Shown here one piece after another: positions 1 to 55,007 of a DNA stretch of 55,007 nt. This DNA comes from Cyanophora paradoxa CCMP329 (taxonomy: Eukaryota > Plantae > Glaucophyta). A program made the position numbers and the translations under genes. Every line of letters begins with the position of its first letter. Within the stretch, counting starts at the first letter, position 1. The notes beneath the pieces were generated by a model that had not been told where the DNA came from, searched no databases, and worked only from the letters and a program-made list of their open reading frames with translations. The stretch is taken from contig QPMI01000334.1 in assembly GCA_004431415.1 (NCBI GenBank), positions 1 through 55,007 on the forward strand. The letters are read 5' to 3'.

Positions 1-3000
1 AGCATCCGCACCGGCAAACGACCGCACCTCGGCCCGAGCGGCCGAAAGCATGATCTCCGAGGCGCCCGGCAGCCCGCGACCACGACCGCGAGGGCGAGTG
101 CGAGGGCGAAGAGCTCGCTGCGCTCGGATCGAAAGAGAAGAAATATGCGCGACAGCAAACGACCGCACCTGCGCCCGAGCGGCCGCAAGCATGAACTCCG
201 AGGCCGATCCCAGCAGCCGCCGGGCCACACGTCCGGAAAGCGGCACGCGCTGCGCTGCGCACGCCGCCGGCGTTACAACAAGATCAAAGGGCGAGCAGTG
301 GAGACAAGAGCGAGCACCTGGCCTGCGGAAGAAGGCGCCGGGCGAACTGGGCGGTGGTGTTCTGCTCGCGGGGACCAGTCACGCCCGCTCCCTGGCCCGC
401 CAGCGAAATGAGGGATTGAATCAAAGGAGAGGAAACGAAAAGCACCTTGCTTCGCCTCCGCAGCCGCCGCCTACGTTCCGCGCGTGCCTGTCAGCGGCAG
501 AACGCCCACTGGCGACAGCCGCGGGAGGAATGGTCAAAAAAGGCAACAAGGAGGTCGACAGCGATGTGTTCGCGAGCGTTCGCGGCCGCAACCGGGCGCC
601 AGCCACCCTGAAGCAGCGCTCTGCGTTTGAAATCAGGCGGGCGACAGGCGGCGAGAGGCGCCAGGGGATGCAAGAGAGTACCTTCGAGCATCGTTCGCGC
701 TGGAAGCCGACGAAGTTCGCTGCGGCGGCAGCAAGTCCGTTCGACCTGGTTTGAAAAGCCGAATCAGAGACGCGGGCAGCGCTGCGAGACCCCGGAGGAG
801 CCAACGAACCGAGCCGCTGTGAGAGCAAAGCGCGTTCATGTGGCAGCCTTCCTTCGAGGCTGCAGCTGGCAGCAAGGAACTTTTGGGTAGCAAGTTTGGG
901 GTACACGACTGTTCGGAAAAGGGGCCACCGCGGCCGGGCCACCGCGGCGGTCGCGCCGCAGTACAGCTTTTCAAGGCCGCCTGGAAGCGATTGCCAACGG
1001 CTCGACCTGGCCCTCGGTCCGGAGCGCCTCCCGCTGCGGCACCTTGGCGCGTGCTCGCAGCACGCAGTGCGAGGCAGCTACAAGCACGTGAGCTTGTAAC
1101 CATGGGTCCAGCTCCCCCGTAGCGTCGTCCCTGCGCCGCGCCGATCCACAGCTAGATCGACCGGGCCCGCAACCCGCGCTGGGTGACTTCGCCGTGCTGG
1201 CCGGTTCTTTGCGTGCCTGTCAGCTCACTTACATCCGCAGTATCTCTACCAGACAGCCCCGCAGTCGATTTGGAGGGTTGAGGTGCACGCCGGCCGGCGG
1301 AGCTCTCTCACATGTTTCGGTGCATAGCGCGTCCCTCTAAGATGCTCACGCAGTGCCTCTGACTCTGGACTGGCCGGGCGCTGCGTGAGCGCGCGGACCG
1401 ACGCAACCTCCCGATCGGCGGTCGCCTCGGGTGCGCCTGCCAAGCACAGCATTTGGCCAGCGACGCGTGAGCGCTTAGCTGACGAGGCCCAGATCGCCAG
1501 GATGGGTGAGCCGCCTCGGATCGTCGCAGTTTGGGAGATATTCTTCTACACTGCCTGGGTGAGCCGGCTGGGCCCGTTCGCGTCGCTGACGGGATGCGTA
1601 CGCGTCCCTGACGGGGCGCGCTGGTAACACAGGATACAGGAAGACGCCGCGTGAAGCCCATGGGCTGGGGTGCGGCGGTTGGCGACGCCGCTCACGGGGC
1701 GGGGCGGATCCGGAGGCGCGGCAGGCGGCCGCGTGAATTCCAGGAAAGGGCGGAGGCGCTTCCTGCGGCGCTGCAGCTCGCGGAGGCGGGCGGGCGGCCG
1801 GAGGCGCTGTGCGTGCGGCGCGGCTCGCCGGGTGGGCAGAGGCGCGGCGGGCGGCCGCGCAGCTCGCCAGGCGGGCCGGGGCGCGGCGGGCGGCGGCGTG
1901 GCTCGCGAGGCGTGACGGAGGCGCGGCAGGAGGCGGAGGCAGCTCGCCGGCCGGGCGGAGGCGCGGCGGGCGGCCGCAAGGCTCCGCCGGGCAGGCAGAG
2001 GCGCGGCGGGCGGCCGCTCGGCTCGCCAGGCGGGCGGGGGCGCGGCGGCGGCGGCGCGGCTCGCGAGGCGTGACGGAGGCGCGGCTCGCGAGGCGTGACG
2101 GAGGCGCGCAGGAGGCGGAGCAGCTCGCTGGGCCGGCGGAGGCGCGGCGGGCGGCCGCGAGGCTCCGCTGGGCGGGCGGAGGCGCCGCGGGCGGCCGCGA
2201 GGCTCCGCTGGGCGGGGCGGAGGCGCGGCGGCGGCAGCGGCGGCTCACGGGGCGGGACGGAGGCGCGGCGGCGGCCGCAAGGCTCGCCAGGCAGGCGGAG
2301 GCGCGGCGGGCGGCCGCGAGGCTCCGCTGGCGGGGCGGAGGCGCGGCGGGCGGCCGCGAGGCTCCGCTTGGCGGGGCGGAGGTGCGGCGGCGGCAGCGGC
2401 GGCTCGCGGGGCGGGACGGAGGCGCGGCAGGAGGCGGAGTCAGCTCGCCGGGCCGGGCGGAGGCGCGGCGGCGGCCGCGAGGCTCCGCCGGGCGGGGCAG
2501 AGGCGCGGCGGCGGCCGCGAGGCTCCGCTGGCGGGGTGGAGGCGCGGCGGGCGGCGCGGTGGCTCGCGGGCGGGACAGAGGCGCGGCGGGCGGCGGCGAG
2601 GCTCCGCTGGGCGGGCGGAGGCGCGGCGGGCGGCCGCGAGGCTCGCCAGGCGGGCCGGGGGCGCGGCGGGCGGCGGCGCGGCTCGCCGGGCGAGACTGTG
2701 GCGCCGCGGGCGGCCGCGCGGCTCACGAGGCGTGGCGGAGGCGCGGCGGGCGGCCGCGCAGCTCGCGGAGCGGGGTGGATGCTTGGGGCGGCGGCAAGGC
2801 TCGCCGGGCGGGGCAGACGCTCGGGTGGATGCTTGGGGCGCGGCAAGGCTCGCCGGCGGGGCAGACGCTCGGCTGGCTGCGGCGCGCCTCGCGGGCCGGG
2901 CGGAGGCGCGGCGGGCGGCGGCGCGGCTCGCTGGGCGGGCGGAGGCGTGGCGGCAGCGGTGGCGGCTCGCCGGGCCGGGTGGAGGTGCGGCAGGCGGTGG

Positions 3001-3260
3001 AGGCAGCTCGCCGGGCCGGCGGAGGCGTGGCGGGCGGCGGCGCGGCTCGTGGGGCGGCCGGAGGCGCGGCGCGCGGCAGCGCGACTCGCCGGGAGGGCCA
3101 GAGGGGCGGCGGGCGGCGGTGCGCAGGCGTGGCGGCCGGCTGCGCGGCTCGCGGGCAGGGCGGAGGCGTGGCGGGTGCCGGCGCGGCTCCTGGGGCGGGG
3201 CGGAGGCTCAGCGTGCAGCGGAACGGCCCGCCGGGCGGGGTGGAGGCGCGGCGGAGGCTC
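1..3260 (+). repeat. Left arm of a large inverted repeat (truncated by window start)
   Basis: 1-55 is the near-exact reverse complement of 6761-6815. Mirror ORFs pair up (421..942- with 5874..6395+; 633..1103- with 5713..6183+; 1246..1452- with 5361..5567+). Confidence 0.97.
1790..3260 (+). repeat. GC-rich degenerate minisatellite (~40 bp unit, e.g. GGCGGAGGCGCGGCGGGCGGCCGCGAGGCTCCGCTGGGCG), G-rich strand
   Basis: Recurrent GGAGGCGCGGCGG and GGCTCGC motifs. The Ala/Arg/Gly ORFs here are artefacts. Confidence 0.92.
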
Positions 3261-3313
3261 GTGGGGAAGCCTGCAGATGCTCGCTCTGTACCGTAGTACT
3301 CTTGCATAGATAT

Positions 3314-4042
3314 GCTCAGCGCTAAGACTTCGCACTTCTTTGCACATGAGTCTCTAGCTGCCATCAAAAGAATATATATATATATGTATGTCGGGGCTTT
3401 TACGAGAAGATCAGGGCTCCCGGGCATTGCGGCGGGGACGAACAACTCCCTTATAGCTATAGGGTTTCTTTCGAGATCAATTTTGAGAGCCGATTTCCAG
3501 TCTGCCCGTGCCTTTCCAGCTCAGATACCAACGGATAAGAGTCATTTGATAGCGTGCTAGATAGGGTCTCAACGTGACTACCGGCTGCCGGGCTTCTCTT
3601 CGCATTTCCTGGCGCACAGGAAGGCCTCAAAATGCCCGCCAAAAATAATGGCGACTCGCCCTGCAAAATAATGCACGGCGCGCTAAGAGCTAGCTTGCGG
3701 CCTGCGCCGACCTCAAAATCAAATCCAGCACTGTCAAGAACCCCCAAAAGCGTCTCATCGCCCGGATGTAACTTGTCAGATAAGATGCTATCCTTGGTGA
3801 TTTCTGTCGTCGAGGCCTCTTCGGGGCAAGTTGACAGTCTCGGAGAGCCCGCTTGACCTGACGCCGCTCCATCATCTGGGTCCGCGACTGACTCCACATT
3901 TGCACCCCGCCCATTTCGAGGGTGGGGAATCCGAATCTGAAGTTCTCGTCAGCTCGTCCGTTCTCAGATGCTCAGCGCGGCGAGTTCGCACTTCTTTGCA
4001 CATAATCATGATCATGAGTCTTTAGCTGCCATCAAAAGAATA
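3314..4042 (-). repeat. Palindrome spacer: one unit (plus ~60 bp terminal redundancy) of a ~0.66-0.70 kb repeat family
   Basis: CGCACTTCTTTGCACA...TAGCTGCCATCAAAAGAATA occurs at ~3331-3374 and ~3987-4042. The interior is a diverged reverse-complement homolog of 15878-16575 (e.g. GCAGGGCGAGTCGCCAT, GGCTCTCAAAATTGATC). Confidence 0.85.
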
Positions 4043-4074
4043 CTGGGTTACTGGGACATGTGAGCGCCCGGATG

Positions 4075-5020
4075 TTCTCCGCCTCGCAAGCCGCAAGCCG
4101 CGCCGCAGCCCGCCACGCCTCCCCCCCCGCTCCGTGAGCGGCCCAAACCGCCCTCCGCGCCTCCGCCACGCCCCGCGAGCCGCCGCCGCTGCCCACCGCG
4201 CCTCCGCCCCGCCCAGCGGAGCCTCGCGGCCGCCCGCCCCGCCTCCGGCCCGCCTGACGAGCCTTGCGGCCGCCCGCCGCGCCTCCGTCCCGCCCCGTGA
4301 GCCGCCGCCGCCGCCACCGCGCCTCCGCCCCGCCCAGCGGAGCCTCGCAGCCGCCCGCCGCGCCTCCGCCCCGCCCAGCGGAGCCTCGCGGCCGCCCGCC
4401 GCGCCTCCGCCCGGCCCAGCGAGCCGCCCCCGCCGCCCGCCGCGCCTCCGCCCCGCCCAGCGGAGCCTCGCGGCCGCCCGCCGCGCCTCCGCCCCGCCCA
4501 GCGGAGCCTCGCGGCCGCCCGCCGCGCCTCCGGCCCGCCTGGCGAGCTGCCTCCGCCTCCTGCCGCGCCTCCGTCACGCCTCGCGAGCTGCGCCGCCGCC
4601 CGCCGCGCCCCGGCCCGCCTGGCGAGCTGCGCGGCCGCCCGCCGCGCCTCTGCCCCGCCCGGCAGAGCCTCGCGGCCGCCTGCCACGCCTCCGCCCGGCC
4701 CGGCGAGCTGCCTCCGCCTCCTGTCCCGCCTCCGTCACGCCTCGTGAGCTGCGCCGCTGCCCGCCGCGCCCCGGCCCGCCTGGCGAGCCGCGCGGCCCCC
4801 GCCGCGCCTCTGCCCCGCCCGGCGGAGCCTCGCGGCCGCCCGTCGCGCCTCCGCCCGGCCCGGCGAGCTGCCTCCGCCTCCTGCCGCGCCTCCGTCACGC
4901 CTCGCGAGCCGCGCCGCTGCCCGCCGCGCCCCCGGCCCGCCTGGCGAGCTGCGCGGCCGCCCGCCGCGCCTCTGCCCCGCCCGGCGAGCCGCGCCGCCAC
5001 GCACAGCGCCTCCGGCCGCC
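4075..5020 (-). repeat. Same GC-rich minisatellite, inverted, shorter array
   Basis: CCGCCGCGCCTCCG and GCGAGCC motifs, reverse complement of the units in 1790-3260. Confidence 0.92.
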
Positions 5021-6815
5021 CGCCCGCCTCCGCGAGCTGCAGCGCCGCAGCAAGCTCCTCCGCCCTTTCCTGGAATTCACCGGGCCGCCTGCCGCGCCTC
5101 CAGATCCGCCCCGCCCCGCGAGCGGCGTCGCCAACTGCCGCACCCCAGCCCATGGGCTTCACGCGGCGTCTTCCGGTATCCTGTGTTACCGGCGCGCCCT
5201 GTCAGCGACGCGTACGCGTCCCGTCAGCGACGCGAACGGGCCCAGCCGGCTCACCCAGGCAGTGTAGAAGAATGTCTCCCAAACTGCGACGATCCGAGGC
5301 GGCTCACCCATCCTGGCGATCTGGGCCTCGTCAGCTACGCGCTCGCGCGTCGCTGGCCAAATGCTGTGCTTGGCAGGCGCACCCGAGGCGACCGCCGATC
5401 GGGAGGTTGCATCGGTCCGCGCGCTCACGCAGCGCCCGGCCAGTCCAGAGTCAGAGGCACTGCGTGAGCATCTTAGAGGGACGCGCTATGCACCGAAACA
5501 TGTGAGAGAGCTCCGCCGGCCGGCGTGCACCTCAACCCTCCAAATCGACCGCGGGGCTGTCTGGTAGAGATACTGCGGATGTAAGTGAGCTGACAGGCAC
5601 GCAAAGAACCCGGCCAGCACGGCGAAGTCACCCAGCGCGGGGTTGCGGGCCCGGTCGATCTAGCTGTGGATCGGCGCGGCGCAGGGACGACGCTACGGGG
5701 GGAGCTGGACCCATGGTTACAAGCTCACGTGCTTGTAGCTGCCTCGCACTGCGTGCTGCGAGCACGCGCCAAGGTGCCGCAGCGGGAGGCGCTCCGGACC
5801 GAGGGCCAGGTCGAGCCGTTGGCAATCGCTTCCAGGCGGCCTTGAAAAGCTGTACTGCGGCGCGACCGCCGCGGTGGCCCGGCCGCGGTGGCCCCTTTTC
5901 CGAACAGTCGTGTACCCCAAACTTGCTACCCAAAAGTTCCTTGCTGCCAGCTGCAGCCTCGAAGGAAGGCTGCCACGCGAACGCGCTTCGCTCTCACAGC
6001 GGCTCGGTTCGTTGGCTCCTCCAGGGTCTCGCAGCGCTGCCCGCGTCTCTGATTCGGCTTTTCAAACCAGGTCGAACGGACTTGCTGCCGCCGCAGCGAA
6101 CTTCGTCGGCTTCGAGCGCGAACGATGCTCGAAGGTACTCTCTTGCATCCCCTGGCGCCTCTCGCCGCCTGTCGCCCGCCTGATTTCAAACGCAGAGCGC
6201 TGCTTCAGGGTGGCTGGCGCCCGGTTGCGGCCACGAACGCTCGCGAACGCATCGCTGTCGACCTCCTTGTTGCCTTTTTTGACCATTCCTCCCGCGGCTG
6301 TCGCCAGTGGGCGTTCTGCCGCTGACAGGCACGCGCGGAACATAGGCGGCGGCTGCGGAGGCGAAGCAAGGTGCTTTTCGTTTCCTCTCCTTTGATTCAA
6401 TCCCTCATTTCGCTGGCGGGCCAGGGAGCGGGCGTGACTGGTCCCCGCGAGCAGAACACCACCGCCCAGTTCGCCCGGCGCCTTCTTTCGCAGGCCAGGT
6501 GCTCGCTCTTGTCTCCACTGCTTGCCCTTTGATCTTGTTGTAACGCCGGCGGCGTGCGCAGCGCAGCGCGTGCCGCTTTCCGGACGTGTGGCCCGGCGGC
6601 TGCTGGGATCGGCCTCGGAGTTCATGCTTGCGGCCGCTCGGGCGCAGGTGCGGTCGTTTGCTGTCGCGCATATTTCTTCTCTTTCGATCCGAGCGCAGCG
6701 AGCTCTTCACCCTCGCCCTCGCCCTCGCGGTCACGGTCGCGGGCTGCCGGGCGCCTCGGAGATCATGCTTTCGGCCGCTCGGGCCGAGGTGCGGTCGTTT
6801 GCCGGCGCGGATGCT
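4075..6815 (-). repeat. Right arm of the large inverted repeat
   Basis: Reverse complement of 1-~1800 plus a shorter version of the GC minisatellite, with scattered substitutions only. Confidence 0.97.
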
Positions 6816-7621
6816 TCTTTTCTTTCGATTGACTCTCCAAGCGCAGCGAGCGCGTCGCTCTCGCCATCTGCGGACGCGGAGCGATTGCAAGCTGATCTTC
6901 TGCCTCCTCTCCTCGCCGAGGTGCATAGCCGCCTGCGTGCCGGCCTTTTCCTCTTTCTATTCGATTTAAGCTCTCGCTCACCGCGATGCGCATGGCCCAG
7001 CGAGGGCGGCGAGGTGCAGAACGACCTGGTGCGGGCCGCATTGCTTCACCCGTTATCCTCCGGCTTATGACTCGCCCTTTGTTTCCTAGCAACTAGGGAC
7101 GAACGACTAATTGAAGCCGCGCGTGAGCGGACGGCGTCGGGCTGGAGCGCGTGCGGCTGCATCCGAGCGCGTGCGGCTGCATTTGCAGGACTAGGCAGCA
7201 GGGCTAGGCCAGAGTAGGGATCATATTTGCGATGTGACAGCATGTATGCATAGGTGTGTGCATGCAGATCATGAATTAGGCGGCCCGCACGATATGTGAA
7301 AATAAGTGGCCTGCAGATCAACTAATTTATATAGATGCAAAAAGCCAATGCCAGATGTACATGTGTTCTGGCCCGCCTATAGCTAGTCATGGGCCGTCAG
7401 GGCCTATATATAGCTATATAGGCTATAGTATAGCTGACCTAGGCCTAGGCCTGTGCATGCGACCTGCATGCGCAGCTGGATATTGATCCCCCGGATCCTC
7501 CACTAGTACTGGCTCAATATTTATACAAGATAATAAACAAATCAATAATCTTAATATGAAGAATATTAATCAATTTATCGACAAACCTGGCGATATATCA
7601 ATATATAATAATATATCAAGT

Positions 7622-7817
7622 ATCGACAGATTTTGTCGACCGATTCTGTCGGAGAGTCTGTCGATAAAATTCGACAGAATCGGTCGACCGATTCTGGCAC
7701 AGAATCAGTAGATCGACAGAGTTGGTCGATCGACTGATTTTGTCGACCGACTCTGTCACAGAGTCAGTCGATAAAATTCGACAGAATCAGTCGACCGATT
7801 CTGGCGCAGAATCGATG
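7622..7817. repeat. TCGA-dense ~107 bp tandem duplication next to an AT-rich tract
   Basis: TTTTGTCGACCGA.TCTGTC...GTCGATAAAATTCGACAGAATC.GTCGACCGATTCTGGC.CAGAATC at ~7631 and ~7738. AT-rich 7515-7620. Confidence 0.85.
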
Positions 7818-9645
7818 ATCGCTGCAGGGCAAGTCCAAGGCGCTTCTCCAAAGAACACACTCTTGTCCAACTCCGAGTCGATTGGCGACGAGCGAACTGC
7901 TGACAGTTGAGCCGAATCTCTCGCAGGGGACTGCTGTCGATCAACGATCTGATGGCAACAATGAAAAGGGACCACCAGCTGAGTCTGCAATATGATGATA
8001 TGTGATCTGCCTGCAATATGACGACAAGTGCTGACTCTGCTGCGGCGTACAGAGACGCGACATCTGTGACTGCGGAGTAGATAGACGCGATTTTCGATGT
8101 GATGAGTCTTAAACGGTACTTCAGGAAGCTCAAACTACGGGCAAGCATCGACTGCAGACCAGCGTGCTGCTGGCAGCCGAAAGCATCTGCAAATCTTTTA
8201 GAGACAAGCACCAAGGCCAGCAGACTCCACATAGCGCCCCAGGGCGTGTCTGCGGGGGCGAACGCTCAGATATGCCAATTTGCAAAACCGCATTTGAGCC
8301 AATTTGCAAAACCGTTTGAGGAGCAACGAACCAGACTGCAGATTTGATAAGAAGGCAAAACCGAAGACGAGGTACCAGCGTACGCCGCCGCCGAGACCAC
8401 AGAACATTGCGCCTGGGGACTGCCCCATAAGCGGATACGCGTACGCGTGAGATACGTGGCCTGCTGCAGATACGCTGCAGATACGCGTGGCTGGCTACGA
8501 AGCGGCAGCTGCTCGGCTCAGCTGCACCTCGGCAGCTCAAATCGCAGAGCCCCTCAGCAGCTGACGAGCTGGAAGTTCAAACCTGCTCGGCAGCTGCAAA
8601 AAAGCCCAGCTACTTGGGCAACTGGAGAGGCCCAGCGAGACCGAGAAGCCCAAGCAACTACGACAAGCCGTACCCCTCCCGTCTTCCTCCCCTCCCACGT
8701 CGCCGTCCGAAACATCTTGAAGCCCGTCCGAACCGGGAGCTCAGGAGAAAAATGAATGGTGCCTCGAAAGATCCCAGTATGAATTCGCCGCCGAGGCCGC
8801 CGAGGCTGAATTCCGAAGTTCGGCGCCGCCGCGGCGCGGCGCATGCATATGCACAATCGCGCCATGCATATGCCGGCGCCCGAATATTATGTGCGCATTA
8901 TTTAGTGAACTAAATATTTTCGCAGCTGTACCGCCTTTTCCCATCCGCCCAGCGCTGTGATCAAGGAGAAACTTCGCAAGCTCCAACGTCAATTTAGCGT
9001 GTCTGTTGGTGCTTGCAGGTGCATAACTATAATTATAATTATAATCGTATTGCTTGCCTAGCCTGGCCTCGCGCCTTTCGAATTGGACGTCGTCGACGTC
9101 GTCAGGTACAGAGCAGCCCTCCTGGAGGAGTTCAACATGCTTGTGCCGCTCAAGACGGCCAGCCGCTTTAATTGTTTCCCTGAACCATCGATATCGATTT
9201 CCCTGATCATCGGACCCCTCTTCAGGTAGCGCGCCTGCTCAAGGAAATCGATTGATGCAAGGCACTGCCTTCCATCATCTACTGCTTCGATCAGCAATAC
9301 TAGGAATACTAGTATTGTGATGCAAGGGCCGGGATCAGTGGCAATACTAGCTTCAGGCTTGCGCTTGTGTATCTGACCGGTATCCAAATATATACACCTA
9401 GAGACGTCAACGTGCTTTCATTCGGAATATTTGCTAGTTTGAGTATACGTCGACAGGACGTCGACAGGTATACGTGCGTATACAGAGCAGCCCTCCGGAT
9501 CCTGGAGGAGTTCAATTTGCTGGCTTGAGTACGAATGGATCTGGCCAAAAGGGGCACATTGAATGGCAGAAGCATGCTTGGATCGGATGTTCTTTTGCCA
9601 TGGCCCATTATTATGATAACGCTCAGCCCATGGCAATGATTATGA

Positions 9646-9748
9646 GAACGCTCAGCCTTTTCAAGAAGAAGAAGAGGTTTCAACAGATGACTAACCTACA
9701 CGAAAAGGGCTGATCATGAGCTACACGGTTCTTGTTCTTGAAAAAAGA
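9646..9748 (+). repeat. ~100 bp direct repeat, copy 1
   Basis: GAACGCTCAGCCTTTTCAAG...GTTCTTGAAAAAAGA is near-identical to 15776-15876. Confidence 0.95.
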
Positions 9749-9859
9749 AGGTTGAAAGGCTAGACGGTTCAAAGGTTGAAATAAGAAGAGACTGCGGTTC
9801 AAGAAGGTTGAAATAAAAAGAGACTGCGGTTCAAGAATATGGTCTGCGACGGCTGGATC

Positions 9860-10781
9860 AGTGAGAGCGAATCAATTGCAAGCCAATTGGAAAAAAGCAC
9901 CACCCCTGCCTGTACTGGTGCGGCTTCTTGACGCCACCAGCAGCAGGACCAGAACGGATAGCTCGGGAAGAGTATCTGCAGCTATTCTCGTCGAGGTACG
10001 GGACAAGTGCGACTTCTGGCCACTCGGCACTCTTGGTGACGTAGTAGTATCCATGCCGGAAGTCAGCCTGCAAATGAGCAGCGTCGGATAACTTGCATGA
10101 GCTCGCACTGCAGCGCCTCGCACCGTCTGGCTGATCTGCTCGAAAAGCTTCTCGCACTCGTCGTAGTAGAACAGTCGCAGATCCTGCACGGCCACTCCGA
10201 CAATGCCGAGCGTTCGAATCGCCTCGTGCAACAAGGCCGCTGGCCAGTTGTTGGCCGGGTCTACTGTCACTCACACGGGCCCTGTGCGCGCGAGGTCAGG
10301 GGTCGACTTGATACGCGGCGCGTCGGCTCGACTACGATCAGGCTCATAACGTACCGGTTGTGGTTGTTATCCCGGAGAAGCTGCAGTCCCCTAGGATCAG
10401 AACTCCACGTCGTTCGGAGTTCGACGGGTCCATGTCGAAAGTCTCCCTGTTGAACCGCCGGATGAGCGCTGTCATTGCAGAGCACAGAAAGTCCCAGAGA
10501 AGAATACAAGTGCACGCCAGCCGGTGCCAGAGGCGTGCGCTGAGAGCCGACGGCGGCGGGGCGGGGCCCTGTTCGGGTGCCGGGAGGTCCAGCACGGCAG
10601 AGCGCGAGTATTTCCCAGAGTCCGATACTATATTAGGCGCTTCCCGTCGACTCTTGACCTGGGCTGCCTTCTCTAGCTCCTGCTGCGTCGCTCGAGCTCG
10701 TCGGGCCGCCTCGATTCTGTGCTTCTGATTGTTGCCCCGTGGAGCATTCGCCATCCATGTGATCTCTTCGTCCTCCTCCAT
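9860..10781 (-). CDS. Multi-exon hypothetical protein
   Basis: Protein-like segments separated by GT..AG introns: MEEDEEITWMANAPRG..., FNRETFDMDPSNSERRGVLILGD, VDPANNWPAALLHEAIRTLGIVGVAVQDLRLFYYDECEKLFEQ. No family recognised. Confidence 0.5.
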
Positions 10782-11334
10782 GGTAGTGTCGGCGGGCTCG
10801 GCCCGCCTCGGCGGCCTCCCCAAAGTAGGGGTACGCCCACCCCACGCCAGCACAATGTAGTCGGAGAGGAGAGGAGAAGTCCACAAGTCCGCAAGTCCGG
10901 AAAGTAGTCGGCACGATGTAGTCGGACCACGCAGATCGACTGGTGATGTGCTGTGCTCGCGCACAGTTGATTGGTGCGCTTTCAGCCTCTCTGAGGGCCT
11001 CTTAGAGCAAACAAGCTCTGCAATAACAGCAAGGTCGCAGCAATAACAGCGGCAACAAGGACAGCGGCAACCAGAAGATTCCTCGTTGTCTTTCGTCCAT
11101 CTTCCCACAATGGGAGTGCGCTCGAGCGCTCTTTACGAGGAGTCAAAAGCCAACGAGTCAAGTTCGCCCTCCCCTCCCTTCCTGACGCTCAGGGCCTGAC
11201 GGCACTAGCTCTCTGCAGAGCATTACGTGCTGCGCAAATGCGCTCAGGGCCTCGGCCTCTTCCTCAGGAAAGATTGCTGGGGCGTCGGCGCTCGCCGGCT
11301 CTCGGAAGCAATTCTATTCCTGACCGCCGCCAGT

Positions 11335-12211
11335 ATGGCGGCGATCCTCTACGCGCGGAATGACAAGGGCAACCTGCTCCCAGCCAATCAGCTGCCTTAC
11401 CGGACGCTGTCTATGGCGATCAGCCCTGGCGCCGCCGTTATCGTGCCTTTCGAGCACGCCGCGTTCCCGGCTGAGAGCCTGGTATCCCAGAAGGGGCGCC
11501 CTCTGCCGCACGTACCGAAGTTGGGAGAGCCGATCGTCATGCTGGAGGACCGCCTGCATCCGTACATGTGGACGCGCCGCACGCTGGTCCGCGCGCGCAG
11601 CGCCGGCGTGCGCGCGGCGAGCGTCGCTGACCGCCCGCGCAGCCCAACGGGACCTTCGAGTTCGAGAAGCTGGCGACCAGCGAGTACGCAATCGACAAAG
11701 ATTTCTACGTCGTGGAGGGCGGGGAAATCGTGCCTGTGCGCGGCTGTATCTCGGCGCCGCGCACCGCGCCATGCCTGCCGCCTCTGATTTACGGCTTGGC
11801 AGATGCGGGAAGAGGCTTCGATCACGGCGACCACAACCGCGGGACTCGGCGCGTACGTCAACGACCTGGCGATGGACGAGCACACCGATGAGGGCTCCTA
11901 CAACCAGCGGGAGAGCAATGAGTTGACAGCTGCCTACGCAGTCATCTTCGGCGGCGACGACCAGCACAAGCTCCGGCCGGTCAACGTGGCGGTCGTCCCG
12001 CGGCTCCCCATCGGCCCGGGCCAGCAGGTCTCGGTCGCCTACGGATGGCCGTACTGGTGGGCCGACTCCTCCATCTGTTTTTCTTTTTCACCCTCTCGGA
12101 TTGCGCCTGACGTCCGTAATTAGGAAGGACCACTTCAAGGCAATCTTCAGGCGCAGCATGAAAGCCGTTACCGCCGCGCTCCGCGTGCCAAAGCTGCCAC
12201 GGGCGTTGTAG
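11335..12211 (+). CDS. Stand-alone SET-domain protein (putative lysine methyltransferase), about 4 exons
   Basis: C-terminal SET signature GLGAYVND...NVAVVPRLPIGPGQQVSVAYGWPYW (compare INH...A.RDI.xGEELxxxYG..YW). Introns at ~11587-11642, ~11730-11802 and ~12057-12123. Last exon KDHFKAIFRRSMKAVTAALRVPKLPRAL*. Confidence 0.7.
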
Positions 12212-12435
12212 GCTGCTGTCTCCCGTCACCCTTCGTCCTGCCCCCTCCCTCAGCTATGTCAAGCCCTCTCCCTCCCTTCTTCTCACACCAATACTCAAAC
12301 CTGCGTGGAACTTGTGTGCCTGAGCAGCATGCATGTTGCACATTTTGGGTTTCGAAAGGTTTAAAAAGAAACAGGAGAGATGGAGCCGATCATGGAGGGT
12401 GGGATGATTTGCTGGAGGGGAGGAACCATGATGCT

Positions 12436-13529
12436 TCAGGCGAACACCATATAGTTGGCGGTGTCGGTGCAAAGGGCGTAGCAGGAGATGGAGTCGATGA
12501 GCCACTTGGAGGTGACGATGGGTGCGGTCTTGAAGAGCTCCTGTACTTGCAATTGGGGCCCCAGCTGGAAGGGCCGCAGCAGCTCCTCGGTATCCACAGC
12601 GCCCTCAGCCCGCACCGTTTCCCGGGACCGTACAATGTAAGCAGCCATCACTGCCGTTTGCGCCGAGTGGCATAGGTCCCCGGGGCATTGACACTGCAGT
12701 ATGCAGCCCGTGGCATAGGTCTCATTGCCTGCAAGATGCAGGACTGAGCCACCCGCGCCCTCAATTAGTTCGACGAGGCTCTTCCACGGGGGTTCGTTCT
12801 CCTTGTTGACCAGGTCTTCGAACGCGCCCCACAAGCAGAACAGAAGCCCGTCGAAGAGCCGCGGCCGCTGCGCCCTGTGTGAGGCAGGCGCGGAGCGGCG
12901 GTGGCGCGGAGCGGACCCCGGCGACCCGATCGGCACGGGAGCGGGCAGGGGCGTCGGTCTGCTGCTTGACGCTGTCGCCCAGCAGCTGGTAGGACTCCTC
13001 GGGCTTCCAGCAGTTCTCCTTGAGGCTTGCCCGGACCCCTGCGGCGCCGCGCCGTGTCGGCGGAGGCGGGGGGGCTAGGGCGGGGCAGGGTGCACAGCCA
13101 TAAGAGACGACGTGGATGCCGCGGGCGACGCCATTGAGGTACCCCGCGGTGCGCGTGCAGAGGCCATCGCGTATCTCGCGCGCCACTAGGTGCGTCACAC
13201 CCTCACTCCACGCTTCAGTCAGCACCGCCCCGCCCAGCTTCGCCACCGCCCGCTTCAGCAAGCTCTGCCGGCGCGGCATGAGCGTCAAGGAATGGGACCG
13301 AGGTGTGCACTCGGGGTGGCGGCACCATCTTGTTCGTGTGAACGGTGCTGGCGAAGATTTTGCGAGTGACGGGTGCAGGGTCCGAGCGCTGGCCTATGTT
13401 GACGGCATGTGTTGAAAAGGGAACTGGGATGGGGGGGGGCGGATGCATGCTTACACTCATGCTTAGGCCTTTTCTTCGAGATGTCGCTGTCACCCTGTAC
13501 TCCGGCCCGCTTTGCCTCGCCCTTGCCAT
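12436..13529 (-). CDS. Tandem BRCT-repeat protein (BRCA1/BARD1-type C-terminus)
   Basis: BRCT1: KLGGAVLTEAWSEGVTHLV...CTRTAGYLNGVARGIHVVSY...VRASLKENCWKPEESY. BRCT2: PRLFDGLLFCLWGAF...LVELIEGAGGSVL...PIVTSKWLIDSISCY. The 5' end is uncertain and may join 13600-15459. Confidence 0.88.
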
Positions 13530-13599
13530 CTCCCGCTGTGACGAACGATCGATGAAAGTTCAGAGATTGAAATACTGCATTCTAATTTCTCATCTCTTC

Positions 13600-15459
13600 G
13601 AGAGTAGAGATTATTTTAGAGATCAATAAACGAAAGGAGCTCGTACAAGAGTTCGTGGAGCTTGAGAAGATGACAGGTGTGGAGGGTGACACTGAAGGGG
13701 AGGGGACAGGCCGAGAAGAAGAGCTCTCGTGGGGTGAGGGTGTGGACCACGGGGATGGGAGAGAGGGCTTGAGTGGCAGAGATGGAAGACCTGTCCCTGT
13801 CGCTTTGCTGTCACGAGGTCAAGTAGCTCAAGCAACAGGGCGCGGAAAGGACCTTGGGATGCCATCTCAAAATCAAGCTGGGAAGATGGATACTCTTTAC
13901 TGGAGTAGGACCTGATAGCAGCGTGCAGGGGCGAAGCGTTGGTGAAACATCCTTGTGTCCCTGCAAATGAGGATAAGCCAGGTTTGAGCCACTCGGGCCA
14001 TTTTGAAAGGCTCTCGCCGCTGTTGAGGCCCGGTTCAGAGGGAGAAATCGAAGAAGTCTTGGAAGCAAGGACGAGACGCAAGGGAGGGAAGTCGTCAGAA
14101 GTCATCTTCAGAATAGAGGCATTGGGACGGAGCACTGCGTGATATTCAGTTGGCTATAGAAATGGTAAATTGCGAGATGCTGCCTCCTCACACCAGCTGG
14201 TGAAGATGCATTTGCTACCACCTGCTGACAAATGTTCTTGAGGTATTGATGGCCGCCTGCTGCCTTTTAGAAAGAAACGGGGAAAGACGAAATTGAAGGG
14301 TCTCACGAGGTGATTGTAACTCCGGCTGGGTCTCCTCATCTTGTTCCATACCTTGTTGAAACAAATTTCCTGCAAATTAACATTCAAGAATCTTCTAATT
14401 TCCCCTTAGCCTGCATCTCATGTGCACTTGGCTTTTGAGCGTGACATGTGGGGGTTTCTGCGACTCAGGATGTCAGGAGGTAGAGCTGCCGTGCGTGCCG
14501 GGGAGCCGTACTCACCCTGGACCTTGTCGGAAGAGGCGCAAGAAGAAGCACAAGAAGAAGAACGCCGAACTCCCTCCGGCTGGGTCTCCTCCTCTTCTCT
14601 CATGCGGAGGGAGGCCGCGGGTAGCGGCATCCCCCCCTCAGAAGCGGGCCTCGGGTTTGAAGGCTCTGCAAAAGTTTCAATCCCACTCACAAATTCTCCA
14701 ATAGCCACTCAGCCTGCATCTCGTGCGTACTTGGATTACGATAAAGGTTGAGGTCGTATTCTGCGACTCACGATGTCAACAGGGGGATATGTCCGAGACA
14801 GGAAGCCAGGACTTTCTCGCCCTTGAAACAAGGCCCACCTTCATGTACGGAGCAGGTAGCCGAGTGAACTGAAGAAACATGTTAGTTCGCAGAATCTGCG
14901 ATGGGCATCTGAATGCCACGCACGATCCTTCAAATAGCCACCCATCCTGGTGTCACAGGCTTCCAGGTCCTCATGATCAATGTCCTCCCCTTGCAGGATC
15001 TTCTGAACGACACTCTGCAACTTCACAATGATAGAATAGCCCTCGAAATCCACCCTAGCAGGCATGGCATGCCCCGCCTGCCTCGCTTTGTCAAGCATTG
15101 CGATGAGTTCGTCATGCTGCAACTCGATTAGCGGCGTCCGGCCCGCGCACGCAACGTGAACGAACGGTCTTGATTTCGTAGCGCTCGAAGTCTTCGATGA
15201 GGATCCTTAAGCCGGCGTTCACTGAGCGTCCGCCGGTAACGCTCAGAAAACGATCGTGATGTTTCTCCGTGATTTTCACCCTGCCACTCATCAAGCGTAT
15301 GTCAGCGTGCATGAAGTGAGTGCCAAAAGTAACGGACTGCCGGTCAACAGTCTTGGCGCTGCGGTCACCCTGCTTGAAGCGATCGTGGGCGTTTCGCAGG
15401 TAGATGTCCGGTTCGGGGCCGGGCTTCTTCTTTACGGAGCTCTTCCTATCCTTTGCCAT
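13600..15459 (-). CDS. Multi-exon hypothetical protein with SQ/TQ motifs, possibly the N-terminal part of the BRCT gene
   Basis: Exons MAKDRKSSVKKKPGPEPDIY...FERYEIKT and LQHDELIAMLDKARQ...GGYLKD, then low-complexity exons with EEETQPE, DEETQPE, SSQ and MASQ. Confidence 0.5.
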
Positions 15460-15775
15460 GCTGCACTTGTGCGTGTACGCGCGCAGAACCAGTGCCGCGG
15501 GGCCGCTGGAAGCTATGAGTGCACATCAAGGACGTGAAGGCGCATGCGCAAAGTGGGGCTTGCTGGGAGCGGGCACGCGGAAGGACCGTAACGCGAGGCA
15601 GCTCCTGCACGCACGCGAGGCTGGTGCTGCAAGACGTTTGCCGAAAGGAGTTGTACCCCACCAGGCCAGAACAGTGAGAACGCTGAGGTCTGTGGACACT
15701 GAGGTCCGATCTAGCTCTATCACTATCTCTCACTTTCTTACTATCTCTATCTCACTGGCCCGACCAGCTCTCCCT

Positions 15776-15876
15776 GAACGCTCAGCCTTTTCAAGAAAGA
15801 AGAGGTTTCAACAGATGACTAACCTACACGAAAAGGGCTGATCATGAGCTACACGGTTCTTGTTCTTGAAAAAAGA
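15776..15876 (+). repeat. ~100 bp direct repeat, copy 2
   Basis: Matches 9646-9748 and abuts the 698 bp repeat. Confidence 0.95.
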
Positions 15877-15877
15877 T

Positions 15878-16875
15878 TGCCGCGCATTATTTCGCAGGGC
15901 GAGTCGCCATAATTTTTGGAGGGCTTTTTGGGGCCTTCCCGCGCTCCAGGGCGGGCGAGTGGAAGCCTGGCAGCCGGTAGTCACGTTCAGACCCTATCTG
16001 AGCCGCTACTGAATGACTCGCATCCGTCGGAATTGGCGCCAGAGAGGCACGGGCGGATTCGGAATCGGCTCTCAAAATTGATCCCGGGAAGAACCCCATT
16101 AGGGAGTCGTTCTCCCCCGGCGCAGCGCCCGGGCGCCGTAAGCTTCGAGACAAATACTCTGCATGTACATCCAAGGGCACTGAAATTGTTTCAGGGCGCT
16201 CGTAGGTGCCACTAAGTCATTAACATTTGATGAAAGGTGCAGACTCATGATCACGTGCAAAAAATTGCAAGCTCGCCGCGCCAAGCTTAGAGGCACCAAT
16301 GAGCCTGTCGGAACGTCAGATTCGGATTCCTCGCCTTCAAAATGGGCGGGGTGCAAAATGTGGGTCAGTCGCGGGCCGGGACGACGCGGCGGCATCAGGT
16401 AGAGGGCGCTCTTGGAGCCTGCCAGCCTGCCCCCGAAGGGCCTAATCGGCAAATACCACCAAGGAAAGCATCTTATCCGACAAGTTAGATCCGGGCGTGG
16501 GGGCGGCCCCAGGGGTTCTCGAGGGTGCCGGATTTGATTCCAAGGTCGTCCAAGGCCGAAAGTCAGCCCGTAGCGCGCCGCGCATTATTTCGCAGGGCGA
16601 GTCGCCATAATTTTTGGAGGGCTTTTTGGGGCCTTCCCGCGCTCCAGGGCGGGCGAGTGGAAGCCCGGCAAGCGGTAGTCACGTTCAGACCCTATCTGAG
16701 CCGCTACTGAATGACTCGCATCCGTCGGAATTGGCGCCAGAGAGGCACGGGTGGATTCGGAATCGGCTCTCAAAATTGATCCCGGGAAGAACCCCATTAG
16801 GGAGTCGTTCTCCCCCGGCACAGCGCCCGGGCGCCGTAAGCTTCGAGACAAATACTCTGCATGTACATGTACATC
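15878..16875 (+). repeat. Tandem repeat, 698 bp period (~1.4 copies), same family as the palindrome spacer
   Basis: GCCGCGCATTAT..TCGCAGGGCGAGTCGCC at ~15879 and ~16577. Duplicate ORFs 15887 and 16585. Confidence 0.95.
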
Positions 16876-16906
16876 CGAGAGCACTGAAAAAACATCGAGG
16901 GCAATC

Positions 16907-19720
16907 CTACATCCGTGTGTTTGGAGAGGCGCCCTCGGAGTTGACCTTGAGGTTGTTCCCCAGCGTCAGCACGATGCAGTATCTGCCGGAAAAGGGTAGG
17001 CCCGGAGTGATCATGAGCTTGCGAGGCGCCGCTGCGGCCGCTGCGGCGGCCACGGGGCGAGCCCAGCGCACCGCCCCTCCGTGTCGTCGTCCTCCACCAC
17101 GCCGTGCTTCAGGAAGTGGCCCTGCCGAAAGACAAAGCGTGGGCCGCCGCCGACCTCCCCGGACGGAGCCAGAGGCGTGGCCGTGCGTGGGTGCGCACCC
17201 GAATGAAAACGACGTCGCCATGGCGGAGCTCGACGGAGATGCCGATCGCTGGGAAAAGGAGGCGGTGCAGGCGCTGGTCGCAGTCGCCGTCGGGGTGGAA
17301 GTAGATGAGAGCCGCGTACCCCTCTCGCGCATCGTTCTCGTCGCAGTGCGGATCCGTAATCCTGCGCCGGGGGAAAACGTCGGCAGCTTGTGGGCCGACC
17401 GGGGCCGGACAGGGGTACGGAGGGGCGGAGGTCGGTGGCGGGGGGCGGCTCACTTGTCCGGCCCGTTCATCCACTGCATCGCCCAGAAACCTGCACACGC
17501 ACGGATGAGGGGGAGCCCGGCCGCGCCCCCCGGCCCCGCCACCCCCCGAGGGCGGCCCGGCGGCGCACCGTAGTTGTACGGCTGCTGCTCGAGCAGCCGC
17601 AAGCTGATCTGGGCCATCTGGCAGGCGGCCCTCAGGTTAACAATGCTGAAGGCCGCGATGAGGTACTCCAGCAGCCCCGCGAGGTACCAGTTGAAGAGGT
17701 GCAGGCGCCGGTTCGCGTTCGTATCCCGCCCAAACTGCTTGTTGATAACCACCTGAGGTGCGCGTGAGCGCGGGCTTTCTGGCGCGCGGGGGCTGGGGGT
17801 CGGAAATCGCGGTGGGCAACGGGCGGGCGCACCGGCGTCGGGACCGTGGCGCTGAGGCGCTGGCAGCCCGTGGTGACCCGATCGCCGCGCCCCCCCTCCT
17901 GCTCCTCCGTGCCGCGCCCGCGCCCCCCCTTCTTCTTCTTCTTGGGCTTGGGCTTCTCTTCGGCCTGCGCGAGCCAGCCCTCGCGCTCGAGCTCCGCCAG
18001 CTTGGCCCGCATGACGTCGAGGCTGCCCGTCTCCAGTGCCACCTTGGCGGCCTCGTCCGCAGCGTCCAGCAGCACCTGATCCTGCACGCGTGACCGACCC
18101 ACTCCATCAGCATCGCGTCCGCCCGGCGGCGGGGACTGCGGGGTAGCGGCCGGGCAGAGGCGGGGGAGGAGGGCGCGGGGGCGGCGCACCAGCTCGGCGT
18201 TCTCGTGCGGCGTCCCCTTGGAAGCAAAGGGCATCGCCACCGAGCCGCAGGCAACGACGGCCGCGATGCGCTTGATGGCGATGCCCTCCGCATCCCAGAA
18301 GAGGTCGGGCAGGTGGGCGGCGGCAAGCTCGCCGCCGAGGACGAGGCGAGTGAACGTCCCGCGCCCCATCACCGCGTCGTGCTTCCGCTCCTCCCTCCCC
18401 GGCAAGCCGGGCGGGAGGGGCTCCAGGCCGTGGCAGAGGGCGCCCTGCGTGCCGGGAGCTCGACGGGGGCGCGCGTGGGGCGCGCGGAGGGCGTGCGGGG
18501 GGGCGGGCAGGACGGACCTGGGCCCGCAGGATCTCTTGGATGAAGCGCGTGTCCACCTCGCCGCCGCCGGGGAGGTTGCAGCTGAGCACGAGCGTCTGCG
18601 GGGGCGACAAGGCGCGCTTTGCCACCACGACCGTGTGCAGGGGCCCCTGCGGGTTGTCGAGAAAGGCCCCTTGCAGGGCGCACAGCGCCCACTCGGCGAC
18701 GGGGCGCGGCTCGAGCCTCTGCCCCGACCGCAGCTGCAGCTCGGAGCCGTAGAGCTCGGCCTCGCGCGCCGGGGGCCCGAGCATCCCCGGGGGTACGATC
18801 CCGCGAGGCAGCTGCGGAGAGGGAGGCGCGTTCATGCCGGGGCGGCAGCGGGCGGGCAAGAGGGGCCGTCTCGCACGTAGATCGTCTTGCCGTCCCAGCG
18901 GTGGGCCCCGAAGGACGGGAACCCGTAGGTGTACCGCGCCAGGAGTGCAGCCTTGGCGAACGGATCTGCGGCAGGGCGTAGGGCGGGCTGCATCGCTGCG
19001 AGCGCGGGGTGAGGAGGGGCAGGCGGACTCTTTGTGTAGAGGGGGCACGCCGGGCCCGGGAGCGCGTTTGACGCGCGCCTCTGCCCGCCGACCGCCAGCC
19101 CCGCCGCGCGTTTCTCGTTGCGCTGCCTCTCGGCCTCAGCGCGCCGCGCCGCCGCCGCCGGGTCGGCCGCGAGCGCCTCTGCCGCGGCGGCGCACAGGGC
19201 CGCGTCGCCCGCGCCGTCTGCCGACGCGGCGGCGGCCCCGGGCGGCTCCTGCGGCAGCTCCTGCTGCCGACGCTCGCCCCTGCGCGGGCGGACGCGCCGC
19301 GGGGCCGCCTCCGCCTCTTCCCGGCCCGGCCGACCGCCGGGGCCGGGGCCTGCGCAGCGCCGGACGGCTCCGGCTCCCCGGCCAAGGCCGCCTGCGCGTT
19401 CTCGCGCATCCACTTCTGCAAGGCCTGCGAGGCAATGCCGCGGAGCCTGGCGGCCGCCTTTCTCGCAGCCTTGGTAGCCTTGGCCAGCTCCGTCAGCCGG
19501 ATCGACTCCAGCCCCGTGCGCACAAGCATGCCGACGCACGAGCCGCCGGGCCCGCCGCCCGGCATGATCTTCGGACGTGAGCTTTACCTGCGGATTCAAA
19601 GGCGAGGCGTTGGCGCGGGCGGCCGCAGGGCTTGAGCGAGTGGCGGCGAGCTTTCGATATCGGTCGCGTGGCGCGTGGACCGCTCCGCGCACCTCTTCTC
19701 CGCCGCACCTAGAGCCCTAG
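16907..19720 (-). CDS. TET/JBP-like 2-oxoglutarate/Fe(II) dioxygenase (catalytic domain ~16907-17760) with a long GC-rich N-terminal region
   Basis: In-phase splicing gives ...YNYG-FWAMQWMNGPDK-ITDPHCDENDAREGYAALIYFH...LLFPAIGISVELRHGDVVFIR-GHFLKHGVVEDDDTEGR-YCIVLTL. This supplies HxD (17340-17348), the distal His (17104-17106) and the 2OG-binding Arg. Upstream exon connectivity and start are uncertain. Confidence 0.8.
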
Positions 19721-20026
19721 ATGAGCCAGCGGGCGTCTGCGGTGCGCCCGCAGCCGCCGGGTCTGTTGCTGCGGTGAACCGAGTTCCGTCGCGGACTCGC
19801 AGCTCGCCGAAAAACGTGACGGGTTTTGCTGGTGCCGAATCGAAAGGTGGTCAGGTTTTCACGCGACTGTCGCGACGTTGAGCCCGACTACTCGGCTTTG
19901 ATCGTCGCCACAGGGATTCTTCGCGGGTATACGTACCCCCCAGGCCACCCCGCCACCCGTCACCCGGGCCACCCGGCCCCCGGGTCACCGGTTGCAGCTG
20001 CGAGTCCCGCGAGCCGCCGGCGAGCG

Positions 20027-21342
20027 ATGAAAGTCCCGCGAGCCGCTGCTAACTTGTCGTCTGAGGCGAAGCGAGCGATGACAGTCCAAGATGATCGACG
20101 CAGAGCGGGCGGGGACGTCCTTGAGCGCTTGGAGCGATTGGCCAGGAAGAAGGAGCGGGATAGGGAGGAGAAGAAGCGGCGGCGTCTCACCAAACTCCCT
20201 TCGTCGGCTCAAGCTCCGCAGCTGCCGGCTCAGACGCGGAGTGAGTCCTGTCAGAGCAGCGTAGCGCTGATTCGCAGCGCAGCCCAGCGCGAGCACTCGC
20301 CGGCATCGCTCGAGCAGGAGCGCCATCGGCCTAAGGTGCACGCTTTTGCAAAGCCGTGGGAGCTCCTTCTTTCTCACTTTTATTGCAACTCAGAGGCAAC
20401 GTCTCTGTGCGTGCGGCGCCGAAATCCGTATTGCGTATTGGCCGTACGGGTATTTCGGGTATTGCTGGATCGGCTGTATCACCACAGTAGCTGCCCCACA
20501 CTGCGTCGACTGTGCGCTGAAAAGCTTCGAGGCGAAAAGCTTCGCCAGCGCCCAACAAATCAGCGCCAACCACGCCCCGCCCACCGCCTCGGCGCCGTTC
20601 GCAAACCACGCACGAGCTCCAGCTCTGCCCGCCCTCTCCGCCGCTCCCCTTGCCACTGCCCGGGGTGCCCGTGCAGTTCTGCCCCCACCGCCCGTTGCAG
20701 CTGCGGGTGTATCCCTTCGTCGGTTCTTCCTGTCATAGCCCTGTATATGTCTGTGCCGCCTTCTGCAGCTTTTCAACCTTTTCAACCTTTCAACCTTTTT
20801 AGATAGCTTCAACATTTTAGGATTAGTTTCCCTTTCATGTGCAGCTTTCGCTTGTAGCCTGTCTGGGGAGACAGCTATCTATGCCTTTGCGAGGGGGACA
20901 GCTCTCTATGCCATGTTCAGTTCTTCGGCTACGACTTTTGTTTCAATTGCAAAGATTTCATAGTCGCTACCAAGTTCGACTGTCTATGAGTTAACGTTAA
21001 CCAGTGCAAGGACGAGCGATTGCGTGGACACTGCCTCCGGTTCCCAAAGCATACCCAGTGTATATGACTGATTCCAAAAGCATGCTCAGCATGATCAGTA
21101 GCATTATAAACGAGCTTGATACTAATCAATTTAATATTCAGCGACTGGACATGGGTGGGGCTGCGGGGGTGGCCGCAGGGGGGGGGGGGGGGGTTCAAGC
21201 CCGTTCCGAAACAAAAGTCAACGAGCTCGAGCCCCTGCATCTGGCGCTGCCCGCGTCGCGTCTCGACGCGGCGTCGCTAGTTGCGTGCGCCGAGCATCTG
21301 TTGCGCTTTGAGATAGCAGCTGCACAGCACTGGCGACACTGA
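20027..21342 (+). CDS. Hypothetical basic/coiled-coil protein, possibly degenerate
   Basis: MKVPRAAANLSSEAKRAM...RKKERDREEKKRRRL (NLS-like) and later exon-like pieces YMTDSKSMLSMISSIINELDTNQF and ELEPLHLALPASRLDAASLV. Confidence 0.35.
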
Positions 21343-21872
21343 ACAGCTCGAACAGCTTTTTACCAGGACTGACCAATACTGGCTGTCTCAGTGTGTCTTC
21401 CCCTCGCGGATTGGGCAGTGCTGCTCCGCTGAATCCACGCACACCAGGTCGAACGGAATCGTCGGATCTCACCGGCAAGACTTGGATCAGCACGACTTGA
21501 CAGGTGCACGGGCCGCCAGCTAGCTTTACGTTAGCTTAGCAATTAGCGCTCACCGTAGAACCATTAAACGCGCCGCTGCGCCCTCGCGCTCTCGTGCATT
21601 CGCAGCCGACTCTCCCGCTGCAGCCCGCAGGTGCTTCGGAGGCCGGCAGCCCCCTCGGGTGGTCCGCACTACCCCCGATGCGCGAGCATCGTAGGCCTTA
21701 CATCCCCGCTTTGTGCAGGCTGTTCATCCTCGGTGTTCGGGTTCGCCGCCCATCGCACGCGCATTCCGCACGACGCTTGCCCGCTTTGCCCCCTTCGCGT
21801 CTTCCATTTTGCGGGGTTGGTCTTGTGGTTCGTGGCTGAGCGTACGCGTCGCGCAGAGCTAGTCGCCCCGGG

Positions 21873-23247
21873 ATGAGTTCGTTCGACGATGCGCAAGTTC
21901 CTGTTGGCCAGTGCAGCATGGCCGACAGTGCCCACGCGAACGGTCCGCCGCCAGATCCAAGCTCAAGCATAGCGCTTCTTGGACCGCTGCGAGCACCGCT
22001 ACTATCACCGCAAGAGCTAAATCAATCTCTGCGTGACAAACACGGCGACGTGCGCTTTGGTTAATCGTTCTTTAGTTCCACCTGATCCTGCGCAGACCAA
22101 GATAAATGCTCTGCCGGACGAGCTGCTTGTCGGTATCTTGAAGGAGGCGTGCAGATTCGTTGAGGATGAAGATGACCGCACCGACCTGCTGCTGCGGCAC
22201 CCAAGCGCGGTGTGCCAGCATTGGCGGAATCTGGTGTCACAGGTGGTGGTGTCGCGGGCGTATATGGCCGTAAAGATTGCATCTCCGGTGGCGGAGCGTT
22301 TCCGGATGCAGGCTCCAGAAGCCATTGAAAAGTTGGTGGACGCGGCGCTGACGAGTGCGTTCGAACGGGTGGCGTCCGCAAGGATCGCGGATCTAAACGT
22401 CATCGAGGATCTAAAGGTCTCGATCTCCCTGAAGGTACAGAAGACAGCGCGCCACAGCGCAAGCTCGCATCGCTGCGCGCTGACCTCGTATGCAGTCAGA
22501 ATGCATGGCTGCACACACTCGTCCTGCAGGTCGTCTTCCTGAGATTGGCATGACCTTGGAGCCATTCCTCGCCTTCCCCCATTTGCACACCCTCCGACTG
22601 GGGGCGTTCAAGCACTATGTCAATCTGAGCATCACGAGCAAGTGCTTGCCCATGTATGCCCAGCTCTCCTGCCTCGATCTGCACGCGGACGATGGCTTCG
22701 GATTCAGCTGTGAACGTCGCCCACAGCTCGTGCTCGACGCAATCTCTTTTGAAGACCTGTTAAGCAAGGGGCGGCCTTTTTCAGAACTGCAAGCAACTGT
22801 CAGCTATCCATACAGCATTGAATTCCACGACGACTTTGTCCGCGACATACTCTCCATATTCGACCGCAGCTCTGCAGAATATGACAGGGTGAAGGACATC
22901 CAGCAGCTGTACCTGCAAATTCTCTTGATGTCGGGTGGCGAGCTCTCTCCCGATGATTTCCTACCTTTGGCCTGCCTTCCTCTCCGGGGTGGGCCCCGCT
23001 AGCGCTGTCCCCGCCCAGCCATGCAGCTTCTTGTCAAGCTCACTCGTGATCAATTGCAGCCCTCACTTTCGACGTCAGCGTTGACCCTCAATATGTCAAG
23101 GAAGCAGTGGTGACACGTCCAGTATCGTACTCTCTTGCATCCATCGCCGGCAAGCTCACATGGCTTGAACACCTTTCTCTGTTCGCCCCGAGCCTTGTTG
23201 ACCCCAGCTCCATCGGCCAGATAACAAGCCTCAAGTGTGCGTGCAAG

Positions 23248-23304
<57 letters not shown>

Positions 23305-24446
23305 TTCTGATGCACAATGATGCGCAGCTCTATCGCTGACAAGCGGGCAGTGTTCTTTCGAGAATCAGGCTGGAGCACGTGCAATCGATCTGTCCTTCTT
23401 GGGGCAACTTACTCAGCTGGTGTCGCTGGAGCTTACCTTCGTCCCTGGGACTATTCTGGAGCAGCTCGAGCTGCTCCAGCCTCGCCTTCGTTGCCTCCAT
23501 CTCGTCGGGTACGGCGTAGACCCTGAGGACCATATTGCTTTTGCCGAAGTCATCACCGGCTTCACATTGCTAGAGGCAAGGGCACCCCTAGCCTTGAATT
23601 AAGCAGGTTGCCTTGACCTAGCCTTGAATTAATCTTAATCGCAGGTTCTAAAGCTCGAGTTCAGTAACTTCTCGTTCCTGCCGTTCCTAGAATGGAGATC
23701 CTTCAAGAATGTCCACACATTGCTTCTGGGCTCCACTGGCTGCAATTGCAGCCCTTTCTCGGAACATTTGCTCATGGTTCGGGCCATCCTGTCGTTGATG
23801 TGCCCCCCCCCCCCCTCTCTTCTAATTCGACTGCAGGAAATTTCACTGTACCTGGGGCGGCTGCGGGATCTGAGCCTGTCTGGAAGTGCTTTCGAGATGC
23901 CTCTCCCATTGCACCAGGAAACAGTTGACCGCCTCAAAAACCGCCACCTCCGCCGCCTTCGGGCAGCAGTTGTGGACAAGTTCAACGAGGAGCGCAATCA
24001 TCAGCGGCACTCCAGCCTTCGCCTCACTCATCCCCCTCGATATCCAGAATTTCACGAAGTGCTGCAGGTTCGTGTCCTGATATCATGGGACCCCATCGTG
24101 TTCAATTAGACTTGACCCTGATCAGGGCACGGAGGCTCTTCTCGAACTCAAAATTGAGCAACCACACCCCTTCGTCAAAGCTTCTTCTCGTTACCGCAGA
24201 TATCCACGGACAGAAGCATACACATATCGCATATCTGCCAATGCAGCAGCAGCGGCAGCGGTGGCGGCGAAGGAGGAAAGAAATGCGGACCTCATGTCTC
24301 CCAGTATGCCCCTCCCGTCCTCCTCTGGCCCTCCTGTGGAGCCCCCCGCTCCGCCCCTAGTGCTCCCCATGTCTGCCCCCTCGGCCCGCCCCACTCGCCC
24401 ATACAGGCCTCCGGGGGGGCCTGTTTACCCGGCCCCCGAGATGTAA
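21873..24446 (+). CDS. F-box/LRR protein with Pro-rich tail
   Basis: F-box INALPDELLVGIL...SAVCQHWRNLV. LRR-like segments FPHLHTLRL, LTWLEHLSL, LTQLVSLEL, LRCLHLV, LRDLSLSG. In-phase introns, e.g. 22435-22495 and ~24068-24125. Confidence 0.85.
23249..23301. repeat. (CT)n microsatellite in an intron
   Basis: Pure CT run. Confidence 0.98.
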
Positions 24447-25180
24447 CACTTCTGGGCTCCACTGGCTGCAATTGCAGCCCTTTCTCGGAACATTTGCCCA
24501 TGGTGCGGGCCATCCTGTCGTTGATGTGCCCCCCCCCCCCCCCCTCTCTTCTAATTCGACTGCAGGAAATTTCACTGTACCTGGGGCGGCTGCGGGATCT
24601 GACCCTGTCTGGAAGTGCTTTCGAGATGCCTCTCCCATTGCACCAGGAAACAGTTGACCGCCTCAAAAACCGCCACCTCCGCCGCCTTCGGGCAGCAGTT
24701 GTGGACAAGTTCAACGAGGAGCGCAATCGTCAGCGGCACTCCAGCCTTCGCCTCACTCATCCCCCTCGATATCCAGAATTTCACGAAGTGCTGCAGGTTC
24801 GTGTCCTGATATCATGGGACCCCATTGTGTTCAATTAGACTTGACCCTGATCAGGGCACGGAGGCTCTTCTCGAACTCAAAATTGAGCAACCACACCCCT
24901 TCGTCAAAGCTTCTTCTCGTTACCGCAGATATCCACGGACAGAAGCATACACATATCGCATATCTGCCAATGCAGCAGCAGCGGCAGCGGTGGCGGCGAA
25001 GGAGGAAAGAAATGCGGACCTCATGTCTCCCAGTATGCCCCTCCCGTCCTCCTCTGGCCCTCCTGTGGAGCCCCCCGCTCCGCCTCTAGTGCTCCCCATG
25101 TCTGCCCCCTCGGCCCGCCCCACTCGCCCATACAGGCCTCCGGGGGGGCCTGTTTACCCGGCCCCCGAGATGTAACACTT
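23723..25180 (+). repeat. ~729 bp tandem duplication of the 3' end of the F-box/LRR gene
   Basis: 23723-24451 is repeated at 24449-25180 with a CTT junction microhomology. Stops at 24446 and 25175. Confidence 0.96.
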
Positions 25181-25522
25181 TGATGTCTGGCATGGTTGTG
25201 ATGTTCTGGGAAGCACTCAGCCCTATGCCCCCATGTTCTCCCTTGTGGCATGGTAGTGATGTTCTGGGCGCCACTCAGCCTCAGGAGCTTCACATCTTTG
25301 CAGATAGTGCTGAGTATTCCGAGCCCCTCCCCATGCCCTTTGCCAGCTTTCTGTTCCACGCTCCACACATTCCCTAATTCGACCTTTAGCTGTCTATTGA
25401 CTTTTAATCGAATTTCCAGTCTGTGGCCATCTGTGGCCATGTCGTGGCCATCGAATCCCGAGCTCCAGCACTGGGCCAGGGCAGGGATAGAGAGATCACG
25501 ATCAACTCCGGAGGAGGAATTA

Positions 25523-27130
25523 TCAGTATTCTTGCAGTATTCCTCTATCTATTCTGATCTCTCTCGTGTGCTCTGTGATCTTCTTATCCTTGAGCTCTCT
25601 ACAGTATTCTTCTATCCGCTCTGTGCAAGGTCGAATTCGAATCCGGTAGAAGGAAGGGCATTCAAGTGCATCAAGGAAGGGCATTACAGGGAATGTGCTG
25701 GAACTCATGGAAAGGAGATCGTGATGGGAACCGGCTGTGAGCGGCTCAGCCTGAGAATGAGAACACAGGCGTGCATTGCTTGGGCTGCGCACATCGGAAT
25801 CCCAGTCCGCACGCCGGACACCGTAGTCCCAGAAGATCTCACGACCCTTCGGAATGTCCGTGGCGGCATAGAATGCGAGATGGTACTGCCCGTTGGGAAG
25901 CTTGATGATCCTGTCAAGTGCAAGAGGATAGAACCACTGGAGCCATGCACGAGGAAATGATGCATGCACCGCTGACGTGTGTTTGGGCACTGAGAGTGGT
26001 TTACATACTTGAAGGGCCTGTCGTTGTACAGATCCGAGGCTGGATTCAATCTGAAGCAAGTTTTGAGAATCAAAGCGAATCATCAGGAGGCACACACAAG
26101 GCACACGCAAGTTCGAAAGAAGCAGGAAATTCAAACATGAAGAAGATGCCCTCCTCCTCGTGCTTCTTGAATAGGGCATCAATTCTAGCCGCTCCGACTA
26201 CCGCCTCTCCAGGAAACAAGCCGAGCAGCTGCAGCAAAACTCAGACACAGTCAAGCAGCAGCAGCATGACGTGAGGGAAACACAGTCAAGACCTCGTCTC
26301 TCTTAAAAGAACGGGAGGCGAACACAGATATCTCGGTCTTGGATCTTTGAAGTTTAGCGTCCTCAGGCATGTTGGAGGGAAAGGCCTCCACAAGTCGGAC
26401 GCAAAGGTCCCGCTCCTGTTTCTTGGCGAGGGCCACCACGGACATGCTAACTGGCTGTGGCTTCTTCCAGCTCTCGTCCTACTCAACCTGATTAATAGCC
26501 AGTTGACCGACAAATCTCATTGAGAAGCACCTGCAGCTCCTCATTTGGGCGAAGCTTTTTGGCTCGGAGCCGTCCCCGCGATGGACGCTGAGAAGCTTGT
26601 TCAGGGCCTTTGAAAGTTTGCAGAGGTGTACGACATACAGACCACTGCGACTTCCTCTGGCTTGCACGAGTTCTCGAATTCCTCCACGAGCGTTCGGCAC
26701 CGCTTCAAGTGATGACTGGGTTCCCACGTATTCTTCTTCTTGGTGTAGCCCTTCCATTTTACAAGGTACTTCTTCACGCCCTGTAGTCGGAATGAGCAAG
26801 GTCTATCGGCAAGCGAAGGCCGCTTTGCGAACATCGACAATTTTCAAGTCCACGATCCGCTCGACCTTGTACCAGCCGCGCTTCCGCTTGCTCGCTTGAG
26901 CCACAGCGGAAAGCCCCTGCGGTGGCTGCAGCTTGCGCTTGGCACGACAGCCCTGCGGGTCCGTGCGTGAGCGTGCAGGCCCCTTAGTGGGCGCCGCCTT
27001 GATGGGCTGCGGCGCACTGATTCGACAGGGTTACGAAGAGCGTGTTCATGTTCTACGGACGCTGCCGGTCCGGTTGCTGCCAGACGCTTAGAATCAGAAG
27101 GAGGCGGCGAGCAAGCGCGAGCAAGTAAAA
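25523..27130 (-). CDS. Chromodomain + SET-domain protein (putative histone lysine methyltransferase)
   Basis: Chromo (~26670-26875): WYKVERIVD...GVKKYLVKWKGYTKKKNTWEPSHHLKRCRTLVEEFE. SET: SVFASRSFKRDEVL...FKYVNHSQCPN...LAFYAATDIPKGREIFWDYG. The start may lie in or beyond the 399 bp array. Confidence 0.9.
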
Positions 27131-27391
27131 GCACCGCGTTTGATGCTAGGCTTCAGCACGATTGCCGCGGAACCCGCGGCAAGGCTCAGGAGTCTGGAGC
27201 CAGGGGCTCAGGACGACGAGCTGCGCTGGGGGTGGGGTACGCAAAATCGTTTCAAGCTGTGACGGGCCAGGCAGCAAGCAGCAAGCCACGAGACGAGTGG
27301 CTGCGCGAGCAGCTGCTCTTACGAGCTCAACATGGTCAGTACGCATGCACACACACACGCATGGTATAGAGCGCAGACTGACGGCCGCAGC

Positions 27392-28770
27392 AGAACTCTC
27401 GCAGACCGACGGGCTTCGGGAGCCCGTTCGAGTTCCCCCGGAGAGCCCTTCCGGTCTCAGAGGTGAGAGCTGCATCTCGATACTGGCTCTGCTGCAGGCG
27501 GCCCAGTCCCGTGGCAGAAGTTTCAGGAACGCGATTCCAACTATCCCCCTCGTCCCCAAGAGAGTGCTGCTCTGCAAACGCCTGGGCCCCTGGCTGCTTC
27601 ACGGGGCAACGCGGTCCGTGCGCTCGACACACGTTCAAGCTGGTCTCTGATGTCCTTCCAGGAATCCCCGAACCCCACCACTGTGGCGGCAAGTACTGAC
27701 CTGCATTCTGTTCTCGTCCTCCGTGCTAATCGAGCCGATGAATGCAGCTTCCAGCTTGGGATGCTCGTGCACTCAGAACCTCGTCCCGTCCGAACTCTAG
27801 CAGACCGACGGGCTTCGGGAGCCCGTTCGAGTTCCCCCGGAGAGCCCTTCCGGTCTCAGAGGTGAGAGCTGCATCTCGATACTGGCTCTGCTGCAGGCGG
27901 CCCAGTCCCGTGGCAGAAGTTTCAGGAACGCGATTCCAACTATCCCCCTCGTCCCCAAGAGAGTGCTTCTCTGCAAACGCCTGGGCCCCTGGCTGCTTCA
28001 CGGGGCAATGCGGTCCGTGCGCTCGACGCACGTTCAAGCTGGTCTCTGATGTCCATCCAGGAATCCCCGAACCCCACCACTGTGGCGGCAAGTACTGACC
28101 TGCATTCTGTTCTCGTCCTCCGTGCTAATCGAGCCGATGAATGCAGCTTCCAGCTTGGGATGCTCGTGCACTCAGAACCTCGTCCCGTCAGAACTCTAGC
28201 AGACCGACGGGCTTCGGGAGCCCGTTCGAGTTCCCCCGGAGAGCCCTCCCGGTCTCAGAGGTGAGAGCTGCATCTCGATGCTGGCTCTGCTGCAGGCGAC
28301 CCAGTCCCGTGGCAGAAATTTCTGGAACGCGATTCCAACTATCCCCCTCGTCCCCAAGAGAGTGCTTCTCTGCAAACGCCTGGGCCCCTGGCTGCTTCAC
28401 GGGGCAATGCGGTCCGTGCGCTCGACGCACGTTCAAGCTGGTCTCTGATGTCCTTCCAGGAATCCCCGAACCCCACCACTGTGGCGGCAAGTACTGACCT
28501 GCATTCTGTTCTCGTCCTCCGTGCTAATCGAGCCGATGAATGCAGCTTCCAGCTTGGGATGTTCGTGCACTCAGAACCTCGTCCCGTCAGAACTCTAGCA
28601 GACCGACGGGCTTCGGGAGCCCGTTCAAGCTCCCCCGGAGAGCCCTCCCGGTCTCAGAGGTGAGAGCTGCATCTCGATGCTGGCTCTGCTGCAGGCGACC
28701 CAGTCCCGTGGCAGAAGTTTCAGGAACGCGATTCCAACTATCCCCCTCGTCCCCAAGAGAGTGCTTCTCC
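27392..28770. repeat. 399 bp tandem repeat, ~3.5 copies
   Basis: GAACTCT.GCAGACCGACGGGCTTCGGGAGCC at ~27392, 27791, 28190 and 28589. ORFs repeat every 399 bp. Confidence 0.97.
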
Positions 28771-28937
28771 GTTGAACAAATTTCGAGCCTTCGAGAAATT
28801 CAAGGCCCCATGCAATATGTGTGTCTCAGTCTGCATCGCATCTGTTCTTGTTGCTAAATGATTTGCACAGCATCAAATGTTGCTCTGAGAAAACCTCATC
28901 GACAAGGTTGCTTTCGGTCAAGGAGCAGAACATTGGC

Positions 28938-30680
28938 ATGGACATTACTCTTAAATCGGTGCCGATTTGTGTTTCATTACACCTTCGGCATGTGCCTCAC
29001 CACGTGCCGCAGCCCTGTACTTCACCTGCTCAGCAACGGAGCGCACAGCAACAAAGTCTAGCTACTGGGTGCACAGTTGAAGAGAACAGCAGGCCATCGA
29101 AACGTCAATGCTGTGCATCAGCCTCCTCGACGCAGCCTCTTCAGACAGGCCTGCTCAGCCTGTCATCTGAACTGCTTGCCTTGATTGTAATGCGCCTTTC
29201 ATCTGCTGATAAACGCTCATTTGCTCTCGTGTCGGATGCAACACGTCGTGCTGTCAGCGAATGCGAGGACCAGCTGCGCCTCAGTAAAGACTTCATGGCA
29301 TGTGGTCGTTTCCACGAGTACATCCTGGGGTTGCGACGCCGCGGCCAGCTTACACGTCTGACAATCAGTCCGAATGGCCGTCATGTACTGGCAAACCAGA
29401 CTGACCTCTATCTACGTGTTGAAAACTATAGACAGTCCACCCCGCAGTACATGCATTCGGCTTGCTACCGCCTCGATGAGCGGGGGGACCATGAGCCAGT
29501 TATCAACGATGACGGCACCGCCATGTTGGTCAAATGCACCCTCGACGACATTGACAGTGAGCACTTCTGAATAATTGTTGCAGGGACTGCATGCTCATCT
29601 CTTCACAAACACAGATACCTGTGCCTCCGAAGACATAAGTGGCTGCAGCGAGGGCTCCCGGGATGCAGCCACGTTTTCTGTTTTGCAATGGGCCAAGGCC
29701 ACCGACAGCGACTCTGAGGACAGTGACTCCGAGCGAGAGAACCCCCCAAGTGACTACGAAAAGAACGACTATCGAGACACGTATGTACCTGAGCCTTAGC
29801 TTTGGTCTTCTACGCCGGCATAACACGGCTCTTTCTTATCTCCAGGGTAAAAGTCATCAAGGTTGGAGGCGCGAAGAGCCTGTTTTCCACTGTCACGCAA
29901 GTTCGGACTTGCATTCCCCCTGTGCTCACCCGGAGTGGAGCGTACTCGCTGTACTCCAAAGAAACCGGCGATGAAACCGCCATGTTCCTCAGGAATATCA
30001 CCAAGAAGACCGACGTCCGTGTGATCGGTTCTCCAGCTCTGGACACGCTTGCAGCCAGTTGGCCTCCAGAGAAAGCATCAATGAAGCCGAACACCGAGGG
30101 GACTTTGCTCCTGATTCTATTCAAGACACGAGAGCGAAATGGACCTGGCAGTTTGGAGCAACGAGTGATTGTCAACCCCGAGACTGGTGAGGCGCGTGAT
30201 GTGGATCTTGGTCTCGACGAGAGATGGGCTCCCGAAGCTTTCCCGTATGGGTGCGGCTCTGGATGGCTCATTGTGTTTGATGCAAACCTTCACACCAAGG
30301 CCACATACGTCTCAAGAAAACAACTGATTGACCTTGTAGCGTTCTTCGTCCACAAGGACGGCCGCACAGAGCCCGTCAACACTGTGCGAAGCAACAGATT
30401 TGATCAGTTCAGGTTCTTCACAGCTCATGACATGATCCTGTTCCTTCTGCGCCTTGAGCAAACTGGGCTGGCTTCAAGCTTAAACAGAGCAGCCTCGTTC
30501 GGTTTCTACAAGCTGGAGCATGATCAGCTGAAGTACATCGCAATGCCCCTTGTGGACTGGCTTCCTGGTGCATTTGCATGTGCAGGAAGCGGGCGTTGCA
30601 TTGCTTTCGACTACTTCTCGAAAAAGCTCATTTGCTGGGATGGAGGAATGGAAAACATACCACCCAGAATCCACGTTTAG
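28938..30680 (+). CDS. F-box protein with an acidic linker and a beta-rich C-terminal domain
   Basis: F-box-like LLSLSSELLALIVMRLSSADKRSFALVSDATRRAV, acidic DSDSEDSDSE, and a long terminal exon (29846-30680). Confidence 0.7.
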
Positions 30681-31336
30681 GGAACCCTGCTCTGCCGTTT
30701 TGCAGGATCTTTAGCATGACTCAGTTCACGTGTGATGATTTTGAAAATTCAAAACCGAAACCGAAAAACCGAAATTCAAAGTGATCCAGAGCCCTCATCC
30801 CTCGATAAAGATCTGAACTCTGAACTCAAGATCGCGATCGATATCAGTGGTATCATAGGATGTACGTATAGGTACGAATTTCTTTCTAAGCTTAAGCGTG
30901 CCCAAATTAAACCACTGTGCGCGTGCATTGGCCACACTGTGACAATTGCAACGAGAGCTCTCAATTTCAATTGCATTTGCAAAGCATGTGCATGCATATG
31001 CTCTCAGAGCTCAGCTCCGACACTGACTGCTTTCACTGCTTTCAGATTCAAGGGTACACGAGAGGTACTGCTAAATGTACACAAGAACATGCTGCAATGC
31101 ATGACAGCACACTGCTGACTGTACAGATATAGCAATGTGGGTTTTCCACGGAGGAACCTACTGAAACTGGCTATATAACATGCTCAATGATGCTTGAGCA
31201 ATGGAAAACTGTGGCTCAGGGCGGCTGCACTGCACGGAGCTGCATTCTGTAGCAGGGGATAGGAGAAGATGAAAGAGGTTTGGTGAAAAGTGCTTGAACT
31301 CAGGCTCACTTCTTCGGGGAGTACACAATGGTAATT

Positions 31337-31850
31337 CTATCGCTGCCCGGCTCGAAAGTGACCTGCGGCAAGTCCTAAGCCCCACGTGGACAGCGAGAAA
31401 ATCCTGCCACCAACCTTGCGGGTGTTGAAGTCGCTGATGCGAACCTTGCGCACCTTCCGCAGTTTCTAGACGAAAATTATCAAAAAGAAGGCAAAAGAAA
31501 CTCACGCCTTTGACCTCGGCGATGACTCCCGCGACAGCGTTGCGCTCGCTGAGCATGTGAGTCACGGGCTCGTACGTGTTTGACGGCTCGCCCTCAGCCC
31601 AATGCACGATCGCCATCCGCTTACGGTCGCCGGCTTTCGGATCGTAGCGAATCCCATCGATTGTTTGCACTGTGTAGGTCGCGGCCTGCGAACGCATTCA
31701 ACTGCAGATGCATTGAAGGAAAAATTCAAGAACGATGAACCTCATCTTCGGAAGATTCCGCGCGAGGGGGAGTCTCTGACCGCAGCAAACGGCGGGGCTT
31801 TTTCGCAGCGCCCGAAGGACCGGCGATCACGCCGCCGGGCGAAGCATCAT
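31337..31850 (-). CDS. Small protein with a divergent chromodomain
   Basis: TYTVQTIDGIRYDPKAGDRKRMAIVHWAEGEPSNTYEPVTHM resembles chromo Y.VE.I...R....YLVKW.....TWEP..H. Upstream exon AAKKPRR...AESSEDE. Confidence 0.5.
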
Positions 31851-32205
31851 CCGAGATTGGCGAGGCGTTACGCAGGCGATTGCGGCCTGCAAGAGAAAAG
31901 TATGTCCGCGGCAAGGAAGTGGACCCGGCCGGGAAGGAGGAAGAGGACAAGGGCACCTGACATTACTGGACACCGTGCGGGTGGTGGCAGAACTCCAAAC
32001 AACTGGGTGGTGACGAGTGGGAGCTGCGGGTCTATACGTGACTGTACCCTCACACCTTCCGCCACTGGACCGCCAGGACACGCCTGGCTCCGCCAATATG
32101 GTTTTGATTGACCATGCCGTTCAGCATGTACATGCCGCAGTGAAGGTATATATGGAAAACGTCGCACCTCCGACCGCACGGCGCCGCGCTTGACCTTCTG
32201 CACAG

Positions 32206-33052
32206 ATGTCGCATGGCTTGCGCGGCACTCTCGGCGTTCCGCTCGAATCGGCTATTCAGAAGGGTGAAGTCGATGTGCATCTTCCTGTGAACAAGCTCAG
32301 CTACGCGCAAAGCAACGCAATTCGGTCTGCGAAGTGCGCGGTCTCTTGCGCGTGCATGCGCATCTCGCCGTCATCGCCGCAAAGAGCTCCGATTGTGCTT
32401 GTCGCCGCAGGTTCGAGGTGGCCAGGTTCGGCAAGCGTCTGATCGAGTGGTTCCCGAAACGTGCGGCTAGTGCGGTGGCGCCTAGCTAGCTAGCTGCGCT
32501 TGAATGATTGCGTGCGCAGGTTCGCATGCAACTCTGAGCATCTCGATTGCGATTCTGCACCTGCAGACGCCCATCATCACCCCCATGCATAACGATCTCG
32601 TGCACGAATATCCACTTTCCGGAAATGTGCTCTCTCGAATTCGCGGCAGTTTGTTTAGCGCAGGATCTCATCAGATACGCGGAGCCGTTTCAGAACATGC
32701 AGCAGCGCCAGCAGATCGATGTTGTCCCGCTGCGACCTCCTTACATGATCGTCTTCATCTACGAGGAGGGCGAGCGAGTCCCGGACTACGGACAGCTTGA
32801 GCTGGACAAGGAGCTGGAGGCCGAGCTCAGCTCGGTGAAGGCCATGTGGGAGGTCCGCATCTTTCCCAGTCCGCTTCAATCTCACTTGACATCCAGCAGG
32901 AGCAGCGGGATTTAAAGGAGGAGGAGACGGAAGACGAGGAAGAGGATGAGCGTGAGCAGGAGGAGGAAGAGGACGAGGGGGAGCCGCAGCAGCAGCAGCC
33001 ACAGCCACAGCCACAGCCAGCTGTTGCTGTTGTGGACTTAACGAAGGAGTAG
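32206..33052 (+). CDS. Multi-exon hypothetical protein with acidic/Gln-Pro tail ending in a SIM-like VVDLT
   Basis: Exons ...LIRYAEPFQNMQQRQQIDVVPLRPPYMIVFIYEEG...AMWE and EEETEDEEEDEREQEEEEDEGEPQQQQPQPQPQPAVAVVDLTKE*. Start uncertain. Confidence 0.55.
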
Positions 33053-33440
33053 GAGTTGGGGGGGGGGGCAGGTTCTTTGTGACCGCTTGCACGCATTGTT
33101 GTAAATAGTTCTGATCAATGTGTGTAACGTTAACTAGCTATAGTACGTTCAGTTAAGCTTCTTGCACAGTCTACCACGCCTTGAGCTTGACCATGTGCGA
33201 TTGGTTGCTAGCTGTGGTCAGACTTCTTATGACCACTGGCCAAATTGCAATTGCAATGCACATGCACGTGAGGGGCCGCTATTCTCGCAGCAGATGTGCT
33301 GCAAGGCAGAGGCTAGTGCTGCAGATTTCGTTGTTAGGTTCGAATTCACACTCCAAATGTCTAGGCTAATGTCACAGGTTGGTGCTTGGAGAAATATGCT
33401 TGGAAGCTAGCAGTGCTGGCGCCATGAATATGTAGAGAGC

Positions 33441-35412
33441 TCAGTGGACGATGATGTACGCATTCTTGGGCTTGAGCTTTCCCTCCAGGGCGAGGAACGA
33501 GATGCCTGCCTGCTCTGCCTATTAGGCCTGATCTTGATGAGAATGACCACTTCAACTCACCCCGTTGTTCAGCGGGCCCAACTCCGGGACAGACTGAAGC
33601 ATGCGCTTCCCCATGTCTGCTTTCACGAATCCGAATCCGTGGTACTTCGGAAGTACCCCAGACTCCTCAAGAACCATGCCGTAGTCCTGAATCTGATGGC
33701 GAGACATGTGAGCCTACAGAGCCCGAAGCCCCAAAACCAAGCATAACACTCCACCGTCTGGAGGGCGGTGCAGGCATCATGCATGGCTGCATTGCCTTTG
33801 ATCGCCCAACCACCTCCAGTCGTTGGCAGCAAAGCGATGGTCTCGAAGATGATCTTTCGCTGAGACGACGATGCTGACGATGATGGCGATGCCTGAAAAG
33901 GAGTTTGAAAAGGATATGAAACGGAAAAAGACATCAACGCGAAGAGAGACTTGCCTTCGGGGGCTTTGGCTGTGTGGGGACTTTGGCTTCGGCCTGACTT
34001 GGCCCCTGCTCATAGACGTCAGAGGAGGGAAAGTTCATCCCCAAGAACTGCATTTCCTTGCCTTGCAGGGGCGCTTGGCATCAACAGGCGCTGCTGCAGG
34101 GTTGCCAGACGCGTCCCTCTGCGAAGCAAGACTTTACATGTGAGCAAATGTCGAGCACAGGTCATCTGCTTGCCTTCCGGCTGCTGGACTGCGACGAGGA
34201 AGATGGCGAGTCTTCGAATTCGAAGATGCCCGTCATAATCTTCACTGTGAAATCCAGCTGTGCCTTAGGGTCGAGATCCTCGAACCCCCCAAACTTGCTA
34301 GCAGGGAACATCGCCTGGCGTGATGTGTGCTGATTGGGGGACTCAGATTCGATGTATGGCAGAATTTGGAAGAGACTTCGAACCTTGAAGCACTTAGCGT
34401 GCCAGTGCATCGGCTTCTGCTTGATGAAAGGAACACAATAATGGGGCTTGAGATTGCCCACTTGTTCCAAGAGCGTGTTCACTTGATACTTGTCGACGCT
34501 TCATGCATGTAAGCTTGGAGGCATAATGGGGTGAAAGGCAGATCGCACCGCAGTTGACCCTTACAGAAACGCTCGCCACAGCAGAGGCACGTTGCCGTTG
34601 TACTCATCTGGGAGGCCTAGTCAGAAAGGGCTCTACGGTGATTATGCTCACGCGGCTACGCACCTTCTTTGCCTGGCTGACGCCGAAAAGGGACTGCATG
34701 CGCGTCCCGCTGAATGATGTCAGCTGGGGATTGACTCCTGTGAGCGAGGCCTCCGCTTCGGCGTACACCCACATCCTGGAGCATCAGTCAAGAGGAACAT
34801 CTTCCTATTACGCGCACTTAGGAGCGTAGCCTAGCAGGATACACGCTTAGCGCACGATCGACGACACGATCGCAAAGAATCTGTGACGCGCACGGTACCA
34901 AGAGCACGTAACGGCAGTAAGTCACTCGAATGAGCGCACGGCGCGACGGCAAGGTCAGGTGCTGCGAACGAGGAAGCGATGGGAGCTGCACCAAAAAACG
35001 ATCCGTGAGCTCCGGGAGCTGCTTGCATGACACAAAACGGCTACGAGCTCACTGGTTTCGAGCTCATCCCAAGCTCTGGACGATCTCTTGCTTGGATATC
35101 TCGCGTTGTAAGCGGGCTTCTCTCGCTGCAGGGGGTACAACTCCAATTTCAAAGCCTGGAGACCGCAAATCCTACGCCAGCTGCACGTAGAGGCGGAAAG
35201 GCACGCGTACCACGCGTGCCACGCGCATCAGCACGTCCAGCGGTCCATCTGAACTCCCGGTCAACAGAATTTCGGCGTGCCAAAAAAGAGAAGCGCACGA
35301 AAAAGCAGGAAGCGAAGGATCCGGACGGTGCGCTCAGCGTTGTTATGCATTGCAATCACGCTTTCTGAACGCTCATTCCGCTCCTGCACGCAGTTCCTGC
35401 TGAAGAACTCCA
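33441..35412 (-). CDS. Multi-exon protein with a PARP-type zinc finger
   Basis: Spliced ...SQAKK-MSTTATCLCCGERFCKGQLR-...KPMHWHAKCFK-AMFPASKFGGFEDLDPKAQ matches zf-PARP CxxC...KGxLR...HxxC...GFxxLxxxxQ (~34260-34690). Confidence 0.65.
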
Positions 35413-35618
35413 TCGGGGCTGCCAGGACGAGACTTCCGGTGCCTTCGCCCTTTCTACGAGCTCTCATCTCCGCGTTGATCGAAAGAATACGCTTCAGAGT
35501 GGATTCGCAAATTGTTTGCAGGGAAAGTCCAGCACCCGCGCGACCGCGTGGCCCAGCGCGAGGCGAACTTCATCGCACCCGCCGGGCACGGTTTGCGCCA
35601 CGACCCCAACGGCATCAA

Positions 35619-35664
35619 CAGCAGCGACAGCAGCGACAGCAGCGACAGCAGCGACAGCAGCGAC
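35619..35664. repeat. 9 bp tandem repeat (CAGCAGCGA)n between divergent genes
   Basis: About five copies just before the ATG at 35668. Confidence 0.9.
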
Positions 35665-35667
35665 ATC

Positions 35668-38600
35668 ATGGGCAGAAAAGGAGGCGTTGAGTCTTTTTAC
35701 AAGCGCGCTGGAACAGTTGCAGCAGGAAGCGACGGATTTGTCAAGTACGTTTCGACCAGCACGAAGCAGGAGAATGCCAAGCAGATGGTACATTAATTTG
35801 CGTTTTTGATCTGCAATCAACTCCAGGGCTCACGATGTAGCAGGTGGCCATCATTACCAATGATCCAGATAGTGAGTTATTTCTATGATTTTCTCTGAAG
35901 CCCAAAGCTCACGTTTTGCAAATCAGCCGGGAAAGTCGTTTGTTTTTTTGCTGTTTCTGGGGAAGACAGACAGTGTTTCTGGGGAAGACAGACAGCTGTC
36001 GAATGGACTGATTGGCTCAAGGTCGATGAGGCAACGAAGGCTGCTGTTTCTGGGGAAGACAGACAGTGTTTCTGGGGAAGACAGACAGCTGTCGAATGGA
36101 CTGATTGGCTCAAGGTCGATGAGGCAATGAAGGCGGAGCCATTCAAAACCAAGGATATCTACGCGGAACTTGAGAGCTTGGTCTGCCCCCTTGCCCCCTT
36201 CCCTCCCCCCTTCCCCCCCCCCCAATTGAATTCCAGAATCCATTTATTTTATATATTGCAGGCACTTGCAGCCAAGGGAGAAGTCTCGATCGTAGAGCTG
36301 CTGAGGATCCAGCAGGAGTACAATGTGTACCATCACAGTGACAAATCTGAGGACTACAGCGCGAGATTTACCTATCAGGACCTTGTGTCGTGTTTGCAGC
36401 CTTGCTGTATAACATTCCGGTTTGAGGTGTGTCGCCGCCATCTTTTGCAGAACTTCGCCATTTGATCTGTGATGCTGCAGTGCCTTGGCGGGAAGTACGA
36501 CAAGAAGGATGGCTGGGTTGTGGCAAAATCAGGGAACATGAAGGACATCGAAATTCTTGACAGGACAGCCGTTATCAGCCTGACGGATTACGTGACTGAG
36601 CTTCAAATCAACTCCCAACCCTCATCCTCCGTGAGGAAGCCTTTGTTCTGTGGTGCTCTTTATATCGAGAACCCCAATTTCGCGAGAATCGCCATCGATC
36701 ACTTCAATCGCGAGTCGCCTGGTGTTCAGGAGAAACACGTCAAGAAACTGTATGAAAAAAGGGTGAAATTCTCTCTGGCTCTCTGGCAGTTGAAAAGTTG
36801 CTTACTTTGTGCAGTTGAAGGGAAGTGGAGCAGAAAGTGATTCTGAAGATTCTGTGGTTCGGCGACGCTCATGCATTGCAAACCTGCAAAAATTCTCACA
36901 CTGTTGATCAGGCACCGCCAACAGGGAGCCGCAAACGAGGCATCTCCCAGAACCCTCCCACTGCCAATCCAGCACTTCGCGGCTCCCCAGACTTGAACAG
37001 TGTATGTCTGCAAACTTTGCCAACGGTTGCTTGTCTCACTTGCACACAGCCTGTCACATTGAAGCGTCCAGTCACCTATCAATGACCTGACAGTTCTTTG
37101 CCAGTAAAGCGTCCGTCATCTTTCAGTGCTACGTCCCGTCCGTCCCCTGGCCCATCTAGAGGCGTTCCGTCCCCTGGCCCGTCTGGAGGCGTCAGTCCCC
37201 TTCCTGGCCCATCTCGAATTTCTGGTCCATCTGCTCATGTGTGTTGCCACCCTTACATCAGCCTGTGCATTACTTACCTGCACGCAGCCTGCGCCAATGT
37301 CATCATCCCTGCAATTGGCAGTTAGTTTCTTTGATTTACACTGATTTAACGGCTCGAGCTTCTCTGATGGGGCTCGGGCTGCTTTTGAATCAGACCGGGC
37401 TCAACGAGCTTGGCGGAGGATTCTTTGACGTGAGCTTCTGCAAGATGTTGGCTATATTGCAACATGCTTACCTCAGTGTCAGTTCATGAAGGTTGGAAAG
37501 AGCACAAGTCCCATGCACCTATCTGGAGAGCGAGATGCGGTTCATCCGTGCCCACCACAGCCCCCTGGACAGCGCCTTCCGTGCCCACCACGCCCCCTGG
37601 ACAGCGCCTTCCGCCTTCTTCGGTCTGTGAGAGCACTGCACCTTGTTGTATGAGGGCTAACCCTGCCTATAGTCTCGCACTCCAGCAGCTCCAACGCCTC
37701 GCACTCCAGCAGCTCCAACGCCTTGCACTCCAGACCCTCCCACGCCCGACCAGGCAGTCCAAAGTGCTCTAAACAACTACCCTCTGAAGGATGTGTATGG
37801 GGTTCTCAGCAAGGTGTACGTCAAGCTTTCATCTTCCTTTTGTTTGCTCTAATGTGTGATCATTGGTCATATTGCGCAGTGTGATTTCCACTCTTGCGGG
37901 TGCTGCAGCAGCACAGAAGCAACTGCAGGAGCAGCGCAACAAGTCCAGCCAGCTCGAGTCTGAAAACCGCGAGGTGCTCGTGCTCTGTTGTGTTCTGTAA
38001 CCTGTTCTACTTGTGCCTTAGGTGATTCTTCAGATGGCGGCCAAGATGTCCGCTGTAGAGGAACAGAATACCAATCTCCAGGCCCAGGTACAGCTGGCTT
38101 CTTTGGTTGTCCAATTTTTCCCGTGCATTTCCACTCACTTTTACATCAGATGTCGGAAATGAACGAGTTGCACACGCGTTACGACGATTTCATATCTCGC
38201 CATAAGTGCCTATTCTGCAAGGTGGCTCTTTGGATTGTCTAGATACTTTGTCCCACTCTGCACGCGTCCTCACACTGCTCCAGCATCATTTGGCCACCCC
38301 AGCTGCCTTTAGAAAGCTTTTCGTCCAGCTCGACCTCGTTCATTCCAGCTCCCAGATCATCACGTTTTGCTGCACCAAGTGCGGATTGTCGATGCACCGC
38401 GACTGCCTCAACAACATCCAGGAGCTGATTGAAACCAAGAGAATGACACACAAGGAACTCTTGGCATGCTCACAGGGGGGTCTCCATGATTTCTGTCCAA
38501 CCCCGGATTACTGGCCCGACACAGTCCATCTCTGTGCATTCCCGATTGCGCTTTGTGTTGCTGCTCACGCACCACCAACAGTTCAAGCGATCCATGTTCT

Positions 38601-39069
38601 TCAACTCTACTTTTGTTTGTGATGTGGACAACTGTTCCTGCCAGATCAGCGGCTTCGACCTCCAACACCATTTCGAGGAGCACCACGCGGACAAGTACCG
38701 TGAACACTTGAGTCGCCGTGGTGAGCATCCTGTGTCACTGCTCGCCTTGTGGCAATAACGCATCTTGCAGAGAGGGAAGAGTGCGCTCATCCTGCAGAGC
38801 CTGCACCGGAGCTTGTGGAGCCCGCACCGGAGCTTGTGGAGCCCGCACCGGAGCTTGAGTATGGACAGGATCAGGAGGACATGCAAAAGAAAGGTGCTGC
38901 TTTGCCCCTGTGCTCTGCTTGTGCACTAAGACTGGCTTCAGGAGACGAGCCCGGGAGCCAGGGGTCTACGTTTGAGCCATTGCAACCACCTGAAGAGCTA
39001 ATTGAACGACCTGCAAAGACTCTTAGGCTGTCGGGAGACGAGGTGGTGCGCAACCAGGCAGCGGAGTAA
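35668..39069 (+). CDS. Large multi-exon protein: coiled coil + RING/PHD-like Cys/His domain + C2H2/SIAH-like finger
   Basis: AQKQLQEQRNKSSQLESENRE and MSEMNELHTRYDDF coiled coil; CLFCK...CCTKCGLSMHRDCL...C; FVCDVDNCSCQISGFDLQHHFEEHH; EPAPELV x3 tail. May be more than one gene. Confidence 0.55.
35950..36128 (+). repeat. 93 bp tandem duplication with a nested 22 bp duplication
   Basis: CTGTTTCTGGGGAAGACAGACAG units at 35951 and 36044, each internally doubled. Confidence 0.92.
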
Positions 39070-40049
39070 AGAGTCCCGGCTCCCTCCGGACGCTGAGTCT
39101 AGTGCGGAACTGGGCAGCCGGCCTTAGTGCTGAAACTAGGCAGCTGGCGGCGGCGCTCGGGCCGCGGCAGCCAGCTTTATTTCCTCCGAGACCCCTCTCC
39201 CCCCGTCCCCCCTTTCTCTCAAGCCCAACCTGGCAGAAAGTGCCCTCCCCCTCTTCCCCCCCCCCACCCCACCCACCCACCAGGGCCACGGACAACATTG
39301 CTCCCCTTGCTCAGACCCTCCGACGCTACAGACAGATCGCTGCTAGCTAGGTTAGGGCGTCCTCTTTCTAGAGCAGCTAGAGCAGGCCTGGGTGAAAAAT
39401 TTAAAGCGAACCGGACCGCATCCAATGCAGAGCGCAACTGCATGTGTAATTGCGAGTGCAGCCAGGCCTAGGTGATCATGAGGGTCTAATCTAATTAAGG
39501 AGCCCCAAGGATGCCAAGCAATGCCAAGGCCCCCGAGACTAGCATGTGGCCCGGCGCCGGCCGGCCGGGTGTCTCTTCAAGATTTCGAGCCCTCGCGAGG
39601 CCATTCCCTCTTGACCAAAGCTCTTCCAGATTTCGAAAAGAAAAGCAGTGCCTTGCGAACGCCTGGCCATGCGACCGTGGCGCTATATCTTGATCTTACA
39701 TGTACCACTATTACTGCTACCCAAGGGCAGGCACGCGCAGTGCCAAGGGCAGTTTGCACCTTCATACTCCGACGGCGTCGCCATCCTGGAGCTCGAGCCC
39801 GGCCTGTGACTGCCTGTGACAGCCTGTGACCTGTGACTGCCTGTCGTCCGACGGGGTACAGCGCTTTGACCAGCCGATCTCAGCGAGCATCTCGAACCAC
39901 GCAGCGCATCCGCTGCATCCGCAGCGCTTTGACCAGCCGATCTCAGCAAGCAATCTCCGCCGACCAGCACCCGCATCACGTCAACAACGGTGAGAAGAAC
40001 ATCCCACGTGCCGAGATTACGGCTTAAGCGGGCGCGGCAGGTGAGCACG

Positions 40050-40527
40050 TTCTGTAATCACAGCGGGTTCGAAGCGCAGCGCGTCTCCCTGACCCGGCAC
40101 CTTGAACCACGTCAAACTGACTTCCTGTCCCTGCAGTGAACGACATCGGCTACAAACGCAAACGATGGTTGAAGGTGCTTTCCTGCAACCTGTCGCGGCT
40201 CTCGCCCAGCTTTGGCGCCGGCCTGACTTCAAACGCAGTGCTTGCCGATCCTGGCCGGCTGGCATCCGTTCGTGCCCGCAAACACGTCGTTTTCGATCTC
40301 CTTGCGCTGTTATCTCCATTCGCAACCCTGCTGCCGCCACGGCCGGATAGCAGCAGCGCTGCGGCCGGTGAGCGTTTGGCCGCTGACAGGCACGCGCAGA
40401 GCGTAGGCGGCGGCTGCGGAGGCGAAGCAAGGTGATTTTCGTTTCTTCTCCTTTGAGCCAATCCCTCACTCCGCTGGCGGGCCAGGGAGCGGGCATGACT
40501 TGACCCCGCGAGCGCAACATCACCACC
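40050..40527 (+). repeat. Diverged partial copy of the palindrome arm (homolog of ~5985-6465), truncated by the satellite
   Basis: CGCTGACAGGCACGCGC..AGGCGGCGGCTGCGGAGGCGAAGCAAGGTG and CGCTGGCGGGCCAGGGAGCGGGC are shared with 6320-6435. Confidence 0.9.
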
Positions 40528-40530
40528 ATG

Positions 40531-43500
40531 GCCTTAGGCAGATGACCCACCCACCAGCAAATCACTCAGTCGAAGGCCCCAGGTTTCTGATCCGCCACAA
40601 AAAAAAAGAAGGATGCACCCCAAATCTCTACGGGGGGATATGCACAAGGCGATAGCCTTAGGCAGATGACCCACCCACGAGCAAGTCACTCAGTCGAAGG
40701 CCCCAGGTTTCCAATCTGTGGCAAAATAGAAGAAAGATGCACCCCAAATCTCTCTCGAGGAACATGCACAAGGCGCTAGCCTCAGGCAGATGACCCACCC
40801 TCCAGCAAGTCACTCAGTCGAAGGCCCCAGGATTCCAATCTGTGGCAAAATAGAAGAAGGATGACCCCAAATCTCTATGGGGGAATATGCACAAGGCGCT
40901 AGCCTTAGGCAGATGACCCACCCACCAGCAAGTCACTCAGTTGAAGGCCCCAGGATAAGGATCTGCCAGAAAATAGAAGAAAGATGCACCCCAAATCTCT
41001 CTGGGGGAATATGCACAAGGCGCTAGCCTTCGGCAGATGACCCACCCACCAGCAAGTCACTCAGTTGAAGGCCCCAGGTTTCCGATCTGCCACAAAATAG
41101 AAGAAAGATGCACCCCAAATCTCTCTGGGGGGATATGCATCAGGCACTAGTCATAGGCAGATGACCCACCCACCAGCAAGTCACTCAGTCAAATGCCCGG
41201 TTTTTGAATCTGCCACAAAATAGAAGAAAGATGCACCCCAAATCTCTCTGGGGGAATATGCACAAGGCGCTAGCCTCAGAAAGATGACCCACCCACCACC
41301 AAGTCACTCAGTCGAACGCCCCAGGTTTCCGATCTGCCACAAAAAAGAAGAAGGATGCACCCCAAATCTCTCTGGGGGAATATGCACAAGGCGCTAGCCT
41401 AAGGAAGATGAACCCACTCACCAGCAAGCCACTCAGTCAAAGGCCCCAGGTTTCTGATCCGCCACAAAATAAAAGAAGGATGCACCCAAAATCTCTCTGG
41501 GGGAATATGCATCAGGCGCTAGCCTTAGGCAGATGACCCACCCACCAGCAAGCCACTCACTCAAAGGCCCCAGGTTTCCGATCTGCCACAAAATAAAAGA
41601 AAGATGCACCCCAAATCTTTCTGGGGGGATATGCATCAGGCACTAGTCATAGGCAGATGACCCACCCACCAGCAAATCACTCAGTCGAAGGCCCCAGGAT
41701 AAGGATCTGCCAGAGAAAAGAAGAAAGATGCACCCCAAATCTCTCTGGGGGAATCTGCACAAGGCGCTAGCCTCAGAAAGATGACCCACCCACCACCAAG
41801 TCACTCAGTCGAACGCCCCAGGTTTCCGATCTGCCACAAAAAAGAAGAAGGATGCACCCAAAATCTCTCTGGGGGAATATGCACAAGGCGCTAGCCTTAG
41901 GCAGATGACCCACCCACCAGCAAATCACTCAGTCGAAGGCCCCAGGTTTCTGATCTGCCACAAAATAAAAGAAAGATGCACCCCAAATCTTTCTGGGGGG
42001 ATATGCATCAGGCGCTAGCCTTAGGCAGATGACCCACCCACCAGCAAGCCACTCAGTCAAAGGCCCCAGGTTTCCGATCTGCCACAAAATAGAAGAAGGA
42101 TGCACCCCAAATCTCTCTGGGGGATATGCATCAGGCGCTAGCCTTAAGCAGATGACCCACCCTCCAGCAAGTCACTCAGTCAAAGGCCCCAGGTTTCCGA
42201 TCTGTGGCAAAATAGAAGAAAGATGCACCCCAAATCTCTATGGGGAATATGCACAAGGCGCTAGCCTTAGGCAGATGACCCACCCACGAGCAAGTCACAC
42301 AGTCGAAGGCCCCAGGTTTCTGATCTGCCACAAAATAAAAGAAAGATGCACCCCAAATCTTCTGGGGGGATATGCATCAGGCGCTAGCCTTAGGCAGATG
42401 ACCCACCCACCAGCAAGCCACTCAGTCAAAGGCCCCAGGTTTCCGATCTGCCACAAAATAGAAGAAAGATGCACCCCAAATCTCTCTGGGGGGATATGCA
42501 TCAGGCACTAGTCATAGGCAGATGACCCACCCACCAGCAAGTCACTCAGTAGAAGGCTCCAGGTTTCCAATCTGCCAGAAAAAAGAAGGATGCACCCCAA
42601 ATCTCTCTGGGGGAATCTGCACAAGGCGCTAGCCTCAGAAAGATGACCCACCCACCACCAAGTCACTCAGTCGAACGCCCCAGGTTTCCGATCTGCCACA
42701 AAAAAGAAGAAGGATGCACCCCAAATCTCTCTGGGGGAATATGCACAAGGCGCTAGCCTAAGGAAGATGAACCCACCCACCAGCAAGCCACTCAGTCAAA
42801 GGCCCCAGGTTTCTGATCCGCCACAAAATAAAAGAAGGATGCACCCAAAATCTCTCTGGGGGAATATGCATCAGGCGCTAGCCTTAGGCAGATGACCCAC
42901 CCACCAGCAAGCCACTCAGTCAAAGGCCCCAGGTTTCCGATCTGCCACAAAATAAAAGAAAGATGCACCCCAAATGTTTCTGGGGGGATATGCATCAGGC
43001 ACTAGTCATAAGCAGATGACCCACCCACCAGCAAATCACTCAGTCAAAGGCCCCAGGATAAGGATCTGCCAGAGAAAAGAAGAAAGATGCACCCCAAATC
43101 TCTCTGGGGGAATCTGCACAAGGCGCTAGCCTCAGAAAGATGACACACCCACCACCAAGTCACTCAGTCGAACGCCCCAGGTTTCCGATCTGCCACAAAA
43201 AAGAAGAAGGATGCACCCAAAATCTCTCTGGGGGAATATGCACAAGGCGCTAGCCTCAGGCAGATGACCCACCCACCAGCAAGTCACTCAGTTGAAGGCC
43301 CCAGGATAAGGATCTGCCAGAGAAAAGAAGAAAGATGCACCCCAAATCTCTCTGGGGGAATCTGCACAAGGCGCTAGCCTCAGAAAGATGACCCACCCAC
43401 CACCAAGTCACTCAGTCGAACGCCCCAGGTTTCCGATCTGCCACAAAAAAGAAGAAGGATGCACCCAAAATCTCTCTGGGGGAATATGCACAAGGCGCTA

Positions 43501-46500
43501 GCCTTAGGCAGATGACCCACCCACCAGCAAGTCACTCAGTTGAAGGCCCCAGGATAAGGATCTGCCAGAGAAAAGAAGAAAGATGCACCCCAAATCTCTC
43601 TGGGGGAATCTGCACAAGGCGCTAGCCTCAGAAAGATGACCCACCCACCACCAAGTCACTCAGTCGAACGCCCCAGGTTTCCAATCTGCCACAAAAAAGA
43701 AGAAGGATGCACCCAAAATCTCTCTGGGGGAATATGCACAAGGCGCTAGCCTTAGGCAGATGACCCACCCACCAGCAAATCACTCAGTCGAAGGCCCCAG
43801 GTTTCTGATCTGCCACAAAATAAAAGAAAGATGCACCCCAAATCTTTCTGGGGGGATATGCATCAGGCGCTAGCCTTAGGCAGATGACCCACCCACCAGC
43901 AAGCCACTCAGTCAAAGGCCCCAGGTTTCCGATCTGCCACAAAATAGAAGAAGGATGCACCCCAAATCTCTCTGGGGGATATGCATCAGGCGCTAGCCTT
44001 AAGCAGATGACCCACCCTCCAGCAAGTCACTCAGTCAAAGGCCCCAGGTTTCCGATCTGTGGCAAAATAGAAGAAAGATGCACCCCAAATCTCTATGGGG
44101 GAATATGCACAAGGCGCTAGCCTTAGGCAGATGACCCACCCACGAGCAAGTCACACAGTCGAAGGCCCCAGGTTTCTGATCTGCCACAAAATAAAAGAAA
44201 GATGCACCCCAAATCTTCTGGGGGGATATGCATCAGGCGCTAGCCTTAGGCAGATGACCCACCCACCAGCAAGCCACTCAGTCAAAGGCCCCAGGTTTCC
44301 GATCTGCCACAAAATAGAAGAAAGATGCACCCCAAATCTCTCTGGGGGGATATGCATCAGGCACTAGTCATAGGCAGATGACCCACCCACCAGCAAGTCA
44401 CTCAGTAGAAGGCTCCAGGTTTCCAATCTGCCAGAAAAAAGAAGGATGCACCCCAAATCTCTCGGGGGGAATCTGCACAAGGCGCTAGCCTCAGAAAGAT
44501 GACCCACCCACCACCAAGTCACTCAGTCGAACGCCCCAGGTTTCCGATCTGCCACAAAAAAGAAGAAGGATGCACCCCAAATCTCTCTGGGGGAATATGC
44601 ACAAGGCGCTAGCCTAAGGAAGATGAACCCACCCACCAGCAAGCCACTCAGTCAAAGGCCCCAGGTTTCTGATCCGCCACAAAATAAAAGAAGGATGCAC
44701 CCAAAATCTCTCTGGGGGAATATGCATCAGGCGCTAGCCTTAGGCAGATGACCCACCCACCAGCAAGCCACTCAGTCAAAGGCCCCAGGTTTCCGATCTG
44801 CCACAAAATAAAAGAAAGATGCACCCCAAATGTTTCTGGGGGGATATGCATCAGGCACTAGTCATAGGCAGATGACCCACCCACCAGCAAATCACTCAGT
44901 CAAAGGCCCCAGGATAAGGATCTGCCAGAGAAAAGAAGAAAGATGCACCCCAAATCTCTCTGGGGGAATCTGCACAAGGCGCTAGCCTCAGAAAGATGAC
45001 CCACCCACCACCAAGTCACTCAGTCGAACGCCCCAGGTTTCCGATCTGCCACAAAAAAGAAGAAGGATGCACCCAAAATCTCTCTGGGGGAATATGCACA
45101 AGGCGCTAGCCTCAGGCAGATGACCCACCCACCAGCAAGTCACTCAGTTGAAGGCCCCAGGATAAGGATCTGCCAGAGAAAAGAAGAAAGATGCACCCCA
45201 AATCTCTCTGGGGGAATCTGCACAAGGCGCTAGCCTCAGAAAGATGACCCACCCACCACCAAGTCACTCAGTCGAACGCCCCAGGTTTCCGATCTGCCAC
45301 AAAAAGAAGAAGGATGCACCCCAAATCTCTCTGGGGGAATATGCACAAGGCGCTAGCCTTAGGCAGATGACCCACCCACCAGCAAGCCACTCAGTCAAAG
45401 GCCCCAGGTTTCCGATCTGCCACAAAATAGAAGAAGGATGCACCCCAAATCTCTCTGGGGGGATATGCATCAGGCGCTAGCCTTAAGCAGATGACCCACC
45501 CTCCAGCAAGTCACTCAGTCAAAGGCCCCAGGTTTCCGATCTGTGGCAAAATAGAAGAAAGATGCACCCCAAATCTCTATGGGGGAATATGCACAAGGCG
45601 CTAGCCTTAGGCAGATGACCCACCCACGAGCAAGTCACTCAGTCAAAGGCCCCAGGTTTCTGATCTGCCCCAAAATAAAAGAAAGATGCACCCCAAATCT
45701 TCTGGGGGGATATGCATCAGGCGCTAGCCTTAGGCAGATGACCCACCCACCAGCAAGCCACTCAGTCAAAGGCCCCAGGTTTCCGATCTGCCACAAAATA
45801 GAAGAAAGATGCACCCCAAATCTCTCTGGGGGGATATGCATCAGGCACTAGTCATAGGCAGATGACCCACCCACCAGCAAGTCACTCAGTAGAAGGCTCC
45901 AGGTTTCCAATCTGCCAGAAAAAAGAAGAAAGATGCACCCCAAATCTCTCTGGGGGAATATGCACAAGGCGCTAGCCTTAGACAGATGACCCACCCACCA
46001 CCAAGTCACTCAGTCGAACGTCCCAGGTTTCCGATCTGCCACAAAAAAGAAGAAGGATGCACCCCAAATCTCTCTGGGGGAATATGCACAAGGCGCTAGC
46101 CTAAGGAAGATGAACCCACCCACCAGCAAGCCACTGAGTCAAAGGCCCCAGGTTTCTGATCCGCCACAAAATAAAAGAAGGATAATACCCATATCTCTCT
46201 GGGGGAACATGCACAAGGTGCTAGCCTTAGGCAGATGACCCACCCACCAGCAAATCACTCAGTCGAAGGCCCCAGGTTTCCGATCTGCCACAAAATAGAA
46301 GAAAGATGCACCCCAAATCTCTCTGGGGGGATATGCATCAGGCGCTAGCCTTAGGCAGATGACCCACCCTCCAGCAAGTCACTCAGTCAAAGGCCCCAGG
46401 TTTCGGATCTGTGGCAAAATAGAAGAAAGATGCACCCCAAATCTCTCTGGGGGAATATGCACAAGGCGCTAGCATTAGGCAGATGAGCCACCCACCAGCA

Positions 46501-47380
46501 AGTCACTCAGTTGAAGGCCCCAGGATAAGTATCTGCCACAAAACAAAAGAAGGATGGCCTCAGTTGAAGGCCCCAGGTTTCCGATCTGTGGCAAAATAGA
46601 AGAAGGATGCACCCCAAATCTCTCTGGGGGGATATGCATCAGGCGCTAGCCTTAGGCAGATGACCCACCCTCCAGCAAGTCACTCAGTCAAAGGCCCCAG
46701 GTTTCCGATCTGTGGCAAAATAGAAGAAGGATGCACCCCAAATCTCTCTGGGGGAATACGCACAAGGCGCTAGCCTTAGAAAGATGCATCCCACATCTTT
46801 GGGGGAATATGCACAAGGAGCTAGCCTGAGAAGATGACCCACCCACCAGCAAGTCACTCAGAAGGAGGCCCAAGGTTTAGGATCTGTGACAAAATACAGA
46901 GAGATTTGGGGTGCGTCTTTCTTGTATTTTGTCACAGATCTTAATTGTTGGGCCTCCTTCTGAGTTACTTGCTGGTGGGTGGGTAACTCATCTTCCTCAC
47001 ACCCACCAGCAAGTCACTCAGTCAAAGGCCCCAGGTTTCTGATCTGCCACAAAATAGAAGAAGATGCACCCCAAATCTCTCTGGGGGAATATCCACAAGG
47101 TGCTTGCCTTAGGCAGATGAACACACCCACCAGCAAGTCACTCAACCGGAGGCCCCAGGTTTAGGATGTTTCTTTTCTAGTCCCTGACGTGGGGTCTAGC
47201 CTTAGGCAGATGACCCTTCCAACCAGCAAGTCACTCAGTCGAATCCCCCAGGTTTCCGATCTGCCACAAAAAAGAAGAAAGATGCACCCCAAATCTCTAT
47301 GGGGGAATATGCACAAGGCGCTAGCCTTAGGCAGATGACCCACCCACCAGCAAGTCACTCAACCTGAGGCCCCAGGTTTA
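40531..47380 (+). repeat. ~124 bp satellite, subfamily A, with a ~1855 bp (15-mer) higher-order repeat
   Basis: Monomer GCTAGCCTTAGGCAGATGACCCACCCACCAGCAAGTCACTCAGTC.AAGGCCCCAGGTTTCCGATCTGCCACAAAATAGAAGAAAGATGCACCCCAAATCTCTCTGGGGGAATATGCACAAGGC. Matching ORFs at 42029/43884 and 42792/44648. Confidence 0.98.
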
Positions 47381-47460
47381 GGATGTTTCTTTTCTAGTCC
47401 CGGACGTGGGGTCGGCCCCCCCCACCCCCTGATTTCCCACTGCAGCCGCGGGGGGAGCGT

Positions 47461-48444
47461 ATGAAGGGGAATCCAGTGGTCGAACAATGCCCCAGGAGAA
47501 CGGCGATGTTGGCATTGACTTTTTTGGTTCTGTTATCCAGTAATGCGATCGCTTTGCCAACCGTGTCCGTTGTGTATGTCACGAAACGTCCCGGTGGATT
47601 GGATGTGCTCTTGGCTTCTCTGGCTGAGCAAACATTTAAACATTTTGAGCTTGTGATTGTTGATGAGTTGGCGAGCTCAAGGATTTCGAATGTGATGCGA
47701 ATGTGTGAGATGCTAAAGATAAGGTTGCGGTTCATGGGTCCTAGTAGACCTGCTCATCCTGATCTCACATGGGTTCCATACTCGATCAATCGCGCCCTAA
47801 ACACCGCGCTTGAACACGTTGCTACTTCACTAGTTGTTTTTTTGCAAGACTTTATTTTCACCGAGAGTTGCTTCCTCGAAGAAGTTGTGCTTCATTACGC
47901 CGACATCGCCAATTCAAAAACGCTGTTGAGTTTTCCCATTTCGGTCTTAAATGGTCCAACTGATCTTCTCGTTCGAGATCTAAAGCGCCCTGACACCGTT
48001 TTTTCTGAGCTCTTTAATCCCTCGTCATTAGCTCCATGGAAACTTAATGTAACTCTCTCTGCTCCGCGCGAATTGTTTATCAATGGTGTGCCAGCCCCCA
48101 ACGGCGTCATCAAGAGCTTGCAGTTTTGGGAAATTGCTGCTGCAGCTGCACCAACGCATGTCATTCGCGATCTGAATGGATTCGATGAAATTCTCGACAT
48201 TGGACATGATTGCAATGAACTGTTTCTTTCCTCCAAAGCAAGGCTTCTCGGGTACACAACTGTGATAACCACCATGTGCCACGTCTTTCACCTCAATCAC
48301 CGCTTGATCCCTGGACACAGAGAGCTCTGGGACAGGGCTCCAGGAGAGGCTGTAAATGGTCAGCGGTATATTGAGCTCATGAGAAGACTTAAAAAACAGC
48401 AATTGTCATCTTCCAGCTTGTATGGCTTGTACATTCCAAGTTGA
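47461..48444 (+). CDS. Intronless glycosyltransferase family 2 (GT-A fold) with N-terminal signal peptide or anchor
   Basis: Uninterrupted 327 aa: VSVVYVTKRPGGLDVLLASLAEQTFKHFELVIVDE, RALNTAL, LVVFLQDF (DxD position), LNGFDE, KARLLGY, VFHLNH. Hydrophobic MLALTFLVLLSSNAIA. Confidence 0.88.
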   Translation: MKGNPVVEQCPRRTAMLALTFLVLLSSNAIALPTVSVVYVTKRPGGLDVLLASLAEQTFKHFELVIVDELASSRISNVMRMCEMLKIRLRFMGPSRPAHPDLTWVPYSINRALNTALEHVATSLVVFLQDFIFTESCFLEEVVLHYADIANSKTLLSFPISVLNGPTDLLVRDLKRPDTVFSELFNPSSLAPWKLNVTLSAPRELFINGVPAPNGVIKSLQFWEIAAAAAPTHVIRDLNGFDEILDIGHDCNELFLSSKARLLGYTTVITTMCHVFHLNHRLIPGHRELWDRAPGEAVNGQRYIELMRRLKKQQLSSSSLYGLYIPS

Positions 48445-48531
48445 TGTGTTCAGTAAAACTTTCCCCTTGAGTCCGAGGGCGCTGGAGACGCCCAGCATAC
48501 CCCTGCCTGGTGTTTTTGGTGGGTGGGGACC

Positions 48532-48890
48532 GATGAAACCACCCACCACCAAGTCACTCAGTCGAAGGCCCCAGAAGATGGATGCACCCCAAATCTCTCT
48601 AAAACAACATGCACAAGGCGCTAGCCTCAGCCAGATGAAGGCACCCACCAGCAAGTCACCCAGTCGAAGGCTGCAGGTTTCTGATCTGTGACAAAAATGA
48701 AGAAAGATGCACCCCAAACCTCTCTGGGGGAATATGCACAAGGCGCTAGCCTGAGCCAGATGAACCCACCCACCAGCAAGTCACTCAGTCAAAGGGCCCA
48801 GGTTTCGGATCCGCCACAAAAAAAGCCAGATGCATCCCAAATCTCTCTGGGGGAATATGCACAGGCGCTAGCCTTAGGAAGATGAACCCA
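48532..48890 (+). repeat. Degenerate satellite monomers, forward
   Basis: About three diverged monomers after the GT2 insert. Confidence 0.9.
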
Positions 48891-48896
48891 CAAACA

Positions 48897-49528
48897 TCAT
48901 CTTCCTAAGGCTAGCGCCTTGGGAATATTCCCCCAGAGAGATTTGGAGTGCATCTGTCTTCGGTTTTCTAGCACATTGGAAACCTGGGGCCTTGGACTGA
49001 GTGACATGCTGGTGGGTGGGTCATCTGTTTAAGGCTAGCGCCTTGTGCATATCCCCCCAGAGAGAATTGGGGTGCATCTTTCTTCTATTTTGTGGCAGAT
49101 TGGAAATCTGGGGCCTTCGACTGAGTGACTTGCAGGTGGGTGGGTCATCTTCCTAAGGCTAGCGCCTTGGGCATATTCCCCCAGAGAGATTTGGGGTGCA
49201 TGTTTCTTCTTTTTTCTGGCAGATTGGAAACCTGGGGCTTTTGATTTCGTGACTTGTGGGTGGGTGGGTCATCTGCCTAAGGCTAGCGCCTTGTGCATTT
49301 CCCCCCAGAGAGATTTGAAGTGCATCTTTCTTCTATTTTGTGGCAGATTGGATATCTGGGGCCTTCGACTGAGTGACTTGCAGGTGGGTGGGTCATTTGC
49401 CCAAGGCTAGCGCCTTGGGCATATTCCCCCAGAGAGATTTGGGGTGCATGTTTCTTCTTTTTTCTGGCAGATTGGAAACCTGGGGCCTTTGACTGAGTGA
49501 CTTGCTTTTAGGTGGGTCATCTGCCTGG
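48897..49528 (-). repeat. Inverted block of about five satellite monomers
   Basis: TCATCTTCCTAAGGCTAGCGCCTTG...GGTGGGTGGG is the reverse complement of the monomer. Confidence 0.96.
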
Positions 49529-49838
49529 ATGAGCTCGCCGCCAGTAAGATGTATTCATAGTCAGAATTGTAGAAAGATAGATAGACAGATAGATGATCCC
49601 CCAAAGAATTCGAATTCAGTTTTGAATTCAGTGTGTCAGCTGGTTGAGTTCACCATCGACCAGTCAGATGAATTGGCAGTCAGAATCGAATATAGATCAT
49701 CCCCCAAAGAACCAGATACCACGCTTTGATATACTTCTAGCCAGACCGCATACACCAGAGCTAGCCTGGCAAATATTTGTGGCAAAACCTGCTTGCTGGG
49801 CGAGAACCGGGCTAGCCATGGCTCTCTAGTAGCTGGCG

Positions 49839-52800
49839 GTAGCCTTAGGCAGATGAGCCACCCACCAGCAAGTCACCCAGTCGGAGGCCGCAGGTTTCTC
49901 ATCTGCCACAAACAAGGAGAAAGATGCACCCCAAATCTCTCTGGGGGAATATGCACAAGGCGCTAGCCTTAGGAAGATGACCCACCCACCACCAAGTCAC
50001 TCAGTCAGAGGCCCCAGGTTTCTGATCTGTGACAAAAAAGAAGCAAGATGCACCCCAAATCTCTCTTGGGGAACATGCACAAGGCGCTAGCCTTAGGAAG
50101 ATGGCCCACCCACCCGCAAGTCACACAGTCAGAGGCCCCAGGTTTCCAATCAGCCACAAAAAAGAAGAAAGATGCACCCCGAATCTCTCTGGGGGAAGAT
50201 GCACAAGGCGCTAGCCTTACGAAGATGCCCCACCCACCACCAAGTCACTCAGTCGAACGCCCCAGGTTTCCGATCTGCCAGAAAATAGAAGAAGGATGCA
50301 CCCAAAATCTCTCTGGGGGAATATGCACAAGGCGCTTGCCTTAGGCAGATGACCCACCCACCAGCAAGTCACTCAGTTACAGGCTGGAGGTTTGGGATCT
50401 GCCACAAAAAAGACAGATGCATCCCAAATCTCACTAGGGGAATATGCACAAGGCGCTAGCCTTAGGCAGATGACCCACCCACCAGCAAGTCACTCAGGTA
50501 CAGGCTGGAGGTTTGGGATCTGCCACAAAAAAGAAAGATGCATCCTAAATCTCTCTAGGGGAATATGCACAAGGCGCTAGCCTTAGACCACTGACCCACC
50601 CACCAGTAAGTCACTGAGTCAAAGGCCCCAGGGTTCCAATCTGCCAGAAAATAGAAGACAGATGCATCCCAAATCTCTCTGGGGGATGATGCACAAGGCG
50701 CTAGCCTTAGGCAGATGACCCACCCACCAGCAAGTCACTCATTCGAAGGCCCTAGGTTTCCAATCTGCCAGAAAATAGAAGCAAGATGCGCCCCTAATAT
50801 CTCTGGAGGAATATGCAAAAGGGGCTAGCCTTAGGCTGATGACCCACCCACCAGCAAGTCACTCAGTTACAGGCTGGAGGTTTGGGATCTGCCACAAAAA
50901 AGACAGATGCATCCCAAATCTCACTAGGGGAATATGCACAAGGCGCTAGCCTTAGGCAGATGACCCACCCACCAGCAAGTCACTCAGGTACAGGCTGGAG
51001 GTTTGGGATCTGCCACAAAAAAGAAAGATGCATCCTAAATCTCTCTAGGGGAATATGCACAAGGCGCTAGCCTTAGGCACTGACCCACCCACCAGTAAGT
51101 CACTGAGTCAAAGGCCCCAGGGTTCCAATCTGCCAGAAAATAGAAGACAGATGCATCCCAAATCTCTCTGGGGGATGATGCACAAGGCGCTAGCCTTAGG
51201 CAGATGACCCACCCACCAGCAAGTCACTCATTCGAAGGCCCTAGGTTTCCAATCTGCCAGAAAATAGAAGCAAGATGCGCCCCTAATATCTCTGGAGGAA
51301 TATGCAAAAGGGGCTAGCCTTAGGCAGATGACCCACCCACCAGCAAGTCACTCAGTTACAGGCTGGAGGTTTGGGATCTGCCACAAAAAAGACAGATGCA
51401 TCCCAAATCTCTCTAGGGGAATATGCACAAGGCGCTAGCCTTAGGCAGATGACCCACCCACCAGCAAGTCACTCCGATACAGGCTGGAGGTTTGGGATCT
51501 GCCACAAAAAAGACAGATGCATCCCAAATCTCACTAGGGGAATATGCACAAGGCGCTAGCCTTAGGCAGATGACCCACCCACCAGCAAGTCACTCAGGTA
51601 CAGGCTGGAGGTTTGGGATCTGCCACAAAAAAGAAAGATGCATCCTAAATCTCTCTAGGGGAATATGCACAAGGCGCTAGCCTTAGACCACTGACCCACC
51701 CACCAGTAAGTCACTGAGTCAAAGGCCCCAGGGTTCCAATCTGCCAGAAAATAGAAGACAGATGCATCCCAAATCTCTCTGGGGGATGATGCACAAGGCG
51801 CTAGCCTTAGGCAGATGACCCACCCACCAGCAAGTCACTCATTCGAAGGCCCTAGGTTTCCAATCTGCCAGAAAATAGAAGCAAGATGCGCCCCTAATAT
51901 CTCTGGAGGAATATGCAAAAGGGGCTAGCCTTAGGCTGATGACCCACCCACCAGCAAGTCACTCAGTTACAGGCTGGAGGTTTGGGATCTGCCACAAAAA
52001 AGACAGATGCATCCCAAATCTCACTAGGGGAATATGCACAAGGCGCTAGCCTTAGGCAGATGACCCACCCACCAGCAAGTCACTCAGGTACAGGCTGGAG
52101 GTTTGGGATCTGCCACAAAAAAGAAAGATGCATCCTAAATCTCTCTAGGGGAATATGCACAAGGCGCTAGCCTTAGGCCACTGACCCACCCACCAGTAAG
52201 TCACTGAGTCAAAGGCCCCAGGGTTCCAATCTGCCAGAAAATAGAAGACAGATGCATCCCAAATCTCTCTGGGGGATGATGCACAAGGCGCTAGCCTTAG
52301 GCAGATGACCCACCCACCAGCAAGTCACTCATTCGAAGGCCTAGGTTTCCAATCTGCCAGAAATAGAAGCAAGATGCGCCCTAATATCTCTGGAGGAATA
52401 TGCAAAAGGGGCTAGCCTTAGGCAGATGACCCACCCACCAGCAAGTCACTCAGTTACAGGCTGGAGGTTTGGGATCTGCCACAAAAAAGACAGATGCATC
52501 CCAAATCTCTCTAGGGGAATATGCACAAGGCGCTAGCCTTAGGCAGATGACCCACCCACCAGCAAGTCACTCCGATACAGGCTGGAGGTTTGGGATCTGC
52601 CACAAAAAGGACAGATGCATCCCAAATCTCACTAGGGGAATATGCACAAGGCGCTAGCCTTAGGCAGATGACCCACCCACCAGCAAGTCACTCCGATACA
52701 GGCTGGAGGTTTGGGATCTGCCACAAAAAAGAAAGATGCATCCCAAATCTCTCTAGGGGAATATGCACAAGGCGCTAGCCTTAGGCCGATGACCCACCCA

Positions 52801-55007
52801 CCAGCAAGTCACTCGTTCGAAGGCCCAGGGTTCCAATCTGCCAGAAAATAGAAGACAGATGCATCCCAAATCTCTCTAGGGAATATGCACAAGGCGCTAG
52901 CCTTAGGCAGATGACCCACCCACCAGCAAGTCACTCATTCGAAGGCCCTAGGTTTCCAATCTGCCAGAAAATAGAAGCAAGATGCGCCCCAAATATCTCT
53001 GGAGGAATATGCAAAAGGGGCTAGCCTTAGGCAGATGACCCACCCACCAGCAAGTCACTCAGTTACAGGCTGGAGGTTTGGGATCTGCCACAAAAAGGAC
53101 AGATGCATCCAAAATCTCTCTAGGGGAATATGCACAAGGCGCTAGCCTTAGGCAGATGACCCACCCACCAGCAAGTCACTCAATTACAGGCTGGACGTTT
53201 GGGATCTGCCACAAAAAAGACAGATGCATCCCAAATCTCTCTAGGGGAATATGCACAAGGCGCTAGCCTTAGGCAGATGACCCACCCACCAGCAAGTCAC
53301 TCAGTTACAGGCTGGAGGTTTGGGATCTGCCACAAAAAAGACAGATGCATCCCAAATCTCTCTGGAGGAATATGCACAAGGCGCTAGCCTTAGGCAGATG
53401 ACCCACCCACCAGCAAGTCACTCCGTTACAGGCTGGAGGTTTGGGATCTGCCACAAAAAGGACAGATGCATCCCAAATCTCACTAGGGGAATATGCACAA
53501 GGCGCTAGCCTTAGGCAGATGACCCACCCACCAGCAAGTCACTCATTCGAAGGCCTAGGTTTCCAATCTGCCAGAAAATAGAAGCAAGATGCGCCCCAAA
53601 TATCTCTGGAGGAATATGCAAAAGGGGCTAGCCTTAGGCAGATGACCCACCCACCAGCAAGTCACTCAATTACAGGCTGGACGTTTGGGATCTGCCACAA
53701 AAAAGACAGATGCATCCCAAATCTCTCTAGGGGAATATGCACAAGGCGCTAGCCTTAGGCAGATGACCCACCCACCAGCAAGTCACTCAGTTACAGGCTG
53801 GAGGTTTGGGATCTGCCACAAAAAAGACAGATGCATCCCAAATCTCTCTGGAGGAATATGCACAAGGCGCTAGCCTTAGGCAGATGACCCACCCACCAGC
53901 AAGTCACTCAATTACAGGCTGGACGTTTGGGATCTGCCACAAAAAGGACGGATGCATCCCAAATCTCACTAGGGGAATATGCACAAGGCGCTAGCCTTAG
54001 GCAGATGACCCACCCACCAGCAAGTCACTCATTCGAAGGCCCTAGGTTTCCAATCTGCCAGAAAATAGAAACAAGATGCGCCCCAAATATCTCTGGAGGA
54101 ATATGAAAAAGGGGCTAGCCTTAGGCAGATGACCCACCCACCAGCAAGTCACTCAGTTACAGGCTGGAGGTTTGGGATCTGCCACAAAAAGGACAGATGC
54201 ATCCCAAATCTCACTAGGCGAATATGCACAAGGCGCTAGCCTTAGGCAGATGACCCACCCACCAGCAAGTCACTCATTCGAAGGCCCTAGGTTTCCAATC
54301 TGTCAGAAAATAGAAGCAAGATGCGCCCCAAATATCTCTGGAGGAATATGCAAAAGGGGCTAGCCTTAGGCAGATGACCCACCCACCAGCAAGTCACTCA
54401 GTTACAGGCTGGAGGTTTGGGATCTGCCACAAAAAGGACAGATGCATCCCAAATCTCTCTAGGGAATATGCACAAGGCGCTAGCCTTAGGCAGATGACCC
54501 ACCCACCAGCAAGTCACTCAGTTACAGGCTGGAGGTTTGGGATCTGCCACAAAAAAGACAGATGCATCCCAAATCTCTCTGGAGGAATATGCACAAGGCG
54601 CTAGCCTTAGGGAGATGACCCACCCACCAGCAAGTCACTCCGTTACAGGCTGGAGGTTTGGGATCTGCCACAAAAAGGACAGATGCATCCCAAATCTCAC
54701 TAGGGGAATATGCACAAGGCGCTAGCCTTAGGCAGATGACCCACCCACCAGCAAGTCACTCATTCGAAGGCCCTAGGTTTCCAATCTGCCAGAAAATAGA
54801 AACAAGATGCGCCCCAAATATCTCTGGAGGAATATGAAAAAGGGGCTAGCCTTAGGCAGATGACCCACCCACCAGCAAGTCACTCAGTTACAGGCTGGAG
54901 GTTTGGGATCTGCCACAAAAAGGACAGATGCATCCCAAATCTCACTAGGCGAATATGCACAAGGCGCTAGCCTTAGGCAGATGACCCACCCACCAGCAAG
55001 TCACTCA
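49839..55007 (+). repeat. Satellite subfamily B (121 and 124 bp monomers) with ~490 bp and ~1100 bp higher-order repeats; runs off the window end
   Basis: Diagnostic TTACAGGCTGGAGGTTTGGGATCT variant from ~50377. ORF spacing 50392/50882 (490), 50392/51492 and 50882/51982 (1100), 53199/53685 (486). Confidence 0.98.

Follow-up and report, generated by a model that had tools for sequence, protein, structure and literature searches.

The interval from 9646 to 39069 of a 55,007-nucleotide stretch of Cyanophora paradoxa CCMP329 (contig QPMI01000334.1; hereafter the window) appears, on balance, to be a probably silent patchwork next to a satellite, made up of at least three adjacent pieces with separate histories. 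The first would be a ~4-kb cassette at 15.9-19.9 kb that holds a TET/JBP-like gene and repeat E and derives by copying from a dispersed family; the second, a unique 6.2-kb segment with SET1 and a BRCT gene, lying between 103-bp direct repeats; the third, a run of orphan genes at 21.5-39 kb, low in GC and mildly depleted in CpG.

A preliminary description had read these 30 kb as the cargo of one giant mobile element. That reading is not supported: no mobiliser, termini or target-site duplication was found, the TET cassette is repeated but the flanks tested are unique, and SET1 has no detected paralog. Support does exist for genes of mobile-element type, an expanded and dispersed TET family and a repeat-rich setting.

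Table 1. Features located in the window, in order of position.
Feature	Position	Strand	Description
Fold-back palindrome	1-6815		arms 1-2723 and 4096-6815, with GC-rich ~40-bp minisatellite
Repeat E copy	3406-4072	+	diverged (75%); palindrome centre
103-bp direct repeat, copy 1	9646-9748	+	98% to 15776-15876
Putative spliced gene	9858-10782	-	no recognised domain; approximate bounds
SET1	11335-12211	+	SET-like, four exons, 228 aa, EukProt g8567
BRCT gene	12436-15460	-	3'-terminal tandem BRCT domains (12436-13290), BRCA1-like
103-bp direct repeat, copy 2	15776-15876	+	partner of 9646-9748
Repeat E	15879-16889		~700-bp unit and partial tandem copy
TET/JBP-like 2OG-Fe(II) dioxygenase gene	16907-19529	-	11 exons, ~600-626 aa, EukProt tig00001387_g8569
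One or two putative genes	19925-21342	+	no recognised domain; unique contig; approximate bounds
F-box gene 1	22078-25180	+	leucine-rich C-terminal exons
Chromo 1 and SET2 (probably one gene)	25523-27030	-	~342 codons, nine stop-free exons joinable through GT/GC-AG introns; 5' end uncertain
399-bp tandem array	27391-28769		3.5 copies, 98%
F-box gene 2	28940-30680	+	last exon 290 aa, unrecognised; two junctions uncertain
Chromo-like gene (chromo 2)	31337-32140	-	degenerate chromo-like exon 31506-31685
Putative acidic-tailed gene	32200-33052	+	no recognised domain; approximate start
zf-PARP-like CCHC finger gene	34162-34783	-	finger over exons 34607-34549, 34498-34462, 34416-34384, 34314-34171
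Putative spliced gene	35010-37085	+	no recognised domain; internal 93-bp duplication; approximate bounds
Zinc-finger gene	38037-39069	+	cross-brace-like finger and C2H2-like finger
Arm-derived copy	40065-40527		465-bp part of palindrome arm, 73%
Satellite	40531-55007		121-124-bp unit (124-bp at start 40531)

Flanking repeats

The block does lie, as first described, between a fold-back palindrome and a diverged copy of its arm that adjoins a satellite; all three were located (Table 1). The palindrome arms are 98% identical across their outer 1.66 kb and 93% overall, and the 1.4-kb spacer between them holds a copy of repeat E. The satellite is CpG-depleted (observed/expected ~0.27); its array contains one block in inverted orientation and an intronless ORF, for the latter of which viral and metagenome scans found no relatives. 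The left bound originally proposed, 9646, is the start of a real repeat, but because this 103-bp repeat has its partner at 15776 it bounds 6.2 kb and not 30 kb.

The left segment

SET1 is assigned by the similarity of its ESM features to SET clusters (score 0.95; recognition 2289, a little under the tool's mark of 2300), and its nearest feature clusters are minimal SETs, viral or eukaryotic. It has Asn-Asp where Asn-His is usual. Pfam and PDB profile searches returned no match, viral and metagenome scans no relatives, and a protein search of the annotated Cyanophora models no paralog; the predicted fold (pLDDT 32) is too low in confidence for use. In the neighbouring gene, BRCT 1 exceeds the Pfam cut-off (E=1e-5) and BRCT 2 is matched at E=0.02; the top PDB match of the pair is BRCA1 (E=0.03). 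The BRCT exons and the unrecognised exons up to ~15460 are probably a single gene, because g8567 and g8569 have just one gene number between them.

A dispersed TET-like cassette

The TET/JBP-like protein keeps the 2OG-Fe(II) ligands His-x-Asp, His and Arg. Its Pfam Tet_JBP match has E=0.015 (14.9 bits versus a cut-off of 34.9), and paralogs reach E=2e-4. TET of Naegleria or Coprinopsis ranked first, weakly, in a PDB profile search and in both fold searches (Z 8.2 versus 7.6 for the next; Foldseek E 1e-3; below cut-offs), the predicted structure being of low confidence (pLDDT 45). The metal and co-substrate ligands are in place; the substrate that the protein oxidises would most likely be a methylated DNA base, e.g. 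5mC. Searched with the TET alignment, viral and metagenome sequences yielded no relatives.

Relatives of the gene occur on eight other Cyanophora contigs, with full-length identities of ~37-84% and 94% in the catalytic region for the nearest two. No paper on this expansion, seen on nine contigs, was found in the literature searched. Homology with the paralog contigs extends to ~19911. Repeat E, whose tandem parts (15879-16185 and 16577-16889) are 96% alike, is matched by many variant contigs, as is the ~4-kb cassette as a whole (15.9-19.9 kb), which is a repeated unit. In putative RNA runs the paralogs are spliced at the predicted introns, and the RNA pieces carry paralog differences; 10 of the 16 best-supported substitutions are synonymous. 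On the patchwork reading, members of the dispersed family at other loci are spliced and evolve under purifying selection.

The cassette is demonstrably repeated, and its carrier may be a rolling-circle or other DNA transposon. Inspection by eye and a hairpin scan found no clear Helitron termini (5' TC, 3' hairpin-CTRR or Helitron2-type) round the cassette in the window. No carrier transposon was identified, a point that counts against the patchwork.

The flanks of the cassette are of a different kind. Unique error-free contigs cover ~12963-15826 and 19646-~23278, one of them crossing the right junction of the cassette, and depth is that of a single contig at 14950-15347, 19925-20123 and 20323-20521. 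No second copy of the flanks (14.95-15.7 kb and 19.9-20.5 kb) was found at 80% likeness. Copy number was tested for 14.95-20.9 kb and SET1; together with one homolog locus (L001), which has the TET gene alone in common with the window among unrelated neighbours, these data lean towards scattered paralogs and away from the co-occurring clusters expected of a single element.

Genes of the right block

Chromo 1 is CDY/HP1-like (Pfam E=1e-12). SET2 has a partial Pfam match (E=6e-4), and its best PDB match is DIM-5 (E=0.4). The two are probably parts of one gene, with a predicted in-frame splice path between them; Cys-rich pre-SET and post-SET regions are absent from the exons between chromo 1 and SET2 and after SET2. 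A homolog search with the SET2 exons was blank, a weak result because it failed to recover even the window's own SET2 model. The F-box matches have E=6e-4 and 4e-4, and a tandem duplication of 729 bp (23723-25180, 99%) disrupts the 3' end of F-box gene 1. At least five further putative genes in the block are without a known domain. A possible PHD-like finger at 32540 was considered and rejected, since that position is probably intronic and no search matched it.

The chromatin and ubiquitin toolkit named in the preliminary description is retained in part. Support is firm for chromo 1 and BRCT 1 and weaker for the TET/JBP-like domain, both SETs, BRCT 2 and both F-boxes. Chromo 2 is unconfirmed, with no HMM match and, by eye, the third aromatic-cage residue missing. 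The zf-PARP-like CCHC pattern over four exons is recognisable by eye alone, exon-wise PF00645 searches being blank. The supposed RING is an unclassified zinc finger, ambiguous between RING, PHD and C1: a weak Prok-RING match (E=0.0015) stands beside C1 and PHD matches alike. No housekeeping gene had been recognised, and this holds: none was found, and tRNA and Rfam scans of the window were empty.

Composition and transcription

Base composition shifts sharply across the block. GC3 is 0.91 in the TET gene, 0.83-0.85 in SET1 and the BRCT gene and 0.58-0.72 in the right block; CpG observed/expected ratios across the parts of the block are 1.07 versus 0.77-0.92. The GC content of the Cyanophora genome is 67.6% (PMC6704402). 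The stretch from 21.5 to 39 kb is compositionally uniform, low in GC, mildly CpG-depleted and gene-dense, with short introns and mostly open frames. So uniform, dense and open-framed a stretch resembles the interior of one element and counts against the patchwork.

Of the words in 11.2-19.9 kb, 3% occur in putative RNA runs; ~29% would be expected were exons present. The locus looks untranscribed, although the runs are only guessed to be RNA and silence cannot be proved from contigs. In Cyanophora, repeats are methylated and 21% of genes are silenced (PMC12344493).

Origin of the interval

TET genes travel passively among 11 transposon lineages (PMC12730594). Where a genome silences repeats by CpG methylation, selection may favour mobile or virus-like elements that bring along TET, SET, chromo and F-box genes, and pieces of such elements would pile up where insertion is tolerated. 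Because pieces accumulate at such sites, a functional bias could arise without one element carrying the full set.

It is rather unlikely that the whole block, or just the low-GC half on the right, is what is left, without its mobiliser, of a single giant element of tyrosine-recombinase or virus-like type that carried a chromatin/ubiquitin toolkit and into which the TET cassette and repeat E were inserted later. Similarly doubtful is that the block is the stranded interior of an undescribed giant capsid-less Cyanophora element family with chromo-SET, BRCT, zf-PARP and F-box genes, which the mobile TET cassette joined later. A remnant would fit the stretch at 21.5-39 kb, with its uniformly low GC, closely packed orphan genes and short introns, the likeness of SET1 to minimal viral SETs, and the giant-virus-derived regions reported in Cyanophora (PMC12344493). 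Palindrome-arm sequence on each side of the block also favours it, but this flanking repeat is just 465 bp at 73%. The preliminary description had noted no transposase or integrase; exon-wise Pfam and PHROG scans of ~70 ORFs and exons likewise gave no transposase, recombinase, RepHel, primase/helicase, polymerase or capsid. Domain searches were run exon by exon or with database proteins, and small spliced exons could be missed; protein paralog searches reach only those models that are annotated and fall in a certain range of lengths. The remnant also lacks ends, and its tested flanks are unique at 80% likeness: self-BLAST, a repeat finder and end-to-end alignments found no terminal inverted repeats or target-site duplication bounding the 30-kb block. 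At candidate ends, no inverted match exceeded shuffles apart from a short 9-mer cluster near 9750/20800. The inverted 9-mer clusters (9748-9812 and 20772-20797) exceed chance and were rejected as element termini; they are read as a 3'-end motif because the sequences around them do not align and each cluster closely follows the 3' side of a putative gene, in that gene's sense orientation.

Ordinary host genes are an improbable explanation. Most of the genes would then be single-copy chromatin or repair genes (SUV39-like chromo-SET, BRCA1-like BRCT, F-box) near a satellite by chance, with the TET cassette alone mobile. Single-copy flanks, canonical introns, open frames, the HP1/CDY-like chromo 1 and the weak DIM-5 match of SET2 agree with this. 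Against it stand degenerate motifs, the lack of housekeeping neighbours, a GC content far under the genome mean, apparent silence, and the lack of a close homolog of the SET1 or SET2 exons outside Cyanophora (the SET2 search missed its own model).

An intact, active selfish island of ~30 kb whose products act together to rewrite the marks on DNA and histones, as originally proposed, is very improbable: the recognisable domains are functionally biased and the TET catalytic ligands intact, but mobiliser, termini and a second copy of the tested flanks are lacking, composition is mosaic, the locus appears silent, and the model is already contradicted for 14.95-20.9 kb. Least probable of all is that misassembly of a repeat-rich contig partly accounts for the arrangement. 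The fold-back with which the window opens, several tandem duplications at 96-99% and the lack of a single contig spanning the tested stretch would allow it, but all 20 DNA-type runs contain 11.2-19.9 kb (86-93% of words, possibly all from one strain), the right cassette junction is bridged by a unique contig, and the palindrome arms are diverged around a 1.4-kb spacer.

Comparison with known systems

The predicted chromo-SET2 gene resembles the H3K9 methyltransferases SUV39H1 and Clr4 in having an N-terminal chromodomain with a full aromatic cage and a C-terminal SET; it differs in lacking Cys-rich pre-SET and post-SET regions, and its DIM-5 similarity is weak (E=0.4). SET genes are carried by the Phytophthora transposons HarbingerS and MuDR (cited in PMC12730594). 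These too place SET genes amid mobile DNA, but neither SET gene of the block lies within a delimited element or was seen as multi-copy. Cyanophora giant endogenous viral elements (PMC12344493) share with the block orphan, low-GC, probably silent gene clusters, and SET1 is like viral minimal SETs; in contrast, the block has no viral hallmark gene found and its genes are intron-rich.

The TET-like protein shares with Naegleria NgTET1 and Coprinopsis CcTET the double-stranded beta-helix fold (model pLDDT 45) and the aligned His-x-Asp...His...Arg; the Asp five residues past the first His in NgTET1 is also present. Identity is 15-23%, and the His-x-Asp motif has Cys where most paralogs have Arg.

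Without mobiliser or ends, and apparently silent, the locus is a poor model of an anti-silencing element; the transcribed paralogs are better. The TET/JBP-carrying DNA transposons of fungi (KDZ, Plavaka, EnSpm, hAT, IS3EU, Harbinger, Helitron; PMC12730594) are alike in their expanded, dispersed TET/JBP genes amid repeats, their probable passive transfer and a proposed escape from 5mC silencing. The Cyanophora locus differs in that no transposase, TIR or TSD was found and the host is a glaucophyte; its family is a distinct expansion below the Pfam Tet_JBP cut-off. The analysis points to a Cyanophora-specific TET-like expansion (nine contigs) in a CpG-methylating, repeat-silencing genome, which would extend the biology of TET as transposon cargo to glaucophytes and provide a candidate enzyme family.

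A repeated TET cassette in a mosaic block

The TET gene (16907-19529, minus strand) is repeated together with short flanks, and its neighbours are excluded from the repeated unit. This is so because unique, difference-free public contigs lie on both sides (one over about 12963-15826, another from 19646 to about 23278), while many variant contigs lie at 15.9-19.9 kb, most densely over the ~700-bp repeat E. Contigs were aligned to 14950-20900 at 80% likeness and the copy-number test is limited to that stretch; contig depth is not copy number, therefore the reading rests on where contigs lie. A search with exon 1 of SET1 (the SET gene at 11335-12211) matched only SET1 itself; a homolog search for SET2 (within 25523-27030) was blank, which is weak as a negative.

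Base composition across the block is a mosaic. GC3 is 0.91 in the TET gene and 0.83-0.85 in SET1 and the BRCT gene. In the 21.5-39 kb block it falls to 0.58-0.72; GC there is 53-57% and CpG is mildly depleted. About 70 ORF scans gave no hit to a transposase, recombinase, RepHel or viral hallmark, although exon-wise scanning can miss a spliced mobiliser; no element termini were found around the block.

TET product, relatives and expression

The 11-exon TET gene encodes a 2OG-Fe(II) dioxygenase, most likely of TET/JBP type; this is based on ligand alignment and fold rankings. In an alignment with Naegleria TET, which is the best PDB profile match though not a significant one (E=0.54), its His-x-Asp, distal His and co-substrate Arg line up. 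In fold searches with a low-confidence predicted model, the best match is NgTET1 in VIA-align (Z 8.2, rmsd 4.5, 152 aligned) and CcTET in Foldseek; the Pfam Tet_JBP score is under the cut-off. The product may act as an "eraser". Exon for exon, the gene matches the EukProt protein tig00001387_g8569 of Cyanophora paradoxa; SET1 is g8567 on the same contig.

Relatives occur on eight other Cyanophora contigs. The two nearest are 94% identical in the catalytic region, and 10 of the 16 best-supported differences are synonymous. A more distant intron-containing homolog (64% DNA identity; 1286-3745 of L001, a 5.3-kb contig from run ERR10034898) has a similar exon layout; its neighbours are unrelated, with none common to the window.

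The TET family appears to be transcribed: paralog differences occur in the RNA contigs listed for the gene, and their splice junctions fall at the predicted introns. The window locus itself looks silent, with the caveat that contigs are no proof of missing transcription; in four putative RNA runs, 3% of the sequence words from 11.2-19.9 kb are present, against an expected share of about 29% with known exons present and 12% for SET1 and BRCT alone.

Domains and flanks

The preliminary description placed an epigenetic toolkit beside a satellite, an observation that is confirmed in part. Its fold-back palindrome (1-6815), arm copy (40065-40527) and 124-bp satellite are all present, and two domains are firm: chromo 1 (Pfam E=1e-12, CDY/HP1-like) and BRCT 1 (E=1e-5; best PDB match BRCA1). 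Support is moderate for BRCT 2 (E=0.02), SET2 (E=6e-4, partial), both F-boxes (E=6e-4 and 4e-4) and SET1, whose language-model features match SET clusters, many giant-virus, at 0.95; an HMM search of SET1 gave no match. The four-exon zf-PARP and the degenerate chromo 2 are seen by eye only, and the "RING-like" zinc finger matches RING, C1 and PHD about equally, all weakly. Eight canonical introns could join chromo 1 and SET2 in frame; since the exon-joining solver picks stop-free paths, a single gene is a plausible model, not proof. Exon-wise searches leave at least five further putative genes in the block with no recognisable domain.

The arm copy spans only 465 bp at 73% identity, versus 96-99% for the window's internal duplications. 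Position 9646 does not open a ~30-kb block; it begins a 103-bp direct repeat whose pair (9646-9748 and 15776-15876, 98% identical) encloses only 6.2 kb. This unique segment, 9646-15876, has the appearance of a circular DNA inserted through a single crossover.

Repeats and other features of the window
Feature	Position	Strand	Remarks
Repeat E	15879-16889		~700-bp unit, tandem and dispersed; variants also present in putative RNA runs; may be non-autonomous and of rolling-circle type
Repeat E copy	3406-4072		75%; palindrome centre
9-mer clusters	9748-9812; 20772-20797		3 copies each, the two clusters oppositely oriented; a putative gene lies upstream of either one; observed 6, expected 0.3
GC-rich minisatellite	1661-3254; 4096-5150		39-41 bp; palindrome arms; could encode an Ala/Arg/Glu-rich repeat protein
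Direct and inverted short repeats	7620-7815		SalI sites, period ~13; after AT-rich stretch
Recent local tandem duplications	23723-25180; 27391-28769; 35949-36134		729, 399 and 93 bp; 96-99%; two of three within genes
Inverted satellite units	48897-49526		5 units, inverted versus rest of array
Intronless ORF	47461-48444	+	327 aa, 47% GC; inside satellite; resembles glycosyltransferase 2 by eye; Pfam gave nothing significant, no viral relatives found

Origin of the block

The C. paradoxa genome (99.9 Mb, GC 67.6%) has abundant short introns (PMC6704402). Its repeats carry CpG methylation, as do 21% of genes; these are mostly silent and include giant-virus-derived regions (PMC12344493). Such a methylating host would favour anti-silencing-type cargo in mobile DNA, and pieces of that cargo would accumulate beside the satellite. 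This is the explanation we prefer, with moderate confidence; the TET cassette is repeated and its tested flanks are unique.

The interpretation in the preliminary description is thereby supported in part: the cargo is of mobile type. It is rather unlikely that the block is the remnant of one giant element; with no mobiliser or termini found in the scans, unique tested flanks and composition breaks, a single element is unsupported. Ordinary host genes are a still less probable origin. The active island first proposed is very improbable, and an assembly artefact hardly credible.

On the features that could be examined, the block does not qualify as a KDZ, Plavaka, Helitron or recombinase element. 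In fungi, 11 transposon lineages carry TET genes as passive passengers, and oomycete transposons with SET cargo have also been described (PMC12730594).

Follow-up and report, generated by a model that had tools for sequence, protein, structure and literature searches.

A probable TET/JBP-like Fe(II)/2-oxoglutarate dioxygenase encoded by an 11-exon gene of the glaucophyte Cyanophora paradoxa

Results and Discussion

The window analysed here, the whole stretch of 55,007 nucleotides of C. paradoxa contig QPMI01000334.1, carries an intact nuclear gene of 11 exons on the minus strand (window positions 19529–16907) with a product of 626 aa. The last five exons probably encode an Fe(II)/2-oxoglutarate (2OG) dioxygenase domain of about 175 residues, for which the nearest known family is TET/JBP, enzymes that oxidise DNA bases bearing a methyl group. 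The translation is identical to that of an unnamed public gene model of C. paradoxa, EukProt tig00001387_g8569.t1, which is a BRAKER1/Augustus model and was labelled P0001 in our searches. This model was placed on the 11 exons of the window with zero mismatches, and exon 9 on its own, as the query of an exhaustive phmmer search, returned the same 626-aa protein at 100% identity. The gene had been described as cryptic in the original prediction; it is present in the public annotation, though unnamed.

Gene structure

The TET/JBP-like stretch is formed by exons 7–11 (17752–16907, minus strand) at the 3' end of the gene. The five exons originally proposed are real, but they are the last five of the larger gene. 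The peptides quoted for them were recovered at the expected place on the minus strand, in exons 9, 10 and 11, and the in-phase GT..AG splicing proposed to join them agrees exactly with the public model. It had also been stated that no single open reading frame (ORF) shows the pattern. This holds for the distal His and the Arg, which need splicing, but the HxD dyad and the RHGD strand share one ORF of 129 aa (17109–17498). The exons, all exactly mapped from the public model, are as follows.

Exon 1, 19335..19529, minus strand: residues 1–65, from the Met at which the public model starts; exact mapping and GC3 periodicity.
Exon 2, 19029..19263, minus strand: Ala-rich, low complexity; exact mapping; intron 1 is 71 nt, GT..AG.
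Exon 3, 18877..18965, minus strand: the block conserved among paralogues starts here, at about residue 145; mapping and paralogue alignment.
Exon 4, 18518..18811, minus strand: conserved N-terminal module; mapping and paralogue alignment.
Exon 5, 18190..18444, minus strand: conserved N-terminal module, with R330, A333 and A341 invariant; mapping and paralogue alignment.
Exon 6, 17833..18135, minus strand: predicted helical linker and Lys-rich stretch; mapping and paralogue alignment.
Exon 7, 17569..17752, minus strand: two predicted helices ahead of the beta core; invariant N-R-x-L-H-L-x-N motif.
Exon 8, 17454..17490, minus strand: GFWAMQWMNGPD and 2 nt of the K531 codon.
Exon 9, 17199..17361, minus strand: ITDPHCDEND to LRHGDVVFIR, with H536 at 17348–17346 and D538 at 17342–17340; invariant RHGD strand.
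Exon 10, 17072..17121, minus strand: GHFLKHGVV, with the distal His H591 at 17106–17104 in H-G-V; R602 codon, bases one and two.
Exon 11, 16907..16982, minus strand: third base of the R602 codon; YCIVLT as the final strand, with T608 at 16966–16964; stop TAG at 16909–16907.

The 10 introns measure 54–92 nt, which is typical for C. paradoxa, where a gene has 9.2 introns on average and the mean intron length is 86 bp (PMC6704402). Every junction is GT..CAG and in phase. Introns 8, 9 and 10 are 92, 77 and 89 nt long, none of them divisible by 3, and the unspliced frame meets stops; reading through the exon 8 donor (GTGAGC), for instance, gives a TGA right after exon 8. The last intron (17071–16983) divides the R602 codon between CG and A. 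Neither a frameshift nor a stop interrupts the 626 codons, each of the ten splice sites is intact, and GC3 periodicity tracks the exon frames, with GC3 >0.9 in exons. In P0007, an unspliced ORF call from an independent Logan contig, similarity to our protein is limited to the equivalents of exons 7, 8 and 9; it breaks at the predicted introns and ends at the end of exon 7. The first 54 nt of exon 6 (18135–18082) are probably intron, since the 18 residues they encode are missing from every paralogue and a CAG acceptor lies at 18084–18082.

An Rfam scan of the window gave no match. Pfam and PDB sequence searches with single ORF pieces returned nothing useful, and the N-terminal module (exon 4) had no Pfam match and an Atlas lead to Tet_JBP of only 0.79.

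A Cyanophora gene family

The protein has at least 12 paralogues, every named one of them from C. paradoxa, and belongs to a family of about 13 gene models confined to Cyanophora. The count is made up of 10 EukProt matches (41–88% identity, the 88% one being tig00020801_g13930) plus P0006 and P0007; the fragments P0019 and P0020 are extra. The 12 paralogues retain H536, D538, H591, R602 and T608 wherever the relevant exon is present (the final strand is covered by 10 of the 12, the other two models ending before it), and the motif pattern therefore exceeds chance. Outside Cyanophora we found no relatives except a small metagenomic group with a variable HxD, so the depth of conservation is low. 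Searching a word index with the domain alignment, and again with the outgroup P0011, brought in just Cyanophora fragments and three metagenomic proteins, and tblastn against phage genomes yielded no significant match. Four matches of the exhaustive search (P0002, P0003, P0009 and P0010) were discarded as spurious because the proteins are repetitive.

Probable assignment to the TET/JBP family

The Pfam family Tet_JBP (PF12851) was matched by all nine paralogue domains, with a best E-value of 2.6e-5 and over positions 84–160 of the 164 in the profile. The scores of tig00001387_g8569.t1 (14.9 bits at full length, 17.9 bits for the domain alone), like all others in the family, are lower than the curated Pfam gathering score for Tet_JBP of 34.9 bits. 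No other family of 2OG oxygenases, including 2OG-FeII_Oxy_3 and 2OG-FeII_Oxy_2, matched any of the nine domains at E up to 10. Weak matches to MLVIN_C over the last strands of eight of the nine domains were taken as noise. A comparison of Tet_JBP with other 2OG-Fe(II) families had been proposed as a check, and Tet_JBP was the sole 2OG oxygenase family matched; as it is the nearest profile family, the best match does not fall to an oxygenase of substrates other than nucleic acids. The proposed TET/JBP identity stands to this extent, but every Tet_JBP score is under the Pfam cut-off.

When the family profile was run against 177,635 PDB sequences, it retrieved Naegleria Tet alone (E 0.24 and 1.1, not significant by themselves), in an alignment that pairs the HxD and the distal His with H229/D231/H279 of NgTET1. 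Prolyl hydroxylases and AlkB proteins were absent from the matches of this search, and a profile of the full-length alignment had no match in the PDB. In the ESM Atlas, Tet_JBP accounted for 25 of the 30 nearest clusters (top score 0.96, 211 shared features), the nearest being phage and Basidiomycota Tet_JBP. These sequence comparisons suggest a sub-threshold assignment of the family to TET/JBP.

The structure prediction suggested earlier was less selective. The AF2 model of residues 445–626 has two helices and seven strands but is poor (pLDDT 58.5), and a second one, of residues 140–626 with 12 paralogues, had a pLDDT of 39.9 and was of no use. The first model is matched best by structures of 2OG oxygenases, among them CcTet (22% identity, rmsd 3.1) and NgTET1 (18% identity, Z 6.6). 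Prolyl hydroxylases (PHD2) and AlkB homologues match the model as well as or better than the TETs do (Z 8.2 versus 6.6), so the fold does not discriminate between families; the first row of an Atlas shape search was 2OG-FeII_Oxy_3. The model is consistent with a generic double-stranded beta-helix of the 2OG oxygenase type and does not single out TET.

Putative active site and base pocket

The predicted Fe-binding HxD...H triad and the Arg are complete. The HxD dyad, on the first core strand, reads H536-C-D538 here and HRD in the other full-length paralogues. The distal His lies in H591-G-V593, and every paralogue that reaches this exon has the same His and Val; in TET/JBP enzymes this motif is Hxs, where s is a small residue (PMC4150289). 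R602 is invariant and is found 11 residues past the distal His, at about position 156 of the Tet_JBP profile.

The aromatic residue of the Rx5a motif is missing. The Thr reported at Arg+6 is real (T608), but it is no peculiarity of the locus: it is fixed in all nine aligned paralogue domains, in a register of the final strand (R602/T608) set by sequence alignment only. In TET2, NgTET1 and CMD1, this position is taken by Tyr1902, Phe295 and Phe416, respectively, which stack under the flipped 5mC (PMC7854593), and a second Arg (Arg1261 of TET2, Arg224 of NgTET1) binds the C1 carboxylate of 2OG and caps the base. The equivalent of this second Arg, by a weak alignment to NgTET1, is K531, and the position is K, R or T across the paralogues. 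With Thr replacing the base-stacking aromatic residue, a base pocket altered relative to TET2, NgTET1 and CMD1 is plausible. This loss throughout the family poses a simple and testable question of structure and function.

It had been argued from the Thr that the enzyme might make a new base modification. That step is pure inference, and the F416A mutation in CMD1 lowers activity only about eightfold (PMC7854593). We regard it as a long shot that the remodelled pocket (Thr; variable second-Arg position) lets the family act on a different base or yield a product other than 5hmC/5fC/5caC or 5hmU, in which case glaucophyte DNA, with its heavy CpG methylation, may hold an undescribed modified base.

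Alternative explanations

The gene may encode a real 2OG/Fe(II) dioxygenase whose substrate is RNA, a small molecule or the side chain of a protein, its likeness to TET/JBP being that of a shared beta-helix core. The structural searches, in which prolyl hydroxylases and ALKBH6/7 rank top and 2OG-FeII_Oxy_3 heads the Atlas shape results, speak for such an enzyme, as do the missing base-stacking aromatic residue and the sub-threshold Tet_JBP scores. We nevertheless consider it unlikely. The structure model is too poor for ranking families, and Pfam found no protein- or metabolite-modifying 2OG family at E up to 10, with Tet_JBP present in nine of nine domains. Other 2OG families are abundant in the PDB, yet the profile retrieves only NgTET1, and 25 of 30 language-model neighbours are Tet_JBP.

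The remaining alternatives concern the locus. Even if the family is active, tig00001387_g8569.t1 could be a duplicate that has been silenced or is decaying in repeat-rich surroundings and gives no active enzyme; we think this quite improbable. At columns that do not vary among the nine other full-length paralogues, it carries four substitutions of its own (R217C, R537C within the HxD, R566L and L570I), the two closest paralogues having zero such changes, and a single C-to-T change at a CpG could suffice for each of the two Arg-to-Cys replacements. Tandem repeats and satellites flank the gene, and in C. paradoxa 21% of genes are silent and carry methylation (PMC12344493). Decay is at odds with the intact reading frame, ten splice sites and catalytic ligands and with the high GC3 of the exons; the middle residue of HxD is variable across the superfamily, and CpG is not depleted over the gene, as the observed/expected ratio is 1.04. 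Equally doubtful is a gene carried as cargo by a mobile element, from which it would remove silencing methylation (compare the TET/JBP expansions of fungi and Chlamydomonas). The expansion of the family in a single lineage, where copies reach 88% identity, and the repeat-rich flanks would fit, and it is established that fungi carry TET/JBP genes on transposons (PMC12730594). However, the gene is not bracketed by long direct repeats or terminal inverted repeats, and Pfam scans of the ORFs within about 10 kb detected no transposase, helicase or recombinase domain, although short exons can conceal such genes. That there is no gene at all, and that the motifs arose by chance in GC-rich DNA with long ORFs in many frames, deserves practically no credence. 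Spurious long ORFs do occur on both strands of GC-rich Cyanophora DNA (e.g., 16614–17573 on the plus strand, 319 aa), but the public model matches exactly, similarity to P0007 is confined to exons, and the conservation of the motifs in 12 paralogues already refutes chance.

Proposed role

In the preferred reading, that of an intact gene for a TET/JBP-like dioxygenase, H536, D538 and H591 would hold Fe(II), and R602 would hold the C5 carboxylate of 2OG. The enzyme would oxidise the methyl group of a flipped-out base. The most likely substrate would be 5-methylcytosine, which is abundant in C. paradoxa (32% of CpG), in which both DNMT1 and DNMT3 are present; there, methylation silences repeats and about a fifth of genes (PMC12344493). 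The conserved N-terminal module and the Lys-rich linker may help to bind DNA or chromatin.

The approximately 13 TET-like oxygenase genes are concrete candidates for a system that actively removes or hypermodifies 5mC in glaucophytes. Green plants, of which glaucophytes are a sister lineage, use glycosylases instead for active 5mC removal. In the literature we searched, no paper tied glaucophytes to TET/JBP enzymes. The public gene models of C. paradoxa would thus contain unnamed chromatin enzymes that are overlooked at standard Pfam thresholds.

Comparison with known systems

NgTET1 (PDB 4lt5, 5cg8) is the sole PDB protein retrieved by the Cyanophora family profile, at an E-value (0.24) that is not significant. 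The two proteins have in common a compact single-domain size, a G-D-V-x-F strand ahead of the distal His and an Arg 10–11 residues beyond it. NgTET1 has Phe295 at Arg289+6 and Arg224 five residues ahead of the HxD (PMC7854593), where the Cyanophora protein has Thr608 and Lys531. Unlike NgTET1, the latter also has a Lys-rich linker and, towards the N-terminus, a conserved module of some 250 residues. The HIF and collagen prolyl hydroxylases and the AlkB homologues, which have the same double-stranded beta-helix, gave the best raw scores to the low-confidence model (Z 8.0–8.2, TM 0.41), but they show no sequence-profile similarity, and their identity in the structural alignments is 11–14%, versus 18–22% for NgTET1 and CcTet.

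Mycobacterium phage Cooper gp2, a classical phage TET/JBP protein, shares the HRD, L-x-HGV and R-x-S/C-x-V motifs with the Cyanophora family at similar spacing. It scores 26.6 bits, likewise below the Pfam cut-off, and has Tyr at Arg+6 where Cyanophora has Thr. When the family was aligned to the single Cooper gp2 sequence with hhalign, just the strand ahead of the distal His was aligned (probability 1.8%). The fungal TET/JBP genes resemble the Cyanophora family in being lineage-specific expansions. Those of the PU, AG and PE types sit inside defined DNA transposons (PMC12730594), whereas at the Cyanophora locus we found neither element boundaries nor, in the ORFs within about 10 kb, a transposase.

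CMD1 of Chlamydomonas was not matched in our sequence searches with the Cyanophora family. Both are algal, lineage-expanded and divergent TET/JBP-like proteins with an intact HxD...H triad. CMD1 is a TET homologue that adds a glyceryl group derived from vitamin C to 5mC, and it illustrates how small changes in the co-substrate or base pocket can alter the chemistry (PMC7854593). In CMD1, Phe416 is kept, Arg410 faces away from the site and 2OG is blocked by Trp358 (PMC7854593); in the Cyanophora family, by contrast, the Arg is kept and the aromatic residue is lost. A new modified base in glaucophytes, if true, would parallel the way in which CMD1 revealed 5gmC in Chlamydomonas.

Gene structure

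This locus holds a genuine gene, already annotated though unnamed, from a divergent, Cyanophora-specific family of TET/JBP-like dioxygenases. Three-frame translation of the reverse complement of 17820–16860 revealed every peptide quoted in the original prediction on the minus strand. These are joined by in-phase GT..AG splicing of the following exons:

17752–17569 (−), exon 7
17490–17454 (−), exon 8
17361–17199 (−), exon 9, HxD and the RHGD strand
17121–17072 (−), exon 10, distal His in FLKHGV
16982–16907 (−), exon 11, YCIVLT and the stop codon

Introns 8, 9 and 10 are 92, 77 and 89 nt long, and exon 8 lies directly 5' of a TGA when unspliced; thus, the catalytic residues share one frame only through splicing. 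The last intron (17071–16983) divides the Arg codon between CG and A. The exon frames are tracked by GC3 periodicity (>0.9), which extends upstream to ~19.5 kb.

An exhaustive phmmer search with exon 9 alone (54 aa) retrieved a public protein of 626 aa, P0001, with 100% identity over the exon (EukProt EP00741 Cyanophora paradoxa P008852; source tig00001387_g8569.t1). It carries no functional name. The protein maps with zero mismatches to 11 exons between 19529 and 16907, so the five predicted exons are exons 7–11, and their junctions agree with the public annotation. The predicted splicing, including the split R602 codon, is therefore identical to the public model. The five exons are only part of that 11-exon gene, which is unnamed but, being already annotated, is not cryptic as had been claimed. 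All 10 introns are GT..CAG and 54–92 nt long, with a donor that is mostly GTGCGC. This pattern fits the published figures for the C. paradoxa genome (GC content 67.6%; introns averaging 86 bp in length, at 9.2 per gene), whose gene models came from BRAKER1/Augustus trained on RNA-seq (PMC6704402).

Indirect comparative support for the splicing model comes from P0007, a paralogue called as an unspliced ORF on an independent Logan contig. Its similarity to the ORFs of the window is confined to the regions that correspond to exons 7, 8 and 9, with gaps or breaks at the predicted introns. One correction to the public model is suggested. Residues 401–418 of P0001 are missing from every paralogue, and hence the first 54 nt of exon 6 (18082–18135, −) are probably intron and the acceptor of intron 5 is probably wrong; an in-frame alternative CAG acceptor is present at 18084–18082 (−).

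The paralogue family

The family comprises ~13 EukProt gene models, all from C. paradoxa. A word search with residues 150–626 yielded nine more models (41–88% identity); P0006 and P0007 came from the exhaustive search, and the fragments P0019 and P0020 from a domain profile. The paralogue alignment is conserved from residue ~145 through to the C-terminal end; along this stretch, a ~250-residue module without a Pfam match is followed by a helical, Lys-rich linker and the oxygenase domain. H536 and D538 of the HxD motif are retained in all paralogues except the degenerate P0008. The distal His (H591), R602 and T608 are invariant in every model covering the exon. Judged by sequence, the iron and 2OG motif set is complete, as predicted, and the base-stacking aromatic is absent.

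In P0001 itself, the ligands, splice sites and reading frame are intact. Four substitutions are private to this copy and fall in columns otherwise invariant in the family: R217C, R537C, R566L and L570I. The nearest paralogues show no private changes of this kind.

The only relatives found outside Cyanophora form a small metagenomic group (P0011, P0012 and P0021–P0023 from ENA, Logan and JGI assemblies; hhalign probability 94%). The group has the strand before the distal His in common with the Cyanophora domain. Where Cyanophora has HxD, its members show HTD, HLD or, in degenerate form, HAQ; Lys replaces the 2OG Arg, and Tyr occupies +7.

Assignment among 2OG oxygenases

Tet_JBP was the sole oxygenase family matched by P0001 in Pfam (E 0.015 for the full length, 0.0019 for the domain). 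It was also matched by all nine paralogue domains (best E 2.6e-5; profile positions 84–160 of 164). Neither P0001 nor these domains matched any further 2OG oxygenase family at E up to 10. Every score fell short of the curated threshold (34.9 bits). Cooper gp2, a classical TET/JBP member from a Mycobacterium phage, served as a calibration and scored 26.6 bits, likewise below the threshold; it shares the HRD, L-x-HGV and R-x-S/C-x-V pattern with the Cyanophora domain.

A profile of the nine domains was searched against 177,635 distinct PDB sequences and returned the Naegleria Tet-like dioxygenase NgTET1 alone (E 0.24 and 1.1). Its H229/D231/H279 align with the Cyanophora HxD and distal His. That sequence set includes PHD, AlkB and numerous further 2OG oxygenases, none of which was matched. 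Tet_JBP clusters also made up 25 of the 30 language-model neighbours (top score 0.96, 211 shared features).

The structure model of residues 140–626 had a pLDDT of 39.9, and that of residues 445–626, with two helices and seven strands, reached 58.5. Foldseek and VIA-align matched the shorter model to 2OG oxygenases and cupins generally: TM 0.41 to PHD2; Z of 8.2 for the prolyl hydroxylase 6f0w, 8.1 for ALKBH7, 8.0 for ALKBH6 and 6.6 for NgTET1 (18% identity); and rmsd 3.1 to the TET structure CcTet (22% identity). The predicted structure does not discriminate among 2OG families. We consider it very probable that the protein is a TET/JBP-like enzyme, with formal membership of TET/JBP not established.

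Genomic surroundings and methylation

The gene is a GC-rich island (71–74% GC) amid repeats. The features around it are:

1791–3117 and 4096–5022, two minisatellite arrays, ~40-nt unit, GC up to 87%
9669–9748 and 15797–15876, 80-nt stretch beside the 292-nt repeat, 100% identical, 6.1 kb apart
12436–13288 (−), BRCT domain ORF pieces (BRCT exon 12761–13288), E 8.9e-6, above the Pfam cut-off, GC3 bias
15879–16170 and 16577–16868, 292-nt direct repeat, 98% identical, 698 nt apart, ending 39 nt downstream of the stop codon
25523–26182 (−), weak SET-domain C-terminal fragment, E 6e-4, ~6 kb upstream of the gene
27391–28769 and 23723–24831, 399-nt tandem repeat (3.5 copies, 97–98% identity) and ~729-nt duplicated unit (98–99%)
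40531–55007, satellite filling the final 14.5 kb, 121–124-nt unit, higher-order periods of 245–248 and 366 nt

The BRCT pieces probably represent an exon of the next gene downstream. Weak F-box matches (Pfam) also occur in neighbouring ORFs. Scanned with Pfam, the longer ORFs nearby gave nothing beyond these BRCT, SET and F-box matches, and no transposase or recombinase, although short exons could hide such genes; no inverted repeats bracket the dioxygenase gene. The 292-nt repeat and 80-nt stretch may be an unclassified dispersed repeat; the 399-nt and ~729-nt repeats are young local duplications. The minisatellite arrays give long spurious ORFs on both strands. Their consensus units are presumably mutually reverse-complementary, which would make them an inverted pair around 3.1–4.1 kb. 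A 319-aa ORF at 16614–17573 (+), antisense to exons 8–11, has no family match or other support and is most likely a by-product of high GC. Long bidirectional ORFs are known from this genome (PMC6704402).

The satellite contains one inverted block (48897–49526). The CpG observed/expected ratio of the satellite is only 0.2–0.5, against ~1.0 in the gene (1.04 across it), and its AT skew is strongly positive, a pattern consistent with long-term methylation of the repeat. In C. paradoxa, which has DNMT1 and DNMT3, 32% of CpG is methylated, repeats carry methylation, and 21% of genes are methylated and silent (PMC12344493), so the presumed substrate is abundant. We infer that the enzyme acts on 5mC. 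The methylation paper mentions no Cyanophora TET (PMC12344493), and no paper in the literature searched links Cyanophora or glaucophytes to TET/JBP.

The base pocket

TET enzymes are marked by the motifs HxD, Hxs and Rx5a (PMC4150289). The aromatic residue at Arg+6 pi-stacks under the flipped 5mC, and the F416A mutant of CMD1, the Chlamydomonas TET homologue, showed an eightfold drop in activity (PMC7854593). The Thr predicted at this position is real and, in the register read from the alignment, would be structurally meaningful. It is a family trait, however, and does not show the altered product originally proposed; nothing here supports a new base modification, though one is possible. Phe occupies +5 in some paralogues, where on a β-strand we would expect it to face the other way.

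The second Arg of NgTET1 (Arg224) corresponds to K531 by a weak alignment, and the paralogues have K, R or T there. At Arg+6, T608 of P0001 and the Thr of every paralogue covering the strand differ from the aromatic partners of the known enzymes, which are Tyr1902 following Arg1896 in TET2, Phe295 following Arg289 in NgTET1, and Phe416 following Arg410 in CMD1 (PMC7854593).
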